Shown here: positions 1 to 61,050 of the stretch, in pieces
Layout of the letters: each line of letters begins with the position of its first letter
How positions within the stretch are numbered: the stretch's first letter is position 1
Origin: Candidatus Berkelbacteria bacterium
GTDB taxonomy: Bacteria; Patescibacteriota; UBA1384; XYA2-FULL-43-10; CAINNR01
Direction: 5' to 3'
DNA: 61,050 nt
NCBI GenBank assembly: GCA_026397235.1
Contig: JAPLVG010000023.1
Span: 1-61,050 of the forward strand
Program-made: the position numbers and the translations under genes
Notes under the pieces: model-generated
Told to the model about the DNA's origin: nothing
Database searches by the model: none
Seen by the model: the letters and a program-made list of their open reading frames with translations, nothing else

Positions 1-1
1 T

Positions 2-127
2 TATATTCGGGCCGACGAAGTTGATTTGATAATTAAAGAATATGGAATTAGCAAATATGTAGCCTATTTGCGGGTTGATAAAACTGATATTGAATCTCAT
101 CTTAAACGATTATTTAATCTGACCTAA
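2..127 (+). CDS. 3' end of an unidentified upstream gene (partial at window edge)
   Basis: Frame starting at nt 2 is open from the window edge to TAA at 125-127 (...IRADEVDLIIKEYGISKYVAYLRVDKTDIESHLKRLFNLT*); no family recognised. Confidence 0.3.
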   Translation, partial: YIRADEVDLIIKEYGISKYVAYLRVDKTDIESHLKRLFNLT

Positions 128-137
128 TCTGGGCTGA

Positions 138-173
138 TATACTGATTTGAGTCGATCGACTCAAATCAGTATA
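138..173. repeat. 36-bp perfect palindrome (possible terminator/operator) after the upstream gene
   Basis: TATACTGATTTGAGTCGA|TCGACTCAAATCAGTATA; arms contain ACTGAT/ATCAGT, the core of the heptamer family seen elsewhere; no T-run follows. Confidence 0.7.
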
Positions 174-276
174 AATACATCACTAGTAAGCCAGTAAGAT
201 TGTTTTTTAAGCGTAAGAGTGATACAATTGAATTCACGGCATTTAAAAAACGAAAACTTTCAAAGAAGTTCAACTA

Positions 277-307
277 CACGGATTTTTGACACGGATAAAA
301 CACGGAT
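277..307 (+). repeat. Heptamer array, forward arm only (3 x CACGGAT) immediately upstream of infB
   Basis: CACGGAT at 277-283, 290-296, 301-307 with 6- and 4-nt spacers; 5' flank TTCAACTACACGGATTT also found at 47864-47880. Confidence 0.85.
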
Positions 308-315
308 AAAATAGA

Positions 316-2175
316 ATGGCTTTTAAGAAGAGAAAATTTTCAAAGAAGGAAATTAAGGCTGCGGCAAAACTGCCGGCTTTTGTTGAACGCGATACAACAG
401 ATATTGCCGATGCCACGCCAAAAGCTAAAAAGAAAGTTTTGTTGTCGGAAATCGTTTCTGTCAAGGATTTTGCTGAAATTTCCGGGCTTCCTGTTACTGA
501 AATTATTGGCCAGCTAATCAAAAACGGTGTCCTGGCAAATATCAATGAGAATATTGATTTTGAAACTGCTCAGATTGTTGGCGATGATTTGGGATTAGAA
601 ATTTTGCCAAAAGACGCTCAGGCCGAAGAGTTTTCTGAAAAGGCGCAAGTAACGGATTCTAAATCTCTTGAAACTCGACCGCCAGTAGTTTCGATTATGG
701 GTCATGTTGATCACGGAAAAACTTCACTTTTGGATAAAATCCGCGAAACCCATGTAGCGGCGGGGGAGTCGGGTGGAATTACTCAGCATATTTCGGCCTA
801 CAATATTGAAGTATCTGATCCTGAAGACAAAAAGAAAACTCGAGCTATTACTTTTATAGATACACCTGGTCACTCTGCCTTTTCGGCTATGCGATCGCAC
901 GGAGCAACCATTGCTGATATTGTTGTTCTAATAGTAGCCGCAGATGATGGAGTGATGCCGCAAACAAAAGAGGTAATTGAAAGTGCAAAAGCCCAAAACG
1001 TCCCTATTATAGTAGCGATCAATAAAGTTGATCTGCCGGATTCCGATATTATGAAAATTCGTCAGCAGCTCTCTGAATATCAACTTATTGGTGAAGATTG
1101 GGGCGGCAAAACTATTATTGTCGAAGTTTCGGCCAAAACCGGTAAAAACATTGATCAACTCTTAGAAATGATACTTTTGCAGGCTGATTCGATGGATTTA
1201 AAAGCTGACCCCGAGGTTCCTGCTACTGGCATTGTGATAGAATCCCATTATCACAAAGGCGCTGGTGCATTAGCTATTATTCTGATAGAAAATGGAACCT
1301 TGAAATTAGGTGACGCAATGGCAATTGGCCCGGTTTATGGCAAAGTGCGAATTCTTCAGGACTGGACTGGGGAAAACATTGTCTTGGCTGGTCCAAGCAT
1401 GCCGGTTCGTGTTGCGGGCTTAAAGTCGCTGCCAAACTTTGCCGAGAGATTGGTAACTTTTGAATCAGAAAAAGAAGCCAAAAATGCCGCAAAGAGATTT
1501 CTTGAGCGTAACACCACTCGTCGCTACATTGCTAAATCTGTCAGCAAAACCGATTCTGATATCGTTGAACTCAACTTAATTATCAAATCTGATGTTGCCG
1601 GATCACTCGAAGCGATCAAAAAATCACTGGGCGAAATATCAAATCCAGGGCTTAAAATTAAAATTGTTTCCGACGGTGTCGGAGCAATTTCCGAATCAGA
1701 TGCCGCAATGGCAAATGCCACTAAGGCAGTAATTTTAGCTTTTCGCGTTTCAATCTCGCTACCTGCTAAAAAAATAATTGATAAAGAAAAAATTAACGCC
1801 GTTGAATATCAAGTAATTTATGAACTAGTTGATGATGTCAAAAAGATTTTAGAAGAAATGTTGCCGCCAATCGTTACTGAAATTGAAACAGGAAGCGGTG
1901 AAATTCTAGCCGAATTTAGAAATGACAAAAAAGGTGTTGTCGTCGGTTTCCGCTCGAACGATGGAGAATTCAAAACCGGTGAAATGCTGAAAATTATCTC
2001 TGCTGGAGAAGAAATTTGGCGCGGTAAAATTGAGTCACTCCGTCGAGAAAAGGATCAAGTTTCATCAATTTCGGCTGGAAGCGAGGCTGGCGTTGGGCTT
2101 GCTGCCGGTGCCAAATATACAATTGGTGACAAAGTCGTAGCTTTTCGTATCGAAGAAACTAAACAAACATTATAG
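316..2175 (+). CDS. infB: Translation initiation factor IF-2
   Basis: 619 aa; GTPase motifs [21 protein letters not shown] followed by IF-2 C-terminal domains; short N-terminal region. Confidence 0.97.
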   Translation: MAFKKRKFSKKEIKAAAKLPAFVERDTTDIADATPKAKKKVLLSEIVSVKDFAEISGLPVTEIIGQLIKNGVLANINENIDFETAQIVGDDLGLEILPKDAQAEEFSEKAQVTDSKSLETRPPVVSIMGHVDHGKTSLLDKIRETHVAAGESGGITQHISAYNIEVSDPEDKKKTRAITFIDTPGHSAFSAMRSHGATIADIVVLIVAADDGVMPQTKEVIESAKAQNVPIIVAINKVDLPDSDIMKIRQQLSEYQLIGEDWGGKTIIVEVSAKTGKNIDQLLEMILLQADSMDLKADPEVPATGIVIESHYHKGAGALAIILIENGTLKLGDAMAIGPVYGKVRILQDWTGENIVLAGPSMPVRVAGLKSLPNFAERLVTFESEKEAKNAAKRFLERNTTRRYIAKSVSKTDSDIVELNLIIKSDVAGSLEAIKKSLGEISNPGLKIKIVSDGVGAISESDAAMANATKAVILAFRVSISLPAKKIIDKEKINAVEYQVIYELVDDVKKILEEMLPPIVTEIETGSGEILAEFRNDKKGVVVGFRSNDGEFKTGEMLKIISAGEEIWRGKIESLRREKDQVSSISAGSEAGVGLAAGAKYTIGDKVVAFRIEETKQTL

Positions 2176-2217
2176 TTAAAAGTTCATAAAGTTCATAAAG
2201 TAAAAACCAAAAAAGCC

Positions 2218-2246
2218 TTGACAAGATTTTCAATGGCTGATAAACT
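2218..2246 (+). promoter_or_regulatory. Sigma70-like promoter for the LysM-CHAP gene
   Basis: TTGACA (2218-2223), 17-nt spacer, TAAACT (2241-2246). Confidence 0.6.
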
Positions 2247-2309
2247 TGATGATGTGTTTCCAAAAAACAGGCCAACCCGGATAGAGATTAATAATTAGTA
2301 AGCATAGGG

Positions 2310-3470
2310 TTGGTGAGGATTAAGGAGATCATTATAGCTTTGCTTCCGTCTGATGAACCTCCGCTTAGTACGGAGTCGATAAAAATAAAAGTTCAAGGGG
2401 AAAACGTTTTGCGGGATAAGCTAACAAAACTCGCGAAGCTGGTCAAAAGCAAAAACCATTTCAAACTTTCAAATCAATTCTTGGCTTTCTGGTCACGGCT
2501 TTCTGATAAAGAAGCCTTGTCTGCTACCACTTTTAAAGCGGTAGAAAGAATTAAATCGGCCAAGAATTTTATAGTTGAACAAAAACTTGTTCCACACTTC
2601 GTTATCGTGATTCTTGGTTTGGGTGTCGCGCTCTGTAACGTCATTGTTGCTCGCGGAGCTGATAATTTGTATAATCTGATTCCTGCCGATCCACAAAGCC
2701 AAATTGCGATTGCAACATCGATTTCAAAGTACACGCCAATTATTCAAAATAGCGGTACTGCAGTTGCGCAAATTGTATCAGCTCCAACTGATCCAAACAG
2801 TGGTGTTTTTTCTGTTGCCGCAAAAACTACTGCGACTCAACTTACGGTGTCAGATACAACTGCAACCGCTATTGACACAACTGCTGGCCCGCGAACTAAA
2901 AATATCTCCTACACTGTTCAGGCCGGTGACACACTAACTGGCCTGGCAATGAGATTCAATATTAAAGCTTCATCTGTTAAATTTGCCAACAATATGACAA
3001 ATATAGATTTAATTAAGCCTGGTGATACCTTAAAAATTCCGCCTGACGGTTGGGAGCCAACGGCTGCACAAATCGCCGCAGCAAATAAAACTGCTGCTAA
3101 AACTATTGCCGGGACGACTAAAAACTCTAAAGGCATTGTTGTTAATCTAAAAGCTGGGACCAAGCTCAATGGATATCCTTACGGTTATTGCACTTATTAT
3201 GTTGCAACTCGCCGCGCAGTTCCTGCCAGTTGGGGCAATGCTGGACAGTGGCTTGGAAGCGCTCAACGCGCAGGCTATGCAACTGGATCTACTCCGGTTC
3301 CAGGCGCTATTATGGTCACCCGTGAGTCATGGTGGGGCCATGTTGCCTACATTGAATCTGTCGATGGCGACTCATTTACTGTCTCGGAAATGAATTACGC
3401 TGGTTGGGGAGTAACCTCCCGCCGAGTGGTTTCTACTCATGATTCAGTGATAAAAGGCTTCGTTTATTAA
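2310..3470 (+). CDS. Membrane-anchored LysM + CHAP-domain peptidoglycan hydrolase
   Basis: 386 aa; TM segment (HFVIVILGLGVALCNVIVA), LysM (YTVQAGDTLTGLAMRFNI...IKPGDTLKIP), C-terminal CHAP with Cys (GYCTYYVA) and His (GHVAYIESV). Start (TTG at 2310) is uncertain: AAGGAG at 2322-2327 suggests a slightly later non-ATG start. Confidence 0.85.
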   Translation: MVRIKEIIIALLPSDEPPLSTESIKIKVQGENVLRDKLTKLAKLVKSKNHFKLSNQFLAFWSRLSDKEALSATTFKAVERIKSAKNFIVEQKLVPHFVIVILGLGVALCNVIVARGADNLYNLIPADPQSQIAIATSISKYTPIIQNSGTAVAQIVSAPTDPNSGVFSVAAKTTATQLTVSDTTATAIDTTAGPRTKNISYTVQAGDTLTGLAMRFNIKASSVKFANNMTNIDLIKPGDTLKIPPDGWEPTAAQIAAANKTAAKTIAGTTKNSKGIVVNLKAGTKLNGYPYGYCTYYVATRRAVPASWGNAGQWLGSAQRAGYATGSTPVPGAIMVTRESWWGHVAYIESVDGDSFTVSEMNYAGWGVTSRRVVSTHDSVIKGFVY

Positions 3471-3494
3471 ACAAAAGATTTTTGTAATATCTAG

Positions 3495-3526
3495 AAATGG
3501 TTTCCAATTGACTGGAGACCATTTTT
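3495..3526 (+). terminator. Rho-independent terminator after the LysM-CHAP gene
   Basis: AAATGGTTTCCA (3495-3506) / TGGAGACCATTT (3513-3524), 12-bp stem with 1 mismatch, followed by T-run. Confidence 0.7.
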
Positions 3527-3536
3527 AGTTTATAAT
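3508..3536 (+). promoter_or_regulatory. Consensus sigma70-like promoter of obg, overlapping the terminator hairpin
   Basis: TTGACT (3508-3513), 17-nt spacer, TATAAT (3531-3536); the obg ATG is only 7 nt downstream of the -10 box. Confidence 0.7.
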
Positions 3537-3543
3537 CATATAA

Positions 3544-4512
3544 ATGACAGATGAAGTAACAATTCGAATAAAAGCAGGCAGGGGTGGAGATGGATCCGTC
3601 TCTTTTTTGCGTGAGAAATTTCGTCCAAATGGTGGTCCAGATGGTGGAGACGGCGGAAATGGTGGTAGCATAATTTTCGTTGCCGATAATAATGTTAACA
3701 CACTAACTTTTTTTGATAGTCGCAAATCATTCAAAGCCGCGGATGGCGAAAATGGTACAGGCAAAAACATGCACGGCAAAGAGGCAGAAGATTTAACTCT
3801 TTTGGTTCCGCAAGGGACAACAATTTCTGAAAATGGAAAAATCGTCATCGATATGACCAAAGTCGGTCAAACCTTTATTGCCGCACGCGGAGGCAATGGG
3901 GGTTGGGGAAACCAGCACTTTGCGTCATCAATCAAGCAAAAGCCAGAGTGGTCCAAACAGGGTTTGCCAGGCGAAGAGAAAGAGATTAAATTGGAGCTTA
4001 AACTTATAGCCGATGTTGGACTTGTTGGATTTCCAAATGCTGGTAAATCCACTTTACTTTCCGTTGTCTCAAATGCTCGGCCAAAAATTGCCGATTATCC
4101 ATTTACAACTCTGGAGCCGAATTTAGGCGTGGTAACTATTTATGATAAGGAATTTATTTTTGCTGATATTCCAGGGCTAATTGAAGGCGCATCTGTTGGC
4201 CGCGGTTTAGGGGACAAATTCTTAAAACATGTCGAGAGAACAAAAGAACTATTGCTAATGATTTCAGCTGAATCAGAAAATCCAGCAGGGGACTATAAAA
4301 TTTTGCTTAAAGAGCTAAATGATTATTCTAAAGTTTTAGCCAAAAAACGAATATTAGTCACAATCTCAAAATCAGAAATCTTGGATGAAAAAAGCAAGAT
4401 AAAAATTGCAAAAGATTTTAAAAAAATTAAAATAATTCCAATATTTTTCTCCGCTGCGATCAGAGAAAATTTAGATAGCTTACTTGGCAAAATTTTTGAC
4501 TTTATAAAATAA
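3544..4512 (+). CDS. obg: GTPase Obg/CgtA
   Basis: 322 aa; glycine-rich Obg fold (GGDGSVSFLREKF...GGPDGGDGGNGGSIIF) plus G-domain (GFPNAGKST, DIPGLIEGA). Confidence 0.95.
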   Translation: MTDEVTIRIKAGRGGDGSVSFLREKFRPNGGPDGGDGGNGGSIIFVADNNVNTLTFFDSRKSFKAADGENGTGKNMHGKEAEDLTLLVPQGTTISENGKIVIDMTKVGQTFIAARGGNGGWGNQHFASSIKQKPEWSKQGLPGEEKEIKLELKLIADVGLVGFPNAGKSTLLSVVSNARPKIADYPFTTLEPNLGVVTIYDKEFIFADIPGLIEGASVGRGLGDKFLKHVERTKELLLMISAESENPAGDYKILLKELNDYSKVLAKKRILVTISKSEILDEKSKIKIAKDFKKIKIIPIFFSAAIRENLDSLLGKIFDFIK

Positions 4513-4584
4513 GAGTTTAGTCAAAAGCGTGCTCAAAAGACCTGTGGTGAGTCGGTCGAATCCAGAACCGTCCCCCTTACTTGG

Positions 4585-4612
4585 TTGACAATATTTTTAA
4601 TCGCACTATACT
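4585..4612 (+). promoter_or_regulatory. Sigma70-like promoter (distal, upstream of rpoB)
   Basis: TTGACA (4585-4590), 16-nt spacer, TATACT (4607-4612). Confidence 0.55.
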
Positions 4613-4700
4613 ATTATATGTACTATCAAATAAGTGCAGGAATAACTGCATGCACACAAGGTTAATAAAAGGAGGGGTTTTCCGTTGCCAGCCGGAGGGG

Positions 4701-4729
4701 TTGACAAAGTTTTTTGTGTCTGATAATAT
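4701..4729 (+). promoter_or_regulatory. Sigma70-like promoter (proximal, upstream of rpoB)
   Basis: TTGACA (4701-4706), 17-nt spacer, TAATAT (4724-4729); predicts a ~155-nt rpoB leader. Confidence 0.6.
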
Positions 4730-4837
4730 TAATTTGTAAGAAATAATTGAGCGGTTAATGAGTTCTATCACAGCATAAAAGGGATAGGTTTTTCAGTGCC
4801 CCAACATTGGGTAAGTTTTTTGTTTAAAAAATACCAT

Positions 4838-4870
4838 CTTAAGTCACTTAAATCTCTTGAGTCACTTGAG
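4838..4870. repeat. Tandem 15-nt word repeat in the rpoB leader
   Basis: CTTAAGTCACTTAAA (4838-4852) and CTTGAGTCACTTGAG (4856-4870); each unit is itself nearly palindromic. Confidence 0.75.
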
Positions 4871-4890
4871 AATAAAATAAGGAGAGAGTA

Positions 4891-7800
4891 ATGGCAGTGA
4901 AAACTCAACTTGTGAATAAGCGTCTTCTAGAAAAGAAAAAAGCTCATGAAGTTCCACTACCGAACTTAATTGAGGTACAAACCGAGTCATATAACTGGTT
5001 TTTTGCCGAGGGAATGCGAGAACTCTTTGATGAAATCTCTCCAATCGAGGATTTTACTGGCGAAGTGATGTCATTATCCTTTGGAGATTATTTTCTTGGC
5101 GAGCCAAAAGTGCCAGAAGCGGTGGCCAGAGAAAAAAATTTAACCTATAAAGCGCCTCTTAAAGTACGCGTGTCGTTGCTTAACAAGAGAACTGAAGAAA
5201 TTAAAGAAGCTGACGTGTTTATGGGCGATTTTCCAATTATGACTCACCGAGGAACTTTTATCATCAATGGAGTTGAGCGCGTCATTGTTTCTCAAATTGT
5301 TCGCTCCTATGGAGTACTTTTTGCTAATAATGAAGTTGCCGGCAGAAAACTTTTTGGTGCAAAAATTATTCCATCACGTGGCGCTTGGCTGGAAGTTGAA
5401 ACAGATCTTAAAAATGTCATTTCAGTTAAAATTGATCGAAAACGCAGAATCCCGGTCACCACATTTTTACGTGCTCTTGGTGTTGGCAATGACGAAGAAA
5501 TTAAAGCCTTGTTCGCCGATGTCGATGTCAATGACGAAAATCATTACATTGAAGCCACTCTTAAAAAAGATCCAGCCAAAAATTATGAAGAAGGCTTGGT
5601 TGAAACATACAAAAAAATTCGTCCAGGAGACTTAGCAACAGTTGAAAGCGCAAAATCTTTTATTGAAGCGATGTTTTCCAATATCAAACGCTATGATATT
5701 GGTCGCGTCGGCCGATATAAAATTAATGCCAGACTTAAGGTTGATACTAAAAATGTTCCGGAAAACCGCGTTCTATTAAAAGAAGACTTTGTAAATATTA
5801 TCCGAGAAGTGATCGAATTAAATAACAATCCAGCAGCTTTGCCTGATGATGTTGATAGCTTGAAAAATCGCCGAATTCGTGCCGTTGGTGAGCTAATTCA
5901 GGGCCGCGTTCGCGTTGGTTTGCTCCGTGTTGAGAGAATTGTCAAAGACCGAATGAGCATATCCGAACCAGATGAGACGACTCCGGCGCAATTAATTAAC
6001 TCCCGTCCGATTGTTGCAGCTCTTCAAGAATTTTTTGCTTCCTCGCAAATGTCACAATTTATGAATCAGACTAATCCCCTTTCCGAACTTGAACACAAGC
6101 GAACACTTTCTGCTACCGGTCCAGGCGGACTTTCAAGAGAAAGGGCCGGTTTCGAAGTTCGAGATGTTCACGTTACTCACTATGGCAGAATTTGCCCGAT
6201 TGAAACCCCTGAAGGACCAAACATCGGTTTGGTCGGATATCTTGCATCATATGCAAAAATTAACGATTATGGATTTATTGAAACACCTTATAGAAAAGTT
6301 ATTCTCGAAAACGGCAAGCCAAGAGTTACAGACGAAATCGTTTATTTAGATGCTTCAAAAGAGGAAGACACGATTATTGCCCCTGCTTCAGTTGAAGTTA
6401 ATGAGCAAGGATATATTAAAGACAAAAAAGTCATCGTCCGACATGGCGGTGAGCCAACGATTGCCGATGCAACCTCGGTTGTCTTTATGGATGTTTCACC
6501 AAAACAAATTATTTCTGTTACGGCGGCGCTTATTCCGTTCATCGAACACGATGATGCTGCAAGGGCTTTGATGGGTGCTAATATGCAACGGCAGGCTGTT
6601 CCTTTGGTTGAACCGCAATCAGCAATTATCGGTACTGGTATGGAGAGTGCTGCAGCCAAAGACTCGGGTCAAATTATCTTGGCGATTACACCAGGTACAG
6701 TTAGTCATGTGTCATCAAATTTAATTAGAGTTAAAGAGGCAAAGGGTAATCAACGTGAATATTTCTTGTCAAAATTTGTTCGTTCAAATCAGGGCACTGT
6801 AATTAATCACAAACCACGCATTAATGTTGGTGATATTGTTAAATCCGGGGATTTATTGGCTGACGGTTCAGCAACCCAAGACGGTGAAATTGCCCTGGGT
6901 CGTAACTTAAAAGTAGCCTTTATGTCTTGGGGTGGTGGAAACTATGAAGACGCTATTATTATCTCGTCAAAATTAGTAAAAGACCATGTTTTGTCATCTA
7001 TTCATATTGAAAAATATACTTTGGAAGTTCGTGACACCAAACTAGGTCCAGAAATTCTAACTCGCGATATTCCAAATGTTTCAGAGGAAGCGTTGTCAAA
7101 CTTGGATGAAAATGGAATTATTCGTGTCGGTGCCGAAATTACCGCTGGTGATATTCTGGTTGGGAAAATTTCGCCAAAAGGTGAGACTGAACTTTCTGCT
7201 GAAGAAAAACTGCTCCGGGCAATTTTTGGTGAAAAAGCTAAAGATGTCCGTGATTCCAGTTTGCGTTTGCCTCACGGTGAACGTGGAAAAATTGTTGAAG
7301 TTAAAATTTTCTCTCGGGAATCCGGAGATGAGCTTCCTGCAGGAGTTTATCAAATGGTGGAGGTCTCGGTTGCGCAACTGCGAAAAATTTCTGTCGGTGA
7401 TAAACTTGCCGGTCGTCACGGTAATAAAGGTGTTATTTCAACAATATTGCCAGAAGAAGATATGCCTTTTATGCCAGATGGCACCCCGGTTGATATTATT
7501 TTGAACCCGCTTGGTGTTCCGTCCCGTATGAATATCGGCCAACTTTTTGAAACTCATTTGGGCTGGGCAATGGAAGCACAAGGTATTAAAGTTGCGTCGC
7601 ATGCTCTAGATGGTATTAAGCTTGAAGAAATTCGCCAAGAATTAAAGAAAGCTGATTTACCGGAAGACGGTAAAATTCAGCTCTATGACGGAAAAACCGG
7701 CGAACCATTTGATCATCGAACTGTTGTGGGTATTATTTATATTATGAAACTTTTTCACTTGGTTGACGATAAAATGCATGCAAGGTCTATTGGACCATAT

Positions 7801-8181
7801 TCAATGATTACCCAGCAGCCGCTTGGGGGTAAGGCTCAATTTGGCGGTCAACGTTTTGGTGAAATGGAAGTTTGGGCGATTGAGGCCTATGGCGCTGCCC
7901 ACACCTTACAAGAGCTTCTGACTATTAAGTCTGACGATGTTATCGGTCGAAGCCGAGCTTACGAATCTATCATCAAAGGTGAACCAATTCAAAGTCCAAC
8001 AATACCACAAGCTTTTAACCTTGCCCGACTTGAACCGCCTATCGACGAGAAATTAGTTGAGCCGTTGCCAGATGAAAAAAGTGAGCTTGACGAAGAAATA
8101 GATGAAAAATTAACCGAGCTCGCAGCCGAGCAGGTTTCGGAAGACGAAGATATCGTCTCGGAGGAAGTCGTGGAAATTTAA
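4891..8181 (+). CDS. rpoB: DNA-directed RNA polymerase beta subunit
   Basis: 1096 aa; conserved blocks incl. [29 protein letters not shown]; acidic ~50-aa C-terminal tail. Confidence 0.98.
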
Positions 8182-8215
8182 CTTAAGTATCTTAAGTAAC
8201 TTAAGTTGCTTAAGT
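8181..8215. repeat. Four CTTAAGT words at 9-nt period in the rpoB-rpoC spacer
   Basis: CTTAAGT at 8182, 8191, 8200, 8209; ACTTAAGT is self-complementary. Confidence 0.85.
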
Positions 8216-8228
8216 TTAAAGGAGAATA

Positions 8229-11200
8229 ATGCCAAAATTAGAAGTTAAGGATGCGGTCAATGTTACCGACTTCAAATCGATGAGGATTTCTGTTGCCTCA
8301 CCAGATGACATCCTTTCTTGGTCTCATGGTGAAGTTATGAAACCAGAAACGATTAATTACCGAACTCAGAAACCAGAGCGCGATGGTCTTTTTGCTGAGA
8401 ATATTTTTGGTCCGACTCGGGACTGGGAGTGTTATTGTGGAAAATATCGCAAAGTTCGTTATTCCGGAGTCGTTTGCGATAAATGCGGTGTCGAAGTTAC
8501 CAAATCATCTGTTCGCCGTATCCGCATGGGCCACATCGACTTAGTTGTTCCAATCGCTCATATTTGGTATGTACGAAGCGTCCCTTGTATTATGGGTCAA
8601 ATTCTTGATCTCTCTTCGTCTGATCTGGAAAAAATTATTTATTTTGCCAGTTTTGTAATAGTTGATGTTAATGAAGAATTGCGCCAGGAAATTTTAACTA
8701 GAGTTGAGAGTGAATTTACCAATATGAAAGATGAGAAAACCTCTTCGGCAGATCCAACAATTTCATCTGCTTCAAAAGATATTACTGCTGAAGAAATTAA
8801 TCAGGCTTATAAGACCGCTAAATCACAACTTGAGTCACTCAAAATTGGAAAAATCATCTCTGAGCGTGATTATTATAGTTTGTCGCATAGTTATGGCAAT
8901 GTTGTTCGAGTTGGCATTGGTGCTGAAGCGATTTTGGAACTTTTGGAAAAAATTGATGCTGACTCAGAAATTAAAAAACTTGAAGAACAAGCTGCATCAT
9001 CAATCGGATTACAAAAACGCAAAATTGTTAAACGCATCAGAACCTTGCAAGGGTTAAAAGCTGCCAGCTTAAAACCGGATTGGCTTGTTCTTCGACGATT
9101 ACCAGTTATACCGCCGGATCTTCGACCGATGGTTCAATTAGACGGTGGTCGATTTGCCGCTTCAGATTTGAACGATTTATACCGTCGTGTTATCAACCGA
9201 AATAATCGCCTAAAACGACTTATTAACCAGGGTGCACCTGAAGTTATTTGTCGAAACGAAAAACGCATGTTGCAGGAAGCTGTTGATGCTTTAATTGATA
9301 ATTCAGCCAGGCGTGGTCGGGCAACTACTACCGCCAATAATCGTCGAAAGCTGAAATCACTCTCAGACATGCTTCGAGGCAAGCAGGGCCGCTTCCGCCA
9401 AAATCTACTTGGAAAACGTGTCGATTACTCCGGCCGATCGGTAATTGTCGTCGGTCCGGAACTTAAACTTCATCAATGCGGTTTGCCGAAGGTGATGGCT
9501 ATGGAACTTTATAAACCGTTTGTTATTGGTCGGCTAATTTCTGAAGGCTATGTTCATAATGTTAAGAATGCTACCAGATTGATTGAAAAAAATGAACCTT
9601 TCGTCTGGGATATTCTTGAAGATATTACCAAAGATTCGCATGTACTTTTAAACCGTGCCCCAACGCTTCATAGATTGGGAATTCAAGCATTTCAGCCGAT
9701 TCTGATTGAGGGCAAAGCAATAAAAATTCATCCGCTTGTTTGTCCAGCTTTTAATGCTGATTTTGATGGTGACCAAATGGCTGTTCATTTACCACTGTCG
9801 GCTGAAGCTCAAAGAGAAGCCAGAGAAATTATGCTTTCAAGGAAGAATCTTCTAAAACCATCATCTGGTGAGCCGGTTATTTCTCCAACACTTGATATGA
9901 TTTTGGGCTGCTACTTCTTGACCACAATTGGAGAAGGCAGAACGGGTGAAGGCAAAGTTTTTGCTTGCAAAGAAGATGCGCTTTTGGCTTATGATTCAAA
10001 AATCATCGACCTTAAGGCCAAAATCAAAGTTAGAATCGATGGTGAGATGCAAGAAACTACTGTCGGCAGAATTATCTTTAGTGCCATTATTCCCGTGGAA
10101 CTTGGATATCGAAATCAGGATTTTGACAAACCAAGTATCTCTAAATTAATTGCAGAGTCGTTCAAAAAATCTGGACTTGATTCTACCGCATCCTTCGTTG
10201 ATCATATTAAGGAGTTAGGTTTCCGCTATGCTCAAATGTCCGGAATTACTTTTTCAGCTTTCGATATTCAAGTTCCACCGCAAAAGAAAGCAATTTTGAC
10301 AAAAGCTGAGAATCAACTTGAGATTATCAATCAACAATATAGACGCGGTTTAATTACTGAAGAAGAAAGATACGCCAAAACGGTTGAAATCTGGATGAAT
10401 GCTCAAGGTGAACTACAAGAGGCAATGTTGGCAAACTTTGACAAAGACAATGATATCAATATCATCCGAGTCTCTGGCGCACAGGGAAAGGTTTCCCAGC
10501 TCAATCAGTTGGCCGGCATGAAGGGTTTGGTTGCTGATCCAACCGGTAATATTATTGAATTGCCGATTAAATCAAACTTTAAGGAAGGTTTATCTGTGTT
10601 TGAATATTTCGTTTCGTCTCACGGTTCGCGAAAAGGACGAGCTGATACAGCTCTCCGAACCTCTGAAGCAGGATACTTGACTCGCCGATTAGTTGATGTT
10701 TCACAGGATACTGTAATTACTTCGCCTGATTGTGGTACCAAGAGAGGTGTTATTATCAGTAAAGATTTTTATCAATCACTAAATGATGATTGGGCCAAAC
10801 ACTTGATTGGTCGAAATTTAAATAAAGAAGTTGCCGGTTTTCCAAAAAATACTTTAATTGACGCCGCGGCTTTGGAGAAGATTTTGGCGACTGGCGTCAA
10901 AGAAGTTGAAATTCGATCACTTTTAGTTTGTGAACAATCATGGGGAGTTTGCCAACATTGCTACGGAGAAGATCTTTCAACCGGCAGATTAGTTGAAATT
11001 GGCTCGGCTGTTGGTATTGTTGCCGCTCAAGCTATTGGAGAACCAGGGACTCAGCTTACTATGAGAACCTTTCATACTGGTGGTGCGGCTGGAGTTGATA
11101 TTACTGCTGGTTTGCCGCGAGTCGGTGAGCTTTTTGAGGCTAGAACTCCGCGCTTGGTTGCTGTAATGTCTGAAATTGACGGCAAGGCCAACATCCGAAA

Positions 11201-11975
11201 GGAAAAGAACAAAAATATCATCACCGTTCTTGGTCGTGGCCAATTGGAGACTGAATATCAAATTCCGGAAGGTTATAATATTGCCGTTAAGAACGGCGAA
11301 ATGGCTAAATCGAAGCAAATTATTGCTGTTTCTACGGATGAGACTATTGATCCGGTTAGAGCTAAGTCTGCCGGTACAATTAAGGTTTCCGATAACTCTA
11401 TTATCATTGTTGCCAAAGGTAAAGCGGTTAAAGAATATGTTGTTTCCGAAATGGTTGGTTTAAAAATTATGGACGGCGATGAAGTAAAACGTGGGCAGGT
11501 TTTAACAGATGGTCACATTGACCTTCAAGTTGCACGCGAACTTGCCGGACGTGATTTCACAGAGCGTTATGTCATGACTGAGGTTCAAAAAATTTATGCT
11601 TCACAAGGTCAGGAAATAAATGATAAGCATTTGGAAGTCATTGTCCGACAAATGAATTCAAAAGCCCGAATTGTCGAACCTGGTGATTCCGAATATCTCG
11701 AGGGTTCAATCCATGACGTCACCGCTATTAAAATCCAGAATCTGGCTCTCAAAGCCAAGGGCAAAAAAGAAATTGATTATGTTGAAGTCGTAATGGGAAT
11801 TACCCGCGTGGCTTTGAAAACCGAAAGCTTCCTTTCCGCTGCATCTTTCATGGAAACAACCTCAATTCTGATCAATGCTGCGATTACTGGCGCAACCGAT
11901 AACCTTCGCGGATTGAAGGAAAATGTTATCATTGGTCGCCTAATTCCAGCCGGAACTGGATATCGTAAAGTTTAG
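8229..11975 (+). CDS. rpoC: DNA-directed RNA polymerase beta' subunit
   Basis: 1248 aa; Zn-binding N-terminus ([20 protein letters not shown]) and catalytic NADFDGDQM motif. Confidence 0.98.
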
Positions 11976-12039
11976 GTATTTACTTTTAAAGAAATTTCTG
12001 CAATAATCAATTAGTTACATAATAAAGGAAGTGTATAGC

Positions 12040-12108
12040 CACAGATCTACGTCACAGATAGTCACAGATAAGGAAATAATCGGTTTAAATCTGTGGTAAT
12101 AATCAGTG
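12040..12108. repeat. Full heptamer palindromic array (3 forward + 3 reverse) upstream of rpsL
   Basis: CACAGAT at 12040, 12053, 12063 (spacers 6 and 3 nt); 9-nt loop; ATCGGTT 12079, ATCTGTG 12089, ATCAGTG 12102 (spacers 3 and 6 nt, mirrored). Confidence 0.9.
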
Positions 12109-12129
12109 GCAGGACACATCAATTAGAAC

Positions 12130-12549
12130 ATGCCAACAATAAATCAATTAATTAGACACGGGCGCCGCAAGCCAGTTAACAAGTCCAAAACAACGGCCCT
12201 AAAACGCGGTTTCAACTTTTTGAAAAACCGCCCTGTTGATATTCGCAAAGGTTGCCCGCAGAAACGCGGAGTTTGTATTAAAGTTTCAACCATGACTCCG
12301 AAAAAACCAAACTCTGCCTTGCGTAAATTTGCGCGTGTCAGACTAACAAATGGTATGGAAGTCAATGCTTATATCGGTGGAGAAGGCCATACTTTACAGG
12401 AGCACTCAGTTGTAGTCATTCGTGGTGGTCGTGTCAAAGATTTACCTGGTATGCGATATCACATTGTTCGCGGAAAACTTGATCTTGCCGGTGTTAAAGA
12501 CCGTAAGCAAGGCCGGAGTAAATATGGCGTTAAAAGAGGAAAAGAGTAA
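12130..12549 (+). CDS. rpsL: 30S ribosomal protein S12
   Basis: 139 aa; MPTINQLIR..., [10 protein letters not shown] motif; str-operon position. Confidence 0.98.
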
Positions 12550-12552
12550 AAC

Positions 12553-12668
12553 CAGGTTAGGGTTAAGAAGCCGGTTTAGAAATAGAAGTTGGAAATTGAG
12601 GTAGGATTAATCCAACTTCTCCATCAAATTTCTACTTCCAAACTGGCATCCTAACCCAAAACCTAACT
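12553..12668. repeat. Long imperfect palindrome filling the rpsL-rpsG spacer
   Basis: Core stem AGAAGTTGGA (12584-12593) / TCCAACTTCT (12611-12620) with 17-nt loop; outer arms GGTTAGGGTTA.../...CCTAACCCAAAACCTAAC also complementary, with bulges. Confidence 0.7.
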
Positions 12669-12679
12669 TCTAAAAAATT

Positions 12680-13156
12680 ATGTCACGAGGTCATCAAAAA
12701 ATTAAAAAACACCGATTGTTGCCGGACCGAAAATACGGCAGTATTTTGGTGACTAAATTTACCAACTATGTTATGGATAACGGCAAAAAATCTGTTGCTG
12801 AAAATATTATCTACTCTGCACTGGAAAACTCATCCAAAAGATTAAACGCACGTCCACTTGATGTTTTGGAGCGAATGATAAAGAATGTAGGGCCACTGTT
12901 GGAAGTAAAATCCAAACGAATCGGCGGAGCCAATTATCAAGTTCCAATGGAAGTAAATAGCGCCCGCAAGGAAACTTTGACACTTCGCTGGATTATTACC
13001 GCTGCTAAAGCCAGAAAAGGTGCTCCAATGGCACAAAAACTAGCATCAGAGTTAGTCGATGCCTGCAACAATACCGGTGCTGCGATTAAAAAGAAAGAAG
13101 ATACTCATCGCATGGCCGAAGCCAACAAGGCCTTCGCCCACTTCGCCAGACTGTAA
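12680..13156 (+). CDS. rpsG: 30S ribosomal protein S7
   Basis: 158 aa; typical S7 sequence (PDRKYGS..., GGANYQVPMEV, MAEANKAFAHF). Confidence 0.97.
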   Translation: MSRGHQKIKKHRLLPDRKYGSILVTKFTNYVMDNGKKSVAENIIYSALENSSKRLNARPLDVLERMIKNVGPLLEVKSKRIGGANYQVPMEVNSARKETLTLRWIITAAKARKGAPMAQKLASELVDACNNTGAAIKKKEDTHRMAEANKAFAHFARL

Positions 13157-13212
13157 AATACTGTTTTGATAAAACAAAAGCCACGATCTCTCGGGGTTTT
13201 TGTTTTGCTGAA

Positions 13213-13947
13213 ATGATAAAATTGTGCTATAAATTAGTAATCCTAAGCATTCGAGGTGCTCTAGTGAGCTTGCTATTTTCCGCCTTAGAAGAACAGGGTG
13301 TCCGGAACGGTTGGTTAGTCGAGTCGCACAGGAATGGTTTTCCATGTGTCAAGATGGGGAAGGATTGTCGCAGTGGGGAGGAGAAATGGATTTCTCTTCA
13401 TCCAGCGTACAGGAACATCGCATCCGGGAGCCGGATCGAGCGAGGCGTAGTTTACCTGAATGGTAATGGCAAATGGGTGCTTCGTCCCGAGTCCAAGAGG
13501 AGTGAACAGACTGATGGTACCGCTTCAGTGATAGTTCGGGGTTATTTCTATCCCTTTCCAACGTCAACTCACTATCGCTTGGTGCCATGCCCGCAGCGTG
13601 GTATGACGAAGGTGGCTTGGGGTGAGCCGATCTGCAATGTTTGTTTTGAAGGCTATCATGACTGGGTTCACCCGATGTCGGGCGAAAAGAAGCTGTTTCT
13701 GCGCGAATCTGTTCCCGAGACTTTCTGCGCAGATGGTTGGTTCCAACTGGCTACGGAGTCCGTGGTCATCGCTCCAGGAGAGAAGGTGGCAATCAAGCAG
13801 TTGCTGCTCACACTTGTGCCAGGTGGAGCATTCCGTTTGCCAACACTGTCTGAGTATCTGATTGGCACTGATCACATATTGTCGCTATCCCGCGAAGGAC
13901 GGCAGCTGACATTTGAACGACACTGGGAATGGAATCGTGTCGAGTAA
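13213..13947 (+). CDS. Hypothetical protein in a GC-richer cassette (start uncertain; alternative ATG at 13354)
   Basis: 244-codon open frame in a ~0.75-kb stretch visibly richer in G+C than its flanks; no SD seen at either start; no family recognised; followed by its own terminator. Confidence 0.45.
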   Translation: MIKLCYKLVILSIRGALVSLLFSALEEQGVRNGWLVESHRNGFPCVKMGKDCRSGEEKWISLHPAYRNIASGSRIERGVVYLNGNGKWVLRPESKRSEQTDGTASVIVRGYFYPFPTSTHYRLVPCPQRGMTKVAWGEPICNVCFEGYHDWVHPMSGEKKLFLRESVPETFCADGWFQLATESVVIAPGEKVAIKQLLLTLVPGGAFRLPTLSEYLIGTDHILSLSREGRQLTFERHWEWNRVE

Positions 13948-13951
13948 CCGC

Positions 13952-13981
13952 ATCGCCGTGTGTATTCCGGCGATTTTTTTG
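13952..13981 (+). terminator. Rho-independent terminator closing the GC-rich cassette
   Basis: ATCGCCG (13952-13958) / CGGCGAT (13968-13974) followed by T7. Confidence 0.7.
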
Positions 13982-14056
13982 TCACATCGTCCGACTGATT
14001 TGCGCCGATCGGTCACAATCGGTCGGAAGTTTTAAGGTTCAGCTTTTTTGTCTTGT

Positions 14057-14086
14057 TTGACAAGAGTTGAATATTTATGATATAAA
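14057..14086 (+). promoter_or_regulatory. Sigma70-like promoter re-starting transcription for fusA
   Basis: TTGACA (14057-14062), 17-18-nt spacer, TATAAA (14081-14086). Confidence 0.6.
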
Positions 14087-14137
14087 TGTAAGTGCTAAGG
14101 AGGGAGTTTTTTATTTTGGCCGAAAGCCAAAATTCCC

Positions 14138-14216
14138 TACTAAATTACTAATTTAGCCAATATACTAATAATTTCTTATTTCTTATTTGTATATTAGGGG
14201 GATTAGTATATTAGTA
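14138..14216. repeat. Palindromic word array using TACTAAT/ATTAGTA words (fusA leader)
   Basis: Forward TACTAA(A) 14138, TACTAAT ~14146 and ~14163; reverse ATTAGGG, ATTAGTA, ATTAGTA ending at 14216. Same forward/reverse logic as the CACNGAT arrays but a different word. Confidence 0.7.
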
Positions 14217-14235
14217 GTTAATGATTAAGGAGAAT

Positions 14236-16311
14236 ATGCCCCGGGATTATTCACTGGAAAAAACTAGAAACATTGGAATCGCCGCTCACATTGATGCCGG
14301 AAAAACTACCGTCACCGAGCGTATTCTTTACTATACTGGCAAAAAACACAAAATCGGTGAAGTTCATGAAGGCGCTGCCGAAATGGACTGGATGGAACAA
14401 GAAAAAGAGCGCGGCATTACCATCACTTCTGCTGCGACGACCTGTTTTTGGAAAGATAATCGAATAAACATTATTGATACTCCGGGTCACGTTGACTTTA
14501 CAGTTGAAGTTGAGCGCTCTATGCGTGTTCTCGACGGTGCCGTTGTGGTTTTTGATGGTAAAAACGGTGTTGAACCACAATCAGAAACGGTTTGGCGCCA
14601 AGCTGACAAATATAATGTTCCGCGTATTTGTTTCATTAACAAGCTAGATGCTATTGCCGGTGATTTTTATATGAGCTTTAATTCCATAATCGATCGCTTG
14701 AAAGCTAATGCTGTTGCTATGCAACTTCCGGTTGGCAAAGAAAGTGATTTGCGCGGCGTTGTTGACTTAATAGAGCAAAAAGCATACATCTACACTTCTG
14801 AGGATTTGGGAAAAACCTACAAAGTTCAGGATATTCCTGCCGAGATGAAAGCCGACGTTGAAAAATGGCGCGCTGACATGATCGAAAGAATTTCCGAAAC
14901 TGATGACCTACTTTTGGATAAATATCTTGCAGGCAAGGAGCCAACAATTCCTGAGCTTAAAGCAGCTGTTCGAGCTGCTACCATTAAAGGCGAAATGTAC
15001 CCGGTTTTTGCCGGTACTGCACTCAAAAATAAAGGTGTCCAGCCACTACTTGATGCTGTCGTTGATTATTTGCCTTCGCCAATGGATGTTCCACCACTAA
15101 AAGCCAAGGTTTTAGGTTCTGACGAAGAGGTTGAAATTAAAATTGATGACGATGGTCCATTTGTTGCTCTAGCTTTCAAAATCGCTGCCGACCCATTTGT
15201 TGGGAAATTAACATTTTTCCGTGTTTATTCTGGCAAACTAACGTCTGGTAGTTACGTACTAAATACCAGGTCGGGTGAGAAGGAACGAATTGGCCGTATT
15301 CTACGAATGCATGCCAATCACCGAGAAGATGTTTCCGAAGTTTTCTCCGGTGAAATCGCTGCTGCCGTTGGGATGAAAGCGACTGTTACTGGTGATACAT
15401 TATGTGATGTAGGTCAGAAGTATATACTAGAACAAATTATTTTCCCTGAACCAGTTATCTCTATTGCAATTGAGCCAAAAACTAAGGCTGATCAAGAAAA
15501 AATGGGTATTGCTTTGCAAAGACTTTCAGAAGAAGATCCAACCTTCCGTGTTCATACCGACCTAGATTCTGGTCAAACGATTATTGAAGGTATGGGTGAA
15601 CTACACTTGGAAATTATTGTCGATCGAATGAAGCGAGAATTTAAAGTCGAAGCCAATGTTGGAAATCCACAAGTTGCCTACAAAGAAGCAATCCGCAAAT
15701 CTGTTGAGCAAGAAGGTAAATATGTTCGTCAGTCTGGTGGCCGTGGTCAATACGGCCATGTATACTTGAAAATCGAGCCAAATGAAGAAGGCGCCGGATT
15801 TGAGTTTGTCAACAAAATTGTTGGTGGCGCAATTCCAAAAGAATTCATCAGTCCGGTTGAGGCCGGTGTCAAGGAGGCAATGGCCAAAGGAGTTATTGCC
15901 GGCTACCCGGTTGTTGATACCAAAGTTACGCTTTACGATGGAACTTTCCACGATGTTGACTCTTCAGAAATGGCTTTCAAAATTGCCGGTTCCTATGCTT
16001 TTCAAGAAGGTTTTAAGAAAGCCGATCCAATTATTCTCGAGCCTATTATGAAAGTTGAGGTAACAATTCCTGAAGAGTATACTGGAGATGTTGTCGGCGA
16101 CTTAAACGCAAAACGTGGTCAAATTGAAGAAATGATTGATCGCGCCGGAGCCAAGATCATCGACTCTAAAGTTCCGCTATCATCCATGTTCGGCTATGCC
16201 ACTTCACTAAGGTCAATGACTCAAGGCCGCGGAAATTACACCATGGAATTTGATCATTATTCCGAGGTTCCAGGCAATATCGCAGTTCAAATTATAGAGG
16301 GGAAGAAGTAA
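14236..16311 (+). CDS. fusA: Elongation factor G
   Basis: [21 protein letters not shown] motifs. ATG at 14236 is preceded by AAGGAG and aligns with the canonical EF-G N-terminus (the ORF track starts 5 codons earlier at 14221). Confidence 0.97.
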
Positions 16312-16329
16312 GCTTAATGATAGCACTAC

Positions 16330-16398
16330 CACAGATCTATTTCACGGATTAGCACAGACAAATGAAAAATCAGTGAAAATCAGTGAACAAAATCTGTG
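16330..16398. repeat. Full heptamer palindromic array downstream of fusA
   Basis: CACAGAT 16330, CACGGAT 16343, CACAGAC 16353; ATCAGTG 16369, ATCAGTG 16379, ATCTGTG 16392; spacers 6/3 then 3/6. Confidence 0.9.
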
Positions 16399-16423
16399 GG
16401 TGTGTAATCAGTCTTGAATATTG

Positions 16424-16452
16424 TTGACTTTCAGAAAAATTTAGGTTAGTAT
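16424..16452 (+). promoter_or_regulatory. Sigma70-like promoter for tuf
   Basis: TTGACT (16424-16429), 17-nt spacer, TAGTAT (16447-16452), overlapping TATAAT at 16450-16455. Confidence 0.55.
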
Positions 16453-16479
16453 AATAAAGAAATAATAATGAAGAAACAA

Positions 16480-16543
16480 CACTGACAATTACACAGAATA
16501 GACACAGAAAAAATCCGTGTTTGTTCAGTGTGTAATATCAGTG
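16480..16543. repeat. Second (degenerate) heptamer palindromic array in the tuf leader
   Basis: CACTGAC 16480, CACAGAA 16492, CACAGAA 16503; ATCCGTG 16513, TTCAGTG 16524, ATCAGTG 16537. Confidence 0.8.
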
Positions 16544-16559
16544 TAGTTAAGGAGAAAAA

Positions 16560-17738
16560 ATGGCTGCAGAAAAATTTGAAAGAAACAAGCCTCATGTAAA
16601 TGTTGGCACAATTGGACACGTTGACCACGGTAAAACCACACTAACCGCGGCAATTTTGAAAGTCCAAGGCGACAAAGGTATGGCTCGAATTGAGAAATTC
16701 GATGAAATCGACAACGCTCCAGAAGAAAAAGAGCGTGGCATTACTATCGCCACTCATCACTCTGAATATGAAACTGAAAAGCGTCACTACGCTCACGTTG
16801 ACTGCCCAGGTCATGCTGACTACGTCAAAAACATGATCACCGGGGCTGCTCAAATGGATGGTGCTATCCTTGTGGTTTCTGCCGCAGACGGTCCAATGCC
16901 ACAAACCAGAGAGCACATTCTTTTGGCCAAGCAAGTTGGTGTTCCAAAAATTGTTATTTTCTTGAATAAAGTTGATATGGTTGACGATTCTGAGCTAATC
17001 GACCTTGTTGAAATGGAAATTCGCGAACTTTTGACCAAATATGAGTTCGATGGTGATAACACTCCAATCATTCGTGGTTCCGCTCTTAAAGCTCTTAACG
17101 GCGATGCTGATTCCGTCAAAGCCATCGGCGATCTTATGGATGCTATCGATTCTTGGATCCCAGAGCCAACTCGCGATATCGACAAACCATTTATGATGCC
17201 TGTTGAAGACGTTTTCTCAATCAAAGGACGCGGGACAGTTGCTACCGGTAGAATTACTCGCGGTATTGTCAAAGTTAACGACGAAGTTGAAATCGTTGGT
17301 ATTAAAAAGACATCAAAAACTGTTGTTACCGGTGTAGAAATGTTTAGAAAAATGCTTGATCAAGGTCAAGCTGGCGACAATGTCGGAGTGTTGCTTCGTG
17401 GTGTTGAGCGAGAAGATATTGAGCGCGGTCAAGTTTTGGCCAAACCAGGTTCCGTTACTCCACACACAGAATTCGAAGCTACCATTTATGTTTTGACCAA
17501 AGAAGAGGGTGGCCGACATACCCCATTTACCAAAGGATACAAACCACAATTTTACATTGGCACGACCGATGTAACGGGTGAGGTTGAGTTCGAAGGTGAA
17601 ATGGTTATGCCTGGAGACGAAGTTAAAATTACCGTTAAGCTTATCGTTCCAATTGCACTTGAAGAAAATCTACGATTCGCAATCCGCGAAGGTGGAAAAA
17701 CTGTTGGTGCCGGTGTTGTAACAAAGATTGTTAAGTAA
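16560..17738 (+). CDS. tuf: Elongation factor Tu
   Basis: 392 aa; [22 protein letters not shown] motifs. Confidence 0.98.
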
Positions 17739-17760
17739 AATCATTAAATTGTAATTCTAA

Positions 17761-17828
17761 CACAGATTGATTACGCAGATCAGCGCAGATGGAAAGAAAT
17801 CAGCGAAAATCAGCGAGAAAAATCAGTG
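17761..17828. repeat. Full heptamer palindromic array upstream of rpsJ, with compensatory word change
   Basis: CACAGAT 17761, CGCAGAT 17774, CGCAGAT 17784; 8-nt loop; ATCAGCG 17799, ATCAGCG 17809, ATCAGTG 17822. CAC->CGC in inner forward units is matched by GTG->GCG in inner reverse units. Confidence 0.9.
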
Positions 17829-17848
17829 TAAGAATATCCGCAAAAAAT

Positions 17849-18175
17849 ATGCCAGTTGCTAAAGAAACAATTAAACAGAAAATTCGCATTAAGCTCAAGG
17901 CTTATGATTATCGGATAATCGATAAATCAGCAGCTGAAATTATTGAAACTGCAAACCGCACAGGCGCTAAGGTAATCGGCCCGATTCCGCTTCCAACCGA
18001 AATATCAAAGTTGACTGTGATCAAGTCGCCAAATGTTTTCAAGAATAGCCGAGAGCAGTTTGAAATGCGAGTCCACAAGCGGCTAATCGACGTTATTAAT
18101 CCGACATCGAAAACAATTGATTCGCTGATGTCGCTCGATTTGCCTGCAGGTGTGGACATTGAGATCAAAATGTGA
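17849..18175 (+). CDS. rpsJ: 30S ribosomal protein S10
   Basis: ATG at 17849 gives [25 protein letters not shown]..., a normal-length S10; the ORF-track start at 17789 lies inside the repeat array. Confidence 0.95.
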
Positions 18176-18182
18176 TAACTTA

Positions 18183-18294
18183 CCTATAGTCTGCTGGCCA
18201 CCATCGGTGGCTAGTGACTAGGGGTAAAAATCAAATAATCCAAACCGAGGATAACAGTCGCCACGGCGACAGGTTCCTGGTTGATTTATTTTTT
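18183..18294 (+). promoter_or_regulatory. GC-rich double-hairpin spacer with terminator-like 3' end between rpsJ and rplC
   Basis: Hairpin 1 spans 18183-18224 (inner GGCCACC/GGTGGCT). Hairpin 2 spans 18228-18287 (AAATCAA/TTGATTT outer, GTCGCC/GGCGAC inner) and is followed by T6 at 18289-18294. Confidence 0.5.
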
Positions 18295-18308
18295 AAAAAG
18301 GTTGCTTT

Positions 18309-18887
18309 GTGAAAATCTTAATTGGCAAAAAATTAAAGATGACTAGAATCTTCACAGATGAAGGTCTGGTTCGTGCCGTTACCGCTGTGGAAGCAAAGCC
18401 ATGCGAGGTTTCTGAAATCAAATCAGTTAAAAAGGTTGGTTACGACGCAATCAAAGTCAAAACCCAAAATCGAAAAAAGACCAAATATTCTGAATTTCGA
18501 GTAAAACCTGCCTCGCCGGCAGGCAGGGATGGTGAGGTCGAAGCTAAAATTGGCGACAAAATCACTGTGGAAGCTTTCAATGTTGGTGATATGATTACTG
18601 TTATCGGAACCAGCAAAGGAAAAGGTTTCGCTGGTACAGTTAAGCGATATCACTTTGTCAAAGGCCCAGCATCACATGGCTCAAATCAGCAACGCCGAGT
18701 CGGTTCAATTGGGGCAGGTTACCCACAGCGAGTTATTAAGGGTCAGAGAATGCCAGGCCATATGGGTGCCGAGCGAGTTACAGTCAAAAATCTTCAAGTT
18801 GTTGATATCGATGCGAAAAACAACATTATGCTGATTGCCGGTCCAGTTCCAGGTGCTACCGGATCAGAAGTAAGAATAATAGGCTAA
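18309..18887 (+). CDS. rplC: 50S ribosomal protein L3
   Basis: 192 aa, GTG start; SKGKGFAGTVKRYHF and GQRMPGHMG motifs; S10-cluster position. Confidence 0.95.
   Translation: MKILIGKKLKMTRIFTDEGLVRAVTAVEAKPCEVSEIKSVKKVGYDAIKVKTQNRKKTKYSEFRVKPASPAGRDGEVEAKIGDKITVEAFNVGDMITVIGTSKGKGFAGTVKRYHFVKGPASHGSNQQRRVGSIGAGYPQRVIKGQRMPGHMGAERVTVKNLQVVDIDAKNNIMLIAGPVPGATGSEVRIIG
18507..18527. repeat. GC-rich palindrome inside rplC coding sequence
   Basis: CCTGCCT cgccggc AGGCAGG, translated in frame as PASPAGRDG; same core as the rplX palindrome. Confidence 0.8.
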
Positions 18888-18888
18888 T

Positions 18889-19575
18889 ATGAAAATCGAA
18901 TTTTACAAAAAAAACGGCGAGGTTGACGTGCCAGTAGAATATCCCAAGAATCTAGTCTCCGAGGTTTCGGACGCTAGATTGTTGGAATATGTGCGAATGA
19001 TTCGTGCCAACATGCGGGCAAACAACGCTCAGACAAAAGACCGAAGTGAAGTTTCCGGCGGTGGTAAGAAACCATGGAAGCAAAAAGGTACTGGCCGTGC
19101 GCGTGTCGGCTCGTCCCGCTCGCCAATTTGGAGTGGTGGTGGCGTAACTTTTGGTCCAACCAATGATCGCAATTATACAATCAAATTAAACAAAAAAGAA
19201 AAACGTGCTGCGCTTTTGGCTGCAATTTATGCTAAAGTTTCTGCTAAAAAAGCAATTGGCATTTCTGATTTGAAATTTTCGGCGCCAAAAACCGCTGATG
19301 CCGCCAAGGCGCTAGAAAAACTTCCAATTAACGGTAAAGTTATGGTTTTCGTTCCAGCTGCAGATGAAAACGCCAAAAAGTCATTTCGCAATATTCCAAT
19401 TGTCACACTAGCTGTTGCTAATACCATCGATATCATTTCTATTATTTCTGCTGATAGCATTTTGTTCACCAAGGAATCATTGACCGAGCTTGGAGATCAT
19501 TTTACAACCACAGATCGAAAATCACAGATCAGCACTGATAAATCAAAGAAATTGAAAGAGGTAGTAAGTGAATAA
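18889..19575 (+). CDS. rplD: 50S ribosomal protein L4
   Basis: 228 aa; GGGKKPWKQKGTGRAR motif; C-terminal ~20 aa encoded by a heptamer half-array. Confidence 0.95.
   Translation: MKIEFYKKNGEVDVPVEYPKNLVSEVSDARLLEYVRMIRANMRANNAQTKDRSEVSGGGKKPWKQKGTGRARVGSSRSPIWSGGGVTFGPTNDRNYTIKLNKKEKRAALLAAIYAKVSAKKAIGISDLKFSAPKTADAAKALEKLPINGKVMVFVPAADENAKKSFRNIPIVTLAVANTIDIISIISADSILFTKESLTELGDHFTTTDRKSQISTDKSKKLKEVVSE
19509..19539 (+). repeat. Heptamer array, forward arm only, inside the 3' end of rplD
   Basis: CACAGAT 19509, CACAGAT 19523, CACTGAT 19533; translated as ...TTTDRKSQISTDK... Confidence 0.85.
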
Positions 19576-19945
19576 TTTAGTAATAAAAAGCCCAGTAATA
19601 TCCGAAAAAAGCTTTGCTCTTGCTAGCACTGGTGTTTATGTATTTTTGGTTACACCGGAAGCTAACAAGAAAATTGTTGCTACCCAAGTGCACGAAATGT
19701 ATAAAGTCGATGTCGAAGAGGTCAGAATTATTAATATTCCTGGTAAAATTAAAAGAGCTGGTAAGAAAATGGGCCGTCGCTCTGACATCAAAAAGGCTTT
19801 AGTAAAAGTTAAAAAAGGTCAAAAAATTGCAATCTTCGAAGAAGAAAAATCGGACAAGAAAAAGGAAGAAACCACACAGATTGTTGACACAGAAAAAACA
19901 CAGAAAAAACCAAAGGCTGAAGTCAGTGAAAAGTCAGTGAAATGA
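19568..19945 (+). CDS. rplW: 50S ribosomal protein L23
   Basis: 125 aa, GTG start overlapping the rplD end; L23 core (PVISEKSF..., VKKALVKVKKGQKI) plus a ~28-aa tail read through a full heptamer array. Confidence 0.93.
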   Translation: MNNLVIKSPVISEKSFALASTGVYVFLVTPEANKKIVATQVHEMYKVDVEEVRIINIPGKIKRAGKKMGRRSDIKKALVKVKKGQKIAIFEEEKSDKKKEETTQIVDTEKTQKKPKAEVSEKSVK

Positions 19946-19953
19946 AGTCAGAG
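19875..19953. repeat. Full heptamer palindromic array overlapping the rplW 3' end
   Basis: CACAGAT 19875, CACAGAA, CACAGAA; then AGTCAGTG, AGTCAGTG, AGTCAGAG ending at 19953; the rplW stop (19943-19945) lies between reverse units 2 and 3. Confidence 0.85.
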
Positions 19954-19976
19954 TTAGAATTACAATAAAAAACATT

Positions 19977-20804
19977 ATGGCAATTAGAAAATTAAAACCA
20001 AATATGAATTCACAGCGTGGCACAAGCTACTCAGATTTTTCGACTCTTTCAAAAGTCGCCGGTCCAAAGTCACTTCGAGCAATTTTAACCAAAAAAGCAG
20101 GTAGAAATAATACTGGTAGAATCACTGTGGCCCACCGTGGTGGCGGATCAAAGCGATTCTATCGAATCGTTAATTTTGGCACAATTTTAGAAGAATCTGC
20201 CAAAATTGTTGCAATCGAATATGACCCAAACCGCTCTGCTAATATTGCGCTTATCGAATACAGCAATGGCTCACAGGATTATATTCTTGCCCCAGAAAAG
20301 GCTATCGTTGGTACAAAAATCGAAAACAAGGAATTAACAGCTGTAAAACCTGGCAACCGAATGATTTTAAAGAACATTCCAGTTGGAACCGCCGTTCACA
20401 ATATTGAACTGCTTCCGGGCCAAGGTGGAAAACTTTGTCGCAGTGCTGGAAATTCCGCGACACTGCTTTCCATCGATGGCGACATTGCCCAGATTAAACT
20501 CCCTTCATCTGAGGTTCGCCGAATTTCATCGTTTTGCTTTGGTTCAATTGGAACTGTCGGAAACTCTGATACAATGAATAAAGCAGTAGGACGTGCTGGA
20601 AGAACCCGTCACATGGGAATTCGTCCGACTGTTCGCGGTAAAGCCAAAAACCCTTGCGATCATCCACATGGTGGTGGTGAAGGAAATACTTCAATCGGTT
20701 TAACACATCCAAAAACACCATGGGGTATGCCAGCATTGGGTTACAGAACTAGAAATAAAAAAAAGAAATCAAAGTTGATGATAATTAAACGCAGGAGCAA
20801 ATAA
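19977..20804 (+). CDS. rplB: 50S ribosomal protein L2
   Basis: 275 aa; [17 protein letters not shown] motif. Confidence 0.97.
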
Positions 20805-21097
20805 TGTCGAGGTCACTTAAAAAAGGTCCATACATTGACGAGCGACTTTTGAAAAAAGTTGTCGAATCGAAAAAAGCTTCTGGCCGCATTATTGTTAAAA
20901 CCTGGTCAAGAGCATGCGCAATTTCACCAGAAATGGTTGGCGCCACAATCGGGGTTCACAATGGTCGCGAACATACACCGGTTTTAATTGTCGAAGATAT
21001 GATAGGTCACAAACTCGGTGAATTTTCTCCGACCAGAAAATTCCGCCGACATGGTGGCAAAATGGCTAAGGATCAAGCGGTTGAGGAGAAAAAATAG
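20804..21097 (+). CDS. rpsS: 30S ribosomal protein S19
   Basis: 97 aa; [12 protein letters not shown]..., GVHNGREH motif. Confidence 0.97.
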
Positions 21098-21106
21098 CAT
21101 AAGGAA

Positions 21107-21192
21107 GTGTCCAGCCACAGATTTATGTCACAAATTGACACAAATAATACCAAATCTGTGAAAATCTGTGGTAAAGATTTGTGGCTATACAC
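21107..21192. repeat. Full heptamer palindromic array with extended outer stem upstream of rplV
   Basis: GTGTCCAGCCACAGAT...CACAAAT 21129...CACAAAT 21139 / ATCTGTG 21154, ATCTGTG 21164, ATTTGTGGCTATACAC (21177-21192); spacers 6/3 and 3/6. Confidence 0.9.
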
Positions 21193-21204
21193 TACAAAAA
21201 TAAT

Positions 21205-21594
21205 ATGGAAATTAAAGTTAAAAGTAAATATTTGCGGATTTCTCCCCGAAAACTTCGGCCGGTTGTTAACTTTGTACGTGGAATGAACGCAATCGAGGCT
21301 AAATCAAAATTAAAGTTTCAGCCAAACAAGGGCGCAAATATGATTGTTAGCTTAATCGACAACGCCATGTCAGTAGTAAAAAGCGGAGATATGGCATCAG
21401 AGTCATTTTATGTAGCAGCTATTGCTTGCGGCGACGGCCCAAGACTAAAACGTGGCACACCGGTATCGAAAGGCAGAATGGCGCCGATTGTCAAAAGACA
21501 ATCTCACATGACTTTGACACTTTCAGATCAAGCACCTAAGTTACCAAAGAAACTTAAGGCACCTAAGGAGACCCCAAATGGGACAAAAAGTTAA
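21205..21594 (+). CDS. rplV: 50S ribosomal protein L22
   Basis: ATG at 21205 gives MEIKVKSKYLRISPRKLRPV...; the ORF-track GTG start at 21181 lies in the repeat array. Confidence 0.93.
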   Translation: MEIKVKSKYLRISPRKLRPVVNFVRGMNAIEAKSKLKFQPNKGANMIVSLIDNAMSVVKSGDMASESFYVAAIACGDGPRLKRGTPVSKGRMAPIVKRQSHMTLTLSDQAPKLPKKLKAPKETPNGTKS

Positions 21595-22237
21595 TCCAAC
21601 AAGCTGGAGAATCAAAATAAACGAGACCTGGAAGTCCCGCTGGTTTGGTGGCGCAAAATATGCTGAAATGCTGCACGAGGATTTGGCAATTCGAAAATAT
21701 ATTATGACCGAGTATAAATCTGCTGCCATTTCTCGCGTTGAAATTGACCGAGATGCCAATAAAATCACTGTTGCCATCAAAACTGCCCGTCCTGGTGTTA
21801 TTATCGGCAAAGGTGGAGCTGGAGCCAGTAAAATTAAAGAAGGAATTGAAAAATTGCTTCGTGGTAGCAAAGTTAAAATCAATATTGAAGAAATCAGAAA
21901 TCCAGACGCAGATGCCAATGTTGTTGCTCAGAACATCGCCAATCAATTGGAAAAGCGAATGCCTTATCGCCGGGCAATGAAACAAGCAATCGAAAAAGCC
22001 GGTCAATCAAACGTCAAAGGTATTAAAGTTCAAATTTCAGGTCGCTTGAACGGTGCCGAAATCGCTCGGAGTGAAAAAGCCATTTCCGGACTTGTCCCAC
22101 TTTCAACCCTAAAAAGCCAAATCGATTATGCCTATGTGCCAGCACAAACAACTTTCGGCGTTATTGGTATTAAGGTTTGGATTTATAAAGGCGATACACA
22201 GAAATTCGATATGCACACCGGTTACGAAAGTAAATAA
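21578..22237 (+). CDS. rpsC: 30S ribosomal protein S3
   Basis: 219 aa; MGQKVNPTSWR..., KH domain, GRLNGAEIAR motif. Confidence 0.97.
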   Translation: MGQKVNPTSWRIKINETWKSRWFGGAKYAEMLHEDLAIRKYIMTEYKSAAISRVEIDRDANKITVAIKTARPGVIIGKGGAGASKIKEGIEKLLRGSKVKINIEEIRNPDADANVVAQNIANQLEKRMPYRRAMKQAIEKAGQSNVKGIKVQISGRLNGAEIARSEKAISGLVPLSTLKSQIDYAYVPAQTTFGVIGIKVWIYKGDTQKFDMHTGYESK

Positions 22238-22259
22238 AATAATAAAAGGAAAACACCAC

Positions 22260-22325
22260 CACAGATTTTATTCACAGATTGACACAGAAAAATGAATCGG
22301 TGAATATCAGTGAAATAGATCAGTG
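22260..22325. repeat. Full heptamer palindromic array upstream of rplP
   Basis: CACAGAT 22260, CACAGAT 22273, CACAGAA 22283; ATCGGTG 22296, ATCAGTG 22306, ATCAGTG 22319; spacers 6/3 and 3/6. Confidence 0.9.
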
Positions 22326-22342
22326 GAAGTGAAATCAATATT

Positions 22343-22750
22343 ATGTTGTTACCAAAGAAAATGAAACATCGCAAACAACATCGGGGAAAACTACCTGGCA
22401 ATGCCACGCGAGGTTTTGAAATTAACTTTGGTTCATATGCCATTAAAACACTGGAACGCGGTTGGATTTCTGCCCGTCAAATCGAAGCCGCGCGTCGTGC
22501 CATGACCCGCTATATCAAACGCGGTGGCCAAATTTGGATTCGAATCTTTCCAGACAAACCAGTTACACTGACATCAGCTGAGACTCCAATGGGTTCAGGC
22601 AAAGGCGCAGTTGATCACTTTGTTGCAACAGTAAAACCCGGGACCATTCTATTTGAAATGGATGGAGTCGCACCGGAAGTTGCTAAGGAAGCTATGCGGT
22701 TGGCGGCATATAAACTTAGTGTCAAAACTAAATTCTTGGTTAAAGAATAA
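22343..22750 (+). CDS. rplP: 50S ribosomal protein L16
   Basis: 135 aa; [15 protein letters not shown]..., RMGSGKG-type motif (PMGSGKGAV). Confidence 0.97.
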
Positions 22751-22843
22751 GGAATCCAGCTCTTTCATGGGCTGTAATAAAAATAACATCAAAATTATGA
22801 ACATCATCAAATTCAATATAGTAAATTCAACCGAAAGGGCTGG

Positions 22844-23050
22844 ATGAGCAGAGAAAGAATTGAAAAACTAAAAAACATGAAACCAGCGGAGCTTGAAAAA
22901 GAGCGCGGAGTTTTAGTAGCCCATATTCTTGCTTTGCGTGTCGATATTGCTAATCACAAAACCAAGGGAATCCACAAAATTAAGCAAATGAAACGCGATA
23001 TTGCTCGAATCAATACTATTGCCACAATGCGAAAGGAAATCAATGACTAA
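22844..23050 (+). CDS. rpmC: 50S ribosomal protein L29
   Basis: 68 aa; helical L29-like sequence in the canonical position between rplP and rpsQ. Confidence 0.9.
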   Translation: MSRERIEKLKNMKPAELEKERGVLVAHILALRVDIANHKTKGIHKIKQMKRDIARINTIATMRKEIND

Positions 23051-23300
23051 TGAAAAAGCAAAATCTGGGAAAACGCTTAACGGAACAGTTGTTTCAATTG
23101 CAATGAACAAAACAGTGGTTCTTGATGTTGAGAGATCGAAAACCCATCGTCTTTATGGCAAGAGTTTTACAGTTAATACAAAGATAAAGGCCCACAACGA
23201 ATTTGAAAACGTAGCAATTGGTGACACAGTTACAATTACCGAAACCAGACCAATTTCCAAAGAAGTAGCATTCAAAGTTATTAAAGTGGGTGAGAAATGA
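23043..23300 (+). CDS. rpsQ: 30S ribosomal protein S17
   Basis: ATG at 23043 (ATGA overlap with the rpmC stop) gives [18 protein letters not shown]...; S17 OB-fold sequence. Confidence 0.93.
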
Positions 23301-23662
23301 TCCAGCCAGGAACACGACTAATCGTAGCTGACAATAGTGGCGCAAAGGTTGTCGAATGCATCACCACACTTTTTAATTCCAGCCGTGATAAAGCTCACAT
23401 TGGCCAGGTAATTTCTGCATCAGTCAAATCAGCAACACCACGAGCTGGCGTAAAGAAAAAAGAGATTGTTCGTGCCGTTATTGTCCGACAAGCCGCACCT
23501 TTTGGTCGCCCAGATGGCTCGACAATCAAATTCTCTGAAAATGCTGTTGTGATTGTCGATAAAGATGGAAATCCACGTGGAACGCGCGTATTTGGCCCAA
23601 TCCCACGGGAACTTCGAGATGGTTTTATGAAAATAATTTCCTTAGCACCAGAGGTAGTATAA
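23297..23662 (+). CDS. rplN: 50S ribosomal protein L14
   Basis: 121 aa; [17 protein letters not shown]... Confidence 0.97.
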
Positions 23663-23665
23663 CCA

Positions 23666-23696
23666 CACAGATTTATTACACAGAATTAACACAGAA
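23666..23696 (+). repeat. Heptamer array, forward arm only, upstream of rplX
   Basis: CACAGAT 23666, CACAGAA 23679, CACAGAA 23690. Confidence 0.8.
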
Positions 23697-23709
23697 AAAA
23701 TAAAATATT

Positions 23710-24072
23710 ATGAAGATAAGAAAAAATGACAATGTATCAGTAATAGCAGGCAAAGACCGTGGCAAAACCGGTGTAGTTGAGCGTGTTTTCCTAGCCGATG
23801 ACAAAATTGTTGTTACCGGTATTGCTGTTTACAAAAAAAGTGTCAAACCTACCCGCAGAGCCCCAAAAGGTGGAATTATTGAAGTAAATGCCAAAATTCC
23901 TGTTAGTAATGTTGCCATCATCTGCCCCAGCTGTTCAAAAATCACAAAAATTGGTTATTCCGTTTCCGGCGACCTGCCTGCCCTGCCTGCCGGCAGGCAG
24001 GCGGTAAGGCACGGTAAAAAGATTCGTATTTGCAAAAAATGCAAAGCTAGTCTAGAGGTTGAAAAGAAGTAA
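23710..24072 (+). CDS. rplX: 50S ribosomal protein L24 (with CxxC...CxxC and an in-frame palindrome insertion)
   Basis: 120 aa; KOW motif (KIRKNDNVSVIAGKDRGKTG); CPSC...CKKC; extra DLPALPAGRQAVRH segment encoded by a GC-rich palindrome. Confidence 0.93.
   Translation: MKIRKNDNVSVIAGKDRGKTGVVERVFLADDKIVVTGIAVYKKSVKPTRRAPKGGIIEVNAKIPVSNVAIICPSCSKITKIGYSVSGDLPALPAGRQAVRHGKKIRICKKCKASLEVEKK
23971..24001. repeat. GC-rich perfect 20-bp palindrome (plus partial tandem copy) inside rplX
   Basis: CCTGCCTGCC|GGCAGGCAGG at 23982-24001, preceded by a partial tandem copy CCTGCCTGC (23973-23981) that abuts it; in frame. Confidence 0.9.
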
Positions 24073-24073
24073 T

Positions 24074-24652
24074 ATGACAAACTTAAGAACCCGCTACAAC
24101 CAGGAAATGAAAAAAACCCTCAGGGAAGAATTCGGATATAAGAACGATTTTCAAATTCCGAAAATCACCAAAGTTAGCATCAACATGGGTCTTGGTGAGG
24201 CAAAAGATTCCGAAGAAATTCTTAAGAACGCAATTTCCGCCATGGAGCAAATCACTGGACAAAAACCAAGAATTAACAAATCTCGTAAATCAATTTCTGG
24301 TTTTAAACTTCGCGAAGGTCAAATTGTCGGAATTTCAGTTACACTTCGCGGCGATAGAATGTTTGATTTCATTGAAAGGTTAACTACTGTTGCACTTCCT
24401 CGCATTCGAGATTTCCGCGGTGTAAACGACAAAAGCTTCGACAAATGCGGCAATTTTTCACTCGGAATCCGCGAACACATTATTTTTCCGGAAATCAAAT
24501 TTGATCAAGTAAAAAATTCAATCTGCTTGCAAGTAAATATTTCGACAACTGCCAAAGATCAAGCAGAAGGAAAAAGACTGTTGGAACTTTTTGGCTTTCC
24601 TTTTAACAAAAAAGCAGCCCCTGGGGTAAAGACTGGAGAACAAAATGGCTAG
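24074..24652 (+). CDS. rplE: 50S ribosomal protein L5
   Basis: ATG at 24074, 1 nt after the rplX stop; [11 protein letters not shown]..., typical L5. Confidence 0.95.
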
Positions 24653-24830
24653 AGAAGCGTTGGTTGTAAAAGCAAATAGAAAACCAAAATTTTCAACACG
24701 AATAGTAAGACGTTGCCGTGTTTGTGGTCGTAGACGCGGATATTATAGAAAATTCCAAGTATGCCGAATCTGCTTGCGAGAAATCGCTGGCCGTGGTGAG
24801 CTTCCTGGTGTAACAAAATCTTCATGGTAA
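24645..24830 (+). CDS. rpsN: 30S ribosomal protein S14, short zinc-binding type
   Basis: 61 aa; [20 protein letters not shown] (CxxC...CxxC). Confidence 0.95.
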
Positions 24831-24852
24831 ATAATAAGGAAGTAAAAACTCT

Positions 24853-24922
24853 CACAGATCAATTGTCACAGATGAACACAGATAAGAAAAAATCAGTGAA
24901 TATCAGTGTTGACAGATCAGTG
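24853..24922. repeat. Full heptamer palindromic array upstream of rpsH
   Basis: CACAGAT 24853, 24867, 24877; ATCAGTG 24892, 24902, 24916; spacers 7/3 and 3/7. The 5' half, including AATAAGGAAGTAAAAACT, is ~90% identical to the array at 58181. Confidence 0.9.
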
Positions 24923-24959
24923 AAAGTTTATATTACATTTTAGAATAAAGAGAGACAAC

Positions 24960-25337
24960 ATGGATCCAATAGCTGACATGCTAACAACAATTCGAAACAA
25001 CATGGCTGCTGGTAACGAGCAGGCACTAGTTCCACATTCCAAACTGAAACTAGCTGTTTTGGAGCTTTTGAAGCTGAAACAAATCATTGATGGTTTTGAA
25101 GTCGAAGAAATCGAATTCAAAAAAATGATCAAAGTTTCAGTCAAACGAAGCAATATTTTGCCTCACTTAAAGCGAATTTCTAAACCGGGACGTCGTGTTT
25201 TTGTAAAAGCTAAAGATATCAAAGCTCCGCTTTCTGGTCTTGGCTTCGTTATTGTTTCCACTCCAAAGGGGATACTAACAGGCGCACAAGCGAAAAAGAT
25301 TGGTGTTGGCGGTGAATTAATCTGTGAGGTTTGGTAG
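24960..25337 (+). CDS. rpsH: 30S ribosomal protein S8
   Basis: 125 aa; MDPIADMLTTIRN... Confidence 0.96.
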   Translation: MDPIADMLTTIRNNMAAGNEQALVPHSKLKLAVLELLKLKQIIDGFEVEEIEFKKMIKVSVKRSNILPHLKRISKPGRRVFVKAKDIKAPLSGLGFVIVSTPKGILTGAQAKKIGVGGELICEVW

Positions 25338-25339
25338 AA

Positions 25340-25416
25340 CACTGACCAATCCCACTGATTTAGCACTGATAAATGAATTCTTTGGTCAGTGAAAAGTCAG
25401 TGTAGATAAGTCAGTG
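25340..25416. repeat. Full heptamer palindromic array (CACTGAC/GTCAGTG words) upstream of rplF
   Basis: CACTGAC 25340, CACTGAT 25353, CACTGAT 25364; GTCAGTG 25385, 25396, 25410; here all 7 positions can pair (one G-U). Confidence 0.9.
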
Positions 25417-25443
25417 TTAGAATAATCAATTAATGGAATTATC

Positions 25444-25989
25444 ATGTCAAGAGTAGGAAATAAAATTATCATCATTCCCGAAGGCGTAACAGTTGTTAAC
25501 AGTGGCGCTAAAGTAACTGTAACTGGGCCAAAAGGCACAAGCGATTTTACTTTGTCCGAAGGAATTACAGTCAAAGCTGAAGATGGTGAAGTCAAAGTTT
25601 CCCGCCGCGATAATAGCAAAATTCAGAGATCACTTCGTGGTACCAGTGCGCGAGTAATTGGAAACATTATCACTGGGCTTTCTACCGGCTTTGTCCGCAG
25701 GCTAGATTTCAAAGGTGTTGGTTTTACCATTGTTGTTGAAGGGAATATTATGACCATGCGTTTGGGTTACTCTCACCCGGTGATTCTTAACATCCCAGAA
25801 GGCATTACAGTGACGGTTGTCAAAAGCGCTATCAATATTGAAGGCTCGAGCAAAGAAGCCGTTGGTGCGTTTGCTGCCAAACTTAGAGATACCAAAAAAC
25901 CGGAAGTTTATAAAGGTAAAGGTATCAAATATCACGAAGAAATTATTAGAAAGAAGGCCGGAAAAGCCGCTCAGGCAACAGCAAAATAA
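25444..25989 (+). CDS. rplF: 50S ribosomal protein L6
   Basis: 181 aa; MSRVGNKIIIIPEGV... Confidence 0.96.
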   Translation: MSRVGNKIIIIPEGVTVVNSGAKVTVTGPKGTSDFTLSEGITVKAEDGEVKVSRRDNSKIQRSLRGTSARVIGNIITGLSTGFVRRLDFKGVGFTIVVEGNIMTMRLGYSHPVILNIPEGITVTVVKSAINIEGSSKEAVGAFAAKLRDTKKPEVYKGKGIKYHEEIIRKKAGKAAQATAK

Positions 25990-25998
25990 GGAAATAAT

Positions 25999-26325
25999 AT
26001 GGCATTAAAGATACAAAGAAAAAAACGAATAACCAATAAAATCACTGCTAACTCTGCGCGACCTCGCATGGTTATTTTCCGATCAAACAAAGAAATCTAT
26101 GCTTCAATTATCGATGATTCTGGTAAAGTTATTGCCGCTTCCTCTAGCCTAAAAGTAAGTGAAAAAAATAAAACTAAGGCTGCTGAACTTGTCGGTGCCG
26201 ATATCGCTGCACGTGCCAAGGAGAAAAAAGTTTTAGAAATTGTTTTTGATCGTCGCGGATACCGTTATCACGGACGAGTTGCGGCATTGGCCGAAGCTGC
26301 CCGAAAAGCCGGACTAAAATTCTAA
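25999..26325 (+). CDS. rplR: 50S ribosomal protein L18
   Basis: 108 aa; RPRMVIFRSNKEIYASIID..., FDRRGYRYHGRV motif. Confidence 0.93.
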   Translation: MALKIQRKKRITNKITANSARPRMVIFRSNKEIYASIIDDSGKVIAASSSLKVSEKNKTKAAELVGADIAARAKEKKVLEIVFDRRGYRYHGRVAALAEAARKAGLKF

Positions 26326-26361
26326 TGGCGCTCAGCGCCATATTAACCACGCTCAGCGTGG
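26326..26361. repeat. Twin GC-rich mini-hairpins in the rplR-rpsE spacer
   Basis: TGGCGC tca GCGCCA (26326-26340) and CCACGC tca GCGTGG (26347-26361), same loop. Confidence 0.8.
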
Positions 26362-26373
26362 AAGGATAATATT

Positions 26374-27090
26374 ATGGATAAACCAAGAAGAGAAAGAAAA
26401 GATCGCAACGACCAAGGCTCAGAATTTGAAGAGCGGGTAGTTGAAATTTCCCGCGTTTCCCGCGTGGTTAAAGGTGGCCGCAGAATTCGTTTCCGTGTTC
26501 TCATTGTTATTGGTGATAAAAAAGGCAAAATTGGTTACGGCATTGCTAAGGGCAATGAAATTGCCGTTGCGGTTAAAAAAGCTGTTTCCTTTGCTAAGAA
26601 AAAAATGATTATCGTTCCTGTGGTAAATGACACCATTCCATACGAAGTCAACCAAACTCTTGGAAGCGCTCGTGTATTTCTAAAACCAGCAGCCCAAGGT
26701 ACGTCAGTCGTTGCTGGTGGTGTTGTCCGCGTCATCGCTGAACTTTCTGGAATCAAAAACCTGCTGTCAAAAACTATTGGTACATCAAATAAAGTAAATA
26801 ATGTAAAAACTGTTTTCTTGGCACTTTCTAGTTTTGATCCAGCAAAAGTTGAAATCGTTAAAAAGCGATATGCGGATAAAAAGGTAGAAACTACACTGAT
26901 TGTTGACACGGAATTGGACACAGAAAAACAGCCGATTGTAGAAGTTGCGCCTCAGTCAAAGGTTGATGGGTCTATGACCCAAGTTGCTGATATTGCTGAA
27001 GCAGGTGCCGAAGTTATTCCAGCTGAAGCAAAAGCTGAAAAAACAGAAAAGTCAAAAAAGATCGTAAAATCAAAGGCTGTTAAGAAATAA
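26374..27090 (+). CDS. rpsE: 30S ribosomal protein S5 with ~70-aa C-terminal extension
   Basis: 238 aa; S5 core (VSRVVKGGRRIRFRVLIVIGD..., GTSVVAGG); the extension begins at a heptamer half-array. Confidence 0.95.
   Translation: MDKPRRERKDRNDQGSEFEERVVEISRVSRVVKGGRRIRFRVLIVIGDKKGKIGYGIAKGNEIAVAVKKAVSFAKKKMIIVPVVNDTIPYEVNQTLGSARVFLKPAAQGTSVVAGGVVRVIAELSGIKNLLSKTIGTSNKVNNVKTVFLALSSFDPAKVEIVKKRYADKKVETTLIVDTELDTEKQPIVEVAPQSKVDGSMTQVADIAEAGAEVIPAEAKAEKTEKSKKIVKSKAVKK
26894..26925 (+). repeat. Heptamer array, forward arm only, inside rpsE
   Basis: CACTGAT 26894, CACGGAA 26907, CACAGAA 26919; translated ...TLIVDTELDTEK... Confidence 0.75.
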
Positions 27091-27134
27091 AGTTAGTAAG
27101 TTAGTAAAGTTCGTAATTTGGTAGGAGATATTGC

Positions 27135-27602
27135 ATGAAGTTACATGAATTAAAAAAAGTTGATAAAACAGTAAACCGCAAGCGAGTTGGCCGCGGTATT
27201 TCTGCTGGTGGCGGGAAAACTGCTGGTCGCGGTACTAAAGGCCAAAATTCTCGTTCCGGTCACAATATCCCACGAAAATTTGAAGGTGGCCAAACACCTC
27301 TGGCCATGCGTTTGCATAAACTCAAAGGTTTCAAAAGTTTGAAAGCCGATAAAATCGTCGTCACACTAGATGAAATCTCGAAAAATTTTAAAGCTGGCGA
27401 AACCGTATCATCTGCAACGCTGATGGAAAAAGGATTGCTGAAAAAAGGCCAAAAGGCCAAAGTTCTGAATACTGGCACACTAACTGTTGCAATTAAACTA
27501 GCAGAAGATGTTTCTACCTCCGAATCTGTATTAGAAATTATCAACAAACCTCGGCCAAAGGCCGATCAGCCTATGGCTGAGAAAGTCTCGTCGACCAAAT
27601 AA
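27135..27602 (+). CDS. rplO: 50S ribosomal protein L15
   Basis: 155 aa; [21 protein letters not shown] motif; directly follows rpsE (no rpmD). Confidence 0.93.
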
Positions 27603-27612
27603 ATAGTCTCTC

Positions 27613-27650
27613 AAAAAAAACTGGCCGAACTAATTAAGCCAGTTTTTTTT
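27613..27650 (+). terminator. Strong hairpin with flanking A8/T8 runs after rplO
   Basis: AAAAAAAACTGGC (27613-27625) / GCCAGTTTTTTTT (27638-27650). Confidence 0.75.
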
Positions 27651-27721
27651 GTACCTTGTTATTGAGTTTAGCGCACAAAAAGCGTACACTTTAGGCATAA
27701 ACTTGTCGATGCAAGATAATT

Positions 27722-28114
27722 ATGACTGATGAAATATTGAGCAAAATTGCAATCTTCCAGAAAAAAGAAATTCGCCGAGTCATTTTCAAAAATGAATGGT
27801 GGTTTGTGGTTGAAGACGTTGTTTTGGCATTGATCAACTCAAATGATCCAAAACAGTATATACAGCGTATGAAACTACGAGATTCCGAGTTAAGAAAAGG
27901 GTGGGTACAAATTGTACAGACCCTCCCGGTAGATACTCTTGGCGGTAAGCAGAAAATGGTTTGCGCCACAGCTGAGGGTTTGTTTCGCATTATTCAGTCT
28001 ATATCCTCGCCCAAAGCAGAACCGTTCAAACGCTGGCTAGCCAAAGTTGGTTACAAGCCTTCTCTCCCTGTCATTGCGAGCCATTTGTTTTTGTGTGAAG
28101 GCGCGGCAATCTAA
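27722..28114 (+). pseudogene. Bro-N-domain (antirepressor/DinD-like) gene, C-terminally truncated by the GIY-YIG element
   Basis: IAIFQKKEIRRVIFKNEWWFVVEDVVLAL...GGKQKMVCATAEGLFRII...AEPFKRWLAKV resembles Bro-N; the last ~20 codons (KPSLPVIASHLFLCEGAAI*) read into the GTCATTGCGAG repeat. Confidence 0.6.
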
Positions 28115-28441
28115 TAAATGAAATTAAAACGATATTATGTCTATTTGATGGTGAATCCTGCAAACTCTGTAATCTATGCCGGAGTCACAAACAATTTAAT
28201 TCGACGTGTGTTTGAACACAAGTGTAAGTTTATTGAGGGATTTACCAAAAAATACAATACAACAAAAGTAGTATATTGGGAGTGTTTTGATGATGTGAAA
28301 TCAGCCATAAATCGCGAGAAACAAATTAAATCAGGTTCCAGGCAAAAGAAAATTGATTTGATAATAAAACATAATCCCAAATTTAATGATTTGTACGGGG
28401 ATCTTTTGTAAGATTGCTTCGTCGTTCCTTCTCGCAATGAC
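28070..28441 (+). mobile_element. GTCAT...ATGAC hairpin element carrying a GIY-YIG ORF in its apical loop (filled copy)
   Basis: Outer arms GTCATTGCGAG (28070-28080) / CTCGCAATGAC (28431-28441); inner arms GGCAATCT (~28106-28113) / AGATTGC (28411-28417). The ORF lies exactly between the inner arms; an empty copy is at 56452-56555. Confidence 0.7.
28118..28411 (+). CDS. Small GIY-YIG nuclease-family protein
   Basis: 97 aa; YYVYLMV...VIYAGVTNNLIRRVFEHK...REKQIK matches the GIY-(x10)-YIG, R, E pattern. Confidence 0.85.
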   Translation: MKLKRYYVYLMVNPANSVIYAGVTNNLIRRVFEHKCKFIEGFTKKYNTTKVVYWECFDDVKSAINREKQIKSGSRQKKIDLIIKHNPKFNDLYGDLL

Positions 28442-28443
28442 GG

Positions 28444-28566
28444 AACCACGCAAAGGCCGGTGGGAATATTGCCGGTGGGGCGAGAAAAAATCTGGAAAAA
28501 CGGCTAGGCAGATCTGTCATCTCAAAACAAAATTATTTACCAAAGAAGAATAAATCAATTGAATAA
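28444..28566 (+). pseudogene. Possible orphan C-terminal fragment of the disrupted Bro-N/DinD-like gene
   Basis: Frame gives NHAKAGGNIAGGARKNLEKRLGRSVISKQNYLPKKNKSIE*, which I recall as typical of the C-terminus of this family; no start codon. Confidence 0.3.
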
Positions 28567-28570
28567 TCTT

Positions 28571-29305
28571 ATGAAAAACATTTTTTTAAAATCAATTTTG
28601 GGTGTCTTACTGTTTGTAGCATTTGTCGTGCTGGCTTTAGTTGCAATCTCCGGCGACAAAAAAGCAAAAGCTGTCGATGTTTGTTGGCAAAAAAACAATG
28701 GGCGCTACTCTTTTGGTGACTCAAACAAGGACTACGAAACAAAGTCATTGTGCCAATCAAACTATGTCTTGTACATGGAAATCGTAAATGGCACTGGTCC
28801 TCAATGCGTATCTGATCTTACCCAAAATGGAACATTTTCTGGCAGAGGGCAGACGTTCAGCACCAAGGAACAATGCAGAGCCTCTTTGCTTGCAACTTAC
28901 AATATGTCGGAATCCCGACCAACCTCGACTTCAAATGCCCCAACCTGCAATTATTCAAATGAATCAGCAAGTTGGAGGAGTAATTTACAAACAAAAATTA
29001 CCGCTTTGTATGCAGAGCTTTTAAAAAGAACTACCAACTCAAATGATTTTGCATATTGGCAGTCGGCGATGCCTTTTCGCAGTTGTGGCCAAACAATTGA
29101 CGAAACAAGCATTCGAGCATTTATTCAGACATCCGAAGAGTACAAGAATCTTCAAGCCGCGAGTACAACTGTTCAACCAGCTATTACCAACCAAAGTACC
29201 GAAGTTCAACTTGTAACCAAAACCGAAGCTCCAAAAACTGGTTTTCTTAACTATATTAAATCTATTCCTTCTCGCATCGCCAACTTTTTTAAGAGATTAT
29301 TTTAA
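28571..29305 (+). CDS. Secreted/membrane-anchored Cys-repeat protein with DUF4214-like C-terminal segment
   Basis: ATG at 28571 (ORF track TTG at 28559); N-terminal hydrophobic segment; two Cys-bounded ~28-aa repeats; LYAELLKRTTNSNDFAYWQS...IRAFIQTSEEY resembles DUF4214. Confidence 0.55.
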   Translation: MKNIFLKSILGVLLFVAFVVLALVAISGDKKAKAVDVCWQKNNGRYSFGDSNKDYETKSLCQSNYVLYMEIVNGTGPQCVSDLTQNGTFSGRGQTFSTKEQCRASLLATYNMSESRPTSTSNAPTCNYSNESASWRSNLQTKITALYAELLKRTTNSNDFAYWQSAMPFRSCGQTIDETSIRAFIQTSEEYKNLQAASTTVQPAITNQSTEVQLVTKTEAPKTGFLNYIKSIPSRIANFFKRLF

Positions 29306-29341
29306 TAACTTATGAAAAATATTTTTCTAACATCAAATGTA

Positions 29342-29409
29342 ACAAAAACACGTGAATAGCACCAGAAAACAGTAATCTATTCACTACTTATTGACAAAAA
29401 CACGTGAAT
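29342..29409 (+). promoter_or_regulatory. Two identical 16-nt direct repeats 52 nt apart
   Basis: ACAAAAACACGTGAAT at 29342-29357 and 29394-29409 (contains the CACGTG palindrome). Confidence 0.6.
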
Positions 29410-29487
29410 GTAGGCATTTTGTTAAACCGAGTGTATTATCATTTTCACCTTCTGTGAGGGCTAAGGCACTCTAGTATGTGGCAATTA

Positions 29488-29556
29488 TGCATAGTTTCAT
29501 GATATTTTGCATAGTTTATATAAATACTTGCATAGTTTAGCAAATAATGCTAAGAT
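29488..29556 (+). promoter_or_regulatory. Three TGCATAGTTT direct repeats overlapping a putative promoter of the HTH-ATPase gene
   Basis: TGCATAGTTT at 29488, 29508, 29529 (20-21-nt period); TTGCAT (29528-29533), 17-nt spacer, TAAGAT (29551-29556). Confidence 0.6.
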
Positions 29557-29574
29557 ATTGTAAGAGGAAATTAA

Positions 29575-30294
29575 ATGGAAGAAAAATTATTAACAATTGC
29601 TGAGGCAGCCGAAATACTCGGCGTTTCAATTGACACGCTCCGTCGCTGGGATAGTAGTGGGAAATTAGTTCCGATTAAAAAAGATGGCGGCGTACATCGG
29701 TTTTACCGAGAAAAAGATCTTGAAATATTTTCAAGTGATATTGTTGAACTTGCTCATGATTGGGCGAGAGATGGTTCAGAATTGCCTTCTATTTTCTACT
29801 GCGGCAATAGTGCAGTTTTTCAAGCCAGATTGTCAAAACTAGAGCATATCTTAATGAATCAACCGGGTTTCGAGAGGTTATTTTCGGTTATTATTGCCAT
29901 TGCCGGCGAGATCGGAAATAATTCTTTTGATCACAATCTGGGAAAGTGGCCGGATATACCGGGTATCTTTTTTGGATATGATATTAATAAAAAGCAAATT
30001 GTTCTTGCTGATCGTGGACTTGGTATTTTGGAGACACTTCGTCAAGTACGACCCAGCCTAAAAAATCATACCGAAGCTTTGATGGTGGCTTTTACTGAGA
30101 TTCTGTCTGGTCGTTCTCCAGAAAAGCGCGGAAATGGCTTAAAGTTCGTTCGAGAAGTTACAACAACTCAGCCAATTGACCTGTTTTTTGAAAGTGGCGA
30201 CGGTGAAGTTCGCATCAAGGCCCCAGATAAGGAGTTTCGTCTGACGCGCGGCCAAGAAATACTTCGCGGTTGCTTCGTCATAATTCAATTTTAA
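29575..30294 (+). CDS. MerR/excisionase-type HTH fused to a GHKL (histidine-kinase-like) ATPase domain
   Basis: 239 aa; LTIAEAAEILGVSIDTLRRWDSSGKL (HTH); N-box EIGNNSFDHN, G1 DRGLGI, G2 GNGLKF. Confidence 0.8.
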   Translation: MEEKLLTIAEAAEILGVSIDTLRRWDSSGKLVPIKKDGGVHRFYREKDLEIFSSDIVELAHDWARDGSELPSIFYCGNSAVFQARLSKLEHILMNQPGFERLFSVIIAIAGEIGNNSFDHNLGKWPDIPGIFFGYDINKKQIVLADRGLGILETLRQVRPSLKNHTEALMVAFTEILSGRSPEKRGNGLKFVREVTTTQPIDLFFESGDGEVRIKAPDKEFRLTRGQEILRGCFVIIQF

Positions 30295-30328
30295 AATTAG
30301 TTATAAAATAATAACGAAGGACAAATCT

Positions 30329-30619
30329 ATGCGTATTGAATTAAATAAATTTGGCACAACGCTTATTTCGCGTCAAGCAGGGTCTGAGGCTTTTAAGGCT
30401 TTTCAGTCAACATTGCAAGACATGAAGCCGGGTGAAAATCTTGAAATTGATTTTTCCGGTGTTTTAACATTTTCTCCATCTTGGGGAGATGAATTTGTGA
30501 GTCCTTTGTTTGATCAACTTGGAGACAACTTGGTCTTGTTAGCGAGCGACAATATGTCAGTTCAAGCAACATTAAAGCTATTGCAGGAAATCAAAAAACA
30601 ATCTTTTGTTATTCACTGA
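30329..30619 (+). CDS. STAS-like (DUF4325-type) small protein
   Basis: 96 aa; LEIDFSGVLTFSPSWGDEFVSPL matches my recollection of the DUF4325 STAS-like core. Confidence 0.65.
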   Translation: MRIELNKFGTTLISRQAGSEAFKAFQSTLQDMKPGENLEIDFSGVLTFSPSWGDEFVSPLFDQLGDNLVLLASDNMSVQATLKLLQEIKKQSFVIH

Positions 30620-30822
30620 TAATGATAAATAATAGAAACTTTCCGCTCCACGAATTTTTAATGCGGCGCTTCGCCAATCAATTCCTGCTTTCCGCGAACG
30701 CGGTGTCTGGAGAATAGCCAGTAACTATAACAAGATACAATAGTTTCGCCGAAGGCGAACACAGGGCGTTAAAAGCTCTGCTTATAAAATGAAAATTACA
30801 AAATAATTAACGTGGAATAATT

Positions 30823-31362
30823 ATGAAAATTACTTACTTTGTTCATGGCACAACAACTGACAATGAAAAGCACATTTCTTCCGGTTGGAAAGATGTAGAG
30901 CTTTCTGACCTTGGAATTCAACAATCAAAAGACTTGAAAAGTCAGGTAGATGTTAAGAAGTTCGATGTAGTTTTCTGTTCCGATTTAAAACGAGCGGTTG
31001 ATTCGACTAAGCTAACCTTTGAAGGAGTTGTACCAATTAAAATCGATCCACGATTACGTGAATGTAATTATGGCGACTTTAATGCTAACCCATCAGAAAT
31101 AGTTGAGCCAATGCAGGAAGAGAATATTGAAAAACCATTTCCAAATGGCGAAAGTTATGAAGATGTTAAAAAACGCATTAGTGAATTTCTGGAAGACATC
31201 AAAAAAGAGTATGGTAACAAACACATAGCAATTGTTGCTCACAAGGCTTCACAGCTAGCGCTGGATGTTATCATTAAAGGTATGACTTGGGACGAAGCCT
31301 TTGCCACAGATTGGCGTAAAGTTGGGAAATGGCAACCCGGTTGGGAATACGAGGTGAAATGA
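30823..31362 (+). CDS. Histidine phosphatase (phosphoglycerate-mutase-like) family protein
   Basis: 179 aa; ITYFVHGTTTDNE (RHG motif with V in place of R), DLKRA, VAHKASQ. Confidence 0.8.
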   Translation: MKITYFVHGTTTDNEKHISSGWKDVELSDLGIQQSKDLKSQVDVKKFDVVFCSDLKRAVDSTKLTFEGVVPIKIDPRLRECNYGDFNANPSEIVEPMQEENIEKPFPNGESYEDVKKRISEFLEDIKKEYGNKHIAIVAHKASQLALDVIIKGMTWDEAFATDWRKVGKWQPGWEYEVK

Positions 31363-31790
31363 TGGAAATTGTAATTGTCGACAATCCAAACCAATTAGAC
31401 ATCTTGTCGGACAAGACCGCGAATTTTGGTGAATTAAACTTTAAATTTTCACCAAAGTATTTAGCTGAACTAAAATCGCTTGTAAATAAATCACTGCAGT
31501 ACATTGCAACTATCGATGGAAATTTTGCTGGATATTTGGCGGCAAAAGAATCCGATATTTGGCCAGATAGTTTTCAGATTGTTGAATTATTTGTCGACCC
31601 ATCAGCCCAAAGAAAAGGGGTGGCATCTTCGTTGCTAGGAAAATTATTCACCGATGCCCATTGTCAGCTTGTTGTCGAAACTGAAAAAGAAAATCTACCT
31701 GCGATAACACTGTATAAAAAGCATGGTTTTGAAGAAGTCGAAAATGAAAATTGGGATGACATAACCTTGGTGAGAAATGACAATAAATAA
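31359..31790 (+). CDS. GNAT-family N-acetyltransferase
   Basis: ATG at 31359 overlaps the upstream stop (ATGA); VDPSAQRKGVASSLLGKL (motif A), LYKKHGFEEV. Confidence 0.8.
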   Translation: MMEIVIVDNPNQLDILSDKTANFGELNFKFSPKYLAELKSLVNKSLQYIATIDGNFAGYLAAKESDIWPDSFQIVELFVDPSAQRKGVASSLLGKLFTDAHCQLVVETEKENLPAITLYKKHGFEEVENENWDDITLVRNDNK

Positions 31791-32178
31791 AGCCGGTGCA
31801 ATTGTTAGAAAAATAGAAAACGGCGAAGTATATATTTTGCTTTTGCATTTGATTAAACACGACTTTTGGTCGTTCCCAAAAGGGCATATTGAAGAAGGTG
31901 AATCCGCAGAAGACACTGCAAAGCGCGAAATTCTTGAGGAAACAGGGCTTGTAATTAATATCACGAAACCGCTCGGAATCGCGAAGTATAAAGATATTGA
32001 TGGCAATGAAGTTAACTTAAATCTTTTCTTGGCCGATATTGAAAGTGGTGAGTTAGTTGAAGAAGAAGGCCACGAGTTAGTTTGGCTAACAGTTGATGAA
32101 GCAACAGAAAAACTAACCTACCCCGAACTCCGCGAATTTCTTTCTGATAAAAAATACGAAATAATTAACCTGGAATAA
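31777..32178 (+). CDS. NUDIX hydrolase
   Basis: 133 aa; Nudix box GHIEEGESAEDTAKREILEETGL. Confidence 0.9.
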   Translation: MTINKAGAIVRKIENGEVYILLLHLIKHDFWSFPKGHIEEGESAEDTAKREILEETGLVINITKPLGIAKYKDIDGNEVNLNLFLADIESGELVEEEGHELVWLTVDEATEKLTYPELREFLSDKKYEIINLE

Positions 32179-32180
32179 TT

Positions 32181-33080
32181 ATGCCAATTTTTAAAATCAA
32201 ACAAAATGCAGTTAATCAGTTAATGCTTGATAAAAATTATTTTAACAATGAATTCGAACTTAGGGATTTTTTTGCCGCCAATCTTGAACAGTTGCTAGGA
32301 TTAAGATTTTTAGAATCAGAATACCCAACTATAGACGGAAGAATAGATACTTTAGCCATAGACGAAACAAACTCCCCAGTTATTATTGAATACAAATGGG
32401 GACAAGATAATGCCATTTTTGTGCAGGGCTTGTTCTATCTAGACTGGTTGAAGAAAAATAAAAGACATTTTGATTTATTAGTAGCTAAAAAACTTGGTGA
32501 AGACGTAACTGTTAATTGGGCTAGTCCTCGAGTTATATTAATTGCATAAGGCTTTGATAACAGGACTATTACTGCAGTTCAGCAAGTTGATAGTGTTGAA
32601 CTTATAAAATATTCGCCTTATGAACAAGAAATTATCTACCTGGAAAATGTTTATGTGCCAAATAAGTCTAACCGCATTAAACAAAGTAATGATACAGATA
32701 GTTCGACAACTGAGGGGGCTGAGTTAGAAGAAACACATGATATTAGCTATCACTTGACTCGTCATAATTCGAATGCTGTCATAACCAAAGAGTTTCATAT
32801 GCTTAGAGAAAAAATACAGAATCTCCCTGGAGTAGAAGAAATAGTGAATTTTAAGACCGGAATTACTTATAGAACGACGAAAAGTTTTGCTAGGTTTGAA
32901 TTTGGAAGGACATTCATGAACGTCTTGGTTCGAGAACCGAAGTATAATGATCCTACACACTTGGTTCGTGATATCACTTCGCATATGTGGGGGTACAAAG
33001 GTAAAATCAAAGTTACATCTTCTGAAAATACTGACGCTGTTTTTGATATAATCAAACAGTCGTATGAAGAAACCTTGTGA
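32181..33080 (+). pseudogene. PD-(D/E)xK nuclease-like + DUF5655-like protein interrupted by one in-frame TAA
   Basis: ORFs 32181-32549 and 32655-33080 are in the same frame, and the frame is open between them except TAA at 32547-32549; paralogue of 33192-34115 (IDTLAIDETNSPVIIEYK vs IDSVALDESTNSVVLIEYK). Confidence 0.6.
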
Positions 33081-33191
33081 TGCTAACAGCTAATTTTACT
33101 AAGGTTAAATAACTGTTTACAGAAAAAGAAAACTCTCGCAATCTCAAGAGCGAAGTGCTATACTTTAGGCGTAAAATTAAGTGAAATAATT

Positions 33192-34115
33192 ATGGCAATT
33201 TTTAAAATTAATGATCAAAAGCTTGAAGCGATTTCTGAAAAGAAAATTGATTTAGAGCGCGATATTCAGAAACTCACCGAGCAAAACCTTGAAAATGTTT
33301 TTGGATTAAAATTTGTATGTGGTGCAAGCAACCAAGAATTTTGTGTTCGCGCAAATGAACAAGATTTCTACATTGATTCTGTAGCCCTAGATGAATCGAC
33401 TAACTCTGTTGTTCTTATTGAATACAAAAAGGATCGCAGTTTTTCAGTTATTGACCAGGGTTTTGCTTATCTATCTGCGATGCTGAACAATAAAGCTGAA
33501 TTTGTTTTGGAAATAAATGAGCGGCTTAAAAAAAATCTATCAAAAAAAGATATCGATTGGGAGCAATCTAGAATTATTTTTATTTCAAACGAATTCACAA
33601 ATTATCAAAAGAACGCCATCAACTTTAAGGATCTGCCAATGTTTTTGTACGAAGTAAAAATATATGACAACCTTATTGATTACAATCCAATCAAACCCTT
33701 CAAAACCAGTGAATCAATTAACAAATTTATCAAAGATAAAAAAGTCAGGGAAGTAGTAAATGAAGTCAAAGTTTATTCGATTGAAGATCATTTATCGAAA
33801 TCATTACCTGAAATTGTCGAAATCTATAACACGCTTAGCCAAAAAATTCATTCACTTGATACCAGAATTTTAGAGAAACCAGTAAGGGGCTATATCGGTT
33901 TTAAAATTCGCTACCATAACTTCTGTTCTCTCGCGGTACAAAAAAATAAAATCGGGGTTTATTTACGCGCCCAGAAAATATCTGATGGAAATAAACTTCT
34001 TAAAAGGATACCAAGTCAGAGTTCTTTGTGGCGATGTGATATAACTTCGCTTGATCAAATTGATGAGGTGTTTTTACTTATCCAACAATCATATAATCAG
34101 GCACCAGATAAATAA
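33192..34115 (+). CDS. PD-(D/E)xK nuclease-like N-domain + DUF5655-like C-domain protein (intact paralogue)
   Basis: 307 aa; D...E-x-K signature in YIDSVALDESTNSVVLIEYK; C-terminal YIGFKIRYHNFCSLAV... Confidence 0.65.
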   Translation: MAIFKINDQKLEAISEKKIDLERDIQKLTEQNLENVFGLKFVCGASNQEFCVRANEQDFYIDSVALDESTNSVVLIEYKKDRSFSVIDQGFAYLSAMLNNKAEFVLEINERLKKNLSKKDIDWEQSRIIFISNEFTNYQKNAINFKDLPMFLYEVKIYDNLIDYNPIKPFKTSESINKFIKDKKVREVVNEVKVYSIEDHLSKSLPEIVEIYNTLSQKIHSLDTRILEKPVRGYIGFKIRYHNFCSLAVQKNKIGVYLRAQKISDGNKLLKRIPSQSSLWRCDITSLDQIDEVFLLIQQSYNQAPDK

Positions 34116-34166
34116 AACAATAATGTCCGAAGCATTTTCACGAGTAGTAATTTGATAAATAAATAT

Positions 34167-35303
34167 ATGGCTAGAATATCCTCAATCAAAAATCTTAAGA
34201 AAGCAAGAAAAGCAAAAAATGATGAGTTCTATACTCAGTACATTGATATTCAAAAAGAGATTGAAAAGTATCTTGAATATAATCCTGATACTTTTCGCGA
34301 GAAGGTAGTTTATTGTAACTGTGATGACCCGTTTGAAAGTAATTTCTTCCGTTATTTTGTGCTAAATTTTAATAAGCTTGGATTAAAACAGCTCATCACA
34401 ACGAGCTACAAACCATCGCCTGTTGCCAATACGCAGCTAGGATTATTTGGTGATGACAAAACACTTGCAAATGAAAAAGGACGTCCAAAAATAACTGCAA
34501 ACAAATTTATTATCAACGAAGTGCGCGACATAGACGAAGATGGTGAGTTCAATTTGGAAGATGTTGCCAAGCAACTGAAGGTAAATAAGCACAATGAATG
34601 GGCGCCACTGGATGATGATGGCGATTTTCGTAGTGATGAGTGTGTCGAACTACTCAAGCAATCTGATATAGTAGTAACCAACCCGCCATTCAGCTTGTTT
34701 CGTGAATATGTTAAGCAGCTTTTCGATTATAATAAAAAGTTTTTGATCATCGGCAATATTAATTGCCTAACTTATAGAGAAATATTCCAAAAAATTAAAG
34801 AAAATAAAGCATGGCTTGGTAATGGGATGGGGAGGTGGATTTCTGGGTTTATTGTTCCTGAATCCTACGAATTGTATGGGTCGGAAGCTCGAATAGATGA
34901 AAATGGAGATAGAATTGTCGCCACTAACAATTGTTTGTGGCTTACTAATCTTGATCACGGACGACGCCATCAACCGTTACCGCTTATGACAACGGCTGAA
35001 AATTTAAAATATAGCAAACATAAAGAAATCAAAGGGAAAGAGTCGTATGATAAATACGATAATTACAACGCAATAGAGATACCTTTTACCGATGCTATAC
35101 CAAGTGATTATAAAGGCGCAATGGGTGTGCCAGTTACTTTTCTTGATAAATATAATCCTGATCAGTTTGAAATTTTAGGAAATTCTAATGTGCGAGGAGA
35201 CCGAGAACATTTAATGAATAATATTAAAAGCGCATCGGGTTGCACCTATATAAACGGTAAGCCACAATTTGCTCGTATTTTAATAAAACATAGGGAAAAA
35301 TAA
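34167..35303 (+). CDS. DNA N6-adenine methyltransferase (EcoRI-methylase-like family, by recollection)
   Basis: KNDEFYTQY...VYCNCDDPFESNFFRYF N-terminal signature and catalytic VVTNPPFSLF (NPPF); ATG 34167 preferred over ORF-track TTG 34152. Confidence 0.8.
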   Translation: MARISSIKNLKKARKAKNDEFYTQYIDIQKEIEKYLEYNPDTFREKVVYCNCDDPFESNFFRYFVLNFNKLGLKQLITTSYKPSPVANTQLGLFGDDKTLANEKGRPKITANKFIINEVRDIDEDGEFNLEDVAKQLKVNKHNEWAPLDDDGDFRSDECVELLKQSDIVVTNPPFSLFREYVKQLFDYNKKFLIIGNINCLTYREIFQKIKENKAWLGNGMGRWISGFIVPESYELYGSEARIDENGDRIVATNNCLWLTNLDHGRRHQPLPLMTTAENLKYSKHKEIKGKESYDKYDNYNAIEIPFTDAIPSDYKGAMGVPVTFLDKYNPDQFEILGNSNVRGDREHLMNNIKSASGCTYINGKPQFARILIKHREK

Positions 35304-35304
35304 T

Positions 35305-36474
35305 ATGAAAACAATTTTAACAACTACCACAACCGTAAAAGAAATCTGCGATGGATTTGTCTATAACGAGCTTGAAGGCAAGGGATTATTTGGCTTGTCG
35401 GGAAAGCTGACCATTCAACCGGAATATCAACGAAACTATATTTATGCTTCGGATGGCGGAAAAAGAGAAGCAGCTGTCATCGCATCTGTTTTGAAAGAAT
35501 ATCCCATTGGTTTGATCTATTTTAACAAGGTTAGCGATGATAAATTTGAAGTTTTGGACGGTCAGCAACGTATTACGAGCCTTGGCCGATTTATCACGGA
35601 CAAATTTGCAATAATCGATCAAAATGGCATGCCTCAGAATTTTAGCGGCATGGCCAAAGATAAGCAAACCAAGATTTTGGAAACAAAACTAACTATTTAT
35701 GAATGCGGGGGCAAAGAAAGCGAAATAAAAGAGTGGTTCAAGACGATTAATATTGCCGGTGTCCCGCTTAATAACCAAGAGCTCTTGAACGCGGTTTATT
35801 CGGGACCATTTGTGACGCGAGCCAAAGAAGAGTTTAGCAACAGTCAGAATGCCAATATCCAAAAATGGAGCGCGTATGTTAGCGGTAGCGCAAATCGGCA
35901 AGAGTTTTTAGAGAGAGCGCTAGACTGGTCTAGTAAAGGTGAGATCGGTGAATATATGAGTAGCCATCGATTTGATGATAATATTACCGAGCTAAAGAGC
36001 TATTTCAATTTAGTAATTGATTGGGTTTCTAGCGTTTTTAGTGATGTTGAAAGCGAGATGCGAGGTTTGCCATGGGGCCATTTCTATGAACAATATCACA
36101 AAAATTCATACAACCCCGGGAATGTGTCTGACAAGGTCCATAAGTTTTATAGCGATCCTTATATAAAAAGTCGCAAAGGCATTTTCGAATTTATCCTCGG
36201 GGGAGAAGTTGACACAAAATTACTTGAGATTAGAGTGTTTGACGAGGCGACTAAAAGATTGGTCTATTCCAAACAGACAGAAGCTGCAAAAGCTAAAGGC
36301 GTATCAAATTGCTCGTACTGTGCAATCGGTCACGATGCTAATAGAGACAAAATCTGGAGTTTAGACGAAATGGATGCCGATCATGTCGAAGCTTGGAGCA
36401 AGGGCGGCTCAACAGATATGATAAATTGTGAAATGTTGTGCAAAACACACAACCGAGCAAAAGGTAATCGATAG
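35305..36474 (+). CDS. DUF262 (ParB/GmrSD-N-like) + C-terminal HNH nuclease protein
   Basis: 389 aa; IQPEYQRNY, LDGQQRITSLG (DUF262); CSYC...DADHVEAWSKGG...NCEMLCKTHNRAKGN (HNH); starts 1 nt after the methyltransferase stop. Confidence 0.85.
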   Translation: MKTILTTTTTVKEICDGFVYNELEGKGLFGLSGKLTIQPEYQRNYIYASDGGKREAAVIASVLKEYPIGLIYFNKVSDDKFEVLDGQQRITSLGRFITDKFAIIDQNGMPQNFSGMAKDKQTKILETKLTIYECGGKESEIKEWFKTINIAGVPLNNQELLNAVYSGPFVTRAKEEFSNSQNANIQKWSAYVSGSANRQEFLERALDWSSKGEIGEYMSSHRFDDNITELKSYFNLVIDWVSSVFSDVESEMRGLPWGHFYEQYHKNSYNPGNVSDKVHKFYSDPYIKSRKGIFEFILGGEVDTKLLEIRVFDEATKRLVYSKQTEAAKAKGVSNCSYCAIGHDANRDKIWSLDEMDADHVEAWSKGGSTDMINCEMLCKTHNRAKGNR

Positions 36475-36479
36475 CTCAC

Positions 36480-37175
36480 ATGGAATATCAGATTATTCTA
36501 AAACACAAGGATAAAACTTATCGTGTCTCAAAATTGGTAGCGGCGGGTGACGGTTCTCTGTACTGGTATTTTCCAAATTCTCAAAAATATTATGTTCGTG
36601 CTGTCAAAGTTGTCAAATGGAGACCTGGAAAATCTAAAATAAAATTGGAGGGGAGACACAGGTTTTGCTCCGATCCATATGTCAGCTTTCATCCCGGTAA
36701 AGGAATAATTCACGCGAAAGGTAAAAGCAAGCTCGGCCAAAGCATTAATCTTGTTGAGGATTCTGAGCAAATAAGCTTTGATAAATTGGCTTTAGCATTG
36801 TCTCACCAAGTTATATTCTCATTCGTCGTGCCTAGCAAGCTCAATGTATTAGATGAGTACAACAAAATAGTTTGTTTAGTATCTGATTTGGTATTTAAAT
36901 CTGACAAAGAAGAAATCGATACAAGTTTAAATTTTGAATTTTTTGTCCATAACTCTGGCGGAGTTGTTGATATTGATGACTTGAAAGCTCGTACTAATAG
37001 AAACATAATTGCCGTGAAAGAAATTCAGCTCAGAAATTGTTACTTTACTATAACCTGTGTGGTGAGTTCGATTAGGATTGTCAACTCAAAAGATTTGGTC
37101 TGTGAAATCCCAAGAGGGGCAAAAATTGAACCTGTGTTTTTTGCTCTTAGAAAAAACCCAAAAAATAATGATTGA
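36480..37175 (+). CDS. Hypothetical protein
   Basis: 231 aa, starts 5 nt after the DUF262-HNH stop; no family recognised. Confidence 0.55.
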   Translation: MEYQIILKHKDKTYRVSKLVAAGDGSLYWYFPNSQKYYVRAVKVVKWRPGKSKIKLEGRHRFCSDPYVSFHPGKGIIHAKGKSKLGQSINLVEDSEQISFDKLALALSHQVIFSFVVPSKLNVLDEYNKIVCLVSDLVFKSDKEEIDTSLNFEFFVHNSGGVVDIDDLKARTNRNIIAVKEIQLRNCYFTITCVVSSIRIVNSKDLVCEIPRGAKIEPVFFALRKNPKNND

Positions 37176-37244
37176 CAAAACCATAACGTTTAATAGAAGA
37201 TGAAGCTGTTATAAATTGCAGGATCTAAGATCAATATTTGCCAA

Positions 37245-38252
37245 ATGGACAAAACGCCTAAAAACCAACTAAGCATTTTGATACGTTTTAGTTTTTGTGA
37301 TAGTAACGCTCAAGCAATAGACCTTTATACCAGAAATGCCTGTGTGCTAGCTCAAGCTGAGATAATAACATTTATATTAGGCGGACTCTGCCCCGGTGAG
37401 CCATTTGAAATTTTGACTTTACCACCTCAAAGTGGCTCATTCAAAGACTTAACAGTTGTAAAATTGTTAAATAATAACACAGGCTGCGTTGCAGCATTAA
37501 GCGTTTTGCTTATGGCGCTCCTGTTCAGCAGCCAGTTGAAAGTTAATAATACAACTTCAGACTTGAATGTTCTGGAGATTGTTGAAAAATGCAAAAACTA
37601 TGGAGTGAGTGAGGAGCTCACTGAAAAAGTGAAAAATATATGCAGCTCTTACTACCCTAAAAAACAGAAAAACATTTTCTATGAATCTGTAATAGCTGAC
37701 GAAAGTGTGACGAGCATCAAGCCAACGATAACAGAAGACCACGAAACTTTTGAAAAAGAAATTAATAGAAGTGATTTTCGAGAATTTATTGAAGAAATAC
37801 CGAAAGAAAAAGAATACTTGAAAACGGATTTATTGGGTCATATTCAGTTATCGCAGCCATTTATTGAAAAGCAGCAACAATATGGCAGGGGTGTTGCCTG
37901 GAAAGGGATGTATTTTGGCGAGGATGTAGTAGATGATCGAGGTGAAATAATTATTGAGGATGGCGAGAACATATTTTTCTACATGCAAGATGATGAATAT
38001 AAGGATCAGATATTAAAGCAAGAGGTCTCGTTTACTAGCGGTGATAATATCGGAGTCATTTTTGATGTTAATAGATATTATGATTACATTGAAAGTAGAT
38101 ATGGAAAGCCAAGATTGTATGTAAAAAAAGTGACATCTCATAATGATAACCTAGTTGAGCATAAGAAAGAATTGGAGATTAAAAGACAAGTCGTAAAGAG
38201 AGAAAAGCAAAATAAAAATCAAAAGTCGCTATTTGAGAATATTGAAACATAG
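37245..38252 (+). CDS. Hypothetical protein (one hydrophobic segment, acidic C-terminal half)
   Basis: 335 aa; no family recognised. Confidence 0.55.
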   Translation: MDKTPKNQLSILIRFSFCDSNAQAIDLYTRNACVLAQAEIITFILGGLCPGEPFEILTLPPQSGSFKDLTVVKLLNNNTGCVAALSVLLMALLFSSQLKVNNTTSDLNVLEIVEKCKNYGVSEELTEKVKNICSSYYPKKQKNIFYESVIADESVTSIKPTITEDHETFEKEINRSDFREFIEEIPKEKEYLKTDLLGHIQLSQPFIEKQQQYGRGVAWKGMYFGEDVVDDRGEIIIEDGENIFFYMQDDEYKDQILKQEVSFTSGDNIGVIFDVNRYYDYIESRYGKPRLYVKKVTSHNDNLVEHKKELEIKRQVVKREKQNKNQKSLFENIET

Positions 38253-38500
38253 CGTTAATACGGCAACAAAATTCTTAATAAAGATAGGGATCCAGCGCCA
38301 GTTGTAAATAATTTGGACAATAATTATGCAAAAACTAATTCAAGAATTTTTGAGAGTTAGGGATTTGCCCTACAGAATTCCACTTTCGTACGAAGATATC
38401 GAACATTATCAAAAAATTATTGTCGTCCTAGTCGAAACCAATCTGATTATGAAAGAAATCGACGAGGTTGTCGTTTTGTAAATAATGGTTACAGTTCTAT

Positions 38501-38529
38501 TGACAACTATATTTACATATATTATACTC
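38501..38529 (+). promoter_or_regulatory. Consensus sigma70-like promoter for the DUF2188 gene / TA module
   Basis: TTGACA (38501-38506), 17-nt spacer, TATACT (38524-38529); AAAGGAG SD before ATG 38556. Confidence 0.65.
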
Positions 38530-38555
38530 AGGGTAATTAACAAAGGAGTGTAATT

Positions 38556-38789
38556 ATGTCCGGTAAACAAATCTGGGTTTCGCCGGCTGATGACGGCTGG
38601 CGCGTTCACAAACCAGGAACAGTGAAAGATTCTGCTCGTACTGATACTAAAGCAGAAGCACTAGAAATCGCTGAAAGGATTGCAAGGAATCAAAACTTAG
38701 ACACAAAGGTTCAGCGAGCCGATGGTAAATTGTCAGCAGAGGGGAATACATACCCTCGTTCGCGAGACAAGTTTCCGCCACGAGGTTAG
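38556..38789 (+). CDS. DUF2188-family small protein
   Basis: 77 aa; WVSPADDGWRVHKPG...TKAEALEIAERIARNQ...RADGKL pattern. Confidence 0.7.
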   Translation: MSGKQIWVSPADDGWRVHKPGTVKDSARTDTKAEALEIAERIARNQNLDTKVQRADGKLSAEGNTYPRSRDKFPPRG

Positions 38790-38829
38790 TCAGTGAAGTG
38801 AATAATATAAATTAGCAGGAGGGGCTATC

Positions 38830-39585
38830 ATGAATTATTTTAAGAAATTGTTATTGGAGAAAAAAATTTCGCACGAGAAGCTTGCGGATATTTTTGGTAT
38901 TTCTCGTCCGACAGCCGCTAAAATCGCAAACGGTGATAAAGAAATGACCATAACAGAGCTGAGAAGGTTGGCAGAGGTGCTTGGAATTTCTGTTGACGAA
39001 GTGCTGGGTGAGAAGACGTCCGAAATTGTTTTAGAGTGTCCAAAGGAGAAAGCCAAGCCAACAGAACGAATCAGTGTTCCAGCAGAAGATGCTGAAAAAT
39101 TTAAGAATGTTCTGCTTTACATTACTCAAAAAATTGGAGCTCTTCCTAATGTTGGTCAGACTGTTCTGTATAAAATTTTATATTTCTGCGACTTTGATTA
39201 TTATGAGAAATTTGAAGAGCAACTTACTGGTGCACGGTATATCAGAAATCATTATGGGCCGACTCCAGTTGCGTTTGCAAAAATCGTTAAAACTATGATA
39301 ACTGCTGGAGAAATTGAAGAAGTAAAAACCAAATATTTCAATAAGGAACAAACCAAATATATCCCTGTGATCGAGCCGAACTTATCTGTATTGTCAGGGC
39401 AAGAGCTTAAACACATTGATGAGGAAATTGAGAAATTGGGAGGAATGACTGCTACTGAATTGTCGAACTTGTCCCATAAAGATGTACCCTGGATCGTCAC
39501 AAAGGAAGGGGATGAAATTCCTTACGAAACTGCTTTTTACAGAACACCTGACACCTCGGTAAGGGATTATGATGATAGTTTATAG
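38830..39585 (+). CDS. XRE-HTH + Panacea (DUF4065) domain antitoxin-like protein
   Basis: 251 aa; HTH ISHEKLADIFGISRPTAAKIANG; LYKILYFCDFDYYEKFEEQLTGARYIRNHYGPTP resembles DUF4065/SocA. Confidence 0.75.
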   Translation: MNYFKKLLLEKKISHEKLADIFGISRPTAAKIANGDKEMTITELRRLAEVLGISVDEVLGEKTSEIVLECPKEKAKPTERISVPAEDAEKFKNVLLYITQKIGALPNVGQTVLYKILYFCDFDYYEKFEEQLTGARYIRNHYGPTPVAFAKIVKTMITAGEIEEVKTKYFNKEQTKYIPVIEPNLSVLSGQELKHIDEEIEKLGGMTATELSNLSHKDVPWIVTKEGDEIPYETAFYRTPDTSVRDYDDSL

Positions 39586-39952
39586 CAAGCATCCAAGATT
39601 CGAAAAGCAGTTGAAAAAACTTCTAAAGAAGTATAGAACCCTGGAAGACGATTTGTTGATTGCCAAAAAAGCTGTAATTGAGCTATCACATGTTAATAAA
39701 ATCGACAACAGATCAGTTGAATTAGTTCCAGGATTTGATCATCAAGAAATTCAAATTTTTAAGATTAAGAAATTTGCCTGTAAAGCACTCGTTGGCAAAG
39801 GTGTTAGGAGTGGAATCCGAATTGTTTATGCATATTTTCCCGAACAAAATCATGTTAAATATTTAGAAATCTATTACAAAGAGAAAGATAACACGGATAT
39901 GGATTATGATTTTGTCAAAAATTATGTAGCAGAAATTATGAAGAGAACATGA
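39569..39952 (+). CDS. RelE/ParE-superfamily-like toxin partner
   Basis: 127 aa; overlaps the upstream gene by 17 nt; GIRIVYAYFPEQNHVKYLEIYYKEKD resembles the RelE/ParE-fold C-terminal strands. Confidence 0.6.
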   Translation: MMIVYSKHPRFEKQLKKLLKKYRTLEDDLLIAKKAVIELSHVNKIDNRSVELVPGFDHQEIQIFKIKKFACKALVGKGVRSGIRIVYAYFPEQNHVKYLEIYYKEKDNTDMDYDFVKNYVAEIMKRT

Positions 39953-39997
39953 CCATGCAATTCGAGTCCATATTACAATAACTATTATATAGAAAAT

Positions 39998-40042
39998 ATG
40001 AGCGAATATTACAAAGCAAATCGTGATTCATTTATTAGATAA
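39998..40042 (+). pseudogene. 14-codon remnant of the 5' end of a PD-(D/E)xK (Cas4-like) gene
   Basis: MSEYYKANRDSFIR*; the first 8 codons match the intact gene at 43741 (MSEYYKANR). Confidence 0.5.
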
Positions 40043-40090
40043 TATTATGAAAGATTATAAGATTTGGACAGGTAGAGAAAGATTGATTTC

Positions 40091-40687
40091 TTGCAAACCA
40101 ACCAAAAAATAATAGCATTCAATTTTATGGAAAAGCTCTCCTGCAATCTTGATAATACTAACTGGGAGAATATTCGGGTTGGGGCTCGGAAGTATATAGC
40201 CATAATGCAGATGGTTAAGAATACGAATGTTCGAACAGACGAAAGTTTTCGTAGAGCGTTTAATGGATTTTATCGTATAAGGCAGAGATCAAAAGAGTTT
40301 TACGATTTCCTTTATGAATATCTGGAAAGAAATAAAGAAATTAATACTTCTTTCAAACAAACATTATATTCTTTCTATGAGAAGTTTCAGCGTCTTGAGC
40401 CTTCATTTTCGAGTAAGATCGTAGCGACAATCAATCCAAACTTTCCTGTTTGGGATTCGGAAGTTCTGGCTAGGTTTGGGAAGAGAACACTTGGACATAA
40501 TTTAAACAAGGATATTAGACTGAAGGAAATGGTTAAAATATACAGTGAAATATCTGATTGGTATGCCGAATTTTTAGAAACTGACCAAGCAAAAGCAATG
40601 ATTGGATTGTTTGACCAAAAGATCGGCAAGCTAGAAATTACCGACATTAAAAAAATTGATTTAATTCTCTGGCAAACTAGGTCATGA
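40091..40687 (+). CDS. Hypothetical protein (start uncertain: TTG 40091 or ATG 40127)
   Basis: 198 aa; no family recognised with confidence. Confidence 0.5.
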   Translation: MQTNQKIIAFNFMEKLSCNLDNTNWENIRVGARKYIAIMQMVKNTNVRTDESFRRAFNGFYRIRQRSKEFYDFLYEYLERNKEINTSFKQTLYSFYEKFQRLEPSFSSKIVATINPNFPVWDSEVLARFGKRTLGHNLNKDIRLKEMVKIYSEISDWYAEFLETDQAKAMIGLFDQKIGKLEITDIKKIDLILWQTRS

Positions 40688-40782
40688 ATTCTGAATTAAT
40701 CAAAAAGAAAAGAAATACTATGTATAAACTTTCACCATCAGACTTTGCTTACTTGTACAAAGATTGTAAGCTTTGCTATTAG
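40684..40782 (+). pseudogene. N-terminal fragment of a second Cas4-like/PD-(D/E)xK-family gene ending at an in-frame TAG
   Basis: MNSELIKKKRNTMYKLSPSDFAYLYKDCKLCY* ; the S..F......C..C(F/Y) pattern parallels ISRSKLENFMNCSRCFY of 43741-44514. Confidence 0.4.
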
Positions 40783-40820
40783 TTAAAAATTAAACATGAC
40801 ATCACCCGCCAAAGGATTCT

Positions 40821-40865
40821 ATTCCACTTCTATGCGGAGTTTACCCTGTGGGAAGTATAGTAGTG
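40821..40865. repeat. Left copy of a ~45-52-bp inverted repeat
   Basis: The reverse complement CACTACTATACTTCCCACAGGGTAAACTCCGCATAG... matches 42728-42763 at 33/36 positions. Confidence 0.85.
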
Positions 40866-40936
40866 AAATACTGTGTCGGAGACACAAAAAGCTGGTATGG
40901 GTGTTTATGTAAATATCAATATATGACTTATAACTT

Positions 40937-41671
40937 ATGAAACCACAATATGATCTAGAGAAAATTAAGCTTGGAATTGATGAAGGAACGTGGAAGCGCG
41001 CAGTTGCTTTGTACGAATCTAATGCGGTGGAAAACTTCCGGGTACAATTTGGTGATTTTTTCGCGAAAGTAATTGGCGGCGAACCATATAATGTTTTTGT
41101 TTCATCGAAAGTTTATGACGAGGGCAATTGTAATTGTTATCTTGGGCGAAGTGAAATTTTGTGCAAACACATGGTTGCAGTCGCTATTTACGCTGTTAAA
41201 GGTGGACGCAAATTAACCAAAGAGGAAAAGGAATTGAGCCATCAGGTTGTGTTTAGCGGATTAGTTGGTGAACTAACAGAATTAGAATTAACCAATGTTA
41301 AAACAAATATCACAGCGTCACTTAAATATATTAAGTCTTACCATGGTCCCTCTCGGAGTTGGTTTCAATATCAAAATTCACTTACCGAGGGCTGTAATCG
41401 CTTAGCAAAAATTGTTTCTGGATTGCCTATATGCCCGCACACTTCGAGCATTCTAGTTGACTTGTTATTGCGGGCTGACAAGAAATTAACAGCTAGCGGC
41501 ATAGATGATTCAGACGGAATAGTTGGGGCATTCATTGAGGCGGTAGTGTTGTTACTCATGGATTTTTCAAAGTTAGATAAGAATTGTATAAAAACATTTT
41601 CGAAGTTAGTCGGCAAGGAAACCTGTTTTGGCTGGGAGTCCCCACTTTTAGAAATATATGATTCTTTATAA
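40937..41671 (+). CDS. SWIM zinc-finger protein
   Basis: 244 aa; CNCYLGRSEILCKHMVAVAIYA (CxC...CxH SWIM signature). Confidence 0.75.
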   Translation: MKPQYDLEKIKLGIDEGTWKRAVALYESNAVENFRVQFGDFFAKVIGGEPYNVFVSSKVYDEGNCNCYLGRSEILCKHMVAVAIYAVKGGRKLTKEEKELSHQVVFSGLVGELTELELTNVKTNITASLKYIKSYHGPSRSWFQYQNSLTEGCNRLAKIVSGLPICPHTSSILVDLLLRADKKLTASGIDDSDGIVGAFIEAVVLLLMDFSKLDKNCIKTFSKLVGKETCFGWESPLLEIYDSL

Positions 41672-41690
41672 TGGTTGAGATTTGTAATAG

Positions 41691-42441
41691 ATGAAAAGAA
41701 AAAAAATAACACAGAAAGAGCGGCGCACGATTGTTGAAAGTGTTGTCGGTAATGTGCCATGGGAGCAATTTACCCCCGGAATTTATAATAATTGTGATCG
41801 TTGGTGTGAGCGGTGCAGCAAAACTGAGAAATGTTATTTATTTTTTGAAGAGAAAAAAGAAGAGAATCGACGAACAAAAAGAAAAAAAGCCAAGAGATAC
41901 CGCTGGATCACTTAAAAAAGTTGGCGAATCACTTGGGCAAGTAAAGGATTTGATTCAGAAAATTTGTGATGCTGAAGGCATTGATGTTTCCATGACGCCA
42001 GAAGAGGAAGCTGAATATGAAAGAAGAGAGAAATTAACCGATCCGCACAATGATCCGATCGCTATCAGAGCCAGTAGATTATCAAAGTCAATATATAAAT
42101 GGTTGGATTCTGTACCGTCTCTAGACATGGTGAAGTATCAAGAAGCCTACGACCAAGTTTCTTGGCATTGGTCGCTGATTGGAGTAAAAACTGCGATGGC
42201 AATCCATTGCCAAAAGGAAACAGAAATTGAAGAAGGAAGTTCAAGAAAATTTGCCTTGGATCAACAACAGAAGTACAGCTGGATGGCTTATCGCTCGACC
42301 CAGATTTGCAAAAAAGGTTTTGAATTAATGGATGGCTATGTAAAAGATTCCAGAATAAGGCCCATTATTGATGAGAGTCAGAAATTAATGGGTCTAATCG
42401 ATAAAAAATTGTTGGCAACTGATATAATAATAAAGCAATGA
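41691..42441 (+). pseudogene. Cys-rich/helical protein gene requiring a +1 frame change in an A-rich tract
   Basis: ORF 41691-41915 (CDRWCERCSKTEKC...) and ORF 41731-42441 (+1 frame) overlap; plausible coding sense switches frame between ~41845 and ~41912, where A6, A5 and A7 runs occur. Confidence 0.5.
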
Positions 42442-42555
42442 CAGCGAGAGAATTAATGAAAATTAAAGGGTTCGAATTTGACGGGTTTATACGCTAAGAA
42501 AGAGTTTTAATCTTACGGAATCCCATAACATTAAAAAACTAAACTAGGAAAAAAT

Positions 42556-42717
42556 ATGTCAGATTATTACAAAGCAAATCGAACAAAAAATATCTTTGAT
42601 CCTAAATCGGATCAGGCTTTTAAGATCTCTAGAAGCAAACTGGAAAAATGTATTGTGGTTTGTCAGGTCGGTACGGTTAAATCAGCTTTCACAATTAGTA
42701 GAATAAAAAGAGTATAG
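42556..42717 (+). pseudogene. Truncated 5' copy (~30 codons of homology) of the Cas4-like gene
   Basis: MSDYYKANRTKNIFDPKSDQAFKISRSKLEK... parallels MSEYYKANRTKNLYDPKNDQAFKISRSKLEN of 43741, then diverges and stops at 42715-42717. Confidence 0.6.
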
Positions 42718-42727
42718 AATGATACGC

Positions 42728-42779
42728 CACTACTGTACTACCCACAGGGTAAACTCCGTATAGTAATAATAGATGGAAT
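42728..42779. repeat. Right copy of the inverted repeat
   Basis: CACTACTGTACTACCCACAGGGTAAACTCCGTATAG...GGAAT; partner at 40821-40865. Confidence 0.85.
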
Positions 42780-42883
42780 GCCGTAGCTGTTCCGCTTCTT
42801 ATATGTACTTTTCTATATACAAAACCATTGAAAATAGGTTAGAATAGGTATATAATCGGTTGAATTAATATATTGGGAGAATC

Positions 42884-43078
42884 ATGACTGCAAAACAAGC
42901 AGCACAACTTATTTCAAACATCAAAGCGGCAAGAGAAACTATTTCAGAGATGACGCCCGCACAGAGAAAAAACCTCGAGAGATCGTGGGATGTTGAGCAT
43001 GCCTATTATTCCAGTTCTTTAGAGGGCAGCAATATAAGTAGAAAAGAATTTAATAAAATTGCAGAAGATGTAAAATAA
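42884..43078 (+). CDS. Fic-inhibitory antitoxin-like small protein (class I FicA/VbhA-like)
   Basis: 64 aa; contains S-x-x-x-E-G (YSSSLEGSN), the inhibitory-helix motif; directly upstream of the Fic gene. Confidence 0.6.
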   Translation: MTAKQAAQLISNIKAARETISEMTPAQRKNLERSWDVEHAYYSSSLEGSNISRKEFNKIAEDVK

Positions 43079-43084
43079 AGTCTG

Positions 43085-43738
43085 ATGATAACTCGGCCTA
43101 AAGACAATAAAGATCTGGAAAAACGAGCGGCAATCGGAGTAATCCGTGCCGCTCGTTTTGTAAGAAGATACGCGAAATCAAACAAAGTAATTGATGTCTC
43201 AACGATAAGACTTGTTCACAAAGAAATTTGGAGAGATGTTTGGCCAGAAATTGCTGGAGAATACAGGATCGAAAATCTGGAAATTTCGGGATCAAGTTTG
43301 CAGCTACCACATTTTAAAGATGTGCCTAAATTAATGGAGAAGATGGACATTGAGTTTGCTAAAAAAATTAGCAAAACAGGTGATGAATGTAGGGGTGTGA
43401 TCGCAGACTTCGGTGAAATAAATGACGAATTGATAAATTGTATTGATAAAGTTGTTTCTTTGTCTACCTGGGTTCACCATAAGATAACTTTTATTCATCC
43501 CTTTCGAGAAGGAAATGGAAGAACGGCTAGATTGATAGCAAATCTAATTTTAGAACGATATGGTCTGGTCGGTATTTCAGTAAAGGTCGAGCGTGAAAAC
43601 AAGGATGCTTATATTCAGGCACTATCTCAAATTGACAAGATGGCTGACTATGAGCCATTAAAAAATTTAATTTACAAAGGGTTAGCTGAGAGGTATGAAG
43701 GAGTCGCAATGAAATATTATCCATTTGCCAAAGGTTAA
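43085..43738 (+). CDS. Fic-domain protein (AMPylase-type toxin)
   Basis: 217 aa; HPFREGNGRTARL active-site motif. Confidence 0.9.
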   Translation: MITRPKDNKDLEKRAAIGVIRAARFVRRYAKSNKVIDVSTIRLVHKEIWRDVWPEIAGEYRIENLEISGSSLQLPHFKDVPKLMEKMDIEFAKKISKTGDECRGVIADFGEINDELINCIDKVVSLSTWVHHKITFIHPFREGNGRTARLIANLILERYGLVGISVKVERENKDAYIQALSQIDKMADYEPLKNLIYKGLAERYEGVAMKYYPFAKG

Positions 43739-43740
43739 AA

Positions 43741-44514
43741 ATGAGTGAATACTACAAAGCAAATAGGACAAAGAATTTATACGATCCGAAGAATGATCAG
43801 GCTTTTAAAATCTCCAGAAGCAAACTAGAGAATTTTATGAACTGTTCGCGGTGCTTTTACATTGACAGAAGATTAGGGGTTGGCACACCACCAGGGTTTC
43901 CATTTAACTTAAATTCGGCAGTCGATACCTTGCTGAAAAAAGAGTTTGATATTTTCCGCAAAGAAGGCAAAAAACATCCGCTAATTGAAAAATACGGTGT
44001 AGATGCTCGGCCGGTCAGCCATGAAGAATTGGACAAATGGCGTGAGAATTTTGTTGGTATTCAATATTTACACCCAGAAACCAACTTTCTAATTACCGGT
44101 GCCATTGATGACTTGTGGATTAATTCTAAGGGTGAATACATTGTTGTTGATTATAAATCCACATCCAAAAATGGTGACATTGTCGCACTAGATCAAGCCT
44201 GGCAGAGTGGCTACAAAAGGCAGATGGAAATTTACCAGTGGTTGCTACGGAAAAATGGTTTAAAAGTATCAGATACGGGTTACTTTGTTTACTGCAATGG
44301 TGTTACCGATTGCGACAAGTTTGATAACAAGCTGGATTTTGAAATATCCCTAATTGCTTATGATGGTGACGATTCCTGGGTTGAGGATACTATTATAGAA
44401 GCTCACAAATGCCTTTGTTCGGACAAAATCCCTAGCGCCAATCCGGAATGCGATTACTGCAACTATGTATCTGCCGTTTCTGTCATCTCCAATACCAACT
44501 CCACAACCAAATGA
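43741..44514 (+). CDS. PD-(D/E)xK nuclease with Cas4-like four-Cys arrangement
   Basis: 257 aa; N-terminal CSRCFY, GAIDDLWINSKGEYIVVDYKS (D...D-x-K), QMEIYQWLL, C-terminal C...CDYC. Confidence 0.8.
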   Translation: MSEYYKANRTKNLYDPKNDQAFKISRSKLENFMNCSRCFYIDRRLGVGTPPGFPFNLNSAVDTLLKKEFDIFRKEGKKHPLIEKYGVDARPVSHEELDKWRENFVGIQYLHPETNFLITGAIDDLWINSKGEYIVVDYKSTSKNGDIVALDQAWQSGYKRQMEIYQWLLRKNGLKVSDTGYFVYCNGVTDCDKFDNKLDFEISLIAYDGDDSWVEDTIIEAHKCLCSDKIPSANPECDYCNYVSAVSVISNTNSTTK

Positions 44515-44522
44515 TTATGCCG

Positions 44523-44549
44523 CACTACTATACTTCGAAGTGTAGTAGT
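44523..44549. repeat. Near-perfect palindrome sharing the CACTACTATACTTC word with the inverted repeats
   Basis: CACTACTATACTTC|GAAGTGTAGTAGT; the first 14 nt are identical to the reverse complement of 40852-40865. Confidence 0.8.
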
Positions 44550-44566
44550 AGAATATAGTTTAGAAA

Positions 44567-44848
44567 ATGTCAAAAAAGGGAATTGATTCCGAATCAAAAA
44601 TATTGCTAATAGAATCGCTGAAGAAATTGAAAAGCGATGAGTTTATTGATTTTCTTGAATCATTAATGTCGTCAACCGAAATTAAAAACATTTCCCGGCG
44701 GACAATGGCGGCAAAGCTTTTACTGGAATATAATACATATGAGGATGTTGAGTTGTTGATGGGCATGTCGCCCGGTACCATCAACAAAATCCATTTCAAA
44801 ACCAAAGGAAGCCCGGCATTTAGAAAACTATTTACCAAAAAGGATTAA
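44567..44848 (+). CDS. TrpR/YerC-YecD-like small DNA-binding protein
   Basis: 93 aa; ...EFIDFLESLMSSTEIKNISRRTMAAKLLLE...GMSPGTINKI resembles the Trp-repressor-like family. Confidence 0.65.
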   Translation: MSKKGIDSESKILLIESLKKLKSDEFIDFLESLMSSTEIKNISRRTMAAKLLLEYNTYEDVELLMGMSPGTINKIHFKTKGSPAFRKLFTKKD

Positions 44849-44888
44849 TCTGACACTTCGATGCTTCGAATTATAGAAATGGAAAAAC

Positions 44889-45794
44889 ATGAATAATTTA
44901 CTTTCTGACAAAATAATTGTTGATGTTGACACGGGCATTGATGATGCGCTAGCGATTTTATTGTTGGCGAACAAAGCGTCCGACAGAATACTTTGGTTTA
45001 CAACTTGTGGAGGTAATGTTGGCGTTTCACAGACAACTAAAAACACTTTGGCGGTCTTGGAATTGATTGGTTCGAATGTTCCTGTTTACAAAGGCTCGGA
45101 TAAAAATCTTGCTGGAGAAGGTTATATTTTCGCTTACGATTATCACGGCAGAAATGGAATTTGTAATGTCGAGTTAACAAATAGTCGGACTGTGTCAGGT
45201 GATGCGATGAGCTTTATGAAAAAAAGTATTGATGAAAACGGCGGCCAGATTTCGTTTCTTTGTTTAGCTCCTCCAACCAATCTGGCAAAGACTCTCAAAG
45301 AATCCCCAGAGCTAGTGAAAAAAATAAATTCAGTTGTACTAATGGGAGGAGCGTTGAAAGTTTCTGGCAATCAAACAGAAAAAGCCGAGTTCAATTTTTT
45401 TCAAGATCCCTTAGCCGTGGACATTATTTTAAAAAGTGTTAAAAATGTTTATATTGTTCCCCTTGATATTACAAACAGATGTTTAATAGCCGAGCAAGAT
45501 ATTAATGACATCTCCTCAAATTCGGCCCAGGTCAAGTTCTTTAAGCAAGCAATAGAAAATTGGTATGAGTTTTTTGGTAGACCAAAAAATCGAAGTTTCG
45601 AATTATATGATCCGTTAGCTGCCGCGGCAGTTTGTTCTGATGTGCTGAAGTTTGAACGGGAAAGAATTGATGTCGTAATGTCTGGTCAAAATCGCGGTGC
45701 TCTTATTTCCGGCGGTAAAACTGAGGTTAGCCTCGCTACAGACTGCGATGAGATAGAATTTATGGAAATGTTTTACGGTGCTTTCAAAAAGTGA
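44889..45794 (+). CDS. Inosine/uridine-preferring nucleoside hydrolase family protein
   Basis: 301 aa; N-terminal IIVDVDTGIDDALAILLL (DxDxxxDD) signature. Confidence 0.9.
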   Translation: MNNLLSDKIIVDVDTGIDDALAILLLANKASDRILWFTTCGGNVGVSQTTKNTLAVLELIGSNVPVYKGSDKNLAGEGYIFAYDYHGRNGICNVELTNSRTVSGDAMSFMKKSIDENGGQISFLCLAPPTNLAKTLKESPELVKKINSVVLMGGALKVSGNQTEKAEFNFFQDPLAVDIILKSVKNVYIVPLDITNRCLIAEQDINDISSNSAQVKFFKQAIENWYEFFGRPKNRSFELYDPLAAAAVCSDVLKFERERIDVVMSGQNRGALISGGKTEVSLATDCDEIEFMEMFYGAFKK

Positions 45795-45888
45795 ATTGGC
45801 TCATGTATACGATGGTGAAATGGAATATTGAGATTATAATCACTTTGTGCTAGTATTAAAGCAGTCTAAACAACGAATTTTTTAGTTA

Positions 45889-47163
45889 ATGGATACACTG
45901 GCGAAAATTTGGCAGTATAGGGATTTGCGCAACAAAGTTCTCGTAGTTGCAGGTCTTTTAATTTTGACTCGAGTTATTTCACATATACCACTACCTGGTG
46001 TTAACCTTGAACAACTTCGGGCCTTTTTTGAAAATAATCAAATTTTTGGACTTCTAAATATGTTCTCTGGTGGTACAATGAGCTCATTTTCTATTGCTTT
46101 AATGGGAGTTGGGCCGTATATTACTTCATCAATTGTCTTTCAGCTTCTAACCATGATAGTCCCGCGTCTGGAAGAAATACAGAAGGAGGGTGAGGCTGGC
46201 CGTAATAAAATTAATCAATGGACCAGGCTTCTCACTGTTCCTTTGGCAATTGTTCAAGGATATTCAATGTTATTCTTGCTGCGTAGCCAGGGCATTATTC
46301 CGACTTGGACGATTTATCAATTAATAATTATGCTGATTTCCATTACCGCTGGCACCTTGGTTCTAATGTGGATTGGTGAAATTATTACCGAAAAGGGGAT
46401 TGGTAATGGTTTATCTTTGATAATCTCAATCGGCATTTTGGCCAAACTTCCGTCATCTATCCGCAATACAGCATCACTTATTTCTGTTGCTGACACGACA
46501 AAGATTATTGAAATGCTGATTTTCGTCATCATTACGATATTAATTATTGGCGCTATTGTTCTAATAACCGAAGGCCAACGCAATATTCCAGTTTCCTATG
46601 CCAGAAAATCCCGCAACGCCAGTTCATATTCCAGCATCAATTCGTTTTTGCCGATTAAGGTTAACACCGCCGGTGTTATCCCAATTATCTTTGCCATGAG
46701 CCTAATGATTATCCCTGGTGTTGTTGCTAAGTTTTTTGTCAGTGCAACCACACCTTGGGTTGCTCACGCCGCCAGTGTGACCGAAAACTTGTTCAAGAAT
46801 AATTTGTTTTACGGAGCACTGTACTTTGTCTTAGTTGTTGCCTTCACTTACTTTTATACTTCAGTTGTTTTCAAACCGGATCAGATTGCCGAAAACTTGC
46901 AAAAACAGGGTGGATTTGTCCCGGGAATTCGGCCGGGTAGCGAAACAATTCATTTTCTTGGTAATATTATTGTTCGTATTACCTTAACATCATCAATCTT
47001 TTTAGGCCTAATCGCCGTCTTGCCATACATAATGCAAGCAGTAACCAATGTTAACACTCTGGTTATTGGCGGTACTGGAATTTTAATTGTTGTATCGGTT
47101 GTCATTGAAACAATGAATCAATTGCAAGCACAATTGACAATGCATACGTATGAAAACTACTAA
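45889..47163 (+). CDS. secY: Preprotein translocase subunit SecY
   Basis: 424 aa; multi-TM, typical SecY N-terminus and GGFVPGIRPG motif. Confidence 0.97.
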   Translation: MDTLAKIWQYRDLRNKVLVVAGLLILTRVISHIPLPGVNLEQLRAFFENNQIFGLLNMFSGGTMSSFSIALMGVGPYITSSIVFQLLTMIVPRLEEIQKEGEAGRNKINQWTRLLTVPLAIVQGYSMLFLLRSQGIIPTWTIYQLIIMLISITAGTLVLMWIGEIITEKGIGNGLSLIISIGILAKLPSSIRNTASLISVADTTKIIEMLIFVIITILIIGAIVLITEGQRNIPVSYARKSRNASSYSSINSFLPIKVNTAGVIPIIFAMSLMIIPGVVAKFFVSATTPWVAHAASVTENLFKNNLFYGALYFVLVVAFTYFYTSVVFKPDQIAENLQKQGGFVPGIRPGSETIHFLGNIIVRITLTSSIFLGLIAVLPYIMQAVTNVNTLVIGGTGILIVVSVVIETMNQLQAQLTMHTYENY

Positions 47164-47252
47164 CACTACTAATATAATAATTTCTCTAATATACCAATAA
47201 ATCCCATTCGTATATTCGGTAAATTCGTAAATTAGTAGTAAGTGAGGTGATT

Positions 47253-47882
47253 ATGCTACCGAATGTTATTATTCTGCTTGGTGGGCCCGCCTCGGGGAAA
47301 GGGACACAAGCAAAAGTCTTGGCCAAACGTATTGGCTACACCTATTTTGGAACTGGTGATCTGATGCGCGCTGAAGTTGAAAAAGGCACCGATTTAGGTA
47401 AAACCATGGCTGATTTAATGAACCGTGGCAAATTAGTGCCGGACAAATTAACAATCCCAATTGTTATCAACAGGCTTGAAGAACTTAGGAGCACAAATAT
47501 AGTTTTAGATGGTTTTCCTCGAAATTTAGATCAGGCCGAAATTTTGCAGGATGTATTTCCAAATGAAAACTTTTTAGTACTAAATATTGAAGTTTCGGGA
47601 GATGAGTTGTTAAAACGAATGTCATCTCGTCGGATTTGTGATAAATGTGGCAACATAATCACAGTTAAAAATGATGAAAAAGTTTGCGAAAAGTGCGGCG
47701 GCAACCTAATTCAGCGAGATGATGATAAGCCAGAGGTGCTAACGAAGCGGATTCAATCGTACGAGGAGCAGACTAAGCCAATTATTGCCTACTACCGCGA
47801 AAAAGGCTTGGTCCGTGATATTGATGGCCAGCCACCAATTGAAGAAGTTACAAAAGAAATTTTCAACTACACGGATTTCTAA
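47253..47882 (+). CDS. adk: Adenylate kinase (zinc-lid type)
   Basis: GGPASGKGTQ P-loop; CDKCG...CEKCGG lid. ATG 47253 is preceded by GAGGTGA. The C-terminal residues FNYTDF are encoded by a heptamer array. Confidence 0.95.
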   Translation: MLPNVIILLGGPASGKGTQAKVLAKRIGYTYFGTGDLMRAEVEKGTDLGKTMADLMNRGKLVPDKLTIPIVINRLEELRSTNIVLDGFPRNLDQAEILQDVFPNENFLVLNIEVSGDELLKRMSSRRICDKCGNIITVKNDEKVCEKCGGNLIQRDDDKPEVLTKRIQSYEEQTKPIIAYYREKGLVRDIDGQPPIEEVTKEIFNYTDF

Positions 47883-47899
47883 CACGGATTGGAACGGAT
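47870..47899 (+). repeat. Heptamer array, forward arm only, spanning the adk stop codon
   Basis: CACGGAT 47870, CACGGAT 47883, AACGGAT 47893. Confidence 0.85.
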
Positions 47900-47926
47900 A
47901 TTAAAGAATATTAATAAGATTGAATA

Positions 47927-48691
47927 ATGCAGAGAAAATTATTACCAGAACAACTTGCCGATTTCCGAAAATCTGGTCAGATTTTGGCAACGGCTTTAGC
48001 TGAGGTCGTTGTATATGTCAAACCTGGTATTACCACAGCGAATCTTGATGATATTGCGGAGCGAAGTTTGCGCCGCCAAGGTGCCCAACCATCATTTAAA
48101 AATTATAAAACTGGTGACACACCACGCTTTCCGGCATCACTTTGTGTTTCAATAAATGATGAACTTGTTCACGGTATTCCATCTGAAAAGCGGTTTCTAA
48201 AAAACGGCGATATTATCTCACTTGATCTAGGAGCCAATTATTACGGAACTTTTACTGATATGGCAGTCACTGTTGCAGTTGGTAAGATTACAGCTGAAGA
48301 AAAAAAAATAATTGATGTGACCAAAAATGTGTTGGACACAGCAATTAAATTTGTAAAGCCAGGAATTACAACCGGTGATTTGGGCAGTATGATTGATGAA
48401 TATGTGAAGAAAAATAATTTGCTGGTAATTCGGGATTTTGTTGGCCATGGAATTGGTTTAATGCCACACGATGAACCACAGGTACCAAATTTTGGTCAAC
48501 CAGGAAAGGGCACTATTTTGGAAGAGGGGATGGCAATTGCTATTGAGCCAATGTTAACGACTCGTGATATTGACGTAAAAATTGCAAAAGACGGTTGGAC
48601 TGTTCGCATGGCTCACGGTCAACATTGTGCTCATTTCGAACATACTATATTAATCACAAAAACCGGCGCTGAAATTATTACAAAATTGTAA
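47927..48691 (+). CDS. map: Methionine aminopeptidase type I
   Basis: 254 aa; conserved metal ligands in DLGANYYGTFTDMA, GHGIG, EPM contexts. Confidence 0.96.
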   Translation: MQRKLLPEQLADFRKSGQILATALAEVVVYVKPGITTANLDDIAERSLRRQGAQPSFKNYKTGDTPRFPASLCVSINDELVHGIPSEKRFLKNGDIISLDLGANYYGTFTDMAVTVAVGKITAEEKKIIDVTKNVLDTAIKFVKPGITTGDLGSMIDEYVKKNNLLVIRDFVGHGIGLMPHDEPQVPNFGQPGKGTILEEGMAIAIEPMLTTRDIDVKIAKDGWTVRMAHGQHCAHFEHTILITKTGAEIITKL

Positions 48692-48701
48692 AGGAGAAAA
48701 T

Positions 48702-49142
48702 ATGATCGAAACAATCAAAAAAGAATTAAATGGTTACGATGGAAATTGGAAAGACAAAAAAGGCGTCTGGGAATTTAGTTCTGTTATTGCCGAACGCAAA
48801 GCCTTTTTATCAACCAAAAGGTTAACTTACTCCGCGCGAGTGAAAATTGATGAAGATGCGAAGATCATTCATTTCTCAGAGATGTTAATTGAGGCTGGTT
48901 CCGGTTTATCTTCCGGCAGTGGTTTTGATGGTGATTCTGGAATGTCAGCCGGCTTTGGTTTCAAAGCTGAGAGTTACAACACTATGAATGGCGGCCGCGA
49001 AGGCAAAATCGAAGAACAATCGAATCTGTTTGGTAAAAAGTTTGAATATAAATTTGACTATAAAGAAATTCGGGCTAAAATTGAAGAATTAACAAAATCA
49101 GCTGGTTATAAATTCGAATATCAAATTCTGCCAGTGAGATAA
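48702..49142 (+). CDS. Hypothetical protein
   Basis: 146 aa with AGGAG SD; Gly/Ser-rich middle; no family recognised. Confidence 0.55.
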   Translation: MIETIKKELNGYDGNWKDKKGVWEFSSVIAERKAFLSTKRLTYSARVKIDEDAKIIHFSEMLIEAGSGLSSGSGFDGDSGMSAGFGFKAESYNTMNGGREGKIEEQSNLFGKKFEYKFDYKEIRAKIEELTKSAGYKFEYQILPVR

Positions 49143-49175
49143 TTTAGAATAGTTTCTAAATTTAGGGAGGAAATT

Positions 49176-49880
49176 ATGAAAAAGTTTCTAATCGTTCTTG
49201 CTTGTATTATCGTCATCATCACACTAGTTGCAGGTTACTTTGGTTTTATTCCGGGGCTATCAAATGTTATGGGTGCCAATAAGCCAAAAGATTTAGGTGT
49301 AAAATATACTGACGCAGATTTGCAAAAAGGAAGAGGCCTAACCGGGGTTGATTTGCAAAGTTTAATAAGTGATCAAAAGTCGCTTGATTTTACTGGCAGT
49401 AAAAATATCTACGGCGAATATACTAGTGAAATTATTACCGCAATGATTTCCAGCGCTAAATATAAATTCTATCCGTTGTCGAACACACAAGTGCGAATTA
49501 ATGCCGACGGCATAGTTGAAGCTGCTGGTAATTTTGACATTGATAAAGCTTTAAAATGGTCAGCTGATTTGGGCGGCGATACCAGTTTTTCCCGCGAAGT
49601 TGAAAACTATACCAAATACGTTTCAAACAATCCGAGTTATTATCTTAAGGGAAAAATGACTGTTACAAATAATCAAATAACACTCGATATCTCTGAAGCG
49701 CAAATATCTAGGTTTAGGGCTCCGCAATCAGTTATCAACAAGTATCAAGGCGACTTGGCAAATTTTGTCGAACAAAAGATTTCTGCCGTCCCGGGGATGA
49801 ATATCAAATCCGCCGATTTTTCAACTGGCTCTTTAAAACTCGATGCAACGTATCCAGCGATAGAAAAAAGTCTGAAATAA
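49176..49880 (+). CDS. Hypothetical N-terminally membrane-anchored protein
   Basis: 234 aa; GGGAGG SD; N-terminal TM (FLIVLACIIVIITLVAGYFGF). Confidence 0.55.
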   Translation: MKKFLIVLACIIVIITLVAGYFGFIPGLSNVMGANKPKDLGVKYTDADLQKGRGLTGVDLQSLISDQKSLDFTGSKNIYGEYTSEIITAMISSAKYKFYPLSNTQVRINADGIVEAAGNFDIDKALKWSADLGGDTSFSREVENYTKYVSNNPSYYLKGKMTVTNNQITLDISEAQISRFRAPQSVINKYQGDLANFVEQKISAVPGMNIKSADFSTGSLKLDATYPAIEKSLK

Positions 49881-49914
49881 AATACTCTGGGTTAAAGCCA
49901 CAGAGTATTTTTTA
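49880..49914 (+). terminator. Rho-independent terminator
   Basis: AATACTCTG (49881-49889) / CAGAGTATT (49901-49909) plus T-run. Confidence 0.7.
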
Positions 49915-49991
49915 ACGCTTTGTATGCCTGCGGCTTTACTATCAATTGTTTCATCCTCGATCTAAAGCTCGAGGTTTTCACTGTCTTGTTA

Positions 49992-50017
49992 TAAAAAAAC
50001 CGCGGTTTCCCGCGGTT
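49992..50017 (-). terminator. Rho-independent terminator of the minus-strand PHP-ankyrin gene
   Basis: ACCGCGG tttc CCGCGGT with the A7 run on the + strand (T7 on the - strand) on its downstream side. Confidence 0.7.
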
Positions 50018-50033
50018 AGAGTTCTAGTGGCCA

Positions 50034-51755
50034 CTACTCTTTGGCACCCCTAGCCAGGAGCAGTTTAATGACATCATCCAAACTATGTTCCATCGCGCGT
50101 TTGAGCGGACGAACGCCGCTATCGCCAGGCAGATTGACATTGGCTCCTTTTTCGATCAGGAACTTAGCCAGCTCAGAGTGGTCGCTGTCAATTGCCCATA
50201 TTAGCGGGTTGTTGCCGTCGGTACAGATGTTGATGTTGGCACCACTATCCAGAAGCAACTGCGCCTTTTGTACATCACCAGTTAATGCAACTTCCATTAG
50301 TGGTCCAGGTTCGCCGGCGCCCAACCGACAATCCGGTTCGGCACCATGTTGCAGAAGATAACTTACGCAGTCATTGCTGCCAACAACGCATGCAACTGAT
50401 AATGCGAGCGGTTTACTGGAGTGGACCTTAAAGTCATAGCCGCCCCGTTGATCCCTGGCGTTAGCCAGTGATGGATCAGTGTTAAGACATGATTCCATTG
50501 TAGTCAGGTTCCCGGACTTGATGGCATCAAAGAAAGATGCGGTTTGCCCCGGCAATCTGAGCCGCAACGTAATTGGTGAGGTTATCAGCAATGTTTGTTC
50601 TCCCAATTTAGTTGTTCCAATTACACGGACAACATAACGGTATGTGCTACCCGGTGTTACTGATGTGTCGGTCCAACCGGTCTGAAAATCATCGCCTCCG
50701 TTCAGATTGCAGTAGCTCCGTTCTCCCGCGTACTCCTGCCTGGCTACCTCAGTCCCGTCTCGGTAGACGATGATTTTCACGTCACTGGCAGATAACCGAG
50801 CCAGTGCAGTGATGGTCATTTTATCAACGCCTTCAGTATTGAATCCTGGATTTTGTCCGCCATCGCTGACAAAATCTGTGAAGAATGCACCATTGCAAGC
50901 TGCATAGGTTTTGCCTTCAGAAATCGCGCAAATTATTGATTCCTCGCTGAAGTCGTCGGCATAGACCCAGGTTACTCTATCGAGGGATCCGAGCAGTGCG
51001 TCTGGGATACTTGACGCGATGGTGCCGTGGTAATCGGACCCGGCTGTGACAAAAACCAGGAAATTATGCGACACAAGGAGGAGATACCATCTGACACATT
51101 CATCGTCCTGGCCTGGGCCAAGTGTGTTCATATGCTCTACTCCGCACAATCCATCAAAGCCCTGCTGCATGTTGAAGCGGTTGTCTGATCTGGCGAGGTT
51201 AATGCCTGACAACATCTGCGTGGGGTGAGCGGCAACCGGCAACATGCCCAACGTCAGCGCTTGGTTGATAATCGATTGTTGCATGTCCAGCCGATCGACT
51301 ATTGGCTGGTTGGCTCCTGTCCCCAAAGAGTAGCAGTTGACGAAGGCTTTAAACCTCTCGTCCAGATTACCAAACACAACGATATGGCTGTGCGCCAAAG
51401 TGTTTGGCTCCGGATGCCAAAGTGACCCAACTTCGGCACCTGGTATGGCGACGAAGTGATTGTTGCTTTCGGCCCGGATTGATGCCGGATATCCCTTCTC
51501 CCAACCCGGGTGCGCAACGATCTGATCAAAGTGATCCGTGTTAATCCAGGCACATTTGTGATCTGACCGGAGTGAGCCCAGAAGTTCCTGAATCTTCAAG
51601 GCGAGCTGGTTTATAACATTGCCACCATCAGACCATGTTGATGTATGAGTGTGTATCAGCACCGGATACCATTCTCCGCAAAAGCCGGGGGAGCAAATCA
51701 TCAGCAAGAACGTTCCCAACAAGCAAAAAACACTTATGCGCTTCAAGGCAATCAC
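50034..51755 (-). CDS. Secreted PHP-domain-like + ankyrin-repeat protein (GC-rich, opposite strand)
   Basis: 573 aa; signal-peptide-like N-terminus; IHTHTSTWSDGG (PHP-type HxH...D); C-terminal ankyrin repeats (NPLIWAIDSDHSELAKFLIEKGANVN...); sampled lines ~55% GC. Confidence 0.75.
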   Translation of the reverse strand: MIALKRISVFCLLGTFLLMICSPGFCGEWYPVLIHTHTSTWSDGGNVINQLALKIQELLGSLRSDHKCAWINTDHFDQIVAHPGWEKGYPASIRAESNNHFVAIPGAEVGSLWHPEPNTLAHSHIVVFGNLDERFKAFVNCYSLGTGANQPIVDRLDMQQSIINQALTLGMLPVAAHPTQMLSGINLARSDNRFNMQQGFDGLCGVEHMNTLGPGQDDECVRWYLLLVSHNFLVFVTAGSDYHGTIASSIPDALLGSLDRVTWVYADDFSEESIICAISEGKTYAACNGAFFTDFVSDGGQNPGFNTEGVDKMTITALARLSASDVKIIVYRDGTEVARQEYAGERSYCNLNGGDDFQTGWTDTSVTPGSTYRYVVRVIGTTKLGEQTLLITSPITLRLRLPGQTASFFDAIKSGNLTTMESCLNTDPSLANARDQRGGYDFKVHSSKPLALSVACVVGSNDCVSYLLQHGAEPDCRLGAGEPGPLMEVALTGDVQKAQLLLDSGANINICTDGNNPLIWAIDSDHSELAKFLIEKGANVNLPGDSGVRPLKRAMEHSLDDVIKLLLARGAKE

Positions 51756-51866
51756 CTCAGTTGGGAATTTGCAAGACCGTCTCTATAATAGAGTATATAT
51801 CTTGTATTGTCTATGCGTATATCTAAAAAAGTGTATAATAAAGACATAAATAACTAGGGGGCAAAA

Positions 51867-52376
51867 ATGAAAGAACTTTGGAACACACTCAATTCATTAT
51901 ATTCGAGCGTTTTGCGCCCTGAGTCTATTTATGTGGTTAATTTTCTGGCCAATAGCTTGCCGGCAGTAATTGCTTTAATTGCTGTAATTGTTGTTTTATC
52001 CATCATTCGGTCAAAAATAATAAAAAATATTAAATGGCAACAGTTTGTCGATTTTATCGCCGGAATGATTGCTGTACTTTTATTCATTACCGCTTGGTAC
52101 AGCTTCAGTCCGTCGCTGAATAAATATTTTAAGTATGTTCCGTCATCGACTTCAATTAAGTCGACAACAACGACTCCAGGCACAACAACTCAATCATCAA
52201 CTCCATCATATAAACAATTGTATTATTCAGTTGGCTGTTATGATTGTTATGCTGACAGCTGTGTTCGTAATGGCTATAGTTACGGAGGCTATGACGTAAA
52301 TTACTATAATTACATCCGTAGTTTATGCAAAAGTTGTTCCTGCAGTTCTTATCGAGCACAATCCCTTTGGCGGTAA
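51867..52376 (+). CDS. Hypothetical membrane protein with Thr-rich linker and Cys/Tyr-rich C-terminus
   Basis: 169 aa; GGGGG SD-like; two TM segments; C-terminus CYDCYADSC...CKSCSCSSY. Confidence 0.5.
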   Translation: MKELWNTLNSLYSSVLRPESIYVVNFLANSLPAVIALIAVIVVLSIIRSKIIKNIKWQQFVDFIAGMIAVLLFITAWYSFSPSLNKYFKYVPSSTSIKSTTTTPGTTTQSSTPSYKQLYYSVGCYDCYADSCVRNGYSYGGYDVNYYNYIRSLCKSCSCSSYRAQSLWR

Positions 52377-52387
52377 TTAAAAAATAA

Positions 52388-52852
52388 ATGGATGATAAAA
52401 ACAGATTTAGGAAGATAATTTTGCAAGCGCTGATGATTGCAGTTATCGGCGTAGCTCTATTAAACATTACTTTTATGTTTGATTTTGCTTGGCAATCTGC
52501 GGTTAAATTTGTGTTTCTTCGCAACATCGATTTAGGAAATAGTTGGTTCCCGCTCTATATGCACTTGCTTTTTGTTTTATTAATCGCAATAATCTCTTGG
52601 CTTGTTTACCGGATGCATCTTGGTGACATATATAAAGCGACTTATACGATGGTACCGGCGGCGGTTTTGTTAGTCACTGACGGAATATTGTTTTATCGTT
52701 GGCCAATCTATGCATACAGCGTTGGCGTGATAGCATCACTGATAATATTGTATGTTTTCTATCAGAAAAAACTTTCCTGGTTTTATTACTTTGCTGTTTT
52801 GTTTGTGGCTTTAGTATTATTAGTCATGGGTCTAACTGGACAACAGATCTAA
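52388..52852 (+). CDS. Hypothetical polytopic membrane protein
   Basis: 154 aa, ~4 hydrophobic segments. Confidence 0.5.
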   Translation: MDDKNRFRKIILQALMIAVIGVALLNITFMFDFAWQSAVKFVFLRNIDLGNSWFPLYMHLLFVLLIAIISWLVYRMHLGDIYKATYTMVPAAVLLVTDGILFYRWPIYAYSVGVIASLIILYVFYQKKLSWFYYFAVLFVALVLLVMGLTGQQI

Positions 52853-52860
52853 AACAATTA

Positions 52861-52894
52861 AAAAATACCCTGTCGTTTGATGGGGTATTTTTTA
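52861..52894. terminator. Bidirectional terminator between convergent genes
   Basis: AAAAATACCC (52861-52870) / GGGGTATTTTTT (52882-52893). Confidence 0.7.
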
Positions 52895-52906
52895 ATAAGT
52901 CGCTAT

Positions 52907-54160
52907 TTATTCAACAAAAGTCAGTGCCATGCCGGACTTATCACCACGGCCGGTTCTACCAATGCGGTGGCAATAATCATCGTAAGTATTTGGAACAGTA
53001 TAGTTAATAACATGTGAAATATCGCCAATATCAAGTCCGCGGGCTGCGACATCGGTAGCAACCAAGATGTTACAATGATCGTTGCGGAAAGCTGTCAGCG
53101 ATCGCTCTCGTTGGCTTTGTCGTTTATTACCGTGAATTGATTCAGCACGGTGGCCATGACTAGAAAGATCTTCGGCTAGTTTTTCAACATCACGTTTGGT
53201 TTCAGTAAAAATCAAAACCTTTTTAAGCTCAGGTTGATTTAGTAAGTCCTGAAGTTTACTGAACTTTTCCGATCGGTCTCGAACCCGGATGATATCTTGG
53301 AGAATTCCATCGGCGGTGTCACCGGTTTTGACTGCAACAGAAACCGGATTATTCAGATATTGGGTAACCAAGTTCTTAATTTTAAACGGTAGAGTCGCTG
53401 AAAAGAATAGTGCTTGTCGTTGCTTGGGCAAAACACTTAAAATCAGCGTAATTTCTTCAACAAAGCCCATATCCAGCATCCGATCAACTTCATCCAAGAC
53501 GATGTTTTGAAAAGTTTCGAATCTAATCAAACCGCGATCGGATAAATCCTTCAAACGACCAGGCGTTCCAATTACAAAGCTTGAACCGCGTCGTAAGTTT
53601 TGTATTTGACGGCCCATTGGGGTTCCGCCAACACAGACGACTGAAAAAATTCCCATGCCGTTGGCAAACTGGCGAAATTCGTTGTCAATTTGTATGGCCA
53701 GTTCGCGGGTTGGGGCGATGATTAAGACTTTCTGATGTCGATTTTTGAAAACTTTTTCAATCATCGGCAGCAAAAATGCCGCGGTTTTTCCGGTGCCGGT
53801 ATTTGCCAGTCCAATTAAGTCACGGCCAAGCATAATAGGAGTAATTGCTTCGTCTTGAACTGGAGTTGGGGCCAAATAATTACGGCTGTCCAAATTTCTT
53901 TGCAATTCGGTACAAAAACCGAAATCGCGAAATACATGTTTTGCGATAAATTTAACCGTTTGTGCAGTTGGAACTGACCGTTGGATAAACTTTGAGATAT
54001 CAATATTTTCGCTTCGACCGCGTCTTGCTGGTCGAGAACGATTATTGCTTTGTTGACTGGAACTATAACGTTTTGGACCATATCCACCAGAAAGTGGGCG
54101 ATTACCAAAACTGTTTCTACGCGCACCAAAATTACTTTTGGTCTGACTTCTTCCGTACAT
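52907..54160 (-). CDS. DEAD-box ATP-dependent RNA helicase with RG-rich N-terminus
   Basis: 417 aa; NTGTGKTAAFLLP, DEVD (motif II), SAT, HRIGRTGR. Confidence 0.95.
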   Translation of the reverse strand: MYGRSQTKSNFGARRNSFGNRPLSGGYGPKRYSSSQQSNNRSRPARRGRSENIDISKFIQRSVPTAQTVKFIAKHVFRDFGFCTELQRNLDSRNYLAPTPVQDEAITPIMLGRDLIGLANTGTGKTAAFLLPMIEKVFKNRHQKVLIIAPTRELAIQIDNEFRQFANGMGIFSVVCVGGTPMGRQIQNLRRGSSFVIGTPGRLKDLSDRGLIRFETFQNIVLDEVDRMLDMGFVEEITLILSVLPKQRQALFFSATLPFKIKNLVTQYLNNPVSVAVKTGDTADGILQDIIRVRDRSEKFSKLQDLLNQPELKKVLIFTETKRDVEKLAEDLSSHGHRAESIHGNKRQSQRERSLTAFRNDHCNILVATDVAARGLDIGDISHVINYTVPNTYDDYCHRIGRTGRGDKSGMALTFVE

Positions 54161-54213
54161 TTTTTTTGTCTTTCCACAACGAGAAAAAAGATTCCCGAAG
54201 CTTTTGATTAATT

Positions 54214-54338
54214 GTCATTCCCGCCGATTCGACTCTGAGCCCGGAGCAAAGGCTCACGGTTCGAAGAGCGAAGGCGGGAATCTACTATTAGTGGATCCCC
54301 GAATAGGTCGGGGATGACTCAACTATTAAAGTTGAGTC
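54214..54338. repeat. GC-rich compound hairpin element (GTCATTCCCGCC...GGGGATGAC) plus adjacent hairpin
   Basis: ATTCCCGCC (54217-54225) / GGCGGGAAT (54273-54281); GAGCC/GGCTC inside; ATCCCCGA (54295-54302) / TCGGGGAT (54308-54315); GACTCAACT (54316-54324) / AGTTGAGTC (54330-54338). Confidence 0.75.
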
Positions 54339-54553
54339 AATTATTCCATGCTGCTAGCCAGGCTCTAAAATTGGCCCAGATATTGCTGCAATAGAACGTC
54401 GAAACAATTAATCTTTCGGAAATCTATAGAACAATATTTAACAACAATGTAACTATAGCATAAAAATAAAATAAATACAAGGGCTTGACAGTTATTCAAA
54501 TATTTTACATTTCGAGTATAATATATATCAAAAGAATAATTCAAAAAAAGGAA

Positions 54554-55534
54554 ATGATGGCAGAACCAGGATTTAGCGCTGGCAAGGCTGGAATGGACCC
54601 GGTCGAGCCGGTCCCTGATGTCGAAACTGAAAATGACGAAGTCGGCCCGACAGCAATTATCGTTGGCTACATTCGAAGCGTTCCTGAACCAGCACTACCA
54701 TATGCCAAGGAAATGGCTAGGGTGACTCATGCCAAAGAAGTGACTGAACATTTTTTGCATACAGATTTTCAAAGTGATGAAAATCCTCAACTTAAATCGG
54801 TAATTAGTGGCGGATTTCCCATGCTAGAAGGTCGCTATCTTTCAGTACATAATGAAATTATGCGTGCCGGCAATAATCAAGTTCTCGAATTAGCTTCTGG
54901 AATTAATACTCGTGGATTGCACTTAACAAAACCCGAGCTTGTTGGTGGCAGAAATTTCAATGTCTGTTGCACCGATTTACCAAAAATGTCGAAATATGGC
55001 AGGATGAAAGCCGAGGAGGTTCTGGCTGGTGAAAAAAGAGAAAATTTGCGGTATACACCCGCCAGCGCAACATCGGCTGAGCAACTTAGGGCGGCATATG
55101 ATCAATCAGGATTTAGTGGTCCAGTCACTATTGCCAATGAAGGGCTCTTAATGTATTTTGATGATGATGGTGTTAGAAAAATCGGCAAAGCTGTACACGG
55201 TATATTGTCAGAATCAGGCGGAGTTTGGACAACTCCAGATATCTCAATTGGCGAAAGTCGCATAGCCCAATTACTTAAACATCCTGACGAAAATGTTCGA
55301 AAAATGATTCAAAACTTTATTGACATCTTTGGTCTGAACCCAGATAGTTATTTTAAGACTGAAGAGGACGCTCGTGATTTTTATGATTCTATGGGTTTCA
55401 GCATGGATTTAAAAACCCGCGAATATTTAATTGATAGTCTCGGTTGCATGAAAGATAAGAAACTTGGACTTGATCGTGACAGGGTGATTCAATCATTGCA
55501 ATCTCAATATATAGCGACATTGTCACCAAGATAA
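54554..55534 (+). CDS. Putative class I SAM-dependent (LCM/TcmP-like) O-methyltransferase
   Basis: ATG 54554 after AAGGAA (the ORF-track TTG 54485 is a TTGACA box); VLELASGINTRGLHL and ANEGLLMYF resemble the LCM-type motifs; assignment from memory. Confidence 0.5.
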   Translation: MMAEPGFSAGKAGMDPVEPVPDVETENDEVGPTAIIVGYIRSVPEPALPYAKEMARVTHAKEVTEHFLHTDFQSDENPQLKSVISGGFPMLEGRYLSVHNEIMRAGNNQVLELASGINTRGLHLTKPELVGGRNFNVCCTDLPKMSKYGRMKAEEVLAGEKRENLRYTPASATSAEQLRAAYDQSGFSGPVTIANEGLLMYFDDDGVRKIGKAVHGILSESGGVWTTPDISIGESRIAQLLKHPDENVRKMIQNFIDIFGLNPDSYFKTEEDARDFYDSMGFSMDLKTREYLIDSLGCMKDKKLGLDRDRVIQSLQSQYIATLSPR

Positions 55535-55562
55535 TTTTATTGTTAATAATTAAGGAAGAATT

Positions 55563-55814
55563 ATGGCGAAAGAAAAGGACGATGCGGAGTGTGGATGCGG
55601 AAACGATGGCGATTACAAAAAGTATATGTTTAAGCGCCATCACCGAGGCGGCGGAGCCATGGGTGGCAGTGTTTACGGCTTGGCTTTTGTTGGTGCTGCG
55701 ATCTACTTTGTTCAGCATTCGACAACTTTTTGGATGGGAGTATCAGGTGTTTTGAAAGCGATTGTTTGGCCGGCGTTGATCATATATAAAGTACTGGGAT
55801 TATTGCACTTCTAA
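55563..55814 (+). CDS. Small hypothetical membrane protein
   Basis: 83 aa; AAGGAAG SD; two hydrophobic helices; N-terminal CGCG. Confidence 0.5.
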   Translation: MAKEKDDAECGCGNDGDYKKYMFKRHHRGGGAMGGSVYGLAFVGAAIYFVQHSTTFWMGVSGVLKAIVWPALIIYKVLGLLHF

Positions 55815-55936
55815 ACTCGCTTTTTTGAGCGAAAAGTGGCGTGGCTTTTAGCCGCTATTGAATAATTAACTCCTGTAAACGCTATTTTCTGCCAAATGTG
55901 TTGACTCTATTCTTTTTTTATGCTAATATCTACTAG

Positions 55937-56164
55937 ATGACAGAACACGAAGTTATAAATGTTGAGGGCACAGTCGAAGAGGCTTTGCCTAATTCTACTT
56001 TCATGGTTGAATTATCATCTGGTCAAACAATTCTGGCTTATCTCTCGGGCAAAATGAGAAAAAATTTCATTAAAGTTATGCCTGGAGACAAGGTCAAAAT
56101 TGAACTTACACCATACGATTTAACCAAAGGTAGAATAGTCTCCCGTGAGAAAATCACATATTAA
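55937..56164 (+). CDS. infA: Translation initiation factor IF-1
   Basis: 75 aa; S1-like fold sequence ([16 protein letters not shown]...[16 protein letters not shown]). Confidence 0.96.
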
Positions 56165-56192
56165 CGCAAGCGTTAAGGGACGTTTTTTTGTT

Positions 56193-56221
56193 TTGACGTC
56201 GCAAGAAACTGTTAATATACT
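56193..56221 (+). promoter_or_regulatory. Sigma70-like promoter upstream of rpmJ
   Basis: TTGACG (56193-56198), 17-nt spacer, TATACT (56216-56221); preceded by hairpin TTAACGC/GCGTTAA (56161-56176). Confidence 0.55.
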
Positions 56222-56293
56222 ATTCTCACTGAGATGCGGATAGAAATAATTCATTTAACAATGTTGTTAGCGGCGTAAATAATCTGTGTAGTT

Positions 56294-56440
56294 ATGAAGG
56301 TACAAGCATCTGTAAAAAAGATCTGTAGCAAGTGCAAAATTGTTACCAGAAAAAAGAAAAACAGTTCGACTTCTGCCACACTGCATCGAACATTGTTTTG
56401 CATCTGCTCCAACCCAAAGCATAAACAAAGACAAGGATAA
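56294..56440 (+). CDS. rpmJ: 50S ribosomal protein L36 with an ~11-aa internal insertion
   Basis: 48 aa, below the ORF-track cutoff: [48 protein letters not shown]; both ends match canonical L36. Confidence 0.85.
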
Positions 56441-56451
56441 TTAACCGCTCA

Positions 56452-56555
56452 GTCATTGCGAGCCATCAGCATTCGGCTGAGGCACGGCAATCTTAAAAAT
56501 AGATTGCCCACAGAGTCACCTATCGGAAGACTTCGTCGTTCCTCTTCGCAATGAC
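56452..56555. repeat. Empty copy of the GTCATTGCGAG...TCGCAATGAC compound hairpin element
   Basis: GTCATTGCGAGCCA (56452-56465); inner stem GGCAATCT (56486-56493) / AGATTGCC (56501-56508) with 7-nt loop; CTTCGTCGTTCCTCTTCGCAATGAC ends at 56555. Confidence 0.8.
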
Positions 56556-56583
56556 AAGGCGGACAAACAATAACAAGGATAAT

Positions 56584-56970
56584 ATGGTTAGACTGGCTGG
56601 AAATGAAATTCCAAATGATAAAAGAATCGAAATTGCCTTAACATATATTTTTGGTATTGGTTTAACCACAAGCAAAAAAATTCTTGCTGCGGCTAAAATT
56701 GACCCAAATATTCGAGCCAACAAGTTAGGGCAGGATGAGTTAGAGCGAATTCGCCAGATTATCAACAAAGATTATAAAATTGAAGGTGATTTGCGAACAG
56801 AAGTCAGCCAAAATATCAAACGATTAAAAGAAATTGGTACATACCGAGGATACCGTCACACTCGTGGTCTTCCGGTCCGTGGTCAACAGACACAAACAAA
56901 TGCTAGAACCAAGCGTGGTAAAAAAGTTACTGTCGGTTCTGGACGCAAGAAATCAGCGGAAAAAACATAA
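56584..56970 (+). CDS. rpsM: 30S ribosomal protein S13
   Basis: ATG 56584 gives [26 protein letters not shown]...; the ORF-track start 56551 is inside the hairpin element. Confidence 0.95.
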
Positions 56971-56992
56971 GATCATCTAATTGAGGTAAGCA

Positions 56993-57022
56993 CACTAATC
57001 TTAACACGGATATGACACAGAT
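56993..57022 (+). repeat. Heptamer array, forward arm only, upstream of rpsK
   Basis: CACTAAT 56993, CACGGAT 57005, CACAGAT 57016. Confidence 0.7.
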
Positions 57023-57032
57023 AAATTCATTC

Positions 57033-57066
57033 GTATATTAGATAAATTAGTAATTTAGTAGGAGCC
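57033..57066 (+). repeat. 34-nt leader identical to the rpsD leader
   Basis: GTATATTAGATAAATTAGTAATTTAGTAGGAGCC, identical at 57518-57551; includes the SD (GGAG). Confidence 0.9.
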
Positions 57067-57074
57067 GCAAGGTA

Positions 57075-57470
57075 ATGGTCACAAAAGCACCGAAAACTAT
57101 AAAGAAGAAAAAAATATTGCAACCAGTCTCTACTGGTAGTGTTTATATTCAATCTTCATTCAATAACACAATTGTTACGGTTACAGACGAAAAAGGCGGA
57201 GTAATTGCTTGGGCGTCAGCCGGATCAATTGGCTTCAAAGGTGCTAAAAAATCAACTCCATATGCCGCTTCACTTGCCGCATCCGCTGCCATTGAAAAAG
57301 CTAAATTGCGAGGTCTTAGAAAAGCCAATATCTTTATTTCCGGTGTTGGTTCCGGTCGTGATAGCGCAATTAGAGCCTTTCATTCAGCTAGTATTGAAGT
57401 TGATAAAATTCAAGATGTTACCCCAATGGCACACAACGGCTGCCGACGAAAGAAAGTCAGGAGAGTTTAA
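57075..57470 (+). CDS. rpsK: 30S ribosomal protein S11
   Basis: 131 aa; typical S11 (GSVYIQSSFNNTIVTVTD..., TPMAHNGCRRKKVRR). Confidence 0.96.
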   Translation: MVTKAPKTIKKKKILQPVSTGSVYIQSSFNNTIVTVTDEKGGVIAWASAGSIGFKGAKKSTPYAASLAASAAIEKAKLRGLRKANIFISGVGSGRDSAIRAFHSASIEVDKIQDVTPMAHNGCRRKKVRRV

Positions 57471-57473
57471 CTA

Positions 57474-57506
57474 CACGGATTTATCACACGGATATTGATC
57501 ATAGAT
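57474..57506 (+). repeat. Heptamer array, forward arm only, downstream of rpsK
   Basis: CACGGAT 57474, CACGGAT 57487, CATAGAT 57500; 5' flank AACTACACGGATTT as at 271 and 47866. Confidence 0.8.
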
Positions 57507-57517
57507 AAAATACATTA

Positions 57518-57551
57518 GTATATTAGATAAATTAGTAATTTAGTAGGAGCC
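57518..57551 (+). repeat. 34-nt leader identical to the rpsK leader
   Basis: Identical to 57033-57066. Confidence 0.9.
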
Positions 57552-57558
57552 AACAGGC

Positions 57559-58152
57559 ATGAACCACGGATGTAGAAAATGTCGAAGAGAAACTACCAAA
57601 CTTTTCCTAAAAGGCGAAAGGTGTTTTTCGCCTAAATGCGCCGTTACTACCCGTCCGTTTCCCCCAGGTCAGCATGGCCCATCTTCATATACTAAACTTT
57701 CTGAGTATGGAAAACAGCTTCGTGAAAAGCAAAAAGTCAAAAAGGTTTATGGAATTAACGAAACATCACTTCGGAATTATTATACCAAAGCATCCAATAA
57801 ACCAGGTGACACCAGCGAAAATCTGGTTCAGCTTCTTGAAAGCCGTTTAGATTCAATAATTTATCGCTTGGGCGTTGCCCCCTCGAAATCCACTGCTAGA
57901 CAAATGGTTTCTCATAGATTTTTTAGGGTCAACAAAAGAATAGTAAATATTCCGTCGCATATTATCACTTCTGCGAGTGAAATTTCTCCAAATGAGAACA
58001 AAAAGGTTATTTTCGGTGACAAAGTAAATCTGCCATCTTGGATATCATTTGATGCAAAAACAAAGATTATAAAATTAAAAAATTTGCCGAATAAAGATGA
58101 AATTGAACTTCCGTTTGATATTAATTTAGTTATTGAATATTATTCACGATAA
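57559..58152 (+). CDS. rpsD: 30S ribosomal protein S4
   Basis: 197 aa; CRKCRRETTKLFLKGERCFSPKCA Zn-type N-terminus, PGQHG. Confidence 0.95.
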   Translation: MNHGCRKCRRETTKLFLKGERCFSPKCAVTTRPFPPGQHGPSSYTKLSEYGKQLREKQKVKKVYGINETSLRNYYTKASNKPGDTSENLVQLLESRLDSIIYRLGVAPSKSTARQMVSHRFFRVNKRIVNIPSHIITSASEISPNENKKVIFGDKVNLPSWISFDAKTKIIKLKNLPNKDEIELPFDINLVIEYYSR

Positions 58153-58180
58153 TATATAAAAATAATGAAGTAAAAACTAT

Positions 58181-58247
58181 CACAGATCTATTGTCACTGA
58201 TGGACACAGATAAAATAATCCGTGAAAATCCGTGTATAAGATCCGTG
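58181..58247. repeat. Full heptamer palindromic array upstream of rpoA
   Basis: CACAGAT 58181, CACTGAT 58195, CACAGAT 58205; ATCCGTG 58218, 58228, 58241; spacers 7/3 and 3/6. Confidence 0.9.
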
Positions 58248-58264
58248 TGCGTAAAGGAGAGACT

Positions 58265-59203
58265 ATGATTCCCGAGAATGAAATTCCAAAAATTAAAGAG
58301 TCTGTAGTGGACGAAACTAAGTCAGTCTTTATCATTGAACCACTTTTGCCTGGCTATGGCGCTACAATGGGTAACGCCTTGCGTCGAGTTTTACTGTCAT
58401 CTCTTCCGGGAACTGCAATTTCTTCAATCAAAATTGACGGCGTTGCTCATGAGTTTTCGGCAATTCCTCACGTCAAAGAAGATATGATTGAAATAATTAT
58501 GAATTTGCGAAAAATTAATTTCAAATCATTTTCAGAAGAGCCAGTTACGATTTCTTTGCAAGGAAAAGGACCAAAAGTTATTTCTGCCAAAGATTTCAAA
58601 CTAACTTCAGATGTTGAAATTTTAAATTCTGATCAATATATTGCAACACTCGATAAAAGCGCTAATTTCGATATGGAACTTGTTCTTGAGGTTGGCAGAG
58701 GGTTTAGACCTACAGAGGACAGGGAAGTTGAAAAAGGCGATATCGGTCGAATTTCTATCGACAGTGTTTTTTCACCAGTCAAATTGATCAATTTTAAGAC
58801 AGAAAGCACTCGAGTTGGCCAAATGACCAACTTTGACAAAATTGAGCTTGAAATTACCACCAATGGTGCGATCTCACCTCGCGATGCTCTAACACAAGCC
58901 GGTAAAATCCTAGTGCAGCACTTTAATTACATTGCAGAAGGCAAACCATACACCAGCGAAGAAGAAGTTGTTGAAGAGTCAGAAGCTGTCGGTGAAAAAA
59001 CAAATCTTGTTTCGCTTGAAGATGTCGATCCAAAAACTAAAGTAGCTGATTTAAATCTTTCGACCAGAACAGTTAACGCTCTGGTAAACTCCGGTATTAA
59101 AACAGTAGCCGGTCTTAAAAGATTATCAGATCTTAAACTTTCGGAAGTTAAGGGTTTAGGTAAAAAAGGTTTTGATGAGGTAAAAGAATTACTGGAAGGT
59201 TAA
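58265..59203 (+). CDS. rpoA: DNA-directed RNA polymerase alpha subunit
   Basis: ATG 58265 after AAGGAG; NTD (GNALRRVLLSSLPG) and CTD (LSTRTVNALVNSGIKTV); the ORF-track GTG 58232 lies in the repeat array. Confidence 0.95.
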   Translation: MIPENEIPKIKESVVDETKSVFIIEPLLPGYGATMGNALRRVLLSSLPGTAISSIKIDGVAHEFSAIPHVKEDMIEIIMNLRKINFKSFSEEPVTISLQGKGPKVISAKDFKLTSDVEILNSDQYIATLDKSANFDMELVLEVGRGFRPTEDREVEKGDIGRISIDSVFSPVKLINFKTESTRVGQMTNFDKIELEITTNGAISPRDALTQAGKILVQHFNYIAEGKPYTSEEEVVEESEAVGEKTNLVSLEDVDPKTKVADLNLSTRTVNALVNSGIKTVAGLKRLSDLKLSEVKGLGKKGFDEVKELLEG

Positions 59204-59206
59204 TTT

Positions 59207-59734
59207 ATGCCACGCAAATTAGGTAGAAAAATTGGTCACCGAAAATCCCTGATGCGCAATCTTGCCGCTTCTCTTGTTTTGTATGAAAAAATTGAAACTA
59301 CCGAGGCTAAAGCAAAAGATGTTAAATCCTATGTTGAACATCTGATTACAATTTCCAAAGCCCAGGATTTAAGTGCCTACCGACGACTCTTGGCATACTT
59401 CTATGATAAAAATGCTGCCAAAAAAGTTTACGAAGAATTAGCTGCCAGATACACTGACCGACCATCGGGATTCATCCACACCTACCACATCGGCAACCGC
59501 TTGGGTGATAATTCAAAAATGATGCGACTGGAACTTGTTGACCGCAAAGTTTTTTCTGCAACGAAAAAAACAACTGCTGAAAAAGCTAAAGATTCGGAAA
59601 ATACTGAGGAAAAAATTGACAAAAAAGATATTAAAGCTCAAAGAAAGCTAGATAAATTATCTTCAACATCGCAAAAAGGTGGTGTTATTACGTCTGTTAG
59701 ATCAAAAGCAACCAGAAAATTCGGAGATAAATAA
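59207..59734 (+). CDS. rplQ: 50S ribosomal protein L17 with Lys-rich C-terminal extension
   Basis: 175 aa; LGRKIGHRKSLMRNLA... Confidence 0.93.
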   Translation: MPRKLGRKIGHRKSLMRNLAASLVLYEKIETTEAKAKDVKSYVEHLITISKAQDLSAYRRLLAYFYDKNAAKKVYEELAARYTDRPSGFIHTYHIGNRLGDNSKMMRLELVDRKVFSATKKTTAEKAKDSENTEEKIDKKDIKAQRKLDKLSSTSQKGGVITSVRSKATRKFGDK

Positions 59735-60189
59735 TGGATACAAAATATTATCTAATTGACGCCAGCAAATTACCACTTGGAAGATTTTCAACCCAAGCAG
59801 CTTTTTTGCTGATGGGAAAAAACGATCCTAATTATGCCCCGAACGTTGTGGCTAATAATGTTGTAATCATTATAAACAGCGACAAGTTGTATTTAACCGG
59901 CACCAAAGAACTTTCAAAAAAATACTATCGACATTCAGGGTATCCTGGTGGGATTAAAGAACGTGATTTTGCAGATATGAAAAAAAGTGATTCTACGGAG
60001 ATAATTAAAATGGCAATTCGTGGCATGATTCCCCATAATAGGCTCGAGACCGATCTTTTGAAACATCTGAAGATATTTAAAGGAAGCGAACACACATTTG
60101 CTAAACAGAAAATAGAAGAGGTTCACCCTGTTAAATCCGGCAAAGCCGGTTTGCAGGATGCAAAATTTAACGGGGTAAAAAATGACTAA
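59734..60189 (+). CDS. rplM: 50S ribosomal protein L13
   Basis: 151 aa; YYRHSGYPGGIK motif. Confidence 0.95.
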   Translation: MDTKYYLIDASKLPLGRFSTQAAFLLMGKNDPNYAPNVVANNVVIIINSDKLYLTGTKELSKKYYRHSGYPGGIKERDFADMKKSDSTEIIKMAIRGMIPHNRLETDLLKHLKIFKGSEHTFAKQKIEEVHPVKSGKAGLQDAKFNGVKND

Positions 60190-60559
60190 TAGTGAAAAAT
60201 ACTTTTATGGTACCGGTCGAAGAAAAACTGCAACTGCTCGTGTCAGGATTTTTCCTGGTAGCGGAAAAGCAACTGTAAACGATAAAGAAATTGTTTTGCC
60301 GGAAAATGTTGTTGAACCACTAAAAATGGTTGGTAAACTCCAGTCATATGACATATCAGTTAAAGTTAATGGTGGTGGTAAAACCGGTCAACTTGAAGCT
60401 ATCCGTCACGGACTTTCACGGGCTTTAATCGAACTAAATTCTGAATTCCGACCTCAGTTGAAAAAAGCTGGATTTTTGACCCGCGACCAAAGAGAAGTCG
60501 AGCGAAAAAAACCTGGTTTGAAAAAAGCCCGACGTGCTCCACAGTGGTCCAAGCGATAA
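60182..60559 (+). CDS. rpsI: 30S ribosomal protein S9
   Basis: 125 aa; GTGRRKTATARV, GGGKTGQLEAIRHGLSRAL, ...RRAPQWSKR. Confidence 0.96.
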   Translation: MTNSEKYFYGTGRRKTATARVRIFPGSGKATVNDKEIVLPENVVEPLKMVGKLQSYDISVKVNGGGKTGQLEAIRHGLSRALIELNSEFRPQLKKAGFLTRDQREVERKKPGLKKARRAPQWSKR

Positions 60560-60563
60560 CGAA

Positions 60564-60645
60564 CACTGACTAAAATCACACTGATATTCCACTGACTAAA
60601 GGAACCGGTATTTGTCAGTGCTTGGTCAGTGTTGTCAAGTCAGTG
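60564..60645. repeat. Full heptamer palindromic array (CACTGAC/GTCAGTG) downstream of rpsI
   Basis: CACTGAC 60564, CACTGAT 60579, CACTGAC 60590; GTCAGTG 60614, 60625, 60639; all helices fully pairable. Confidence 0.9.
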
Positions 60646-60661
60646 ATAGAATTACAATTTT

Positions 60662-60988
60662 ATGTCCCAACGTCTTGAAAAAGTGAATGAACTGATAAAA
60701 CAAGAGCTTTCTATAGCTTTTGTTTTTGATTTCCCTGGGGAAATAATTACTATTAATTTTATTCATACAGCACCAGATTTATCAAATTCAAAAATTTATG
60801 TTTCTGTAACATCAGGACATCAATCTATCTACGATGGTATCAAAAAGAAAACAGGTGAATACAGAAAAATGCTGGCCGATAAACTATTCATCCGCAAAAT
60901 TCCCAAACTTGAAATTGTTAAAGACGAAATGCAGTCTGAAATAGAACATATCGAAGAACTAATAGAAAAGAACTCTGTAGATTTGTAA
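60662..60988 (+). CDS. rbfA: Ribosome-binding factor A-like protein
   Basis: 108 aa; RLEKVNELIKQELS...ITINFIHTAPDLSNSKIYVSV resembles RbfA. Confidence 0.75.
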   Translation: MSQRLEKVNELIKQELSIAFVFDFPGEIITINFIHTAPDLSNSKIYVSVTSGHQSIYDGIKKKTGEYRKMLADKLFIRKIPKLEIVKDEMQSEIEHIEELIEKNSVDL

Positions 60989-61050
60989 TTATTTATCACC
61001 TGATATTCATTTTGTCGGTGTTTTGTGCTAAAATGTAAATGTGACGACAA

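Follow-up and report, generated by a model that had tools for sequence, protein, structure and literature searches.

The locus described here raises the question of what lies between rpsG and fusA in a member of Candidatus Berkelbacteria (Patescibacteria, candidate phyla radiation), and of how it came to be there. The window, by which we mean the whole 61,050-nucleotide stretch of DNA that was analysed, carries the gene order rpoB-rpoC-rpsL-rpsG-fusA-tuf-S10, and the named S7 proteins nearest to its rpsG product are those of Candidatus Berkelbacteria. The original prediction drew attention to an unusual separation of rpsG from fusA, given as ~1.06 kb and measured by us at 1079 nt, and interpreted it as a GC-richer foreign cassette containing either a horizontally acquired gene of uncharacterised function or a large structured RNA overlapped by a fortuitous open reading frame (ORF). 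Taken together, our findings make it likely that the gap holds a real, self-contained protein gene of an uncharacterised family, situated in a variable islet whose contents are swapped among Berkelbacteria.

Between the two original readings, it is the gene with foreign composition that stands and the structured RNA that falls away. The 244-codon ORF claimed for the plus strand is present in the gap, and positions 13264-13947 encode a real 227-residue protein under purifying selection. An exhaustive HMMER scan (phmmer) of 1.84 billion representative proteins with the gap protein recovered P0002 (231 aa), which is 46% identical over its full length (E 8e-51), and P0003 (244 aa), in which the likeness is confined to the first ~55 residues at ~50% identity; a word-indexed protein search with the 244-residue ORF returned nothing, so that relatives were found only by the exhaustive scan. 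Between the window gene and the gene for P0002, identity at codon positions 1, 2 and 3 amounts to 62, 64 and 36%, the pattern on which our conclusion of purifying selection is based. Different codons are used for 61 of the 105 identical residues, and the translated comparison of the two genes scores 182 bits in the sense frame vs 131 bits in the best other frame. The sense frame is free of stop codons in all four family genes (every other frame contains 3-20), and shuffling the window ORF leaves it without stops in only 0.05% of cases. An earlier impression that several frames of the core are open did not survive inspection, as the core is open in the sense frame only and the other five frames hold 5-10 stops each.

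These observations weigh directly on the proposal that the region is a large structured non-coding RNA whose ORF is a by-product of GC-richness, for which the sole evidence is a GC-rich region in an AT-rich genome with a terminator alongside. A search of Rfam (4227 families, including OLE, GOLLD, ROOL, HEARO and raiA) gave no match at gathering thresholds across the whole 61 kb, and at E <= 10 over 13100-14260 it gave five chance-level matches, none of them above 13.4 bits over the core, leaving the RNA reading unsupported by a check of the cmscan type. Folding of the 786-nt region against dinucleotide shuffles revealed no excess stability on either strand (MFE z -0.09 on the plus and -0.82 on the minus strand). 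Since the homologues differ from each other chiefly at third codon positions, and all members share just one open frame, we regard an RNA of this kind as scarcely credible.

The extent of the gene differs from that of the longest open frame. On the evidence of its homologues, the true start is GTG 13264 and not ATG 13213, the start of the 244-codon ORF, which is thereby 17 codons too long: the N-termini of P0002 and P0003 (M-S/G-x-L-F...) align to GTG 13264, and gene calls for this ORF in Logan assemblies give either 227 or 244 aa. With the start set in this way, the claim that a Shine-Dalgarno sequence is missing no longer applies, because the gene has one, GAGG (13253-56), 7 nt before GTG 13264, and encodes a product of 227 aa; equivalent sequences (GAGGT/AGAGGT) precede the gene starts of P0002 and P0003. 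The source annotation appears to call merely the C-terminal 114 aa of the gene (P0001). A putative promoter precedes the gene (Table 1), in which GTGnTATAA is invariant in the upstream alignment of three independent cassettes (the window, L086 and L087/L088), and which shares its form with the fusA promoter (repeat D2). Window-wide the motif shows no enrichment, and the promoter is to be read as a consensus match. ATG 13213 falls between its weak -35 and its -10 element and is therefore probably not even transcribed. Downstream, what had been described as a clean terminator (13952-13981) does possess the hairpin and the run of seven U residues, but its stability is modest (13952-13974, -10.8 kcal/mol, z -1.5); a simple terminator scan missed this hairpin because of its 9-nt loop. 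An equivalent hairpin and U-run stand 3' of the homologous genes in L086, L087 and L099. Beyond the terminator lies a 38-nt imperfect palindrome, with no further copy in the window or in viral contigs. We infer the promoter and the terminators from sequence and conservation.

Table 1. Features of the rpsG-fusA interval and its flanks, in window coordinates.
Feature	Position	Strand	Basis and details
rpsG (ribosomal protein S7), left conserved flank	12680-13156	+	Pfam Ribosomal_S7, E 4e-57
Native rpsG intrinsic terminator, hairpin AAAACAAAAGCCACGA/TCGGGGTTTTTGTTTT, left edge of islet	13171-13206	+	Folding and conservation
Putative cassette promoter	13205-13233	+	Weak -35 TTGCTG 13205-10; extended -10 TG 13225-26; TATAAA 13228-33
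Shine-Dalgarno GAGGTG of gap gene	13253-13258	+	Read from sequence; 7 nt from GAGG to start
Protein-coding gene, GTG start, 227 aa	13264-13947	+	Homologues, codon-position pattern, open frame
Putative intrinsic terminator of cassette	13952-13981	+	7-8 bp GC-rich stem, 9-nt loop, U7
Second imperfect palindrome/hairpin, 38 nt, inverted repeat I1	13990-14027	+	-19.5 kcal/mol, z -2.1
Ancestral fusA promoter and leader, right edge of islet	14056-14118	+	Conserved in relatives
fusA (EF-G), right conserved flank	14236-16311	+	Pfam GTP_EFTU, EFG_III, EFG_IV, EFG_C

The edges of the variable segment are set by elements that belong to the flanking genes. The rpsG terminator hairpin on the left folds at -18.7 kcal/mol (z -4.6), a value that none of 200 shuffles equals, and homologous hairpins are found 3' of rpsG in L099, L089, L101 and L102. 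An inverted match of 21 nt to this terminator, at 42968-42988, falls within coding sequence and was put down to chance. On the right, the fusA promoter (TTGACA 14057-62, 18-nt spacer, TG 14078-79, TATAAA 14081-86) is followed by a conserved leader block, TAAGGAGGGAGTTTTTTATTTT, at 14097-14118; the composite pattern TGTTTGACA-N17-TGnTATAAAT...AAGGAGG..TTTTTTnTTT (window 14054-14118) is made up of invariant columns upstream of fusA in L092, L098, L101 and L006/L007. The start of fusA itself is ATG 14236, aligned with relatives that have the N-terminus MPRDYSLEK in common, with AAGGAG at 14227-32 upstream. Relatives retain the terminator of rpsG, and the promoter and leader of fusA, whether or not they carry an insert, and these elements are therefore ancestral. 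The element at 14057-14086 that was predicted to restart fusA is thus present as a motif, but it is not part of the insertion. The variable segment is accordingly ~840 bp long, from about 13207 to 14050, its limits falling exactly at the native rpsG terminator on one side and the native fusA promoter on the other. This arrangement suggests that the lineage terminated after rpsG and re-initiated before fusA prior to the insert, and that fusA would be driven by an internal promoter older than the insert. The cassette, for its part, may form a transcription unit of its own, closed off at either end, which would leave the expression of rpsG and fusA undisturbed.

The composition of the gene sets it apart from the genome around it. 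Across the 61 kb, the most GC-rich of all 700-nt windows starts at 13251 (52.4% vs a mean of 39.5%, sd 3.5), in agreement with the GC-richer core originally noted between rpsG and fusA; by part, GC stands at 52.2% in the ORF, 33.6% in 13157-13263 and 26.9% in 14061-14235. The ORF has a GC3 of 0.53-0.55, vs 0.334 +/- 0.039 (maximum 0.435) in the 63 other ORFs (z = 5.0). A tetranucleotide comparison with the remainder of the window likewise reveals a clear difference, as the ORF region lies at a distance of 0.52 from it and thereby beyond all 400 size-matched host windows (0.304 +/- 0.032, maximum 0.40). The base composition of the 13264-13947 gene is foreign to its host. The insert is also not an assembly artefact, because its junctions recur, together with an ORF that is 100% identical, in five independent Logan assemblies drawn from two series of runs. 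Over the bases shared between these five contigs and the window there is a single difference, at 13183 in the stem of the rpsG terminator, where the window has A and the five assemblies have C, which restores the stem pair. Elsewhere in the window, a second GC-rich island at 50034-51755 (ankyrin) has a tetranucleotide profile similar to that of the insert.

The contents of the gap in related organisms provide the strongest clue to its history. The relatives compared here are the contigs with the closest S7 proteins, which are short and metagenomic and sample the clade thinly; S7 identities to the window are given in parentheses. In L102/L086 (82%), the gene for P0002, which together with the window gene makes up the pair that we term type A, begins 225 nt after rpsG. 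L099 (88%) has an intact 249-aa homologue of type B with a different N-terminus, a Shine-Dalgarno sequence, a TTG start and its own terminator. L089-L091 (87%) carry a type B gene that is frameshifted in all three assemblies and lies between two minus-strand genes for receiver-domain proteins (Pfam Response_reg; GC3 0.72 and 0.56), and this type B sequence aligns to the type A pair with an hhalign probability of 96.6% (E 5e-10). Other relatives have different contents: receiver-domain genes and an unrelated 322-aa family of host-like GC in L092-L096 (84-85%), an unrelated 217-aa ORF in L098 (84%) and an 88-aa GC-rich minus-strand ORF in L101 (81%). A vague likeness by eye of the 217-aa ORF to the family was dismissed at an hhalign probability of 0.6%. 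L006/L007 (72%), the nearest relatives of the window in the genome collection, have no insert, and their whole rpsG-fusA gap measures 68-82 bp. We also observed that the three assemblies of L089-L091 break at the same point, beside an ORF whose first 28 residues are HTH-like.

Because homologues occupy the same gap in three lineages, and other relatives have different genes there or none, the gap is a variable islet. It is therefore to be seen as a long-standing feature at the level of the clade, with the family as a recurrent and patchy occupant. The original picture of a foreign cassette wedged between the two genes is right about composition and wrong in so far as it implied a one-off insertion, and conservation at this position across the lineage, the outcome that would have made the ORF an ordinary gene, is found by half: the same gap is occupied in three lineages, with different genes elsewhere. 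The trees of flank and cargo are also in conflict, as the window S7 is nearer to that of L099 (88%) than to that of L102 (82%), while for the ORF the closer of the two is the L102 gene (46% vs 29%). This incongruence is compatible with exchange between lineages, and equally with old paralogues that were lost differentially. In addition, all family members keep a high GC3 of 0.47-0.57 in a host at ~0.33; a gene at this site since the ancestor of the clade should have drifted toward the latter value. That GC3 has stayed high points either to a gene acquired repeatedly from some GC-richer pool or to a constraint on composition. Berkelbacteria may exchange the contents of the islet among themselves, for which homologous recombination within the flanking genes, themselves extremely conserved, would be the simplest route. 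A literature search on Berkelbacteria islands yielded nothing relevant.

Three further explanations of the insert have to be weighed against this evidence. The first is a recent and single horizontal acquisition, in this lineage only, of one gene from a distant GC-richer donor. The strongly atypical composition and the minimal gap in L006 and L007 are in its favour, as is the profile of the 50034-51755 island, the similarity of which suggests a common type of donor. Set against these points are the homologues in the same gap of L102/L086, L099 and L089-L091, whose S7 proteins are 82-88% identical to that of the window, and the distribution of the family at large: only three clusters, all metagenomic, were found among ~15 billion proteins, in which the sole member outside this setting is P0003, by its N-terminal module only. 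With relatives lacking in the JGI metagenome contigs, viral contigs, GenBank phages and PLSDB plasmids that were searched, no distant donor is visible, and we consider a one-off acquisition unlikely.

The second explanation, that a small mobile or selfish cassette (an integron cassette, a MITE-like element, or cargo of the homing or Tn7-like kind) has the position 3' of rpsG as its target, would account for varied cargo at the same site across lineages, and could draw on the 38-nt palindrome after the terminator and on the shared breakpoint of the L089-L091 assemblies beside the HTH-like ORF. The palindrome is, however, single-copy in the window, and no terminal inverted repeats, flanking direct repeats or target-site duplication were found around 13207-14050. 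The gap also contains no transposase or integrase, since a single ORF fills it. Integron cassettes carry an attC site with a GTTRRRY core at their 3' end and are usually promoterless; the insert, unlike these, has no GTTRRRY in 13948-14055 and possesses a promoter-like box of its own, the integrase having been looked for within the gap. A mobile element of this type is in our estimation very unlikely.

A third explanation holds that the ORF is a remnant in decay or without function, its frame open by accident or its inactivation recent, as the frameshift of the L089-L091 homologue in three assemblies and the apparently truncated call of the source annotation might suggest. The frame is nonetheless intact in the window, in L086/L102 and in L099, and its codon-position pattern points to purifying selection. 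Together with the conservation of the Shine-Dalgarno sequence, promoter box and terminator, and with the complete identity of the ORF in five assemblies, this renders decay highly improbable. The reading that we prefer thus remains that of a functional gene in a variable islet shared by the clade.

As to what the gene encodes, the gap protein belongs to an undescribed, tiny and fast-diverging orphan family restricted to Berkelbacteria. The original statement that no family is recognisable was borne out: at E <= 10 the window protein finds no family in Pfam, PHROGs, PADLOC or NCBIfam, the same collections return nothing for P0002, P0003 and the L099 protein, and a profile search of the PDB with three- and four-member alignments reached a best E of 0.15. 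The four-member alignment of types A and B contains 37 invariant columns, including W17 and H22, and the motif C109-x14-C124-x2-C127-x8-H136 is invariant in these four divergent members, which makes a zinc site plausible. Two candidate motifs were rejected: LIGTDHILSLSREG as an HNH core is without Pfam support and its His/Asn positions are not kept in type B, and GVVYLNGNGKWVL as a GIY-YIG or WG-repeat motif is likewise without Pfam support. Two AlphaFold runs on the protein gave mean pLDDT values of 36 and 39. Residues ~15-77 of the latter model (pLDDT 54-76) are arranged as beta1-3/alpha/beta4-5, the order of an OB-fold. Foldseek with the poor model gave no match in the PDB at E < 0.05 (best E 0.058, TM <= 0.2, query-normalised), and the weak matches of the N-domain are to IF1 (E 0.19, probability 0.51), SSB and the anticodon-binding OB domain of LysRS. 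Searches of the BLASTP, HHpred and Foldseek type, proposed at the outset, thus point to no characterised protein family and no significant fold match.

On these grounds the product may, speculatively, be pictured as small, cytoplasmic and largely of beta structure, with a zinc knuckle of the Cys3-His kind and perhaps an N-domain resembling an OB-fold. That it serves as an accessory protein that binds zinc and nucleic acids and has a role in conflict or host interaction is a suggestion that we make with low confidence; the fast divergence, patchy distribution and islet context are what would speak, again speculatively, for such a role rather than for housekeeping. Bolder still, and in our view quite unlikely, is the idea that the gap is a dedicated exchange site for rapidly diversifying OB-like zinc-binding proteins with swappable N-terminal modules. 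Such proteins would constitute a new factor in defence or symbiosis, with the translation machinery or invading nucleic acids as their target, and their high GC would be maintained by continual re-acquisition from a GC-richer partner such as the host organism of these episymbionts.

Our findings have consequences at several levels. The gene model is corrected at both extremes, as the gene called in the source annotation seems to cover only the final 114 codons and the longest ORF is 17 codons too long. The space that separates rpsG from fusA, both among the most conserved genes of bacteria, emerges as a small variable islet in one clade of Berkelbacteria. These results may be of use for the annotation of CPR genomes and for understanding how very reduced genomes acquire and exchange accessory genes. 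The family, which offers four divergent members, a Cys3-His motif and the swapping of modules, invites structural and biochemical study. No new principle is indicated so far, and an ORFan gene in a variable islet is ordinary in kind.

Several known systems offer a measure for the locus. A classical genomic island or integrative element differs from it in that the gap holds a single ORF without flanking repeats, and a tRNA/tmRNA scan of the window was empty. Proteins that combine an OB-fold with a zinc ribbon (IF1/eIF1A, SSB/RPA-type) resemble the gap protein in the predicted topology of the N-domain followed by C-x14-C-x2-C-x8-H, though as the latter has no significant sequence or structure match to them this is a lead and not a claim of membership. 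The ORFan families of Patescibacteria and the CPR offer a further parallel, given metagenomic members and no relatives in Pfam, NCBIfam or the PDB, yet unlike other such ORFans the gap family has demonstrable synteny, purifying selection, conserved expression signals and a Cys3-His motif. Phage morons, described by Hendrix and colleagues, are autonomous units of promoter, gene and terminator with deviating GC that are inserted between two genes. The cassette is built in much the same manner, with a promoter-like box, a Shine-Dalgarno sequence, a single ORF and a terminator between genes that are adjacent in relatives, and it displays two of the marks of a moron-like autonomous cassette, a terminator of its own and a GC and GC3 unlike those of its neighbours. 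It differs from morons in lying outside any phage or prophage, flanked by rpoB-rpoC-rpsL-rpsG and fusA-tuf, with no phage genes nearby and no matches in PHROGs or in phage and viral collections. Hypervariable islets between conserved core genes, finally, are known from capsule and O-antigen loci and from the flexible genomic islands of streamlined bacteria. In contrast to these, the rpsG-fusA islet measures ~840 bp, comprises one gene and is located within the str ribosomal operon, without tRNA, integrase or direct repeats, and its cargo is uncharacterised rather than composed of surface-polysaccharide or known defence genes. What it has in common with them is a fixed position, lineage-specific content, atypical composition, a patchy distribution and the plausibility of recombination in the flanks.

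Comparison of the 227-aa orphan gene product encoded in the rpsG-fusA gap with P0003, a 244-aa protein that matches it at the N-terminus, revealed a common module of only ~55 residues, the C-terminal 190 residues being unrelated. The P0003 cassette, which is present in two contigs at locations not adjoining rpsG, nevertheless has the layout of the window's cassette, namely a terminator, a TGnTATAA box (the extended -10 of the cassette promoter), an SD, the ORF and a terminator. In combination, the common module, the unrelated C-terminal part and the like layout indicate a shuffling of modules within this protein family. In the type B homologues, which have a different N-terminus, the gene of contigs L089, L090 and L091 carries an identical frameshift in three assemblies (ENA, JGI and NCBI), and is thus a pseudogene unless the shift is a programmed one. 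These three contigs stop at the same point, shortly past the start of an ORF whose initial 28 residues are HTH-like (MPNSNQEERLRWIMPILEKKISIKVMAE), an arrangement that would be compatible with an element that is mobile or present in several copies.

The window holds a second GC-rich island, a 573-aa ORF with ankyrin repeats at its C-terminal end that is oriented against nearly all adjoining genes. Its tetranucleotide profile lies nearer to that of the island at 13264-13985 than to the profiles of all 400 host windows compared; on compositional grounds, this suggests that the two islands came from a similar donor. Assorted inserts in the rpsG-fusA gap are also present in more distant Patescibacteria, at five loci; three are listed in the table, and in the other two (L011 and L018), with inserts of 0.7-0.9 kb, a convincing ORF was not found.

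Coordinates of the cassettes, inserts and spacer elements (window positions unless a contig is named)
Feature	Position	Strand	Description
P0003 cassette	L087 240-974; L088 131-865		
Type B homologue	L089 4640-5379; also L090, L091		Frameshifted
HTH-like ORF	L089 5890-5973		
Gap insert, L021 (Doudnabacteria)	4501-4982		ORF: four-helix-bundle, 23S-IVS-type
Gap insert, L049	4444-4881		120-aa membrane ORF
Gap insert, L056	4429-8002		3.5 kb, several genes
Second GC-rich island	50034-51755	-	~51% GC, GC3 0.54 (z = 5.3)
fusA leader	14097-14218		Folding z -2.4
Inverted leader word repeats	47165-47200; 57024-57062; 57514-57547		
CACRGAW spacers (examples)	277-307; 12040-12095; 16330-16398; 19875-19905; 22260-22289; 23666-23696; 24853-24883; 57474-57493; 58205-58247		
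rpsL-rpsG spacer	12550-12679		130 nt

Base 13183 is the sole mismatch between the window and five independently assembled sequences of the same organism, being A in the window and C in the others; with C, a G-C pair is regained in the stem of the rpsG terminator, matching relatives. The source annotation seems to have called the window gene in a shortened form, since its only protein database entry is the 114-aa P0001 (M131 to the C-terminal end; 13603-13947), from a 136,928-nt contig.

The fusA leader holds a block, TAAGGAGG-N3-TTTTTTATTTT, that is kept in relatives and was rejected as the fusA SD because its distance to the start codon is too great. On its 3' side lie ~90 additional nt of "word" repeats (TAGTATATTAG / TAATTTAGTAG), found again in inverted orientation at three sites in the window. 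The spacers separating ribosomal-protein genes hold clusters of another short word, the heptamer CACRGAW, which occurs 62 times in the window versus 24.5 +/- 5.1 expected, with none of these copies in the rpsG-fusA gap. Most are clustered as 2-3 direct copies at 10-14 nt spacing, sometimes with inverted copies close by, and the clusters could be arrayed binding sites for a protein, or else an element acting as RNA. A candidate long imperfect hairpin, ggttagggttaag...cctaacccaaaacctaac, can also be read from the sequence of the rpsL-rpsG spacer; in E. coli, the rpsL-rpsG spacer is the site of S7 autoregulation.

Follow-up and report, generated by a model that had tools for sequence, protein, structure and literature searches.

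REPs and REPINs are short, palindromic, non-autonomous intergenic repeats that occur as inverted doublets and as singlets, mostly 3′ of stop codons, without target-site duplication (Bertels & Rainey; PMC3337134). The link between REPs and RAYTs was found through the RAYT gene, which is itself flanked by inverted REPs (PMC3337134). The intergenic TAACTGA direct repeats of Beggiatoaceae, Cyanobacteria and Bacteroidetes are contiguous tandem heptamers (MacGregor 2015, PMC4679880); the BOGUAY genome has 169 direct sets and a single indirect repeat (PMC4679880). Their origin is unexplained and horizontal spread is suspected; MacGregor proposed that they are translational-regulator sites, and no linked gene was reported (PMC4679880). 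In the literature, no earlier description of CACNGAT arrays was found, the TAACTGA tandem repeats being the sole related work.

We analysed a stretch of 61,050 nucleotides from a Candidatus Berkelbacteria genome (the window), in which an earlier note had described 11 full palindromic heptamer arrays. All 11 loci were found again, each with three forward words of the CACNGAT type (F1–F3) that a short A-rich loop separates from three reverse words of the ATCNGTG type (R1–R3). Seven forward-only sites had been overlooked, giving 6–7 half arrays, and the elements proved longer than described, extending past the heptamers into outer modules that recur or pair. The copies are as follows, with z taken from hairpin folding.

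12019–12117, forward strand: full 3+3 array, rpoC–rpsL; heptamers 12040–12108, left outer module ATAATAAAGGAAGTGTATAGC, right outer module GCAGGACAC; R1 degenerate (ATCGGTT); MFE −20.8 kcal/mol, z −3.6.
16330–16398, forward strand: full 3+3 array, fusA–tuf, upstream of a conserved promoter-like TTGACT-17-TAGTAT at 16424–16452; z −4.6; absent from relatives L117 and L131.
16480–16543, forward strand: second full array, fusA–tuf, in the tuf leader with the promoter-like site on one side and the SD on the other; z −6.3; absent from L117.
17748–17835, forward strand: full array taken as exemplar, tuf–rpsJ; heptamers 17761–17828, left outer module ATTGTAATTCTAA, CGC/GCG in the inner four units; z −4.8; spacer 111 nt, against 21 nt in L117.
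19875–19966, forward strand: full array, rplW–rplB; reverse arm degenerate, right outer module TTAGAATTACAAT; the rplW C-terminal tail is translated from the array's 5′ part; z +0.45, hairpin fold not predicted.
21098–21192, forward strand: full array, rpsS–rplV; heptamers 21116–21183, outer stem GTGTCCAGC/GCTATACAC, left module CATAAGGAAGT; z −5.2; spacer 104 nt, against 9 nt in L117.
22260–22325, forward strand: full array, rpsC–rplP; clean insert boundaries without target-site duplication; z −4.2; spacer 105 nt, against 13 nt in L117.
24831–24945, forward strand: full array, rpsN–rpsH; both outer modules, AATAAGGAAGTAAAAACTCT ... AAAGTTTATATTAC, heptamers 24853–24922; z −3.4; both halves alignable to the two ends of a Berkelbacteria GxxExxY cassette (L145, below).
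25340–25430, forward strand: full array, rpsH–rplF; word CACTGAY/GTCAGTG, right module TTAGAATAATCAAT; MFE −36 kcal/mol, z −7.4; spacer 106 nt, against 1 nt in L117.
58161–58247, forward strand: full array, rpsD–rpoA; left module and CACAGAT arm like those of 24831, reverse arm three ATCCGTG, the complement of the CACGGAT word; z −2.6.
60564–60658, forward strand: full array, 5′ of the ORF at 60662; word CACTGAC/GTCAGTG, right module ATAGAATTACAAT; z −3.9.
277–307, forward strand: forward-only half array of three CACGGAT, ending 8 nt upstream of the infB start codon.
19509–19539, forward strand: forward-only half array in the rplD 3′ end, translated into a protein tail.
23666–23696, forward strand: forward-only half array, rplN–rplX; a clean 48-nt insert, where L117 has an overlapping TAATG.
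26894–26925, forward strand: forward-only half array in the rpsE C-terminal extension (CACTGAT, CACGGAA, CACAGAA).
47870–47899, forward strand: forward-only half array of the CACGGAT word at the adk–map junction, spanning the adk stop codon.
56993–57060, forward strand: half array upstream of rpsK (CACTAAT, CACGGAT, CACAGAT; heptamer part 56993–57022), followed by an ATTAGTA-word module and SD.
57474–57545, forward strand: half array upstream of rpsD (two CACGGAT and CATAGAT; heptamer part 57474–57493), followed by the same ATTAGTA-word module and SD.

The geometry was held closely. Start-to-start distances were 12–15 then 10–11 nt in the forward arm and were mirrored in the reverse arm (10–11 then 13–14 nt), with spacers of 3–8 nt between units, loops of 3–17 nt and an element size of 65–115 nt. 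Outer modules comprised AATAAGGAAGT-N8 on the left, the left and right modules named above for 17748 and 19875, which go together, and GTGTnnAGC with GCnnnACAC. Besides R1 of the first array, degenerate units were found at 19875 (R3, GTCAGAG) and 21116 (F2/F3, CACAAAT). The two copies at 24831–24883 and 58161–58211 were about 87% identical, close to the roughly 90% previously estimated.

Enrichment over a null, a check that the earlier note had proposed, was far above chance in the window. CACNGAY occurred 112 times, against 34 ± 5.6 in shuffles, and phased oriented triples numbered 17 on the forward and 10 on the reverse strand, 27 in all, against a mean of 0.08 and a maximum of 1 in 100 Markov simulations. 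The same scan for phased triples, on both strands, found no reverse-only half arrays in the window. The statement that arrays lie at most gene junctions was too strong: they occupy about 10 of the 24 junctions from rpoC to rplO and about 16 of roughly 36 across all core operons of the window, and an 18-kb island at 27.7–45.8 kb contains none. Relative to transcription, every copy points the same way, with A-rich rather than U-rich sequence 3′ of the stem, and on the sense strand the promoter and terminator scan gave none of the arrays as an intrinsic terminator.

In L117, whose S3 and S14 proteins match those of the window at 100% and L16 at 99% of amino acids, with about 85% identity at the nucleotide level, none of the arrays is present. 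Its spacers measure 21, −1, 9, 13, −1, 59 and 1 nt, against 111, 31, 104, 105, 47, 129 and 106 nt in the window in the same order, and the boundaries of the indels are clean. Junctions in the closest relatives are compact, often an overlapping TAATG, where the window carries inserts of 48–130 nt; L118, L122, L131, the P0122 contig and Athens1014_28 are likewise compact at the array-bearing junctions. The window arrays are insertions relative to close relatives. Array-bearing junctions differ from lineage to lineage: Athens1014_28 has one array of a CACTGAC/TTAGAAT subtype at rplC–rplD, where the window has none, and L119 has a half array at rpsS–rplV. At the three cleanest filled/empty pairs (rplN–rplX, rpsH–rplF and rpsC–rplP), no target-site duplication of at least 2 bp was found, which excludes a classical DDE-type MITE. 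Given the divergence of spacers among copies, the spread either dates back some time or started from several source copies.

The insertions would also have consequences in mRNA. Segmented hairpins were predicted for 10 of the 11 full arrays (MFE −18 to −36 kcal/mol, z −2.6 to −7.4), 19875 being the exception, so the folding suggested in the earlier note was largely reproduced. A host-selected RNA element, with the hairpin as a processing site for RNase III or another enzyme, a block to 3′-exonucleases or a translational insulator, would fit these folds, the uniform orientation relative to transcription, the presence of the window arrays only in highly expressed core operons and the similar arrays flanking tuf, fusA, rpsO, groEL and tRNA genes in other phyla. 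The pairing data, however, argue otherwise. Complementarity was 91.2% in register, 91.0% anti-register and 91.0% shifted, so there was no register-specific covariation, which the earlier note had proposed to test. The centre base was paired in 65% of cells and unpaired in 35%, as expected from the remark that it is often non-complementary (A opposite C at 58181). All heptamer positions do pair at 25340, as previously read, and the compensatory change of CAC to CGC and GTG to GCG is present in the exemplar at 17761; in a wider sample of arrays, CGC variants were mostly uncompensated. Two-sided changes numbered 18, against 8 in across-element shuffles, a modest excess that lends the RNA element some support and is compatible with some selection for pairing.

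Sequence conservation followed the heptamers. Pairwise identity was 88.6% at heptamer positions and 46% in spacers, where 35% is expected from composition. Since there is no register effect, the centre is free and heptamers are kept over spacers, the data point to protein recognition of CAC-N-GAT rather than to a selected helix. An RNA element further leaves the orthologous junctions of all close relatives examined, which lack arrays, to be accounted for, as well as the 6–7 half arrays that are unable to form a hairpin and the unfolded array at 19875; a helix also gives no cause for the CACNGAT word to be kept over >10 phyla. Rfam gave no match at gathering scores for the whole window and none even at E ≤ 1 for 16300–25450, in line with the view that this is no family already named. 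With neither register-specific pairing nor presence at orthologous junctions, the arrays do not behave as a generic structured cis-regulatory RNA. A hairpin selected by the host, the first of three readings that the earlier note had left standing, is thus an unlikely reason for the arrays.

The second reading, in which the arrays are sites bound by a protein that reads CAC-N-GAT, probably gives the mechanism of recognition correctly, though the protein would belong to the element and not to a host regulon. That a host DNA-binding regulator or nucleoid protein controls the ribosomal operons through these sites might be argued from the conserved heptamers with their free centre base, the inverted arms and the phasing of neighbouring units by 10–11 bp, one helical turn. 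Such a role is at odds with presence and absence among close relatives, and with the arrays' neighbours elsewhere, which belong to 188 different and unrelated Pfam families. The arrays accompany a nuclease gene rather than a regulon, and promoter-like sites numbered 36 in the array-bearing region, no enrichment over the 30.4 ± 5.1 of shuffles; we regard this explanation as scarcely credible. Likeness to CsrA, DnaA-box, CtsR, MraZ, Fur-hexamer or RSS-heptamer sites was considered and dropped, since the words do not match and the arrays are insertions.

The third reading, a MITE-like selfish element, is the one favoured by the evidence: the empty junctions of relatives, the lineage-specific sites and a homology to the ends of a gene cassette. 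The array architecture was found in >114 stretches from >10 bacterial phyla, where roughly 17 would be expected by chance on our estimate. Among 60 small ORFs adjoining arrays, PDDEXK_3 alone recurred (4 of 60); each of the other families occurred a single time. The complete cassette consists of an outer module, 3–4 CACNGAT, a gene of about 125 aa encoding a GxxExxY protein, 3–4 ATCNGTG and the inverted outer module, and it lies in sense orientation between operonic housekeeping genes across many bacterial phyla. When GxxExxY homologues were picked by protein similarity alone, a forward arm immediately preceded the ATG in all six (8 gene instances), and a reverse arm lay at the stop codon; four further cassettes were present among pattern-selected loci. 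Cassette ends, as defined in the present analysis (forward arm abutting the start, reverse arm abutting the stop, outer modules), were seen in all 8 protein-sampled instances and the 4 pattern-selected loci, and the window copies match both ends without the gene. Arm words among the cassettes include CACAGAT, CACTGAA and CAGATT, with CGAATATT in L114.

The halves of 24828–24950 aligned with the cassette ends of Berkelbacteria and Saccharibacteria at 81% (left) and 72% (right) mean column identity, outer modules included. As judged from these alignments, the arrays are homologous to both ends of the cassette. Because both halves align with ends that bracket GxxExxY genes, the window arrays are best read as gene-less, MITE/REPIN-like derivatives of the cassette. 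Neither the 61-kb window nor about 230 kb of sequence from 28 related r-protein loci contained a GxxExxY gene, and for this reason a trans-acting source in the host genome is assumed, not seen.

GxxExxY (TIGR04256/PF13366 PDDEXK_3) is a PD-(D/E)XK nuclease family, in which one query had about 2,500 relatives at E ≤ 1e-10. Residues D69, E79 and K81, together with G27, E30 and Y33, were invariant in 53 homologues. The structure model (pLDDT 93) had generic PD-(D/E)XK fold neighbours of the Cas4, lambda-exonuclease and Hjc types, and a PDB sequence search with the protein gave no match. With its catalytic residues intact, the nuclease looks active in sequence and model. We know of no PD-(D/E)XK protein of this size that acts alone as a transposase.

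The position of the gene admits another order of events, in which the arrays would be a dispersed repeat in their own right, and GxxExxY a homing endonuclease that recognises them and inserts a copy of its gene at their centre; the arrays would then be its targets and not derivatives of the cassette. The cassette ORF always occupies exactly the F3–R1 interval, ORF-less arrays are far more numerous than ORF-bearing ones, and small PD-(D/E)XK homing endonucleases exist, I-Ssp6803I being an example. Such a landing pad would, however, leave the spread of ORF-less arrays without explanation; outer modules accompany both forms, and cassettes L066 and L067 have forward arms on both sides. We consider it very unlikely.

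Alternatively, each array could be the relic of a full cassette inserted at its junction, whose ORF was later deleted between the arms, with the ORF-less form never mobile. A degraded GxxExxY pseudogene lies between the arms in L003. The loops of 16330, 22260 and 25340 contain AAATGA, that of 25340 also ...TCTTTG, possible remnants of ORF start and end when compared with cassette L145 (aatATGgaa ... atcttgTAA); loop AAATGAATTCTTTG of 25340–25430 may be a remnant of both. Relics formed in place would nevertheless need some 17 independent insertions and some 17 near-complete deletions within 30 kb, and no intact or intermediate cassette was found in the window or the 28 related r-protein loci. 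The AAATGA junction common to three loops fits instead one deletion derivative that spread, and separate decay at each junction seems improbable.

Taken together, it is probable that the arrays are both ends of a small selfish GxxExxY cassette without its gene, and that this ORF-less form multiplied in this Candidatus Berkelbacteria genome, moved in trans. The gene would have been lost from a cassette and the ends joined head to head over an A-rich remnant of 3–17 nt. The product would then have landed, without target-site duplication, in the rpoBC-str-S10-spc-alpha super-operon and upstream of infB, at no fewer than 17 sites. The heptamers would be recognition sites (CAC-N-GAT, centre free, phased 10–11 and 13–14 nt) used by whichever protein mobilises the element. 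This mover would most probably be a GxxExxY nuclease encoded elsewhere in the genome and acting in trans, as RAYTs do for REPINs and transposases for MITEs; that the nuclease moves the arrays is what we infer from the bracketing.

In mRNA, the arrays would fold as segmented hairpins, lengthen spacers and disrupt TAATG translational coupling, and four arrays would be read as C-terminal protein tails. Host function is probably incidental, these consequences being side effects of a tolerated passenger rather than the cause of the arrays. Against a purely random selfish spread, the window arrays are confined to core transcription and translation operons, and the recurrence beside tuf, fusA, rpsO, groEL and tRNA genes in other phyla could be selection or targeting. 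In a tRNA scan of the window and 30 loci, the arms were as a rule not beside tRNAs; L069 was the one locus with an array lying between two of them, tRNA-Thr and tRNA-Tyr. Viral contigs yielded only 4 pattern matches, one a convincing array, so that phages are not an obvious vector.

These data tie GxxExxY (TIGR04256/PF13366), an abundant family, to a defined bracketing DNA motif, and account for a striking sequence pattern without a new regulatory RNA. They indicate that a CPR genome, streamlined as it is, can take 17 or more mobile-element insertions even into its most conserved operon, some disrupting translational coupling and others turning into protein tails. The arrays are also a hazard for annotation, generating false ORF extensions; examples are a 128-aa ‘S10’ ORF from 17789 and lengthened rplW, rplD and rpsE tails. 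More tentatively, GxxExxY genes and inverted CACNGAT arrays might together represent an undescribed class of bacterial mobile element, nuclease-only, duplication-free, sense-oriented in operons and with REPIN-like gene-less offspring, which has crossed >10 phyla. If so, a large orphan family would gain a function, and a second, independent relationship of the REPIN-RAYT type would be recognised. If the nuclease does mobilise the arrays, the system would be a transposable or homing element of a new kind, and a new way for operon structure to vary in uncultured bacteria.

Among known systems, CRISPR, which the earlier note had not recognised here, was discarded on unit structure: 7-nt words, 3–8-nt spacers and inverted arms, against direct repeats of 23–50 nt with unique spacers of like length. 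Integron attC sites are imperfect palindromes of 57–141 nt directly 3′ of the cassette-gene stop, recognised as a structure with unpaired bases. The arrays differ in that sequence, not just structure, is conserved; no attC core sites (RYYYAAC/GTTRRRY) were seen by eye in the displayed copies, and the flanking genes are core ribosomal. The IVS of 23S rRNA are small ORF-bearing inserts with inverted repeats in highly expressed transcripts, tolerated since the stem is processed. Their protein family, the four-helix-bundle PF05635, is different from GxxExxY and was not found among the 60 small ORFs beside arrays, and no arrays were seen inside rRNA genes among the sequences examined.

The TAACTGA repeats resemble the arrays as heptamers spread over distant phyla, often just 5′ of starts and in ribosomal-protein operons (fusA, L3, S4, S1). 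The present units, however, have another word, are separated by gaps of 3–8 nt and face an inverted arm, which sets them apart from that type.

MITEs, which arise from IS elements or transposons through internal deletions, offer a closer parallel. The arrays are small, multi-copy and polymorphic for presence between relatives, and their inverted ends are homologous to those of an ORF-bearing parent. They differ in leaving no target-site duplication, in conserving heptamer islands only and not the whole sequence of the copies, and in having a parent cassette without a known transposase family. The only recurrent cargo is PDDEXK_3/GxxExxY, and no recurrent transposase family was found among the top-25 Pfam families listed for 125 flanking ORFs. 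The ends of Mu and Tn7 carry multiple transposase-binding sites, comparable to the repeated heptamers in the inverted ends described here.

Membership of the REP/BIME/REPIN-RAYT group, which the earlier note had likewise not recognised, is contradicted by sequence and unit structure, and the flanking-ORF Pfam families listed include no recurrent Y1 family. The partner here is a PD-(D/E)XK nuclease of about 125 aa, where RAYT is a Y1 HUH transposase; an arm is 3–4 spaced heptamers, where a REP is one imperfect palindrome of 20–40 nt with a GTAG head. The GxxExxY gene is cargo inside the element, in sense orientation in operons, and the CACNGAT word is common to >10 phyla. The likeness to REPINs lies in the organisation: the arrays are also free of target-site duplication, and the gene of the presumed mover, GxxExxY, is itself flanked by inverted arms.

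All 11 loci listed in the earlier note share one plan, and the feature is real and striking. Each array consists of three forward CACNGAT heptamers, a loop and three reverse ATCNGTG heptamers. The exemplar (17761–17828), which follows the tuf stop codon (17738) and precedes the true rpsJ start (17850), reads CACAGAT-tgatta-CGCAGAT-cag-CGCAGAT-ggaaagaa-ATCAGCG-aaa-ATCAGCG-agaaaa-ATCAGTG. Across the 11 arrays, forward units start 12–15 and then 10–11 nt apart, the loop spans 3–17 nt, and the reverse-arm spacing mirrors that of the forward arm. CACNGAY occurred 112 times in the window, compared with 34 ± 5.6 in shuffles, and phased heptamer triples numbered 17 on the + strand and 10 on the − strand, whereas 100 first-order Markov simulations gave a mean of 0.08. 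A further 6–7 half arrays, composed of forward units only, had been overlooked at first reading (277, 19509, 23666, 26894, 47870, 56993 and 57474); no reverse-only half array occurs in the window. The arrays reach outward past the heptamers via recurrent outer modules, namely a left-hand AATAAGGAAGT-N8, a left-hand ATTGTAATTCTAA whose complement TTAGAATTACAAT lies to the right, and GTGTnnAGC paired with GCnnnACAC.

The window comes from a Candidatus Berkelbacteria (CPR/Patescibacteria) MAG, and its EF-Tu matches one deposited at NCBI under that name at 100% identity. Its gene order is infB, a CHAP/LysM protein gene, obg, rpoB, rpoC, rpsL and rpsG, followed by an odd 1-kb unit, fusA, tuf and the genes from S10 to L15. 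An 18-kb island, secY, adk and map lie 3′ of L15, with S13-S11-S4-rpoA-L17 further on. Throughout the window, arrays are confined to the core operons or the region before infB, and none was found in the island. The claim that they occupy most gene junctions is overstated: between rpoC and rplO, ∼10 of 24 carry one.

Several features of this gene order stand apart from the arrays. The island (27700–45880) interrupts rplO-secY, which are neighbours in relatives (adjacent in L120 and separated by 50 nt in the P0122 contig, known by its gene table). With its gene content (Bro-N, GIY-YIG, MerR/HTH_17, an EcoRI-type methylase, GmrSD/HNH and a PDDEXK_1 nuclease) it resembles a mobile or defence island that has split the spc operon. 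The rpmD gene (L30) is missing between rpsE and rplO (27091–27134), which is typical of CPR bacteria. On the − strand, 50034–51755 codes for a 573-aa ankyrin-repeat protein; G+C there (0.49) is clearly above the rest of the window.

To compare orthologous junctions, 28 loci were fetched via the S3 protein. In the closest, L117 (protein identity 100% for S3 and S14 and 99% for L16; nucleotide identity ∼85%), none of the window's copies was present.

Spacer lengths at orthologous junctions in L117 and the window
fusA-tuf: L117 91 nt, window 248 nt
tuf-rpsJ: L117 21 nt, window 111 nt
rplW-rplB: L117 −1 nt, window 31 nt
rpsS-rplV: L117 9 nt, window 104 nt
rpsC-rplP: L117 13 nt, window 105 nt
rplN-rplX: L117 −1 nt (TAATG), window 47 nt
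rpsN-rpsH: L117 59 nt of unrelated sequence, window 129 nt
rpsH-rplF: L117 1 nt, window 106 nt

The indel boundaries between the two were clean, with no target-site duplication. Arrays were also absent from these junctions in L118, L122, L131, a relative with 95% EF-Tu identity (gene table) and the Berkelbacteria genome Athens1014_28. The last carries a single array, one of subtype CACTGAC/TTAGAAT, at rplC-rplD (window spacer 1 nt), and relative L119 has a half array at rpsS-rplV. Because relatives are array-free at the orthologous junctions, parsimony indicates that the arrays were gained in the window's lineage, with sites differing between lineages. Such gain is what a mobile element would show and a conserved regulator would not.

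The earlier note had considered a functional RNA hairpin, an array of sites for a CAC-N-GAT-binding protein, or a selfish element. As RNA, 10 of the 11 arrays fold into the expected segmented hairpin (MFE −18 to −36 kcal/mol, z −2.6 to −7.4), the exception being that at 19875. Since any imperfect palindrome would fold in this way, selection on pairing was tested separately, using 35 distinct 3+3 elements. Standard pairs accounted for 91.2% of cells when the arms were paired in the hairpin register; the anti-register (F1-R1, F3-R3) and a shifted register each gave 91.0%, and the heptamer centre base was paired in just 65% of cells. Relative to across-element shuffles there was a modest excess of paired cells (91.2 versus 89.0%) and of two-sided changes (18 versus 8). 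As this excess was not register-specific, base-pair maintenance was rejected as its source; it reflects both arms sharing a word variant (subfamilies CACAGAT, CACTGAC and CACGGAT). The CGC/GCG match read as compensatory is present in the exemplar, but is an exception, since CGC variants elsewhere are mostly uncompensated, leaving A·C mismatches (L010, L078, L092, L105) or G·U pairs (L050, L063, L082, L091). With no register-specific pairing, and with arrays absent at the relatives' orthologous junctions, the functional hairpin is unsupported. Protein binding fared better, as predicted recognition: among window copies, the six specified heptamer positions showed 88.6% pairwise identity and the spacers 46% (35% expected from composition). 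Conserved words with a free centre, phased at 10–11 and 13–14 nt and kept across phyla, indicate that the heptamers are probably sites of sequence-specific recognition by a protein.

The sole protein travelling with the arrays is a GxxExxY nuclease, which makes the selfish-element option, also supported, more specific. In the comparison stretch L012, 379 nt containing a 129-aa ORF lie between the forward and reverse arms, and in L003 the arms surround a decayed copy of this ORF. The L012 ORF and three other arm-adjacent ORFs belong to GxxExxY (TIGR04256, E 1e-29 to 1e-41; PF13366 PDDEXK_3), the only family seen more than once among 60 small array-adjacent ORFs (4/60). To control for bias, homologues were chosen by protein search alone and the contigs of six were fetched, giving eight gene instances. 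All eight lay between housekeeping genes (L31/prfA, murE-like, hemB/hemL, iol genes, add/His_Phos) and shared the direction of the downstream gene; in each, two to four CACNGAT-type units made up a forward arm that ended just 5′ of the ATG, and a reverse arm began at the stop or just past it. The ends of the Berkelbacteria cassette L145, AGGAAATAAAAACTCT-CACAGATctatcaaCACAGATaatCACTGAT on the left and ATCTGTGaatATCAGTGacaatagATCTGTG-AGAGTTTATACTAC on the right, matched the halves of window 24828–24950 with 81% and 72% mean column identity, respectively, outer modules included. No GxxExxY gene was found in the window or in ∼230 kb of related r-protein loci. As both halves align with cassette ends and the gene is absent, the window arrays are, judged by alignment, a cassette's two ends brought together with the gene left out. 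A weak resemblance to remnants of the ORF start and end can be seen in some loops (AAATGA..., ...TCTTTG). The catalytic D, E and K residues and the GxxExxY motif are invariant in 53 homologues, and the structure model (pLDDT 93) is similar to Cas4, lambda exonuclease, MGME1 and Hjc. In L114 (5200–5720), inverted CTTACGAATATTGC words, not CACNGAT, flank a more distant GxxExxY gene, which hints that the word may change along with the nuclease.

A single scan of 185,579 species genomes for CACAGAT-N6-7-CACAGA-N4-5-CACAGA matched at least 114 stretches, compared with ∼17 by chance on our own estimate; IMG/VR gave just four. The matches listed include Saprospiraceae, Chitinophagaceae, Algoriphagus, Runella, Flavobacterium, Bacteroidales, Omnitrophota, Saccharibacteria, Berkelbacteria, other Patescibacteria, Planctomycetia, Anaerolineales, Dehalococcoidia, Syntrophomonas, Thermodesulfovibrionia, WOR-3, Abditibacteriota and others, several genomes among them holding many copies. 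The grammar is uniform across the matches listed, forward units preceding reverse units and spacers alternating between 3 and 6–7 nt; FFFRRR is the most frequent order and RRRFFF is rare. Flanking genes were varied (188 Pfam families over 125 ORFs), and no transposase recurred among those families that were listed. Translation genes recur as neighbours in other phyla.

Arrays at selected sites in other genomes
tuf-rpsJ: L099, a Thermodesulfovibrionia
beside fusA: L080, an Omnitrophota
beside rpsO: L035, ADurb.Bin212
beside groEL: L109, a Saccharibacteria
in a tRNA cluster: L069

Other repeats and inserts occur at operon junctions. The 1-kb unit between rpsG and fusA (13157–14220) has its own promoter-like site, terminator-like hairpins (13171–13206 and 13949–13980) and a body of ∼730 nt far GC-richer than its surroundings, and is bracketed by inverted TAAATTAGTAAT words (13230–13241/14144–14155). 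Its 244-aa ORF (13213–13947) has no Pfam match and the unit no Rfam match; possible readings are a structured RNA of unknown kind and an orphan gene cassette. The rpsL-rpsG palindrome has the 3+3 design of the arrays with a different word (GGTTAGG/GGTTAAG/GGTTTAG, a central hairpin, CCAAAC/CCTAACC/ACCTAAC). A second word, ATTAGTA/AGTTAGTA, forms arrays immediately 5′ of the Shine-Dalgarno (SD) of fusA, rplO, secY, rpsK and rpsD. Two near-identical copies (57023–57060 and 57506–57545) each lie 3′ of a CACGGAT half array, a composite also seen in L119, and the copy before rplO is missing from L117; this array is probably another insertion module bringing its own SD. A 93-nt palindromic insert at rplP-rpmC (CCAGCTCTTTC ... 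GAAAGGGCTGG), without CACNGAT words, is missing from L117, L118 and L122, all with a 9-nt spacer. At the same operon junctions, relatives carry palindromes of other words, CAAGYG in L131 and AAGATT in L118. The rpsJ-rplC hairpin and T-run (ggataacagtcgccacggcgacaggttcc ... tttttt), unlike the arrays, is kept in L117 and L131, and is for that reason a candidate for a genuine attenuator or terminator within the S10 operon. Two small rplR-rpsE hairpins, GGCGCTCAGCGCC and CACGCTCAGCGTG, are common to L122 (4204–4253) and missing from L117.

Other repeats in the window and relatives
12550–12679: rpsL-rpsG spacer, 3+3 palindrome
14185–14220, 27091–27125, 47221–47240, 57029–57060, 57510–57545; L119 312–418: ATTAGTA/AGTTAGTA arrays
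18176–18308: rpsJ-rplC spacer, hairpin and T-run
22751–22843: rplP-rpmC palindromic insert
26326–26373: rplR-rpsE spacer, two small hairpins
L131 2292–2465; L118 2744–2818; L123/L124, several junctions: other palindromes of relatives

At the level of sequence, the comparisons show gene-less derivatives of GxxExxY cassette ends inserted in the window's lineage. We propose that the nuclease would bind the heptamer arrays and move them in trans, by a route leaving no target-site duplication, much as RAYTs would REPINs or transposases MITEs. In a homing-type variant, the nuclease may instead place a copy of its own gene midway in empty arrays. Highly transcribed DNA may be targeted, or the arrays may be mildly beneficial; either could account for their confinement to core operons in the window and for their recurrence next to translation genes elsewhere. 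The best explanation for copies all facing one way is selection against the reverse orientation, in which U-rich tracts would lie 3′ of the stems; in a terminator scan, no array contained a terminator on the sense strand. What the arrays do to the host is incidental. Spacers of 48–130 nt stand in place of TAATG coupling, and hairpins now lie between cistrons. Arrays are translated as C-terminal tails of L4/rplD (19509–19539), L23/rplW (19875–19945) and S5/rpsE (26894–26925), and 47870–47882 encodes the last residues of adenylate kinase (adk). The mechanically called S10 ORF (17789–18175) is falsely lengthened through an array.

Among known systems, REP/BIME was ruled out, as the units differ and no RAYT was found among the listed Pfam families of flanking ORFs; CRISPR was likewise ruled out, integron attC is unlikely, as the copies displayed show no RYYYAAC/GTTRRRY core sites by eye, and no Rfam family matched the arrays. 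The arrays behave like MITEs or REPINs, but differ from MITEs in lacking both a target-site duplication and a known transposase in the parent. A survey of PD-(D/E)XK proteins lists PDDEXK_3 as "function unknown, multiple transfers" (PMC3424549). We found no published description of the arrays or of their link to GxxExxY, although literature coverage was incomplete and an earlier description is possible. Of published phenomena, the nearest that we came across are the TAACTGA tandem heptamers known from Beggiatoaceae, Cyanobacteria and Bacteroidetes, likewise present in r-protein operons (PMC4679880). Those heptamers are contiguous, direct-only and without an associated gene, whereas the window units are spaced, inverted and cassette-linked. 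A mobile cassette of nuclease plus heptamer array, spanning many phyla, appears to be undescribed so far, and the idea is open to experimental test.

Follow-up and report, generated by a model that had tools for sequence, protein, structure and literature searches.

Rickettsia palindromic elements (RPEs) are repeats of about 100-150 nt that are confined to the Rickettsiales and do not encode a transposase within the repeat. The mobile GC clusters of yeast mitochondria are short GC-rich palindromes in an AT-rich genome, and some of them lie in frame (in var1) or in rRNA. RPEs were reportedly described by Ogata et al. in 2000, and the Wolbachia palindromic elements are said to be related to them. 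Hairpin repeats can also be paired with a nuclease. The single-domain GIY-YIG Ssn proteins are site-specific ssDNA nucleases that cut beside a hairpin. Each gene has hairpin repeats of its own (NTS/SRM) on both sides, and these repeats also exist as many solo copies (Chenal et al. 2025, PMC11893778). The same authors considered an IS-like mobile unit (PMC11893778). Phage T4 SegB is a free-standing GIY-YIG homing endonuclease encoded in a tRNA gene cluster (PMC2330249).

The locus described here lies in a 61,050-nt stretch of DNA (the window) from a Candidatus Berkelbacteria bacterium. The initial annotation had proposed that ribosomal protein L24 carries a perfect GC-rich palindrome, abutted by a partial tandem copy and inserted in frame. 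The host gene is rplX (23710..24072, forward strand), an ORF of 120 codons whose product, uL24, matches solved uL24 chains at E=1e-19; uL24 orthologues are 105-109 aa long. The palindrome, which we call P, has the sequence CCTGCCTGCCGGCAGGCAGG and occupies 23982-24001. It reads CCTGCCTGCC|GGCAGGCAGG, a perfect 20-bp palindrome without a loop, and forms the core that sequence and family searches recover across phyla. The supposed partial tandem copy, CCTGCCTGC, is present at 23973-23981 and pairs in the predicted fold with CGGTAAGGCACGG at 24002..24014, a diverged arm variant that recurs after P elsewhere. Both arms are on the forward strand, and with P they form a composite palindromic insertion of 42 nt, CCTGCCTGC-CCTGCCTGCCGGCAGGCAGG-CGGTAAGGCACGG (23973..24014, forward strand), which appears as a clean gap in DNA alignments. 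The alignment with four relatives (G003, G001, G006 and G009) places a gap of exactly 42 nt between ...tccggcga and taaaaag.... Translation across the insert gives ...KIGYSVSG-DLPALPAGRQAVRH-GKKIRICKKC, and the inserted segment itself encodes (D)LPALPAGRQAVRH(G). In the protein alignment this segment is missing from all 29 relatives of the same order, two of which belong to the same genus and share 84-85% protein identity with the uL24 studied here. No empty-site rplX allele was found among the metagenome contigs searched. The orthologue alignments thus bear out the in-frame insertion into L24, and the palindromic insert in rplX is confirmed as real.

A second insertion is located in rplC (uL3; 18309..18887, forward strand), an ORF for which orthologues were retrieved. 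The claim that the same core occurs in this gene proved right for a related 21-nt form, CCTGCCTCGCCGGCAGGCAGG, at 18507..18527 on the forward strand. It is a variant of P with an extra C in the left arm and encodes PASPAGR. Against three relatives (G003, G001 and G009), the aligned gap measures 21 nt and corresponds exactly to the palindrome, and no target-site duplication was found in this alignment. The predicted peptides across the insert junctions are IGYSVSGDLPALPAGR and VKPASPAGR. Throughout the window the pattern CCTGCC(N0-12)GGCAGG has four matches against 0.01 expected from window shuffles. The region 18300-28600 gave no match to Rfam families.

An assembly or sequencing artefact should be considered, since the genome is a scaffolded metagenome assembly with runs of N and chimeric reads can make palindromes. 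However, a Logan contig from run SRR20698639, whose sample may be the same as that of the assembly, is 100% identical over 21111-24113 (3003 nt), insert included. Furthermore, both essential genes stay in frame despite their inserts, many laboratories have obtained the identical 20-mer in their assemblies, cultured isolates carry it too, and its positions in tRNA loops recur. With an independent assembly in agreement, an intact frame in both genes and carriers among cultured isolates, an artefact is extremely unlikely.

The insert in uL24 sits in the turn of the C-terminal β-hairpin, between two CxxC pairs, and in the alignment with solved chains its position corresponds to the hairpin turn VxGD|KK. 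An AlphaFold model based on 27 sequences has a mean pLDDT of 81.5. Residues 89-101 are its only stretch with pLDDT below 50, with strands 81-85 and 104-108 on either side and four invariant cysteines flanking it, and the modelled turn with its insert is shown as disordered. The length of the same C-terminal turn varies naturally among other uL24s. A second uL24 with an insert at the same codon (P0002, 121 aa) is encoded on a Logan contig from SRR22388063 (L237 101-466). Its insert consists of P-like arms, GCTTGCCC ... CCGGCAGGCAGGG, around a different palindrome, TTCGATCGAGCTCATCGAA. The P0002 organism has a nucleotide identity of 69.6% to the window's genome, as compared to 75.5% for the insert-free same-genus genomes. 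Because it is thus more distant than relatives that lack the insert, the turn was either hit twice or lost its insert repeatedly.

An insert in a ribosomal protein gene could also serve the host, as an mRNA hairpin that tunes translation or stability in the ribosomal operon, or as a lineage-specific extension of uL24. The 42-nt insert is predicted to fold as a nested RNA hairpin of -33.7 kcal/mol (z=-3.4), which is strong, and the presence of an insert at the same codon in the more distant P0002 protein would agree with such a role. On the other hand, the same sequence occurs in unrelated genes, tRNA fragments, intergenic DNA, viral contigs and many phyla. It is absent from the closest relatives, there is no Rfam match, and the encoded peptide is predicted to be disordered. 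The unrelated contexts and the absence from close relatives make a host function very improbable, and nothing suggests that the host benefits from the insert.

The motif is found well beyond the two ribosomal protein genes, and a wider family of the kind for which the annotation proposed a search does exist. The window's genome (925 kb in 28 contigs) has five copies. Besides those in rplC and rplX, contig 3 has two that lie outside long ORFs, and contig 4 has one. The exact 20-mer is expected about 5e-8 times per 925-kb genome at 40% GC. Other GC-rich hairpins of this genome are unrelated to P in sequence. A link of the two intergenic copies to heptamer arrays was considered and dropped, as only single heptamers lie nearby. 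Of 41 genomes of the order, 24 have the 13-mer core GCCGGCAGGCAGG, in at most about 23 copies, as compared to 0-1 for the reversed control; the three same-genus genomes lack it. With one genome per species, the matches listed place the exact 20-mer on more than 120 contigs, against about 0.5 expected by chance if uniform composition is assumed. These listed matches include Patescibacteria of many classes, Omnitrophota, Bacteroidota and Planctomycetota, and further labels are Gamma- and Deltaproteobacteria, Bdellovibrionales, Thermodesulfovibrio and Chloroflexi. Cultured Bacteroidota are among the carriers (Winogradskyella, Flagellimonas, Longitalea, Flavivirga), and 35 viral contigs contain the exact 20-mer. 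The P family is therefore spread across phyla. A description of P was not found in the literature, whether searched by DNA string, peptide or topic.

Other copies of P are also in-frame insertions relative to the orthologues of this genome. LepA gains 7 aa (GLPAGRQ) and RfbB 15 aa, and further cases are FtsK, ribosomal protein S6, RecG and a reverse transcriptase. The coding copies that were checked keep the reading frame, with insert lengths of 21 nt in rplC, 42 nt in rplX, 21 nt in LepA and 45 nt in RfbB. Every verified coding insert has a length divisible by three, which led us to reject an RNA-level intron. Stop codons are absent from all six frames of P and from the frame in which the 42-nt form is read. 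Verified protein copies mostly read as LPAGRQ. Of 143 distinct P sites, 34 lie in a frame without a stop for 40 codons or more to either side and the majority are non-coding; the copy-rich genome G035 has almost no copies in such open frames. At a repeat interrupted by P (L066) the net gain is exactly 20 nt, without duplication. This 20-nt gain, as compared to 21, 42 and 45 nt in genes, suggests that junctions are imprecise and that selection then favours copies that keep the frame.

The 42-nt nested form behaves as a unit that is also found elsewhere. An rfbB gene on a contig labelled Gammaproteobacteria (L083) matches its first 39 nt without a difference and reads them as DLPALPAGRQAVRQG, and near-identical copies of the composite are intergenic in other Patescibacteria families and also occur in RNase HI genes. 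The variant arm CGGTAAGGCA(A/G/C)GG follows P in L083, G172, G272 and L258-L261, and nested copies, in which P lies within another P-like palindrome, are recurrent. Contigs from groundwater metagenomes (L259-L261) carry a 46-nt composite in frame in RNase HI, flanked by the 15-nt direct repeat CTAAGCTAGAAGCTA. Flanking duplication of this 15-nt type is absent from the rplX and rplC inserts. Two further contigs, from WWE3 (L105, around position 2000) and Daviesbacteria (L109, around 3381), share the insert GLPAGRQG and resemble each other in the residues after it, (n/e)IF..D.WG, and the Daviesbacteria protein aligns to ribosomal protein S6. The shared insert suggests a recurrent hit or a transfer.

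The sites at which P is found show no clear target motif. Neither a target-site duplication nor a target consensus was found at P sites, apart from an A/T bias in the flanks with A at -1 and T at +1. Loops of hairpins with a stem of at least 8 bp are modestly enriched as targets (3.4% vs 0.4%). Hairpin-loop targeting was rejected as a general rule because it accounts for a minority of sites only. A k-mer search of the flanks returned nothing but a repeat of about 120 nt that is specific to G035. This repeat is intergenic, and of 20 perfect P copies retrieved from G035, 13 occupy its exact centre. On G035 contig C1 (e.g. L239-L257), the repeat has the ends TGTCATCCCGA... and ...TCGAAATGACA and two internal hairpins. 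These ends are similar to the hairpin repeats on either side of Ssn-type nuclease genes.

Clustering of the ORFs near P sites yielded a single recurrent family, of about 80 aa, with a Pfam match to GIY-YIG. Such an ORF is found 16-38 nt downstream of P at 6 of the 139 distinct sites, with P on its coding strand in every case; 0.39 sites would be expected by chance (P=3e-6). Five of the six sites share an arrangement in which a 5' fragment of a tRNA gene is followed by the GIY-YIG ORF and then by a second copy of the tRNA 5' end. P is located in the D- or anticodon loop of the tRNA 5' fragment in these five cassettes, and ARAGORN finds a complete tRNA in four. At the sixth site (L122), P and the GIY-YIG domain lie in frame inside a 714-aa ORF. 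Further P/GIY-YIG pairs are present in G032, G040 and G020, and one viral contig holds a full cassette of P and nuclease. A P-linked GIY-YIG gene in WWE3 RIFOXYC1_FULL_40_10 (L099), for instance, belongs to a tRNA-Lys cassette. A subset of P copies is therefore linked to small GIY-YIG genes in tRNA-invading cassettes. The P-linked nucleases have no NCBIfam name and Pfam assigns them to GIY-YIG only; one of them has 34% identity (E=1e-14) to the product of the Ssn-like gene in the window. About 96% of the perfect copies in the sample tested are solo, and no nuclease gene was found beside any P copy in the window's genome. The numbers of copies and of GIY-YIG genes do not track each other, with about 23 copies vs 6 genes in G035 and 3 vs 18 in G039.

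Several arrangements of tRNA genes and GIY-YIG genes were noted besides these pairs. The window's genome has 11 GIY-YIG matches, five or six of them directly upstream of tRNA genes. Small GIY-YIG genes of this genome (G000), at C5:41270-41653, C22:1377-1760, C3:76334-76760 and C10:3144-3490, directly precede tRNA-Asp, -Glu, -Ala and -Ser, respectively, and the one upstream of tRNA-Glu carries a stop codon. At tRNA-Asp, tRNA-Glu and tRNA-Ala there is, further upstream, a displaced 5' fragment with another GC-rich hairpin in the D-arm. On C4 (68803-69010; L001 2304-2511, minus strand), the first 35 nt of tRNA-Ile(UAU) are duplicated ahead of the intact gene, and in this upstream copy P separates GGTA from GAGC in the D-loop. 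The two copies enclose no ORF, and the tRNA itself is the sole gathering-level Rfam match at the site, which looks like a decayed nuclease cassette. On two viral contigs (L220 2239-2330 and L197 around 8616), P lies in the variable region of tRNA-Met, and ARAGORN still calls a 92-nt tRNA-Met with P as if it were a long extra arm. In G036 (L038 around 1790-2100, contig C4), 3' of a P/GIY-YIG cassette, a second tRNA copy has a long structured-looking insert past the anticodon stem. ARAGORN gave no tRNA call for this second copy, and the insert may be an intron. Within the window, the rplO terminator is followed by a Bro-N-like ORF (27722-28114) and a 97-aa GIY-YIG gene (28118-28411), which is bracketed by the inverted words GTCATTGCGAG (around 28070) and CTCGCAATGAC (around 28432). 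These resemble the Ssn/NTS hairpin repeats.

The explanation that we consider probable is that P is a very small selfish element, tolerated in frame as translated loops in rplX and rplC and presumably spread by a nuclease of the GIY-YIG type. By analogy with Ssn, such a nuclease is the best candidate for mobilizing P. A trans-acting single-domain GIY-YIG nuclease would recognize the P hairpin in single-stranded DNA, and copies of P would then be inserted into exposed loops or where the nuclease has cut. Junctions would be imprecise, so that inside genes only copies with a length divisible by three would persist. The element would have entered rplX and rplC after the split from the same-genus relatives. 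Its persistence there would reflect a net length of 3n, the lack of stop codons in frame and landing in a surface turn. Given these three properties, the inserts would be read as short loops rich in Pro, Gly and Arg that the ribosome tolerates. The loops are expected to be LPALPAGRQAVRH in uL24, at the tip of the C-terminal zinc-ribbon hairpin, and PASPAGR in uL3. Several observations speak against the mechanism, namely the high share of solo copies, the lack of a nuclease gene next to any copy in the window's genome, copy numbers that are not in step with GIY-YIG gene counts, and the missing target motif. A further point against it is that an insert of 20 nt needs an extra base, gained in the same event, to stay in frame in an essential gene.

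A more specific mechanism can also be formulated. In this case P would be the cognate ssDNA hairpin of a distinct, tRNA-invading clade of GIY-YIG nucleases, which would write the bare hairpin into loops or breaks, ORFs included. It would be carried between phyla by phages or cassettes and kept letter-identical by recognition through the enzyme. We put this forward tentatively and regard it as possible but rather doubtful.

The in-frame arrangement at L122, where P and then the GIY-YIG domain are read within the 714-aa ORF, could also indicate that P is what remains of a larger element. Half-palindromes would have bounded an in-frame nuclease cassette in rplX or rplC, and after loss of the interior the ends would have been joined as P. 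The repeat of G035 could be explained similarly, with P at the centre of inverted hairpin pairs, the position where full-length elements carry the gene. However, P is whole and located 5' of the gene in every cassette seen, and the halves never flank it. A separated pair of CCTGCCTGCC ... GGCAGGCAGG around a gene was not found in the window's genome, and the insert in rplC is exactly the palindrome with clean junctions. A domain of about 80 aa within an essential uL24 of 106 aa also seems unlikely to have been viable. Loss of the interior of a larger element is in our opinion an unlikely origin of P.

A different mobilizing enzyme can be considered as well. P is short, GC-rich, mostly intergenic and at times located in hairpin loops, in which it resembles REP/REPIN-type elements moved as single-stranded hairpins by a Y1 transposase (RAYT, IS200/IS605-like). 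In the window's genome, C22:5735-5968 matches Y1_Tnp weakly and in part. Yet no Y1_Tnp (PF01797) match was detected in the copy-rich G035 (about 23 copies, 96% complete, 6 contigs) or in G023, which is likewise copy-rich. The Y1 matches of G000 and G006 are weak and partial, and the one in G000 is on C22, a contig without P. There are tens of copies rather than hundreds, P was not seen beside a Y1 gene, and GIY-YIG is the only recurrent neighbouring gene family. Mobilization by a Y1 transposase thus appears quite improbable.

The preferred reading, a very small selfish element tolerated in genes, has several consequences. It implies that in a reduced genome selfish DNA can be accommodated, as translated loops, even by genes as conserved and essential as those for uL24 and uL3. 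The occurrence of an unchanged 20-base sequence among distant phyla points to a sequence-specific mobilizing enzyme and frequent horizontal spread. If the link to GIY-YIG nucleases is true, the pairing of Ssn nuclease and hairpin extends to tRNA-gene invasion and protein remodelling, and if the hairpin is written by the nuclease, P would be among the smallest mobile elements known. The inserts mark insertion-tolerant loops, and they are spurious indels in the marker-gene alignments used for the phylogeny of uncultured bacteria.

The comparison with known systems starts with the RPEs, which the initial annotation had cited as a parallel. The reading of P as an RPE-like selfish palindrome is supported by in-frame inserts in rplX, rplC, LepA, RfbB and RNase HI and by a wide family. 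In both cases selfish palindromic repeats lie in frame in essential genes and are read as extra surface segments. The two differ in length and distribution, on which the comparison is based. P inserts are 20-46 nt around a 20-nt core, as compared to about 100-150 nt for RPEs, and P is letter-identical over many phyla, low in copy number and in a subset of cases associated with GIY-YIG/tRNA cassettes. The likeness to RPEs holds for behaviour but not for membership. The yeast mitochondrial GC clusters differ in being organellar, in having another sequence and in their characteristic flanking duplications, of which there are none for P at rplX and rplC. REP/BIME sequences with RAYT (REPINs) are, like P, dispersed short GC-rich palindromes that are thought to be moved in trans by a hairpin-recognizing enzyme. 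In contrast, no Y1 transposase was found in association with P, which occurs in tens of copies, is loopless, has coding copies and is the same across phyla. REPINs are extragenic and number in the hundreds, whereas P has five copies here and at most about 23 among the 41 relatives, several of them intragenic.

The Ssn system shares with P a single-domain GIY-YIG protein of about 80-100 aa and a short hairpin repeat with many gene-less copies. Moreover, the flanks of the GIY-YIG gene in the window (28118-28411) resemble the NTS/SRM consensus. P itself, when compared by eye, does not match the SRM consensus CGTCATTCCCGCG...GCGGGAATC and shares no motif with CGTCATTCCCGCGMAVGCGGGAATCYRG, and it is found only 5' of its nuclease gene, within a displaced tRNA fragment. 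The words tRNA, in-frame and Patescibacteria do not occur in the Ssn paper (PMC11893778), and tRNA invasion or in-frame coding copies are therefore not reported there. SegB resembles the P-linked nucleases as the product of a small GIY-YIG gene among or inside tRNA genes that spreads selfishly. The cassettes described here differ in that they split the tRNA gene and supply a replacement 5' part, while a GC hairpin, often P, sits in the displaced fragment. For SegB, neither such a palindrome partner nor solo copies in proteins are known. P thus adds to two known kinds of element, the selfish palindromic repeats with a nuclease partner and the RPE-like in-frame inserts.

Follow-up and report, generated by a model that had tools for sequence, protein, structure and literature searches.

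Few known gene orders are more conserved than that of the S10-spc-alpha cluster. In the stretch of Candidatus Berkelbacteria (CPR) DNA analysed here (61,050 nt, hereafter the window), an 18-kb swappable block of defence and accessory genes lies inside this cluster, between rplO and secY, as a preliminary description had noticed and our analysis confirmed. What kind of block is this, and by what route could genes have entered such a place?

Edges of the insertion site

The end of rplO and the start of secY had been placed correctly in the preliminary description (Table 1). The L15 identity of rplO was established by an iterative profile search (jackhmmer) over 145 loci, and the 3' part of L15 had 81% amino acid identity between the window and the relative L089. 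SecY of the window matched P0001, a Candidatus Berkelbacteria protein at NCBI, at 100%. The GC contents of the island and its two flanks were 36.7%, 41.1% and 39.9%, respectively. Between rplO and secY, where about 30 ORFs or fragments had been claimed, we counted approximately 29, all on the plus strand, and independent gene calls on Logan contigs gave the plus strand only as well. This uniform orientation stood as a fact but not as a peculiarity of the island, because nearly the whole window is plus-strand, with a rising cumulative GC skew; co-orientation is general to the window.

The strong hairpin with a T-run reported after rplO was borne out (MFE -18.5 kcal/mol, z -4.85). It is conserved in L089, L111 and L106, where a single pair shows a compensatory change, and it was present at empty and occupied sites alike. 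The promoter-like block 5' of secY was kept in the window, in L096 and L090, and in L111, a relative whose site is empty; in L089 it was kept in part. We believe that the hairpin probably acts as a terminator and the secY element as a promoter. In consensus scans, promoter-like and terminator-like sites were no more frequent than in shuffled sequence, and the rplO hairpin was absent from the simple consensus-scan list because its loop exceeds 8 nt. It had been proposed that the island might be read from the ribosomal promoters. We do not favour this, since a conserved hairpin with a T-run precedes the island and secY keeps its promoter-like element; as both also occur at empty sites, simple read-through appears unlikely.

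Table 1. Features of the rplO-secY interval and its flanks (window coordinates).
Feature	Position	Strand	Basis and remarks
rplO (ribosomal protein L15)	27135..27602	+	left core flank; translation, jackhmmer L15 profile
Terminator-like hairpin	27613..27650	+	A8-CTGGC-loop-GCCAG-T8; left edge of insertion site
Island proper	27651..45827	+	~18.2 kb; homology with relatives ends ~27650, returns at 45824-45828
Truncated Bro-N/anti-repressor-like gene	27722..28114	+	only N-terminal domain (N-terminal 40%) left
Small GIY-YIG element	28070..28441 (gene 28118-28411)	+	Pfam GIY-YIG 1e-14
244-aa protein	28571..29305	+	N-terminal hydrophobic segment; independent gene call; no family match (Pfam, PADLOC, NCBIfam, PHROG)
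MerR/BldC-type HTH protein (239 aa) and DUF4325 STAS-like protein (96 aa)	29575..30619	+	two-gene cassette; Pfam
NUDIX 3' remnant (ENYKIINVE-stop)	30791..30820	+	directly upstream of His_Phos_1; translation
Histidine phosphatase	30823-31362	+	Pfam His_Phos_1 3e-31
GNAT	31329-31790	+	Pfam 1e-12
NUDIX	31777-32178	+	Pfam 4e-18; PADLOC match PDC-S07
Decayed PDC-S18 nuclease gene copy	32181..33080	+	split, two ORFs
Intact PDC-S18 candidate defence protein	33192..34115	+	NucS/HSDR_N-like N-terminus and DUF5655
EcoRI-family N6-adenine methyltransferase	34152-35303	+	Pfam EcoRI_methylase 8e-131; PADLOC MTase_II 3e-116, full length
DUF262(GmrSD_N)-HNH endonuclease	35305-36474	+	Pfam GmrSD_N 3e-20 and HNH 6e-7; PADLOC REase_II 4e-82, full length
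Two ORFs 3' of RM pair	36480..38252	+	231 aa; 335 aa, PDC-S42-like (PADLOC PDC-S42 4e-16)
DUF2188 protein (PDC-S16)	38556..38789	+	Pfam 4.5e-13; PADLOC 6e-18
HTH and SocA/Panacea antitoxin (251 aa) overlapping 127-aa putative toxin	38830..39952	+	
PD-(D/E)XK 5' stub 1	39998..40042	+	first 9 codons MSEYYKANR; repeat D2, tblastn, alignment
198-aa cargo ORF	40091..40687	+	no family match (Pfam, PADLOC, NCBIfam, PHROG)
PD-(D/E)XK 5' stub 2	40720..40824	+	L089 type, internal stop codon
36-nt inverted repeat	left arm 40830..40865, right arm 42728..42763		
SWIM-finger ORF (244 aa) and adjoining 236-aa ORF	40937..42441	+	Pfam SWIM 6e-4
PD-(D/E)XK 5' stub 3	42556..42717	+	first 30 codons, then unrelated sequence
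Fic module	42884..43738	+	split by one in-frame stop; Pfam Fic 1.5e-14
Intact Cas4-like PD-(D/E)XK nuclease gene	43741..44514	+	Pfam PDDEXK_1 1.3e-12; PADLOC Cas4 models
YerC/YecD TrpR-like protein	44567-44848	+	Pfam, NCBIfam
Inosine-uridine nucleoside hydrolase	44889-45794	+	Pfam, NCBIfam
Promoter-like element 5' of secY	45828..45856	+	TTGAGA, 17 nt, TGcTAGTAT; right edge of insertion site
secY	45889..47163	+	right core flank; Pfam SecY 1e-100

Occupancy of the site in relatives

The relatives were sampled as metagenome contigs, not complete genomes. The synteny comparison showed that rplO and secY were contiguous, with a gap of at most 300 nt, in 135 of the 145 CPR loci (93%), and also in the closest empty-site relatives, whose SecY identity to the window was 83-87%. 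At 90-91% SecY identity, three lineages carried differing content at the same position. L089 had a 9.7-kb restriction-modification (RM)/TIR island with an N6_N4 MTase, MjaV, ThsB_TIR and a LexA-Dam fusion, L096 had 10 kb or more of genes outside defence (SAM-MTase, rubrerythrin, GATase and fn3), and L090 had the C-terminus of an rve-type transposase, a transposase remnant; seven contigs broke at the L090-type site. The insertions in more distant lineages are smaller, independent events, namely 6.7 kb including heliorhodopsin in L173 and, read from the sequence, an MNT/HEPN-like pair in L159 and a HicA-like ORF in L097.

The window island was common only to near-identical strains (99.6-100% DNA identity). 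Since the relatives at 90-91% SecY identity carry other genes here, the identical content expected of an ancestral block was not found among them, and the block is accessory, as had been proposed. The L096 and L173 variants hold little recognisable defence, and therefore we regard the site as a hotspot for accessory genes in general, not as a locus dedicated to defence.

Cargo and scars

The nucleases, single methylase, toxin-antitoxin (TA)-type pairs and HTH proteins named in the preliminary description were recovered by HMM scans, with PADLOC model matches for 12 of the 29 island ORFs. Most of these matches are to "PDC" candidate families, which are defined by association, and a defence role of the PDC-type genes is what we infer from them. 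Approximately a quarter of the cargo is metabolic, not defensive (histidine phosphatase, GNAT, NUDIX and nucleoside hydrolase). In functional terms, the cargo now in place is made up of independent, stacked modules: RM, PDC-S18, Panacea TA, split Fic, Cas4-like and nucleotide handling. Six decayed fragments had been listed; five were confirmed (Bro-N, the PDC-S18 copy and three PD-(D/E)XK stubs), but no homology was detected for 28444-28566.

In the left part, the Bro-N fragment matched Pfam Bro-N (1e-15), the PHROG Ant families and PADLOC PDC-S13 (4e-38, positions 5-113 of a 286-position profile). The GIY-YIG element adjoins the truncation point of this gene; its own gene lies between the nested inverted repeats GTCATTGCGAG/CTCGCAATGAC and GCAATCT/AGATTGC, and its 32-nt tail was also found in L010. 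Homologues of the MerR-HTH/DUF4325 pair were 63-90% identical across CPR phyla, and the pair stands directly 5' of a PD-(D/E)XK gene in L186 and within a glycosyltransferase cluster in L198. The C-terminal domain of the MerR/BldC-type protein had a predicted-fold pLDDT of 56, and only its HTH had a PDB match. The decayed PDC-S18 copy matched PADLOC PDC-S18 at profile positions 1-124 and 165-301 and its intact paralogue by tblastn at 2.5e-16; the paralogue matched the same model over its full length (1.2e-83) and Pfam DUF5655 (9e-9).

The methyltransferase and endonuclease genes, 1 nt apart, are predicted to form a type II RM pair (34152..36474). Of the two ORFs that follow, the 231-aa one had no match in PADLOC, Pfam, NCBIfam or PHROG, and the 335-aa one had no Pfam, NCBIfam or PHROG family. 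The Panacea antitoxin matched Pfam SocA_Panacea (9e-19) and HTH_3 (3e-11); its 127-aa partner had weak similarity to HigB-2 (E about 0.1) and one PHROG match. The SWIM-finger ORF and its neighbour, with a PADLOC PDC-S62 match (3e-11, positions 9-103 of a 566-position profile), are possibly a single disrupted PDC-S62-like gene. The arms of the 36-nt inverted repeat are 92% complementary, none being expected by chance, and L096 has a single copy. The split Fic module consists of a 64-aa ORF with the inhibitory motif SSSLEG and a 217-aa Fic protein with the active-site motif HPFREGNGRTAR (PADLOC PDC-S04 6.5e-25, SoFic 2.7e-14). Homologues of the TrpR-like protein in relatives lie about 4 kb 3' of secY.

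The joints of the island carry scars, namely three 5' stubs of the PD-(D/E)XK gene, the 5' fragment of Bro-N and a NUDIX 3' remnant that forms a direct repeat (D3) with the 3' end of the NUDIX gene still intact. Short PD-(D/E)XK stubs separate the cassettes in the window. Stubs 1 and 3 repeat the 5' end of the intact gene (stub 3 at 87% amino acid identity), and stub 2, listed earlier as 40684-40782 with a true homology range of 40720-40824, had 88% nucleotide identity to L089 9165-9261 and 77% amino acid identity to the L089 gene over 35 codons. The same pattern was found in two unrelated CPR genomes: L185, with a stub at 7073-7104 (94% nucleotide identity), a 302-aa cargo ORF and RM genes upstream, and the L186 group, with a stub at 4751-4852 and the MerR-HTH/DUF4325 pair as cargo.

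Gene exchange and alternative explanations

We consider it highly probable that the locus is a chromosomal gene-exchange hotspot, a core-gene-flanked defence and accessory island without mobility genes of its own. Such a hotspot without an integrase is a known kind in an unusual place, and it would mean that gene exchange can concentrate even within so conserved a gene cluster. In this Berkelbacteria clade, the spc cluster would already be transcriptionally split between rplO and secY by the terminator-like hairpin and, about 15 nt on, a promoter-like element that may drive secY. Insertion into this short spacer would harm neither core gene, and thus the site would tolerate cargo. Content is probably gained, replaced and eroded in small units of 1-3 genes each. 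Incoming DNA would recombine while anchored in conserved sequence, either secY with its promoter region or the PD-(D/E)XK gene, and its other side would be joined imprecisely, so that recipient genes would be cut down to 5' stubs and donor genes to 3' remnants. We infer this route from the scars.

Exchange of single genes is seen best in the His_Phos_1 cassette, which the window and L089 have in common at 90% nucleotide identity. Between the two, dS was 0.47 for His_Phos_1 and 1.3-1.8 for rplO, secY and map, and the NUDIX remnant accompanies the gene in L089 as well. These values argue firmly for one recent cassette exchange with the L089 lineage, whose type of PD-(D/E)XK stub also persists in the window as stub 2. 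Homology-facilitated illegitimate recombination, reportedly described in naturally transformable bacteria by de Vries and Wackernagel in 2002 and Prudhomme et al. in 2002, anchors the incoming DNA by homology at one end and joins it imprecisely at the other. It predicts truncated recipient genes at joints and gene-by-gene mosaicism, as in the window. We know of no demonstration of it in CPR bacteria, and alone it does not account for the recurrent breakpoints of the stubs.

Studies have shown that defence islands flanked by core genes occur in the E. coli pan-genome (PMC10121019) and as core defence hotspots of Pseudomonas aeruginosa (PMC10250203). As far as the consulted portions of these reports go, the window shares with them a fixed chromosomal position between core genes, content that varies among close relatives, and stacked RM, TA and candidate defence genes; mobility genes were not found in the window island. 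By the same portions, it differs in its flanks (rplO and secY in S10-spc-alpha), its host (a reduced CPR genome), its turnover in 1-3-gene units with gene stubs at the joints, and in having variants without recognisable defence (L173, L096). Horizontally acquired genomic islands that include RM systems have been described in Patescibacteria, where competence and pilus genes are prevalent and uptake by both was proposed (PMC12455944). The window likewise carries an island of a CPR genome with horizontally acquired cargo including RM, but those islands were predicted by composition-based tools on concatenated contigs, unlike in our analysis, and the text of that paper mentions neither secY nor hotspots.

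The stubs also bring up an improbable alternative, site-specific cassette capture at the conserved 5' end of the Cas4-like PD-(D/E)XK gene. This would be an integron-like or attachment-site-like array, with a recombinase acting in trans or the nuclease itself involved, and the island would be large mainly through the landing of such an array. The layout of stub, cargo and intact gene recurs in three unrelated CPR genomes (the window with three stubs, L185 and the L186 group), and all five stubs seen are at most 100 nt (27 to 100 nt). Their two breakpoints recur with different cargo, after codon 9 (stub 1, L185) and after codons 28-30 (stub 3, L186), which is unlike the outcome expected of random illegitimate joints along a 770-nt gene and may reflect some more specific process or the loss of longer stubs by selection. 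Defence or TA genes lie directly 5' of the gene in 5/5 contexts with upstream annotation, the gene is 70-88% identical across CPR phyla where SecY is only about 50% identical, and public data hold many short ORFs that start like it and then diverge. However, no recombinase was found in or beside any array, the cargo side of the joints has no conserved sequence, the stop codon of the cargo adjoins or overlaps the start codon of the nuclease gene, there are two breakpoints instead of one, stubs are absent from two homologues on viral contigs, the other island joints hold unrelated remnants (Bro-N, NUDIX) that fit imprecise recombination, and the sample is n=5 loci with DNA.

Integron arrays are co-oriented, promoter-poor cassettes of 1-2 genes beside a fixed anchor gene, with the integrase IntI. 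The window resembles them as a co-oriented cassette series next to an anchor gene, but it has no IntI, the aligned PD-(D/E)XK joint sequences showed no attC-like sites, and what is repeated in it is the 5' end of a gene that encodes a protein. In tandem islands at tRNA, tmRNA or protein-gene attachment sites, integration duplicates one end of the target gene. Here too, partial copies of one end of a gene lie in front of the intact gene, and each copy would mark a past insertion; unlike those islands, the window has cargo units of only 0.6-1.8 kb without an integrase, uses two breakpoints and has a Cas4-like nuclease gene as target.

A decayed single integrative element (prophage or integrative mobilisable element), inserted once site-specifically with its integrase since lost, is very unlikely. 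The phage-associated families (the Bro-N/Ant fragment, DUF2188 and the PHROG match of the 127-aa protein), a GC content about 4 points below the flanks and several pseudogenes would fit it. However, no integrase or transposase domain was found in any island ORF by Pfam scan and no tRNA in the interval, in agreement with the preliminary description, and no structural, replication or transfer genes and no Rfam matches were found there. The borders held no att-like repeats (the longest common one, 9 nt, was equalled in 110/500 shuffles), and phage and plasmid collections gave no match to the island. The same spot has unrelated content in three relatives, and the pieces are shared gene by gene at differing divergence, not as one block.

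The source is a metagenome-assembled genome, contigs of relatives often break near rplO and secY, and L176 extends only 51 nt into rplO, but a chimera of two unrelated contigs, joined in assembly or binning at rplO and secY, has almost no chance of being correct, since both junctions, for which read support had been asked, recur in independent Logan assemblies from other runs: L176 equals window 27552-34207 at 100% (6,656 nt, with the rplO 3' end, hairpin and island), L001 equals window 35869-54282 at 99.6%, and L001-L006 run from the island through secY and adk to map (99.6%). In L089, which comes from a different study, a single contig has both rplO and secY, with its other 9.7-kb insert, and the stretch outside L176 and L001 lies in a single intact methylase ORF that Pfam matches over its full length.

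The rplO–secY junction as an insertion site

The preliminary description had placed an island of about 30 ORFs or fragments between rplO, which ends at 27602 and is followed by a hairpin with a T-run, and secY, which starts at 45889. These boundaries were confirmed: the hairpin starts eleven bases after the end of rplO (fold -18.5 kcal/mol, z -4.85), and about 29 ORFs were counted within the 18.3 kb, all on the plus strand, as are the genes called on independent Logan contigs. The GC content of the island was 36.7%, compared with 41.1% and 39.9% in the flanks. The translations read on the plus strand gave the order rpoB, rpoC, rpsL, rpsG, fusA, tuf and the S10 and spc genes to rplO before the island, and secY, adk, map, a second interruption and rpsM to rpsI after it; cumulative GC skew rises along the entire window. 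Five of the six decayed fragments listed earlier are real, and the sixth (28444-28566) has no detectable homology: only 25 nt of it match the TrpR-like gene, at its 3′ end, and nothing matches at the protein level. An apparent 8-codon copy of the start of a 244-aa gene at 29312 was rejected as overly short and overly AT-rich.

SecY homologues in species-representative genomes and JGI metagenomes gave 160 loci for comparison, in which L15 was located by an iterated profile. The results showed that rplO and secY are adjacent in most loci: among the 145 loci with both genes, the gap was at most 300 nt in 135, 300–1000 nt in 4 and more than 1 kb in 6. Nine further loci had no L15 despite at least 600 nt of upstream sequence. 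The locus L047 was not accepted as an island, being without L15 within 10 kb of secY and having upstream ORFs whose N-termini resemble other housekeeping genes, which points to a rearrangement. The nearest empty sites, at 83–87% SecY identity, had gaps of 50 nt (P0008), 119 nt (L111) and 182 nt (L106), and the site is also empty in the L100 group. In these island-less relatives, the conserved flanking genes lie next to each other, and close relatives carry different rather than identical content at the site, as is typical of a hotspot.

The window and the loci L089, L096 and L090 form a group at 90–91% SecY identity. In L089, rplO and secY lie on one contig, 9.7 kb apart, and the insert encodes SelR, a LexA-S24-Dam fusion, peptidase S51, His_Phos_1, ThsB_TIR, an N6_N4 methylase, MjaV and a different PD-(D/E)XK gene. 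In L096, other genes (SAM-methyltransferase, BNR-like, fn3, rubrerythrin and GATase) fill at least 10 kb, and L090 has what reads in the sequence as an rve-type transposase C-terminus at the site, where seven contigs stop. The window and these lineages have in common only the His_Phos_1 cassette and one PD-(D/E)XK stub, and across all the surveyed loci homologues were found for just two island proteins. Distant lineages have smaller independent insertions at the same junction, including 6.7 kb with heliorhodopsin (L173), an MNT/HEPN-like pair and a HicA-like ORF (both toxin–antitoxin calls read from sequence) and single membrane proteins. The rplO/secY site is a recurrent insertion point, and in one Berkelbacteria clade it has become a large island that changes quickly.

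In the empty site of L111, the rplO stop is followed by a hairpin (A-run/CTGG.../T-run), approximately 15 nt, TTGAGA-17 nt-TGcTAGTAT...AACGAATTTTTT and the secY ATG. The left junction in the window has the hairpin, and the right junction has the TTGAGA/TGcTAGTAT block; the right-hand block is kept in L096 and L090, and the hairpin is kept in L089. Four lineages conserve the rplO hairpin, in which one compensatory change was seen. We infer that in this clade rplO would be terminated and secY separately promoted even without an island, so the spacer would be a place where insertions are harmless. Such a terminator and promoter would also argue against simple read-through of the island from ribosomal promoters, which had been suggested from the common plus orientation of its genes; the orientation itself holds. 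Scanning the island for consensus promoters and terminators was uninformative, with counts not above those of shuffled sequence. The terminator–spacer–promoter layout offers a simple, testable reason for the tolerance of insertions at some positions of essential operons.

GC-rich tandem units of CCATGCCTACCGGCAGGCAGG, in variable number, were seen in the rplO 3′ end and the spacer of L009, L102, L103 and L104, relatives at 83% SecY identity. These units contrast strongly with the AT-rich genome, and part of the stretch in L009 is masked as N.

Features of the window and of loci from relatives or independent assemblies
Feature	Locus	Coordinates	Strand	Remarks
rplO-side hairpin	window	27613-27650		A8-CTGGC-12 nt-GCCAG-T8
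TTGAGA/TGcTAGTAT block	window	45828-45856
Type II RM pair	window	34152-36474	+	Predicted, clearest system; EcoRI-family methylase and DUF262-HNH endonuclease, 1 nt apart
PDC-S18 nuclease	window			Intact, candidate defence (1e-83); decayed copy beside
Other candidate defence ORFs	window			PDC-S42-like, PDC-S16 (DUF2188), PDC-S07 (NUDIX), PDC-S62-like (SWIM)
MerR/BldC-HTH and DUF4325 pair	window	29575-30619		239 aa and 96 aa
Same pair	L186	4969-6001
Same pair	L198	10001-11043
Stub 1	window	39998-40042
Stub 2 (L089 type)	window	40720-40824
Stub 3	window	42556-42717
Intact Cas4-like PD-(D/E)XK gene	window	43741-44514
36-nt inverted pair	window	40830-40865 / 42728-42763
Single 36-nt copy	L096	2540-2588
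Heliorhodopsin gene	L173	8400-9182		SecY of lineage 63–64% identical
CCATGCCTACCGGCAGGCAGG tandem units	L009	~1100-1360
rpsE to rplO region	window	26374-27602
rpsG–fusA interval	window	13157-14220		~1.06 kb
244-aa ORF in rpsG–fusA interval	window	13213-13947
map–rpsM interval	window	48702-56550		~7.8 kb
GTCATTGCGAG solo pair	window	56452-56462 and 56545-56555		Arms 93 nt apart

Defence and toxin–antitoxin cargo

Domain and PADLOC scans agreed with the earlier account of the cargo as nucleases, a methylase, toxin–antitoxin-type pairs and DNA-binding proteins. PADLOC, run on the island ORFs, matched 12 of 29, a complete type II RM pair included, and the island appears enriched in known or candidate defence genes. 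Regarding the other occupied sites, L089 has RM and a TIR protein, and L096 and L173 are not defence-enriched. The methylase of the RM pair matched EcoRI_methylase (8e-131) and MTase_II (3e-116), and the endonuclease has GmrSD_N and HNH domains and matched PADLOC REase_II at full length (4e-82). The adjacent methyltransferase and endonuclease genes would constitute a type II RM system. Accessory, non-defence cargo comprises a histidine phosphatase, GNAT, NUDIX, a YerC/TrpR-like protein and a nucleoside hydrolase.

The HTH-Panacea antitoxin domain was clear (9e-19), and its gene overlaps a 127-aa ORF, which has weak similarity to HigB-2 (E ~0.1) and matches a PHROG of unknown function. In the Fic module, one in-frame stop separates a 64-aa ORF with SSSLEG from a 217-aa ORF with HPFREGNGRTAR in the same frame. 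The active site HxFx(D/E)GNGRxxR and the inhibitory (S/T)xxxE(G/N) are both present, and this split module may be a pseudogene or a two-protein module. The small GIY-YIG gene has nested inverted repeats on both sides and adjoins the truncation point of a Bro-N/Ant-like gene. The motif that brackets it, GTCATTGCGAG, also occurs elsewhere in the window as a solo inverted pair with no gene between the arms, possibly a remnant or miniature form of the GIY-YIG element.

The MerR-HTH/DUF4325 pair is found across CPR phyla in unrelated neighbourhoods, with 63–90% identity and constant lengths. The pair in the window is 63–65% identical to the cargo of the L186 group, and a 90% identical pair lies in a glycosyltransferase cluster elsewhere, so the pair behaves as a mobile two-gene unit. 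In one lineage, it directly precedes the PD-(D/E)XK gene, and the nuclease start codon overlaps the DUF4325 stop. We regard it as a candidate mobile regulatory or defence module. A MADS set (mad1-mad8) was not found: only the HTH of the 239-aa protein matched mad1/MAD1, under the NCBIfam cut-off, and the other mad models had no match among the island ORFs. By eye, the C-terminal domain of the 239-aa protein had suggested a GHKL ATPase with a STAS-like partner; AlphaFold gave a pLDDT of 56, Foldseek and a PDB sequence search matched only the HTH, and the suggestion is kept as an unconfirmed impression.

A 36-nt inverted pair brackets the SWIM ORF, a 236-aa ORF and stub 3, and the sequence occurs once in the island of the relative L096. 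It was rejected as the ends of a mobile element, since eight viral-contig matches to its 17-nt core were all without flanking similarity and are attributed to chance. The repeat folded no better than shuffled sequence, and no target-site duplication was seen at the pair.

Nuclease stubs and the origin of the island

The His_Phos_1 gene and its 30-nt leader had 90% DNA identity to the L089 copy, compared with 74–78% for the flanking core genes, and the synonymous divergence was 0.47 for His_Phos_1 and 1.3–1.8 for the core. This divergence, far below that of the core, indicates that the unit was transferred from one lineage to the other, or entered both, well after they had split. In both the window and L089, a NUDIX gene remnant, its final nine codons, lies upstream of His_Phos_1. 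Stub 2, which has an internal stop codon, is of the PD-(D/E)XK type that lies directly before secY in L089. The two islands therefore have some shared ancestry, largely overwritten.

Upstream of the intact Cas4-like gene lie two short repeats of its 5′ end, of 9 and 30 codons, and the L089-type stub, with 0.6–1.8 kb of cargo between them. This PD-(D/E)XK family is 70–88% identical across CPR phyla whose SecY proteins share only about 50% identity. The same arrangement was seen in two unrelated CPR genomes: in L185, a 302-aa cargo ORF is fused to a stub (94% identity over 32 nt) and RM genes lie upstream, and the L186 group has a 28-codon stub, then the MerR-HTH/DUF4325 pair and then the intact nuclease gene. 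Breaks in the stubs fall repeatedly after codon 9 or codons 28–30, with differing cargo. When the first 35 residues were searched against the whole library, 29 representatives were found, and all but two were ORFs of 34–193 aa that start like the nuclease and then diverge or stop; the exceptions were an 852-aa repetitive protein without an aligned stretch and a 319-aa near-full-length homologue. Some of these short ORFs may be sequencing artefacts. On a contig from the sample that also gave P0008, whose site is empty, the nuclease homologue lies at another place and is again preceded by Fic, methylase, DpnI and toxin–antitoxin genes.

We believe that the island is very probably an integrase-free hotspot, flanked by core genes and lying in a terminator–promoter spacer, where small units are exchanged via recombination with incoming DNA. 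The joints would be imprecise and anchored in conserved sequence, leaving mostly the 5′ ends of co-oriented genes. Such joints would explain the 5′-end remnants, but not well the clustered stub breakpoints. An unlikely but serious alternative is site-specific capture of cassettes at the 5′ end of the highly conserved nuclease gene, with its first ~30 codons as a docking site across CPR phyla. One- or two-gene defence or toxin–antitoxin cassettes would have been inserted repeatedly, each event leaving a short 5′ copy, in an array without an integrase and possibly dependent on the nuclease itself, and this array would have turned the rplO|secY spacer into an 18-kb island. No attC-like imperfect palindromes were seen in the repeats and the aligned joint sequences, and the repeats at the joints are gene 5′ ends. 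The parts of an integron (IntI with attI, and attC between cassettes) were not found, nor was a recombinase among the island ORFs with Pfam. If they reflect a specific process, the recurrent stubs would point to a hitherto undescribed means of assembling gene-cassette arrays in genomes with few classical mobile elements.

A single decayed integrative element is highly improbable. The earlier observation that the borders have no integrase, transposase or tRNA was upheld: no integrase or recombinase was found with Pfam in any plus-strand island ORF or with NCBIfam and PHROG in the uncharacterised ORFs, the window has no tRNA and the island no Rfam family. The longest word shared by the borders was 9 nt, equalled or exceeded in 110 of 500 shuffles. 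The island had no megablast match in phage and plasmid collections, and the nuclease had no tblastn match in phages. An assembly chimera is extremely improbable, because both junctions were recovered in independent assemblies: window positions 27552-34207, covering the rplO end and hairpin, are matched at 100% identity by L176 from a different run, and L001-L006 join the right part of the island to secY, adk and map (L001 and L002 at 99.6%). The window SecY (45889-47163) has an identical counterpart in a metagenome-assembled genome of Candidatus Berkelbacteria, on a 136.9-kb contig, and an exact-protein lookup of the window L15 gave no match.

The probable hotspot is of a known kind, core-flanked, in an unusual and useful location and with one unexplained structural feature. 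Hotspots of this general kind occur in E. coli (PMC10121019) and Pseudomonas (PMC10250203), and RM-bearing islands have been reported in Patescibacteria (PMC12455944). For the position between rplO and secY, no earlier report of an island was found in the literature.

The ribosomal cluster as a marker and its other interruptions

For uncultivated bacteria, phylogeny and binning use the S10-spc-alpha cluster as a fixed syntenic marker. That one clade has up to 18 kb of swappable genes inside it shows that the cluster can break, and accounts for contigs from related populations stopping shortly before secY. Searching between L15 and SecY provides a defined, easily located hotspot for harvesting defence and toxin–antitoxin candidates from CPR bacteria, which are poorly covered by defence catalogues and are reported to be mostly without CRISPR (PMC4742961).

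In the str operon, the interval between rpsG and fusA holds a 244-aa ORF followed by its own hairpin and T-run, and nothing significant was found there in Rfam. The ORF has a GC content of ~0.50, compared with 0.40 in the background, and looks like a second foreign insertion. Between map and rpsM, the ribosomal super-operon is interrupted a second time. This interval encodes an ankyrin-repeat protein and a DEAD-box helicase, both on the minus strand, and also has two small ORFs, two membrane-like ORFs and a 349-aa ORF. Part of it is also present in L089 and L090, and its content is different in P0008. There is no rpmD (L30) gene between rpsE and rplO, an absence reported for CPR genomes, and the C-terminus of S5 carries a long extension rich in lysine and alanine.
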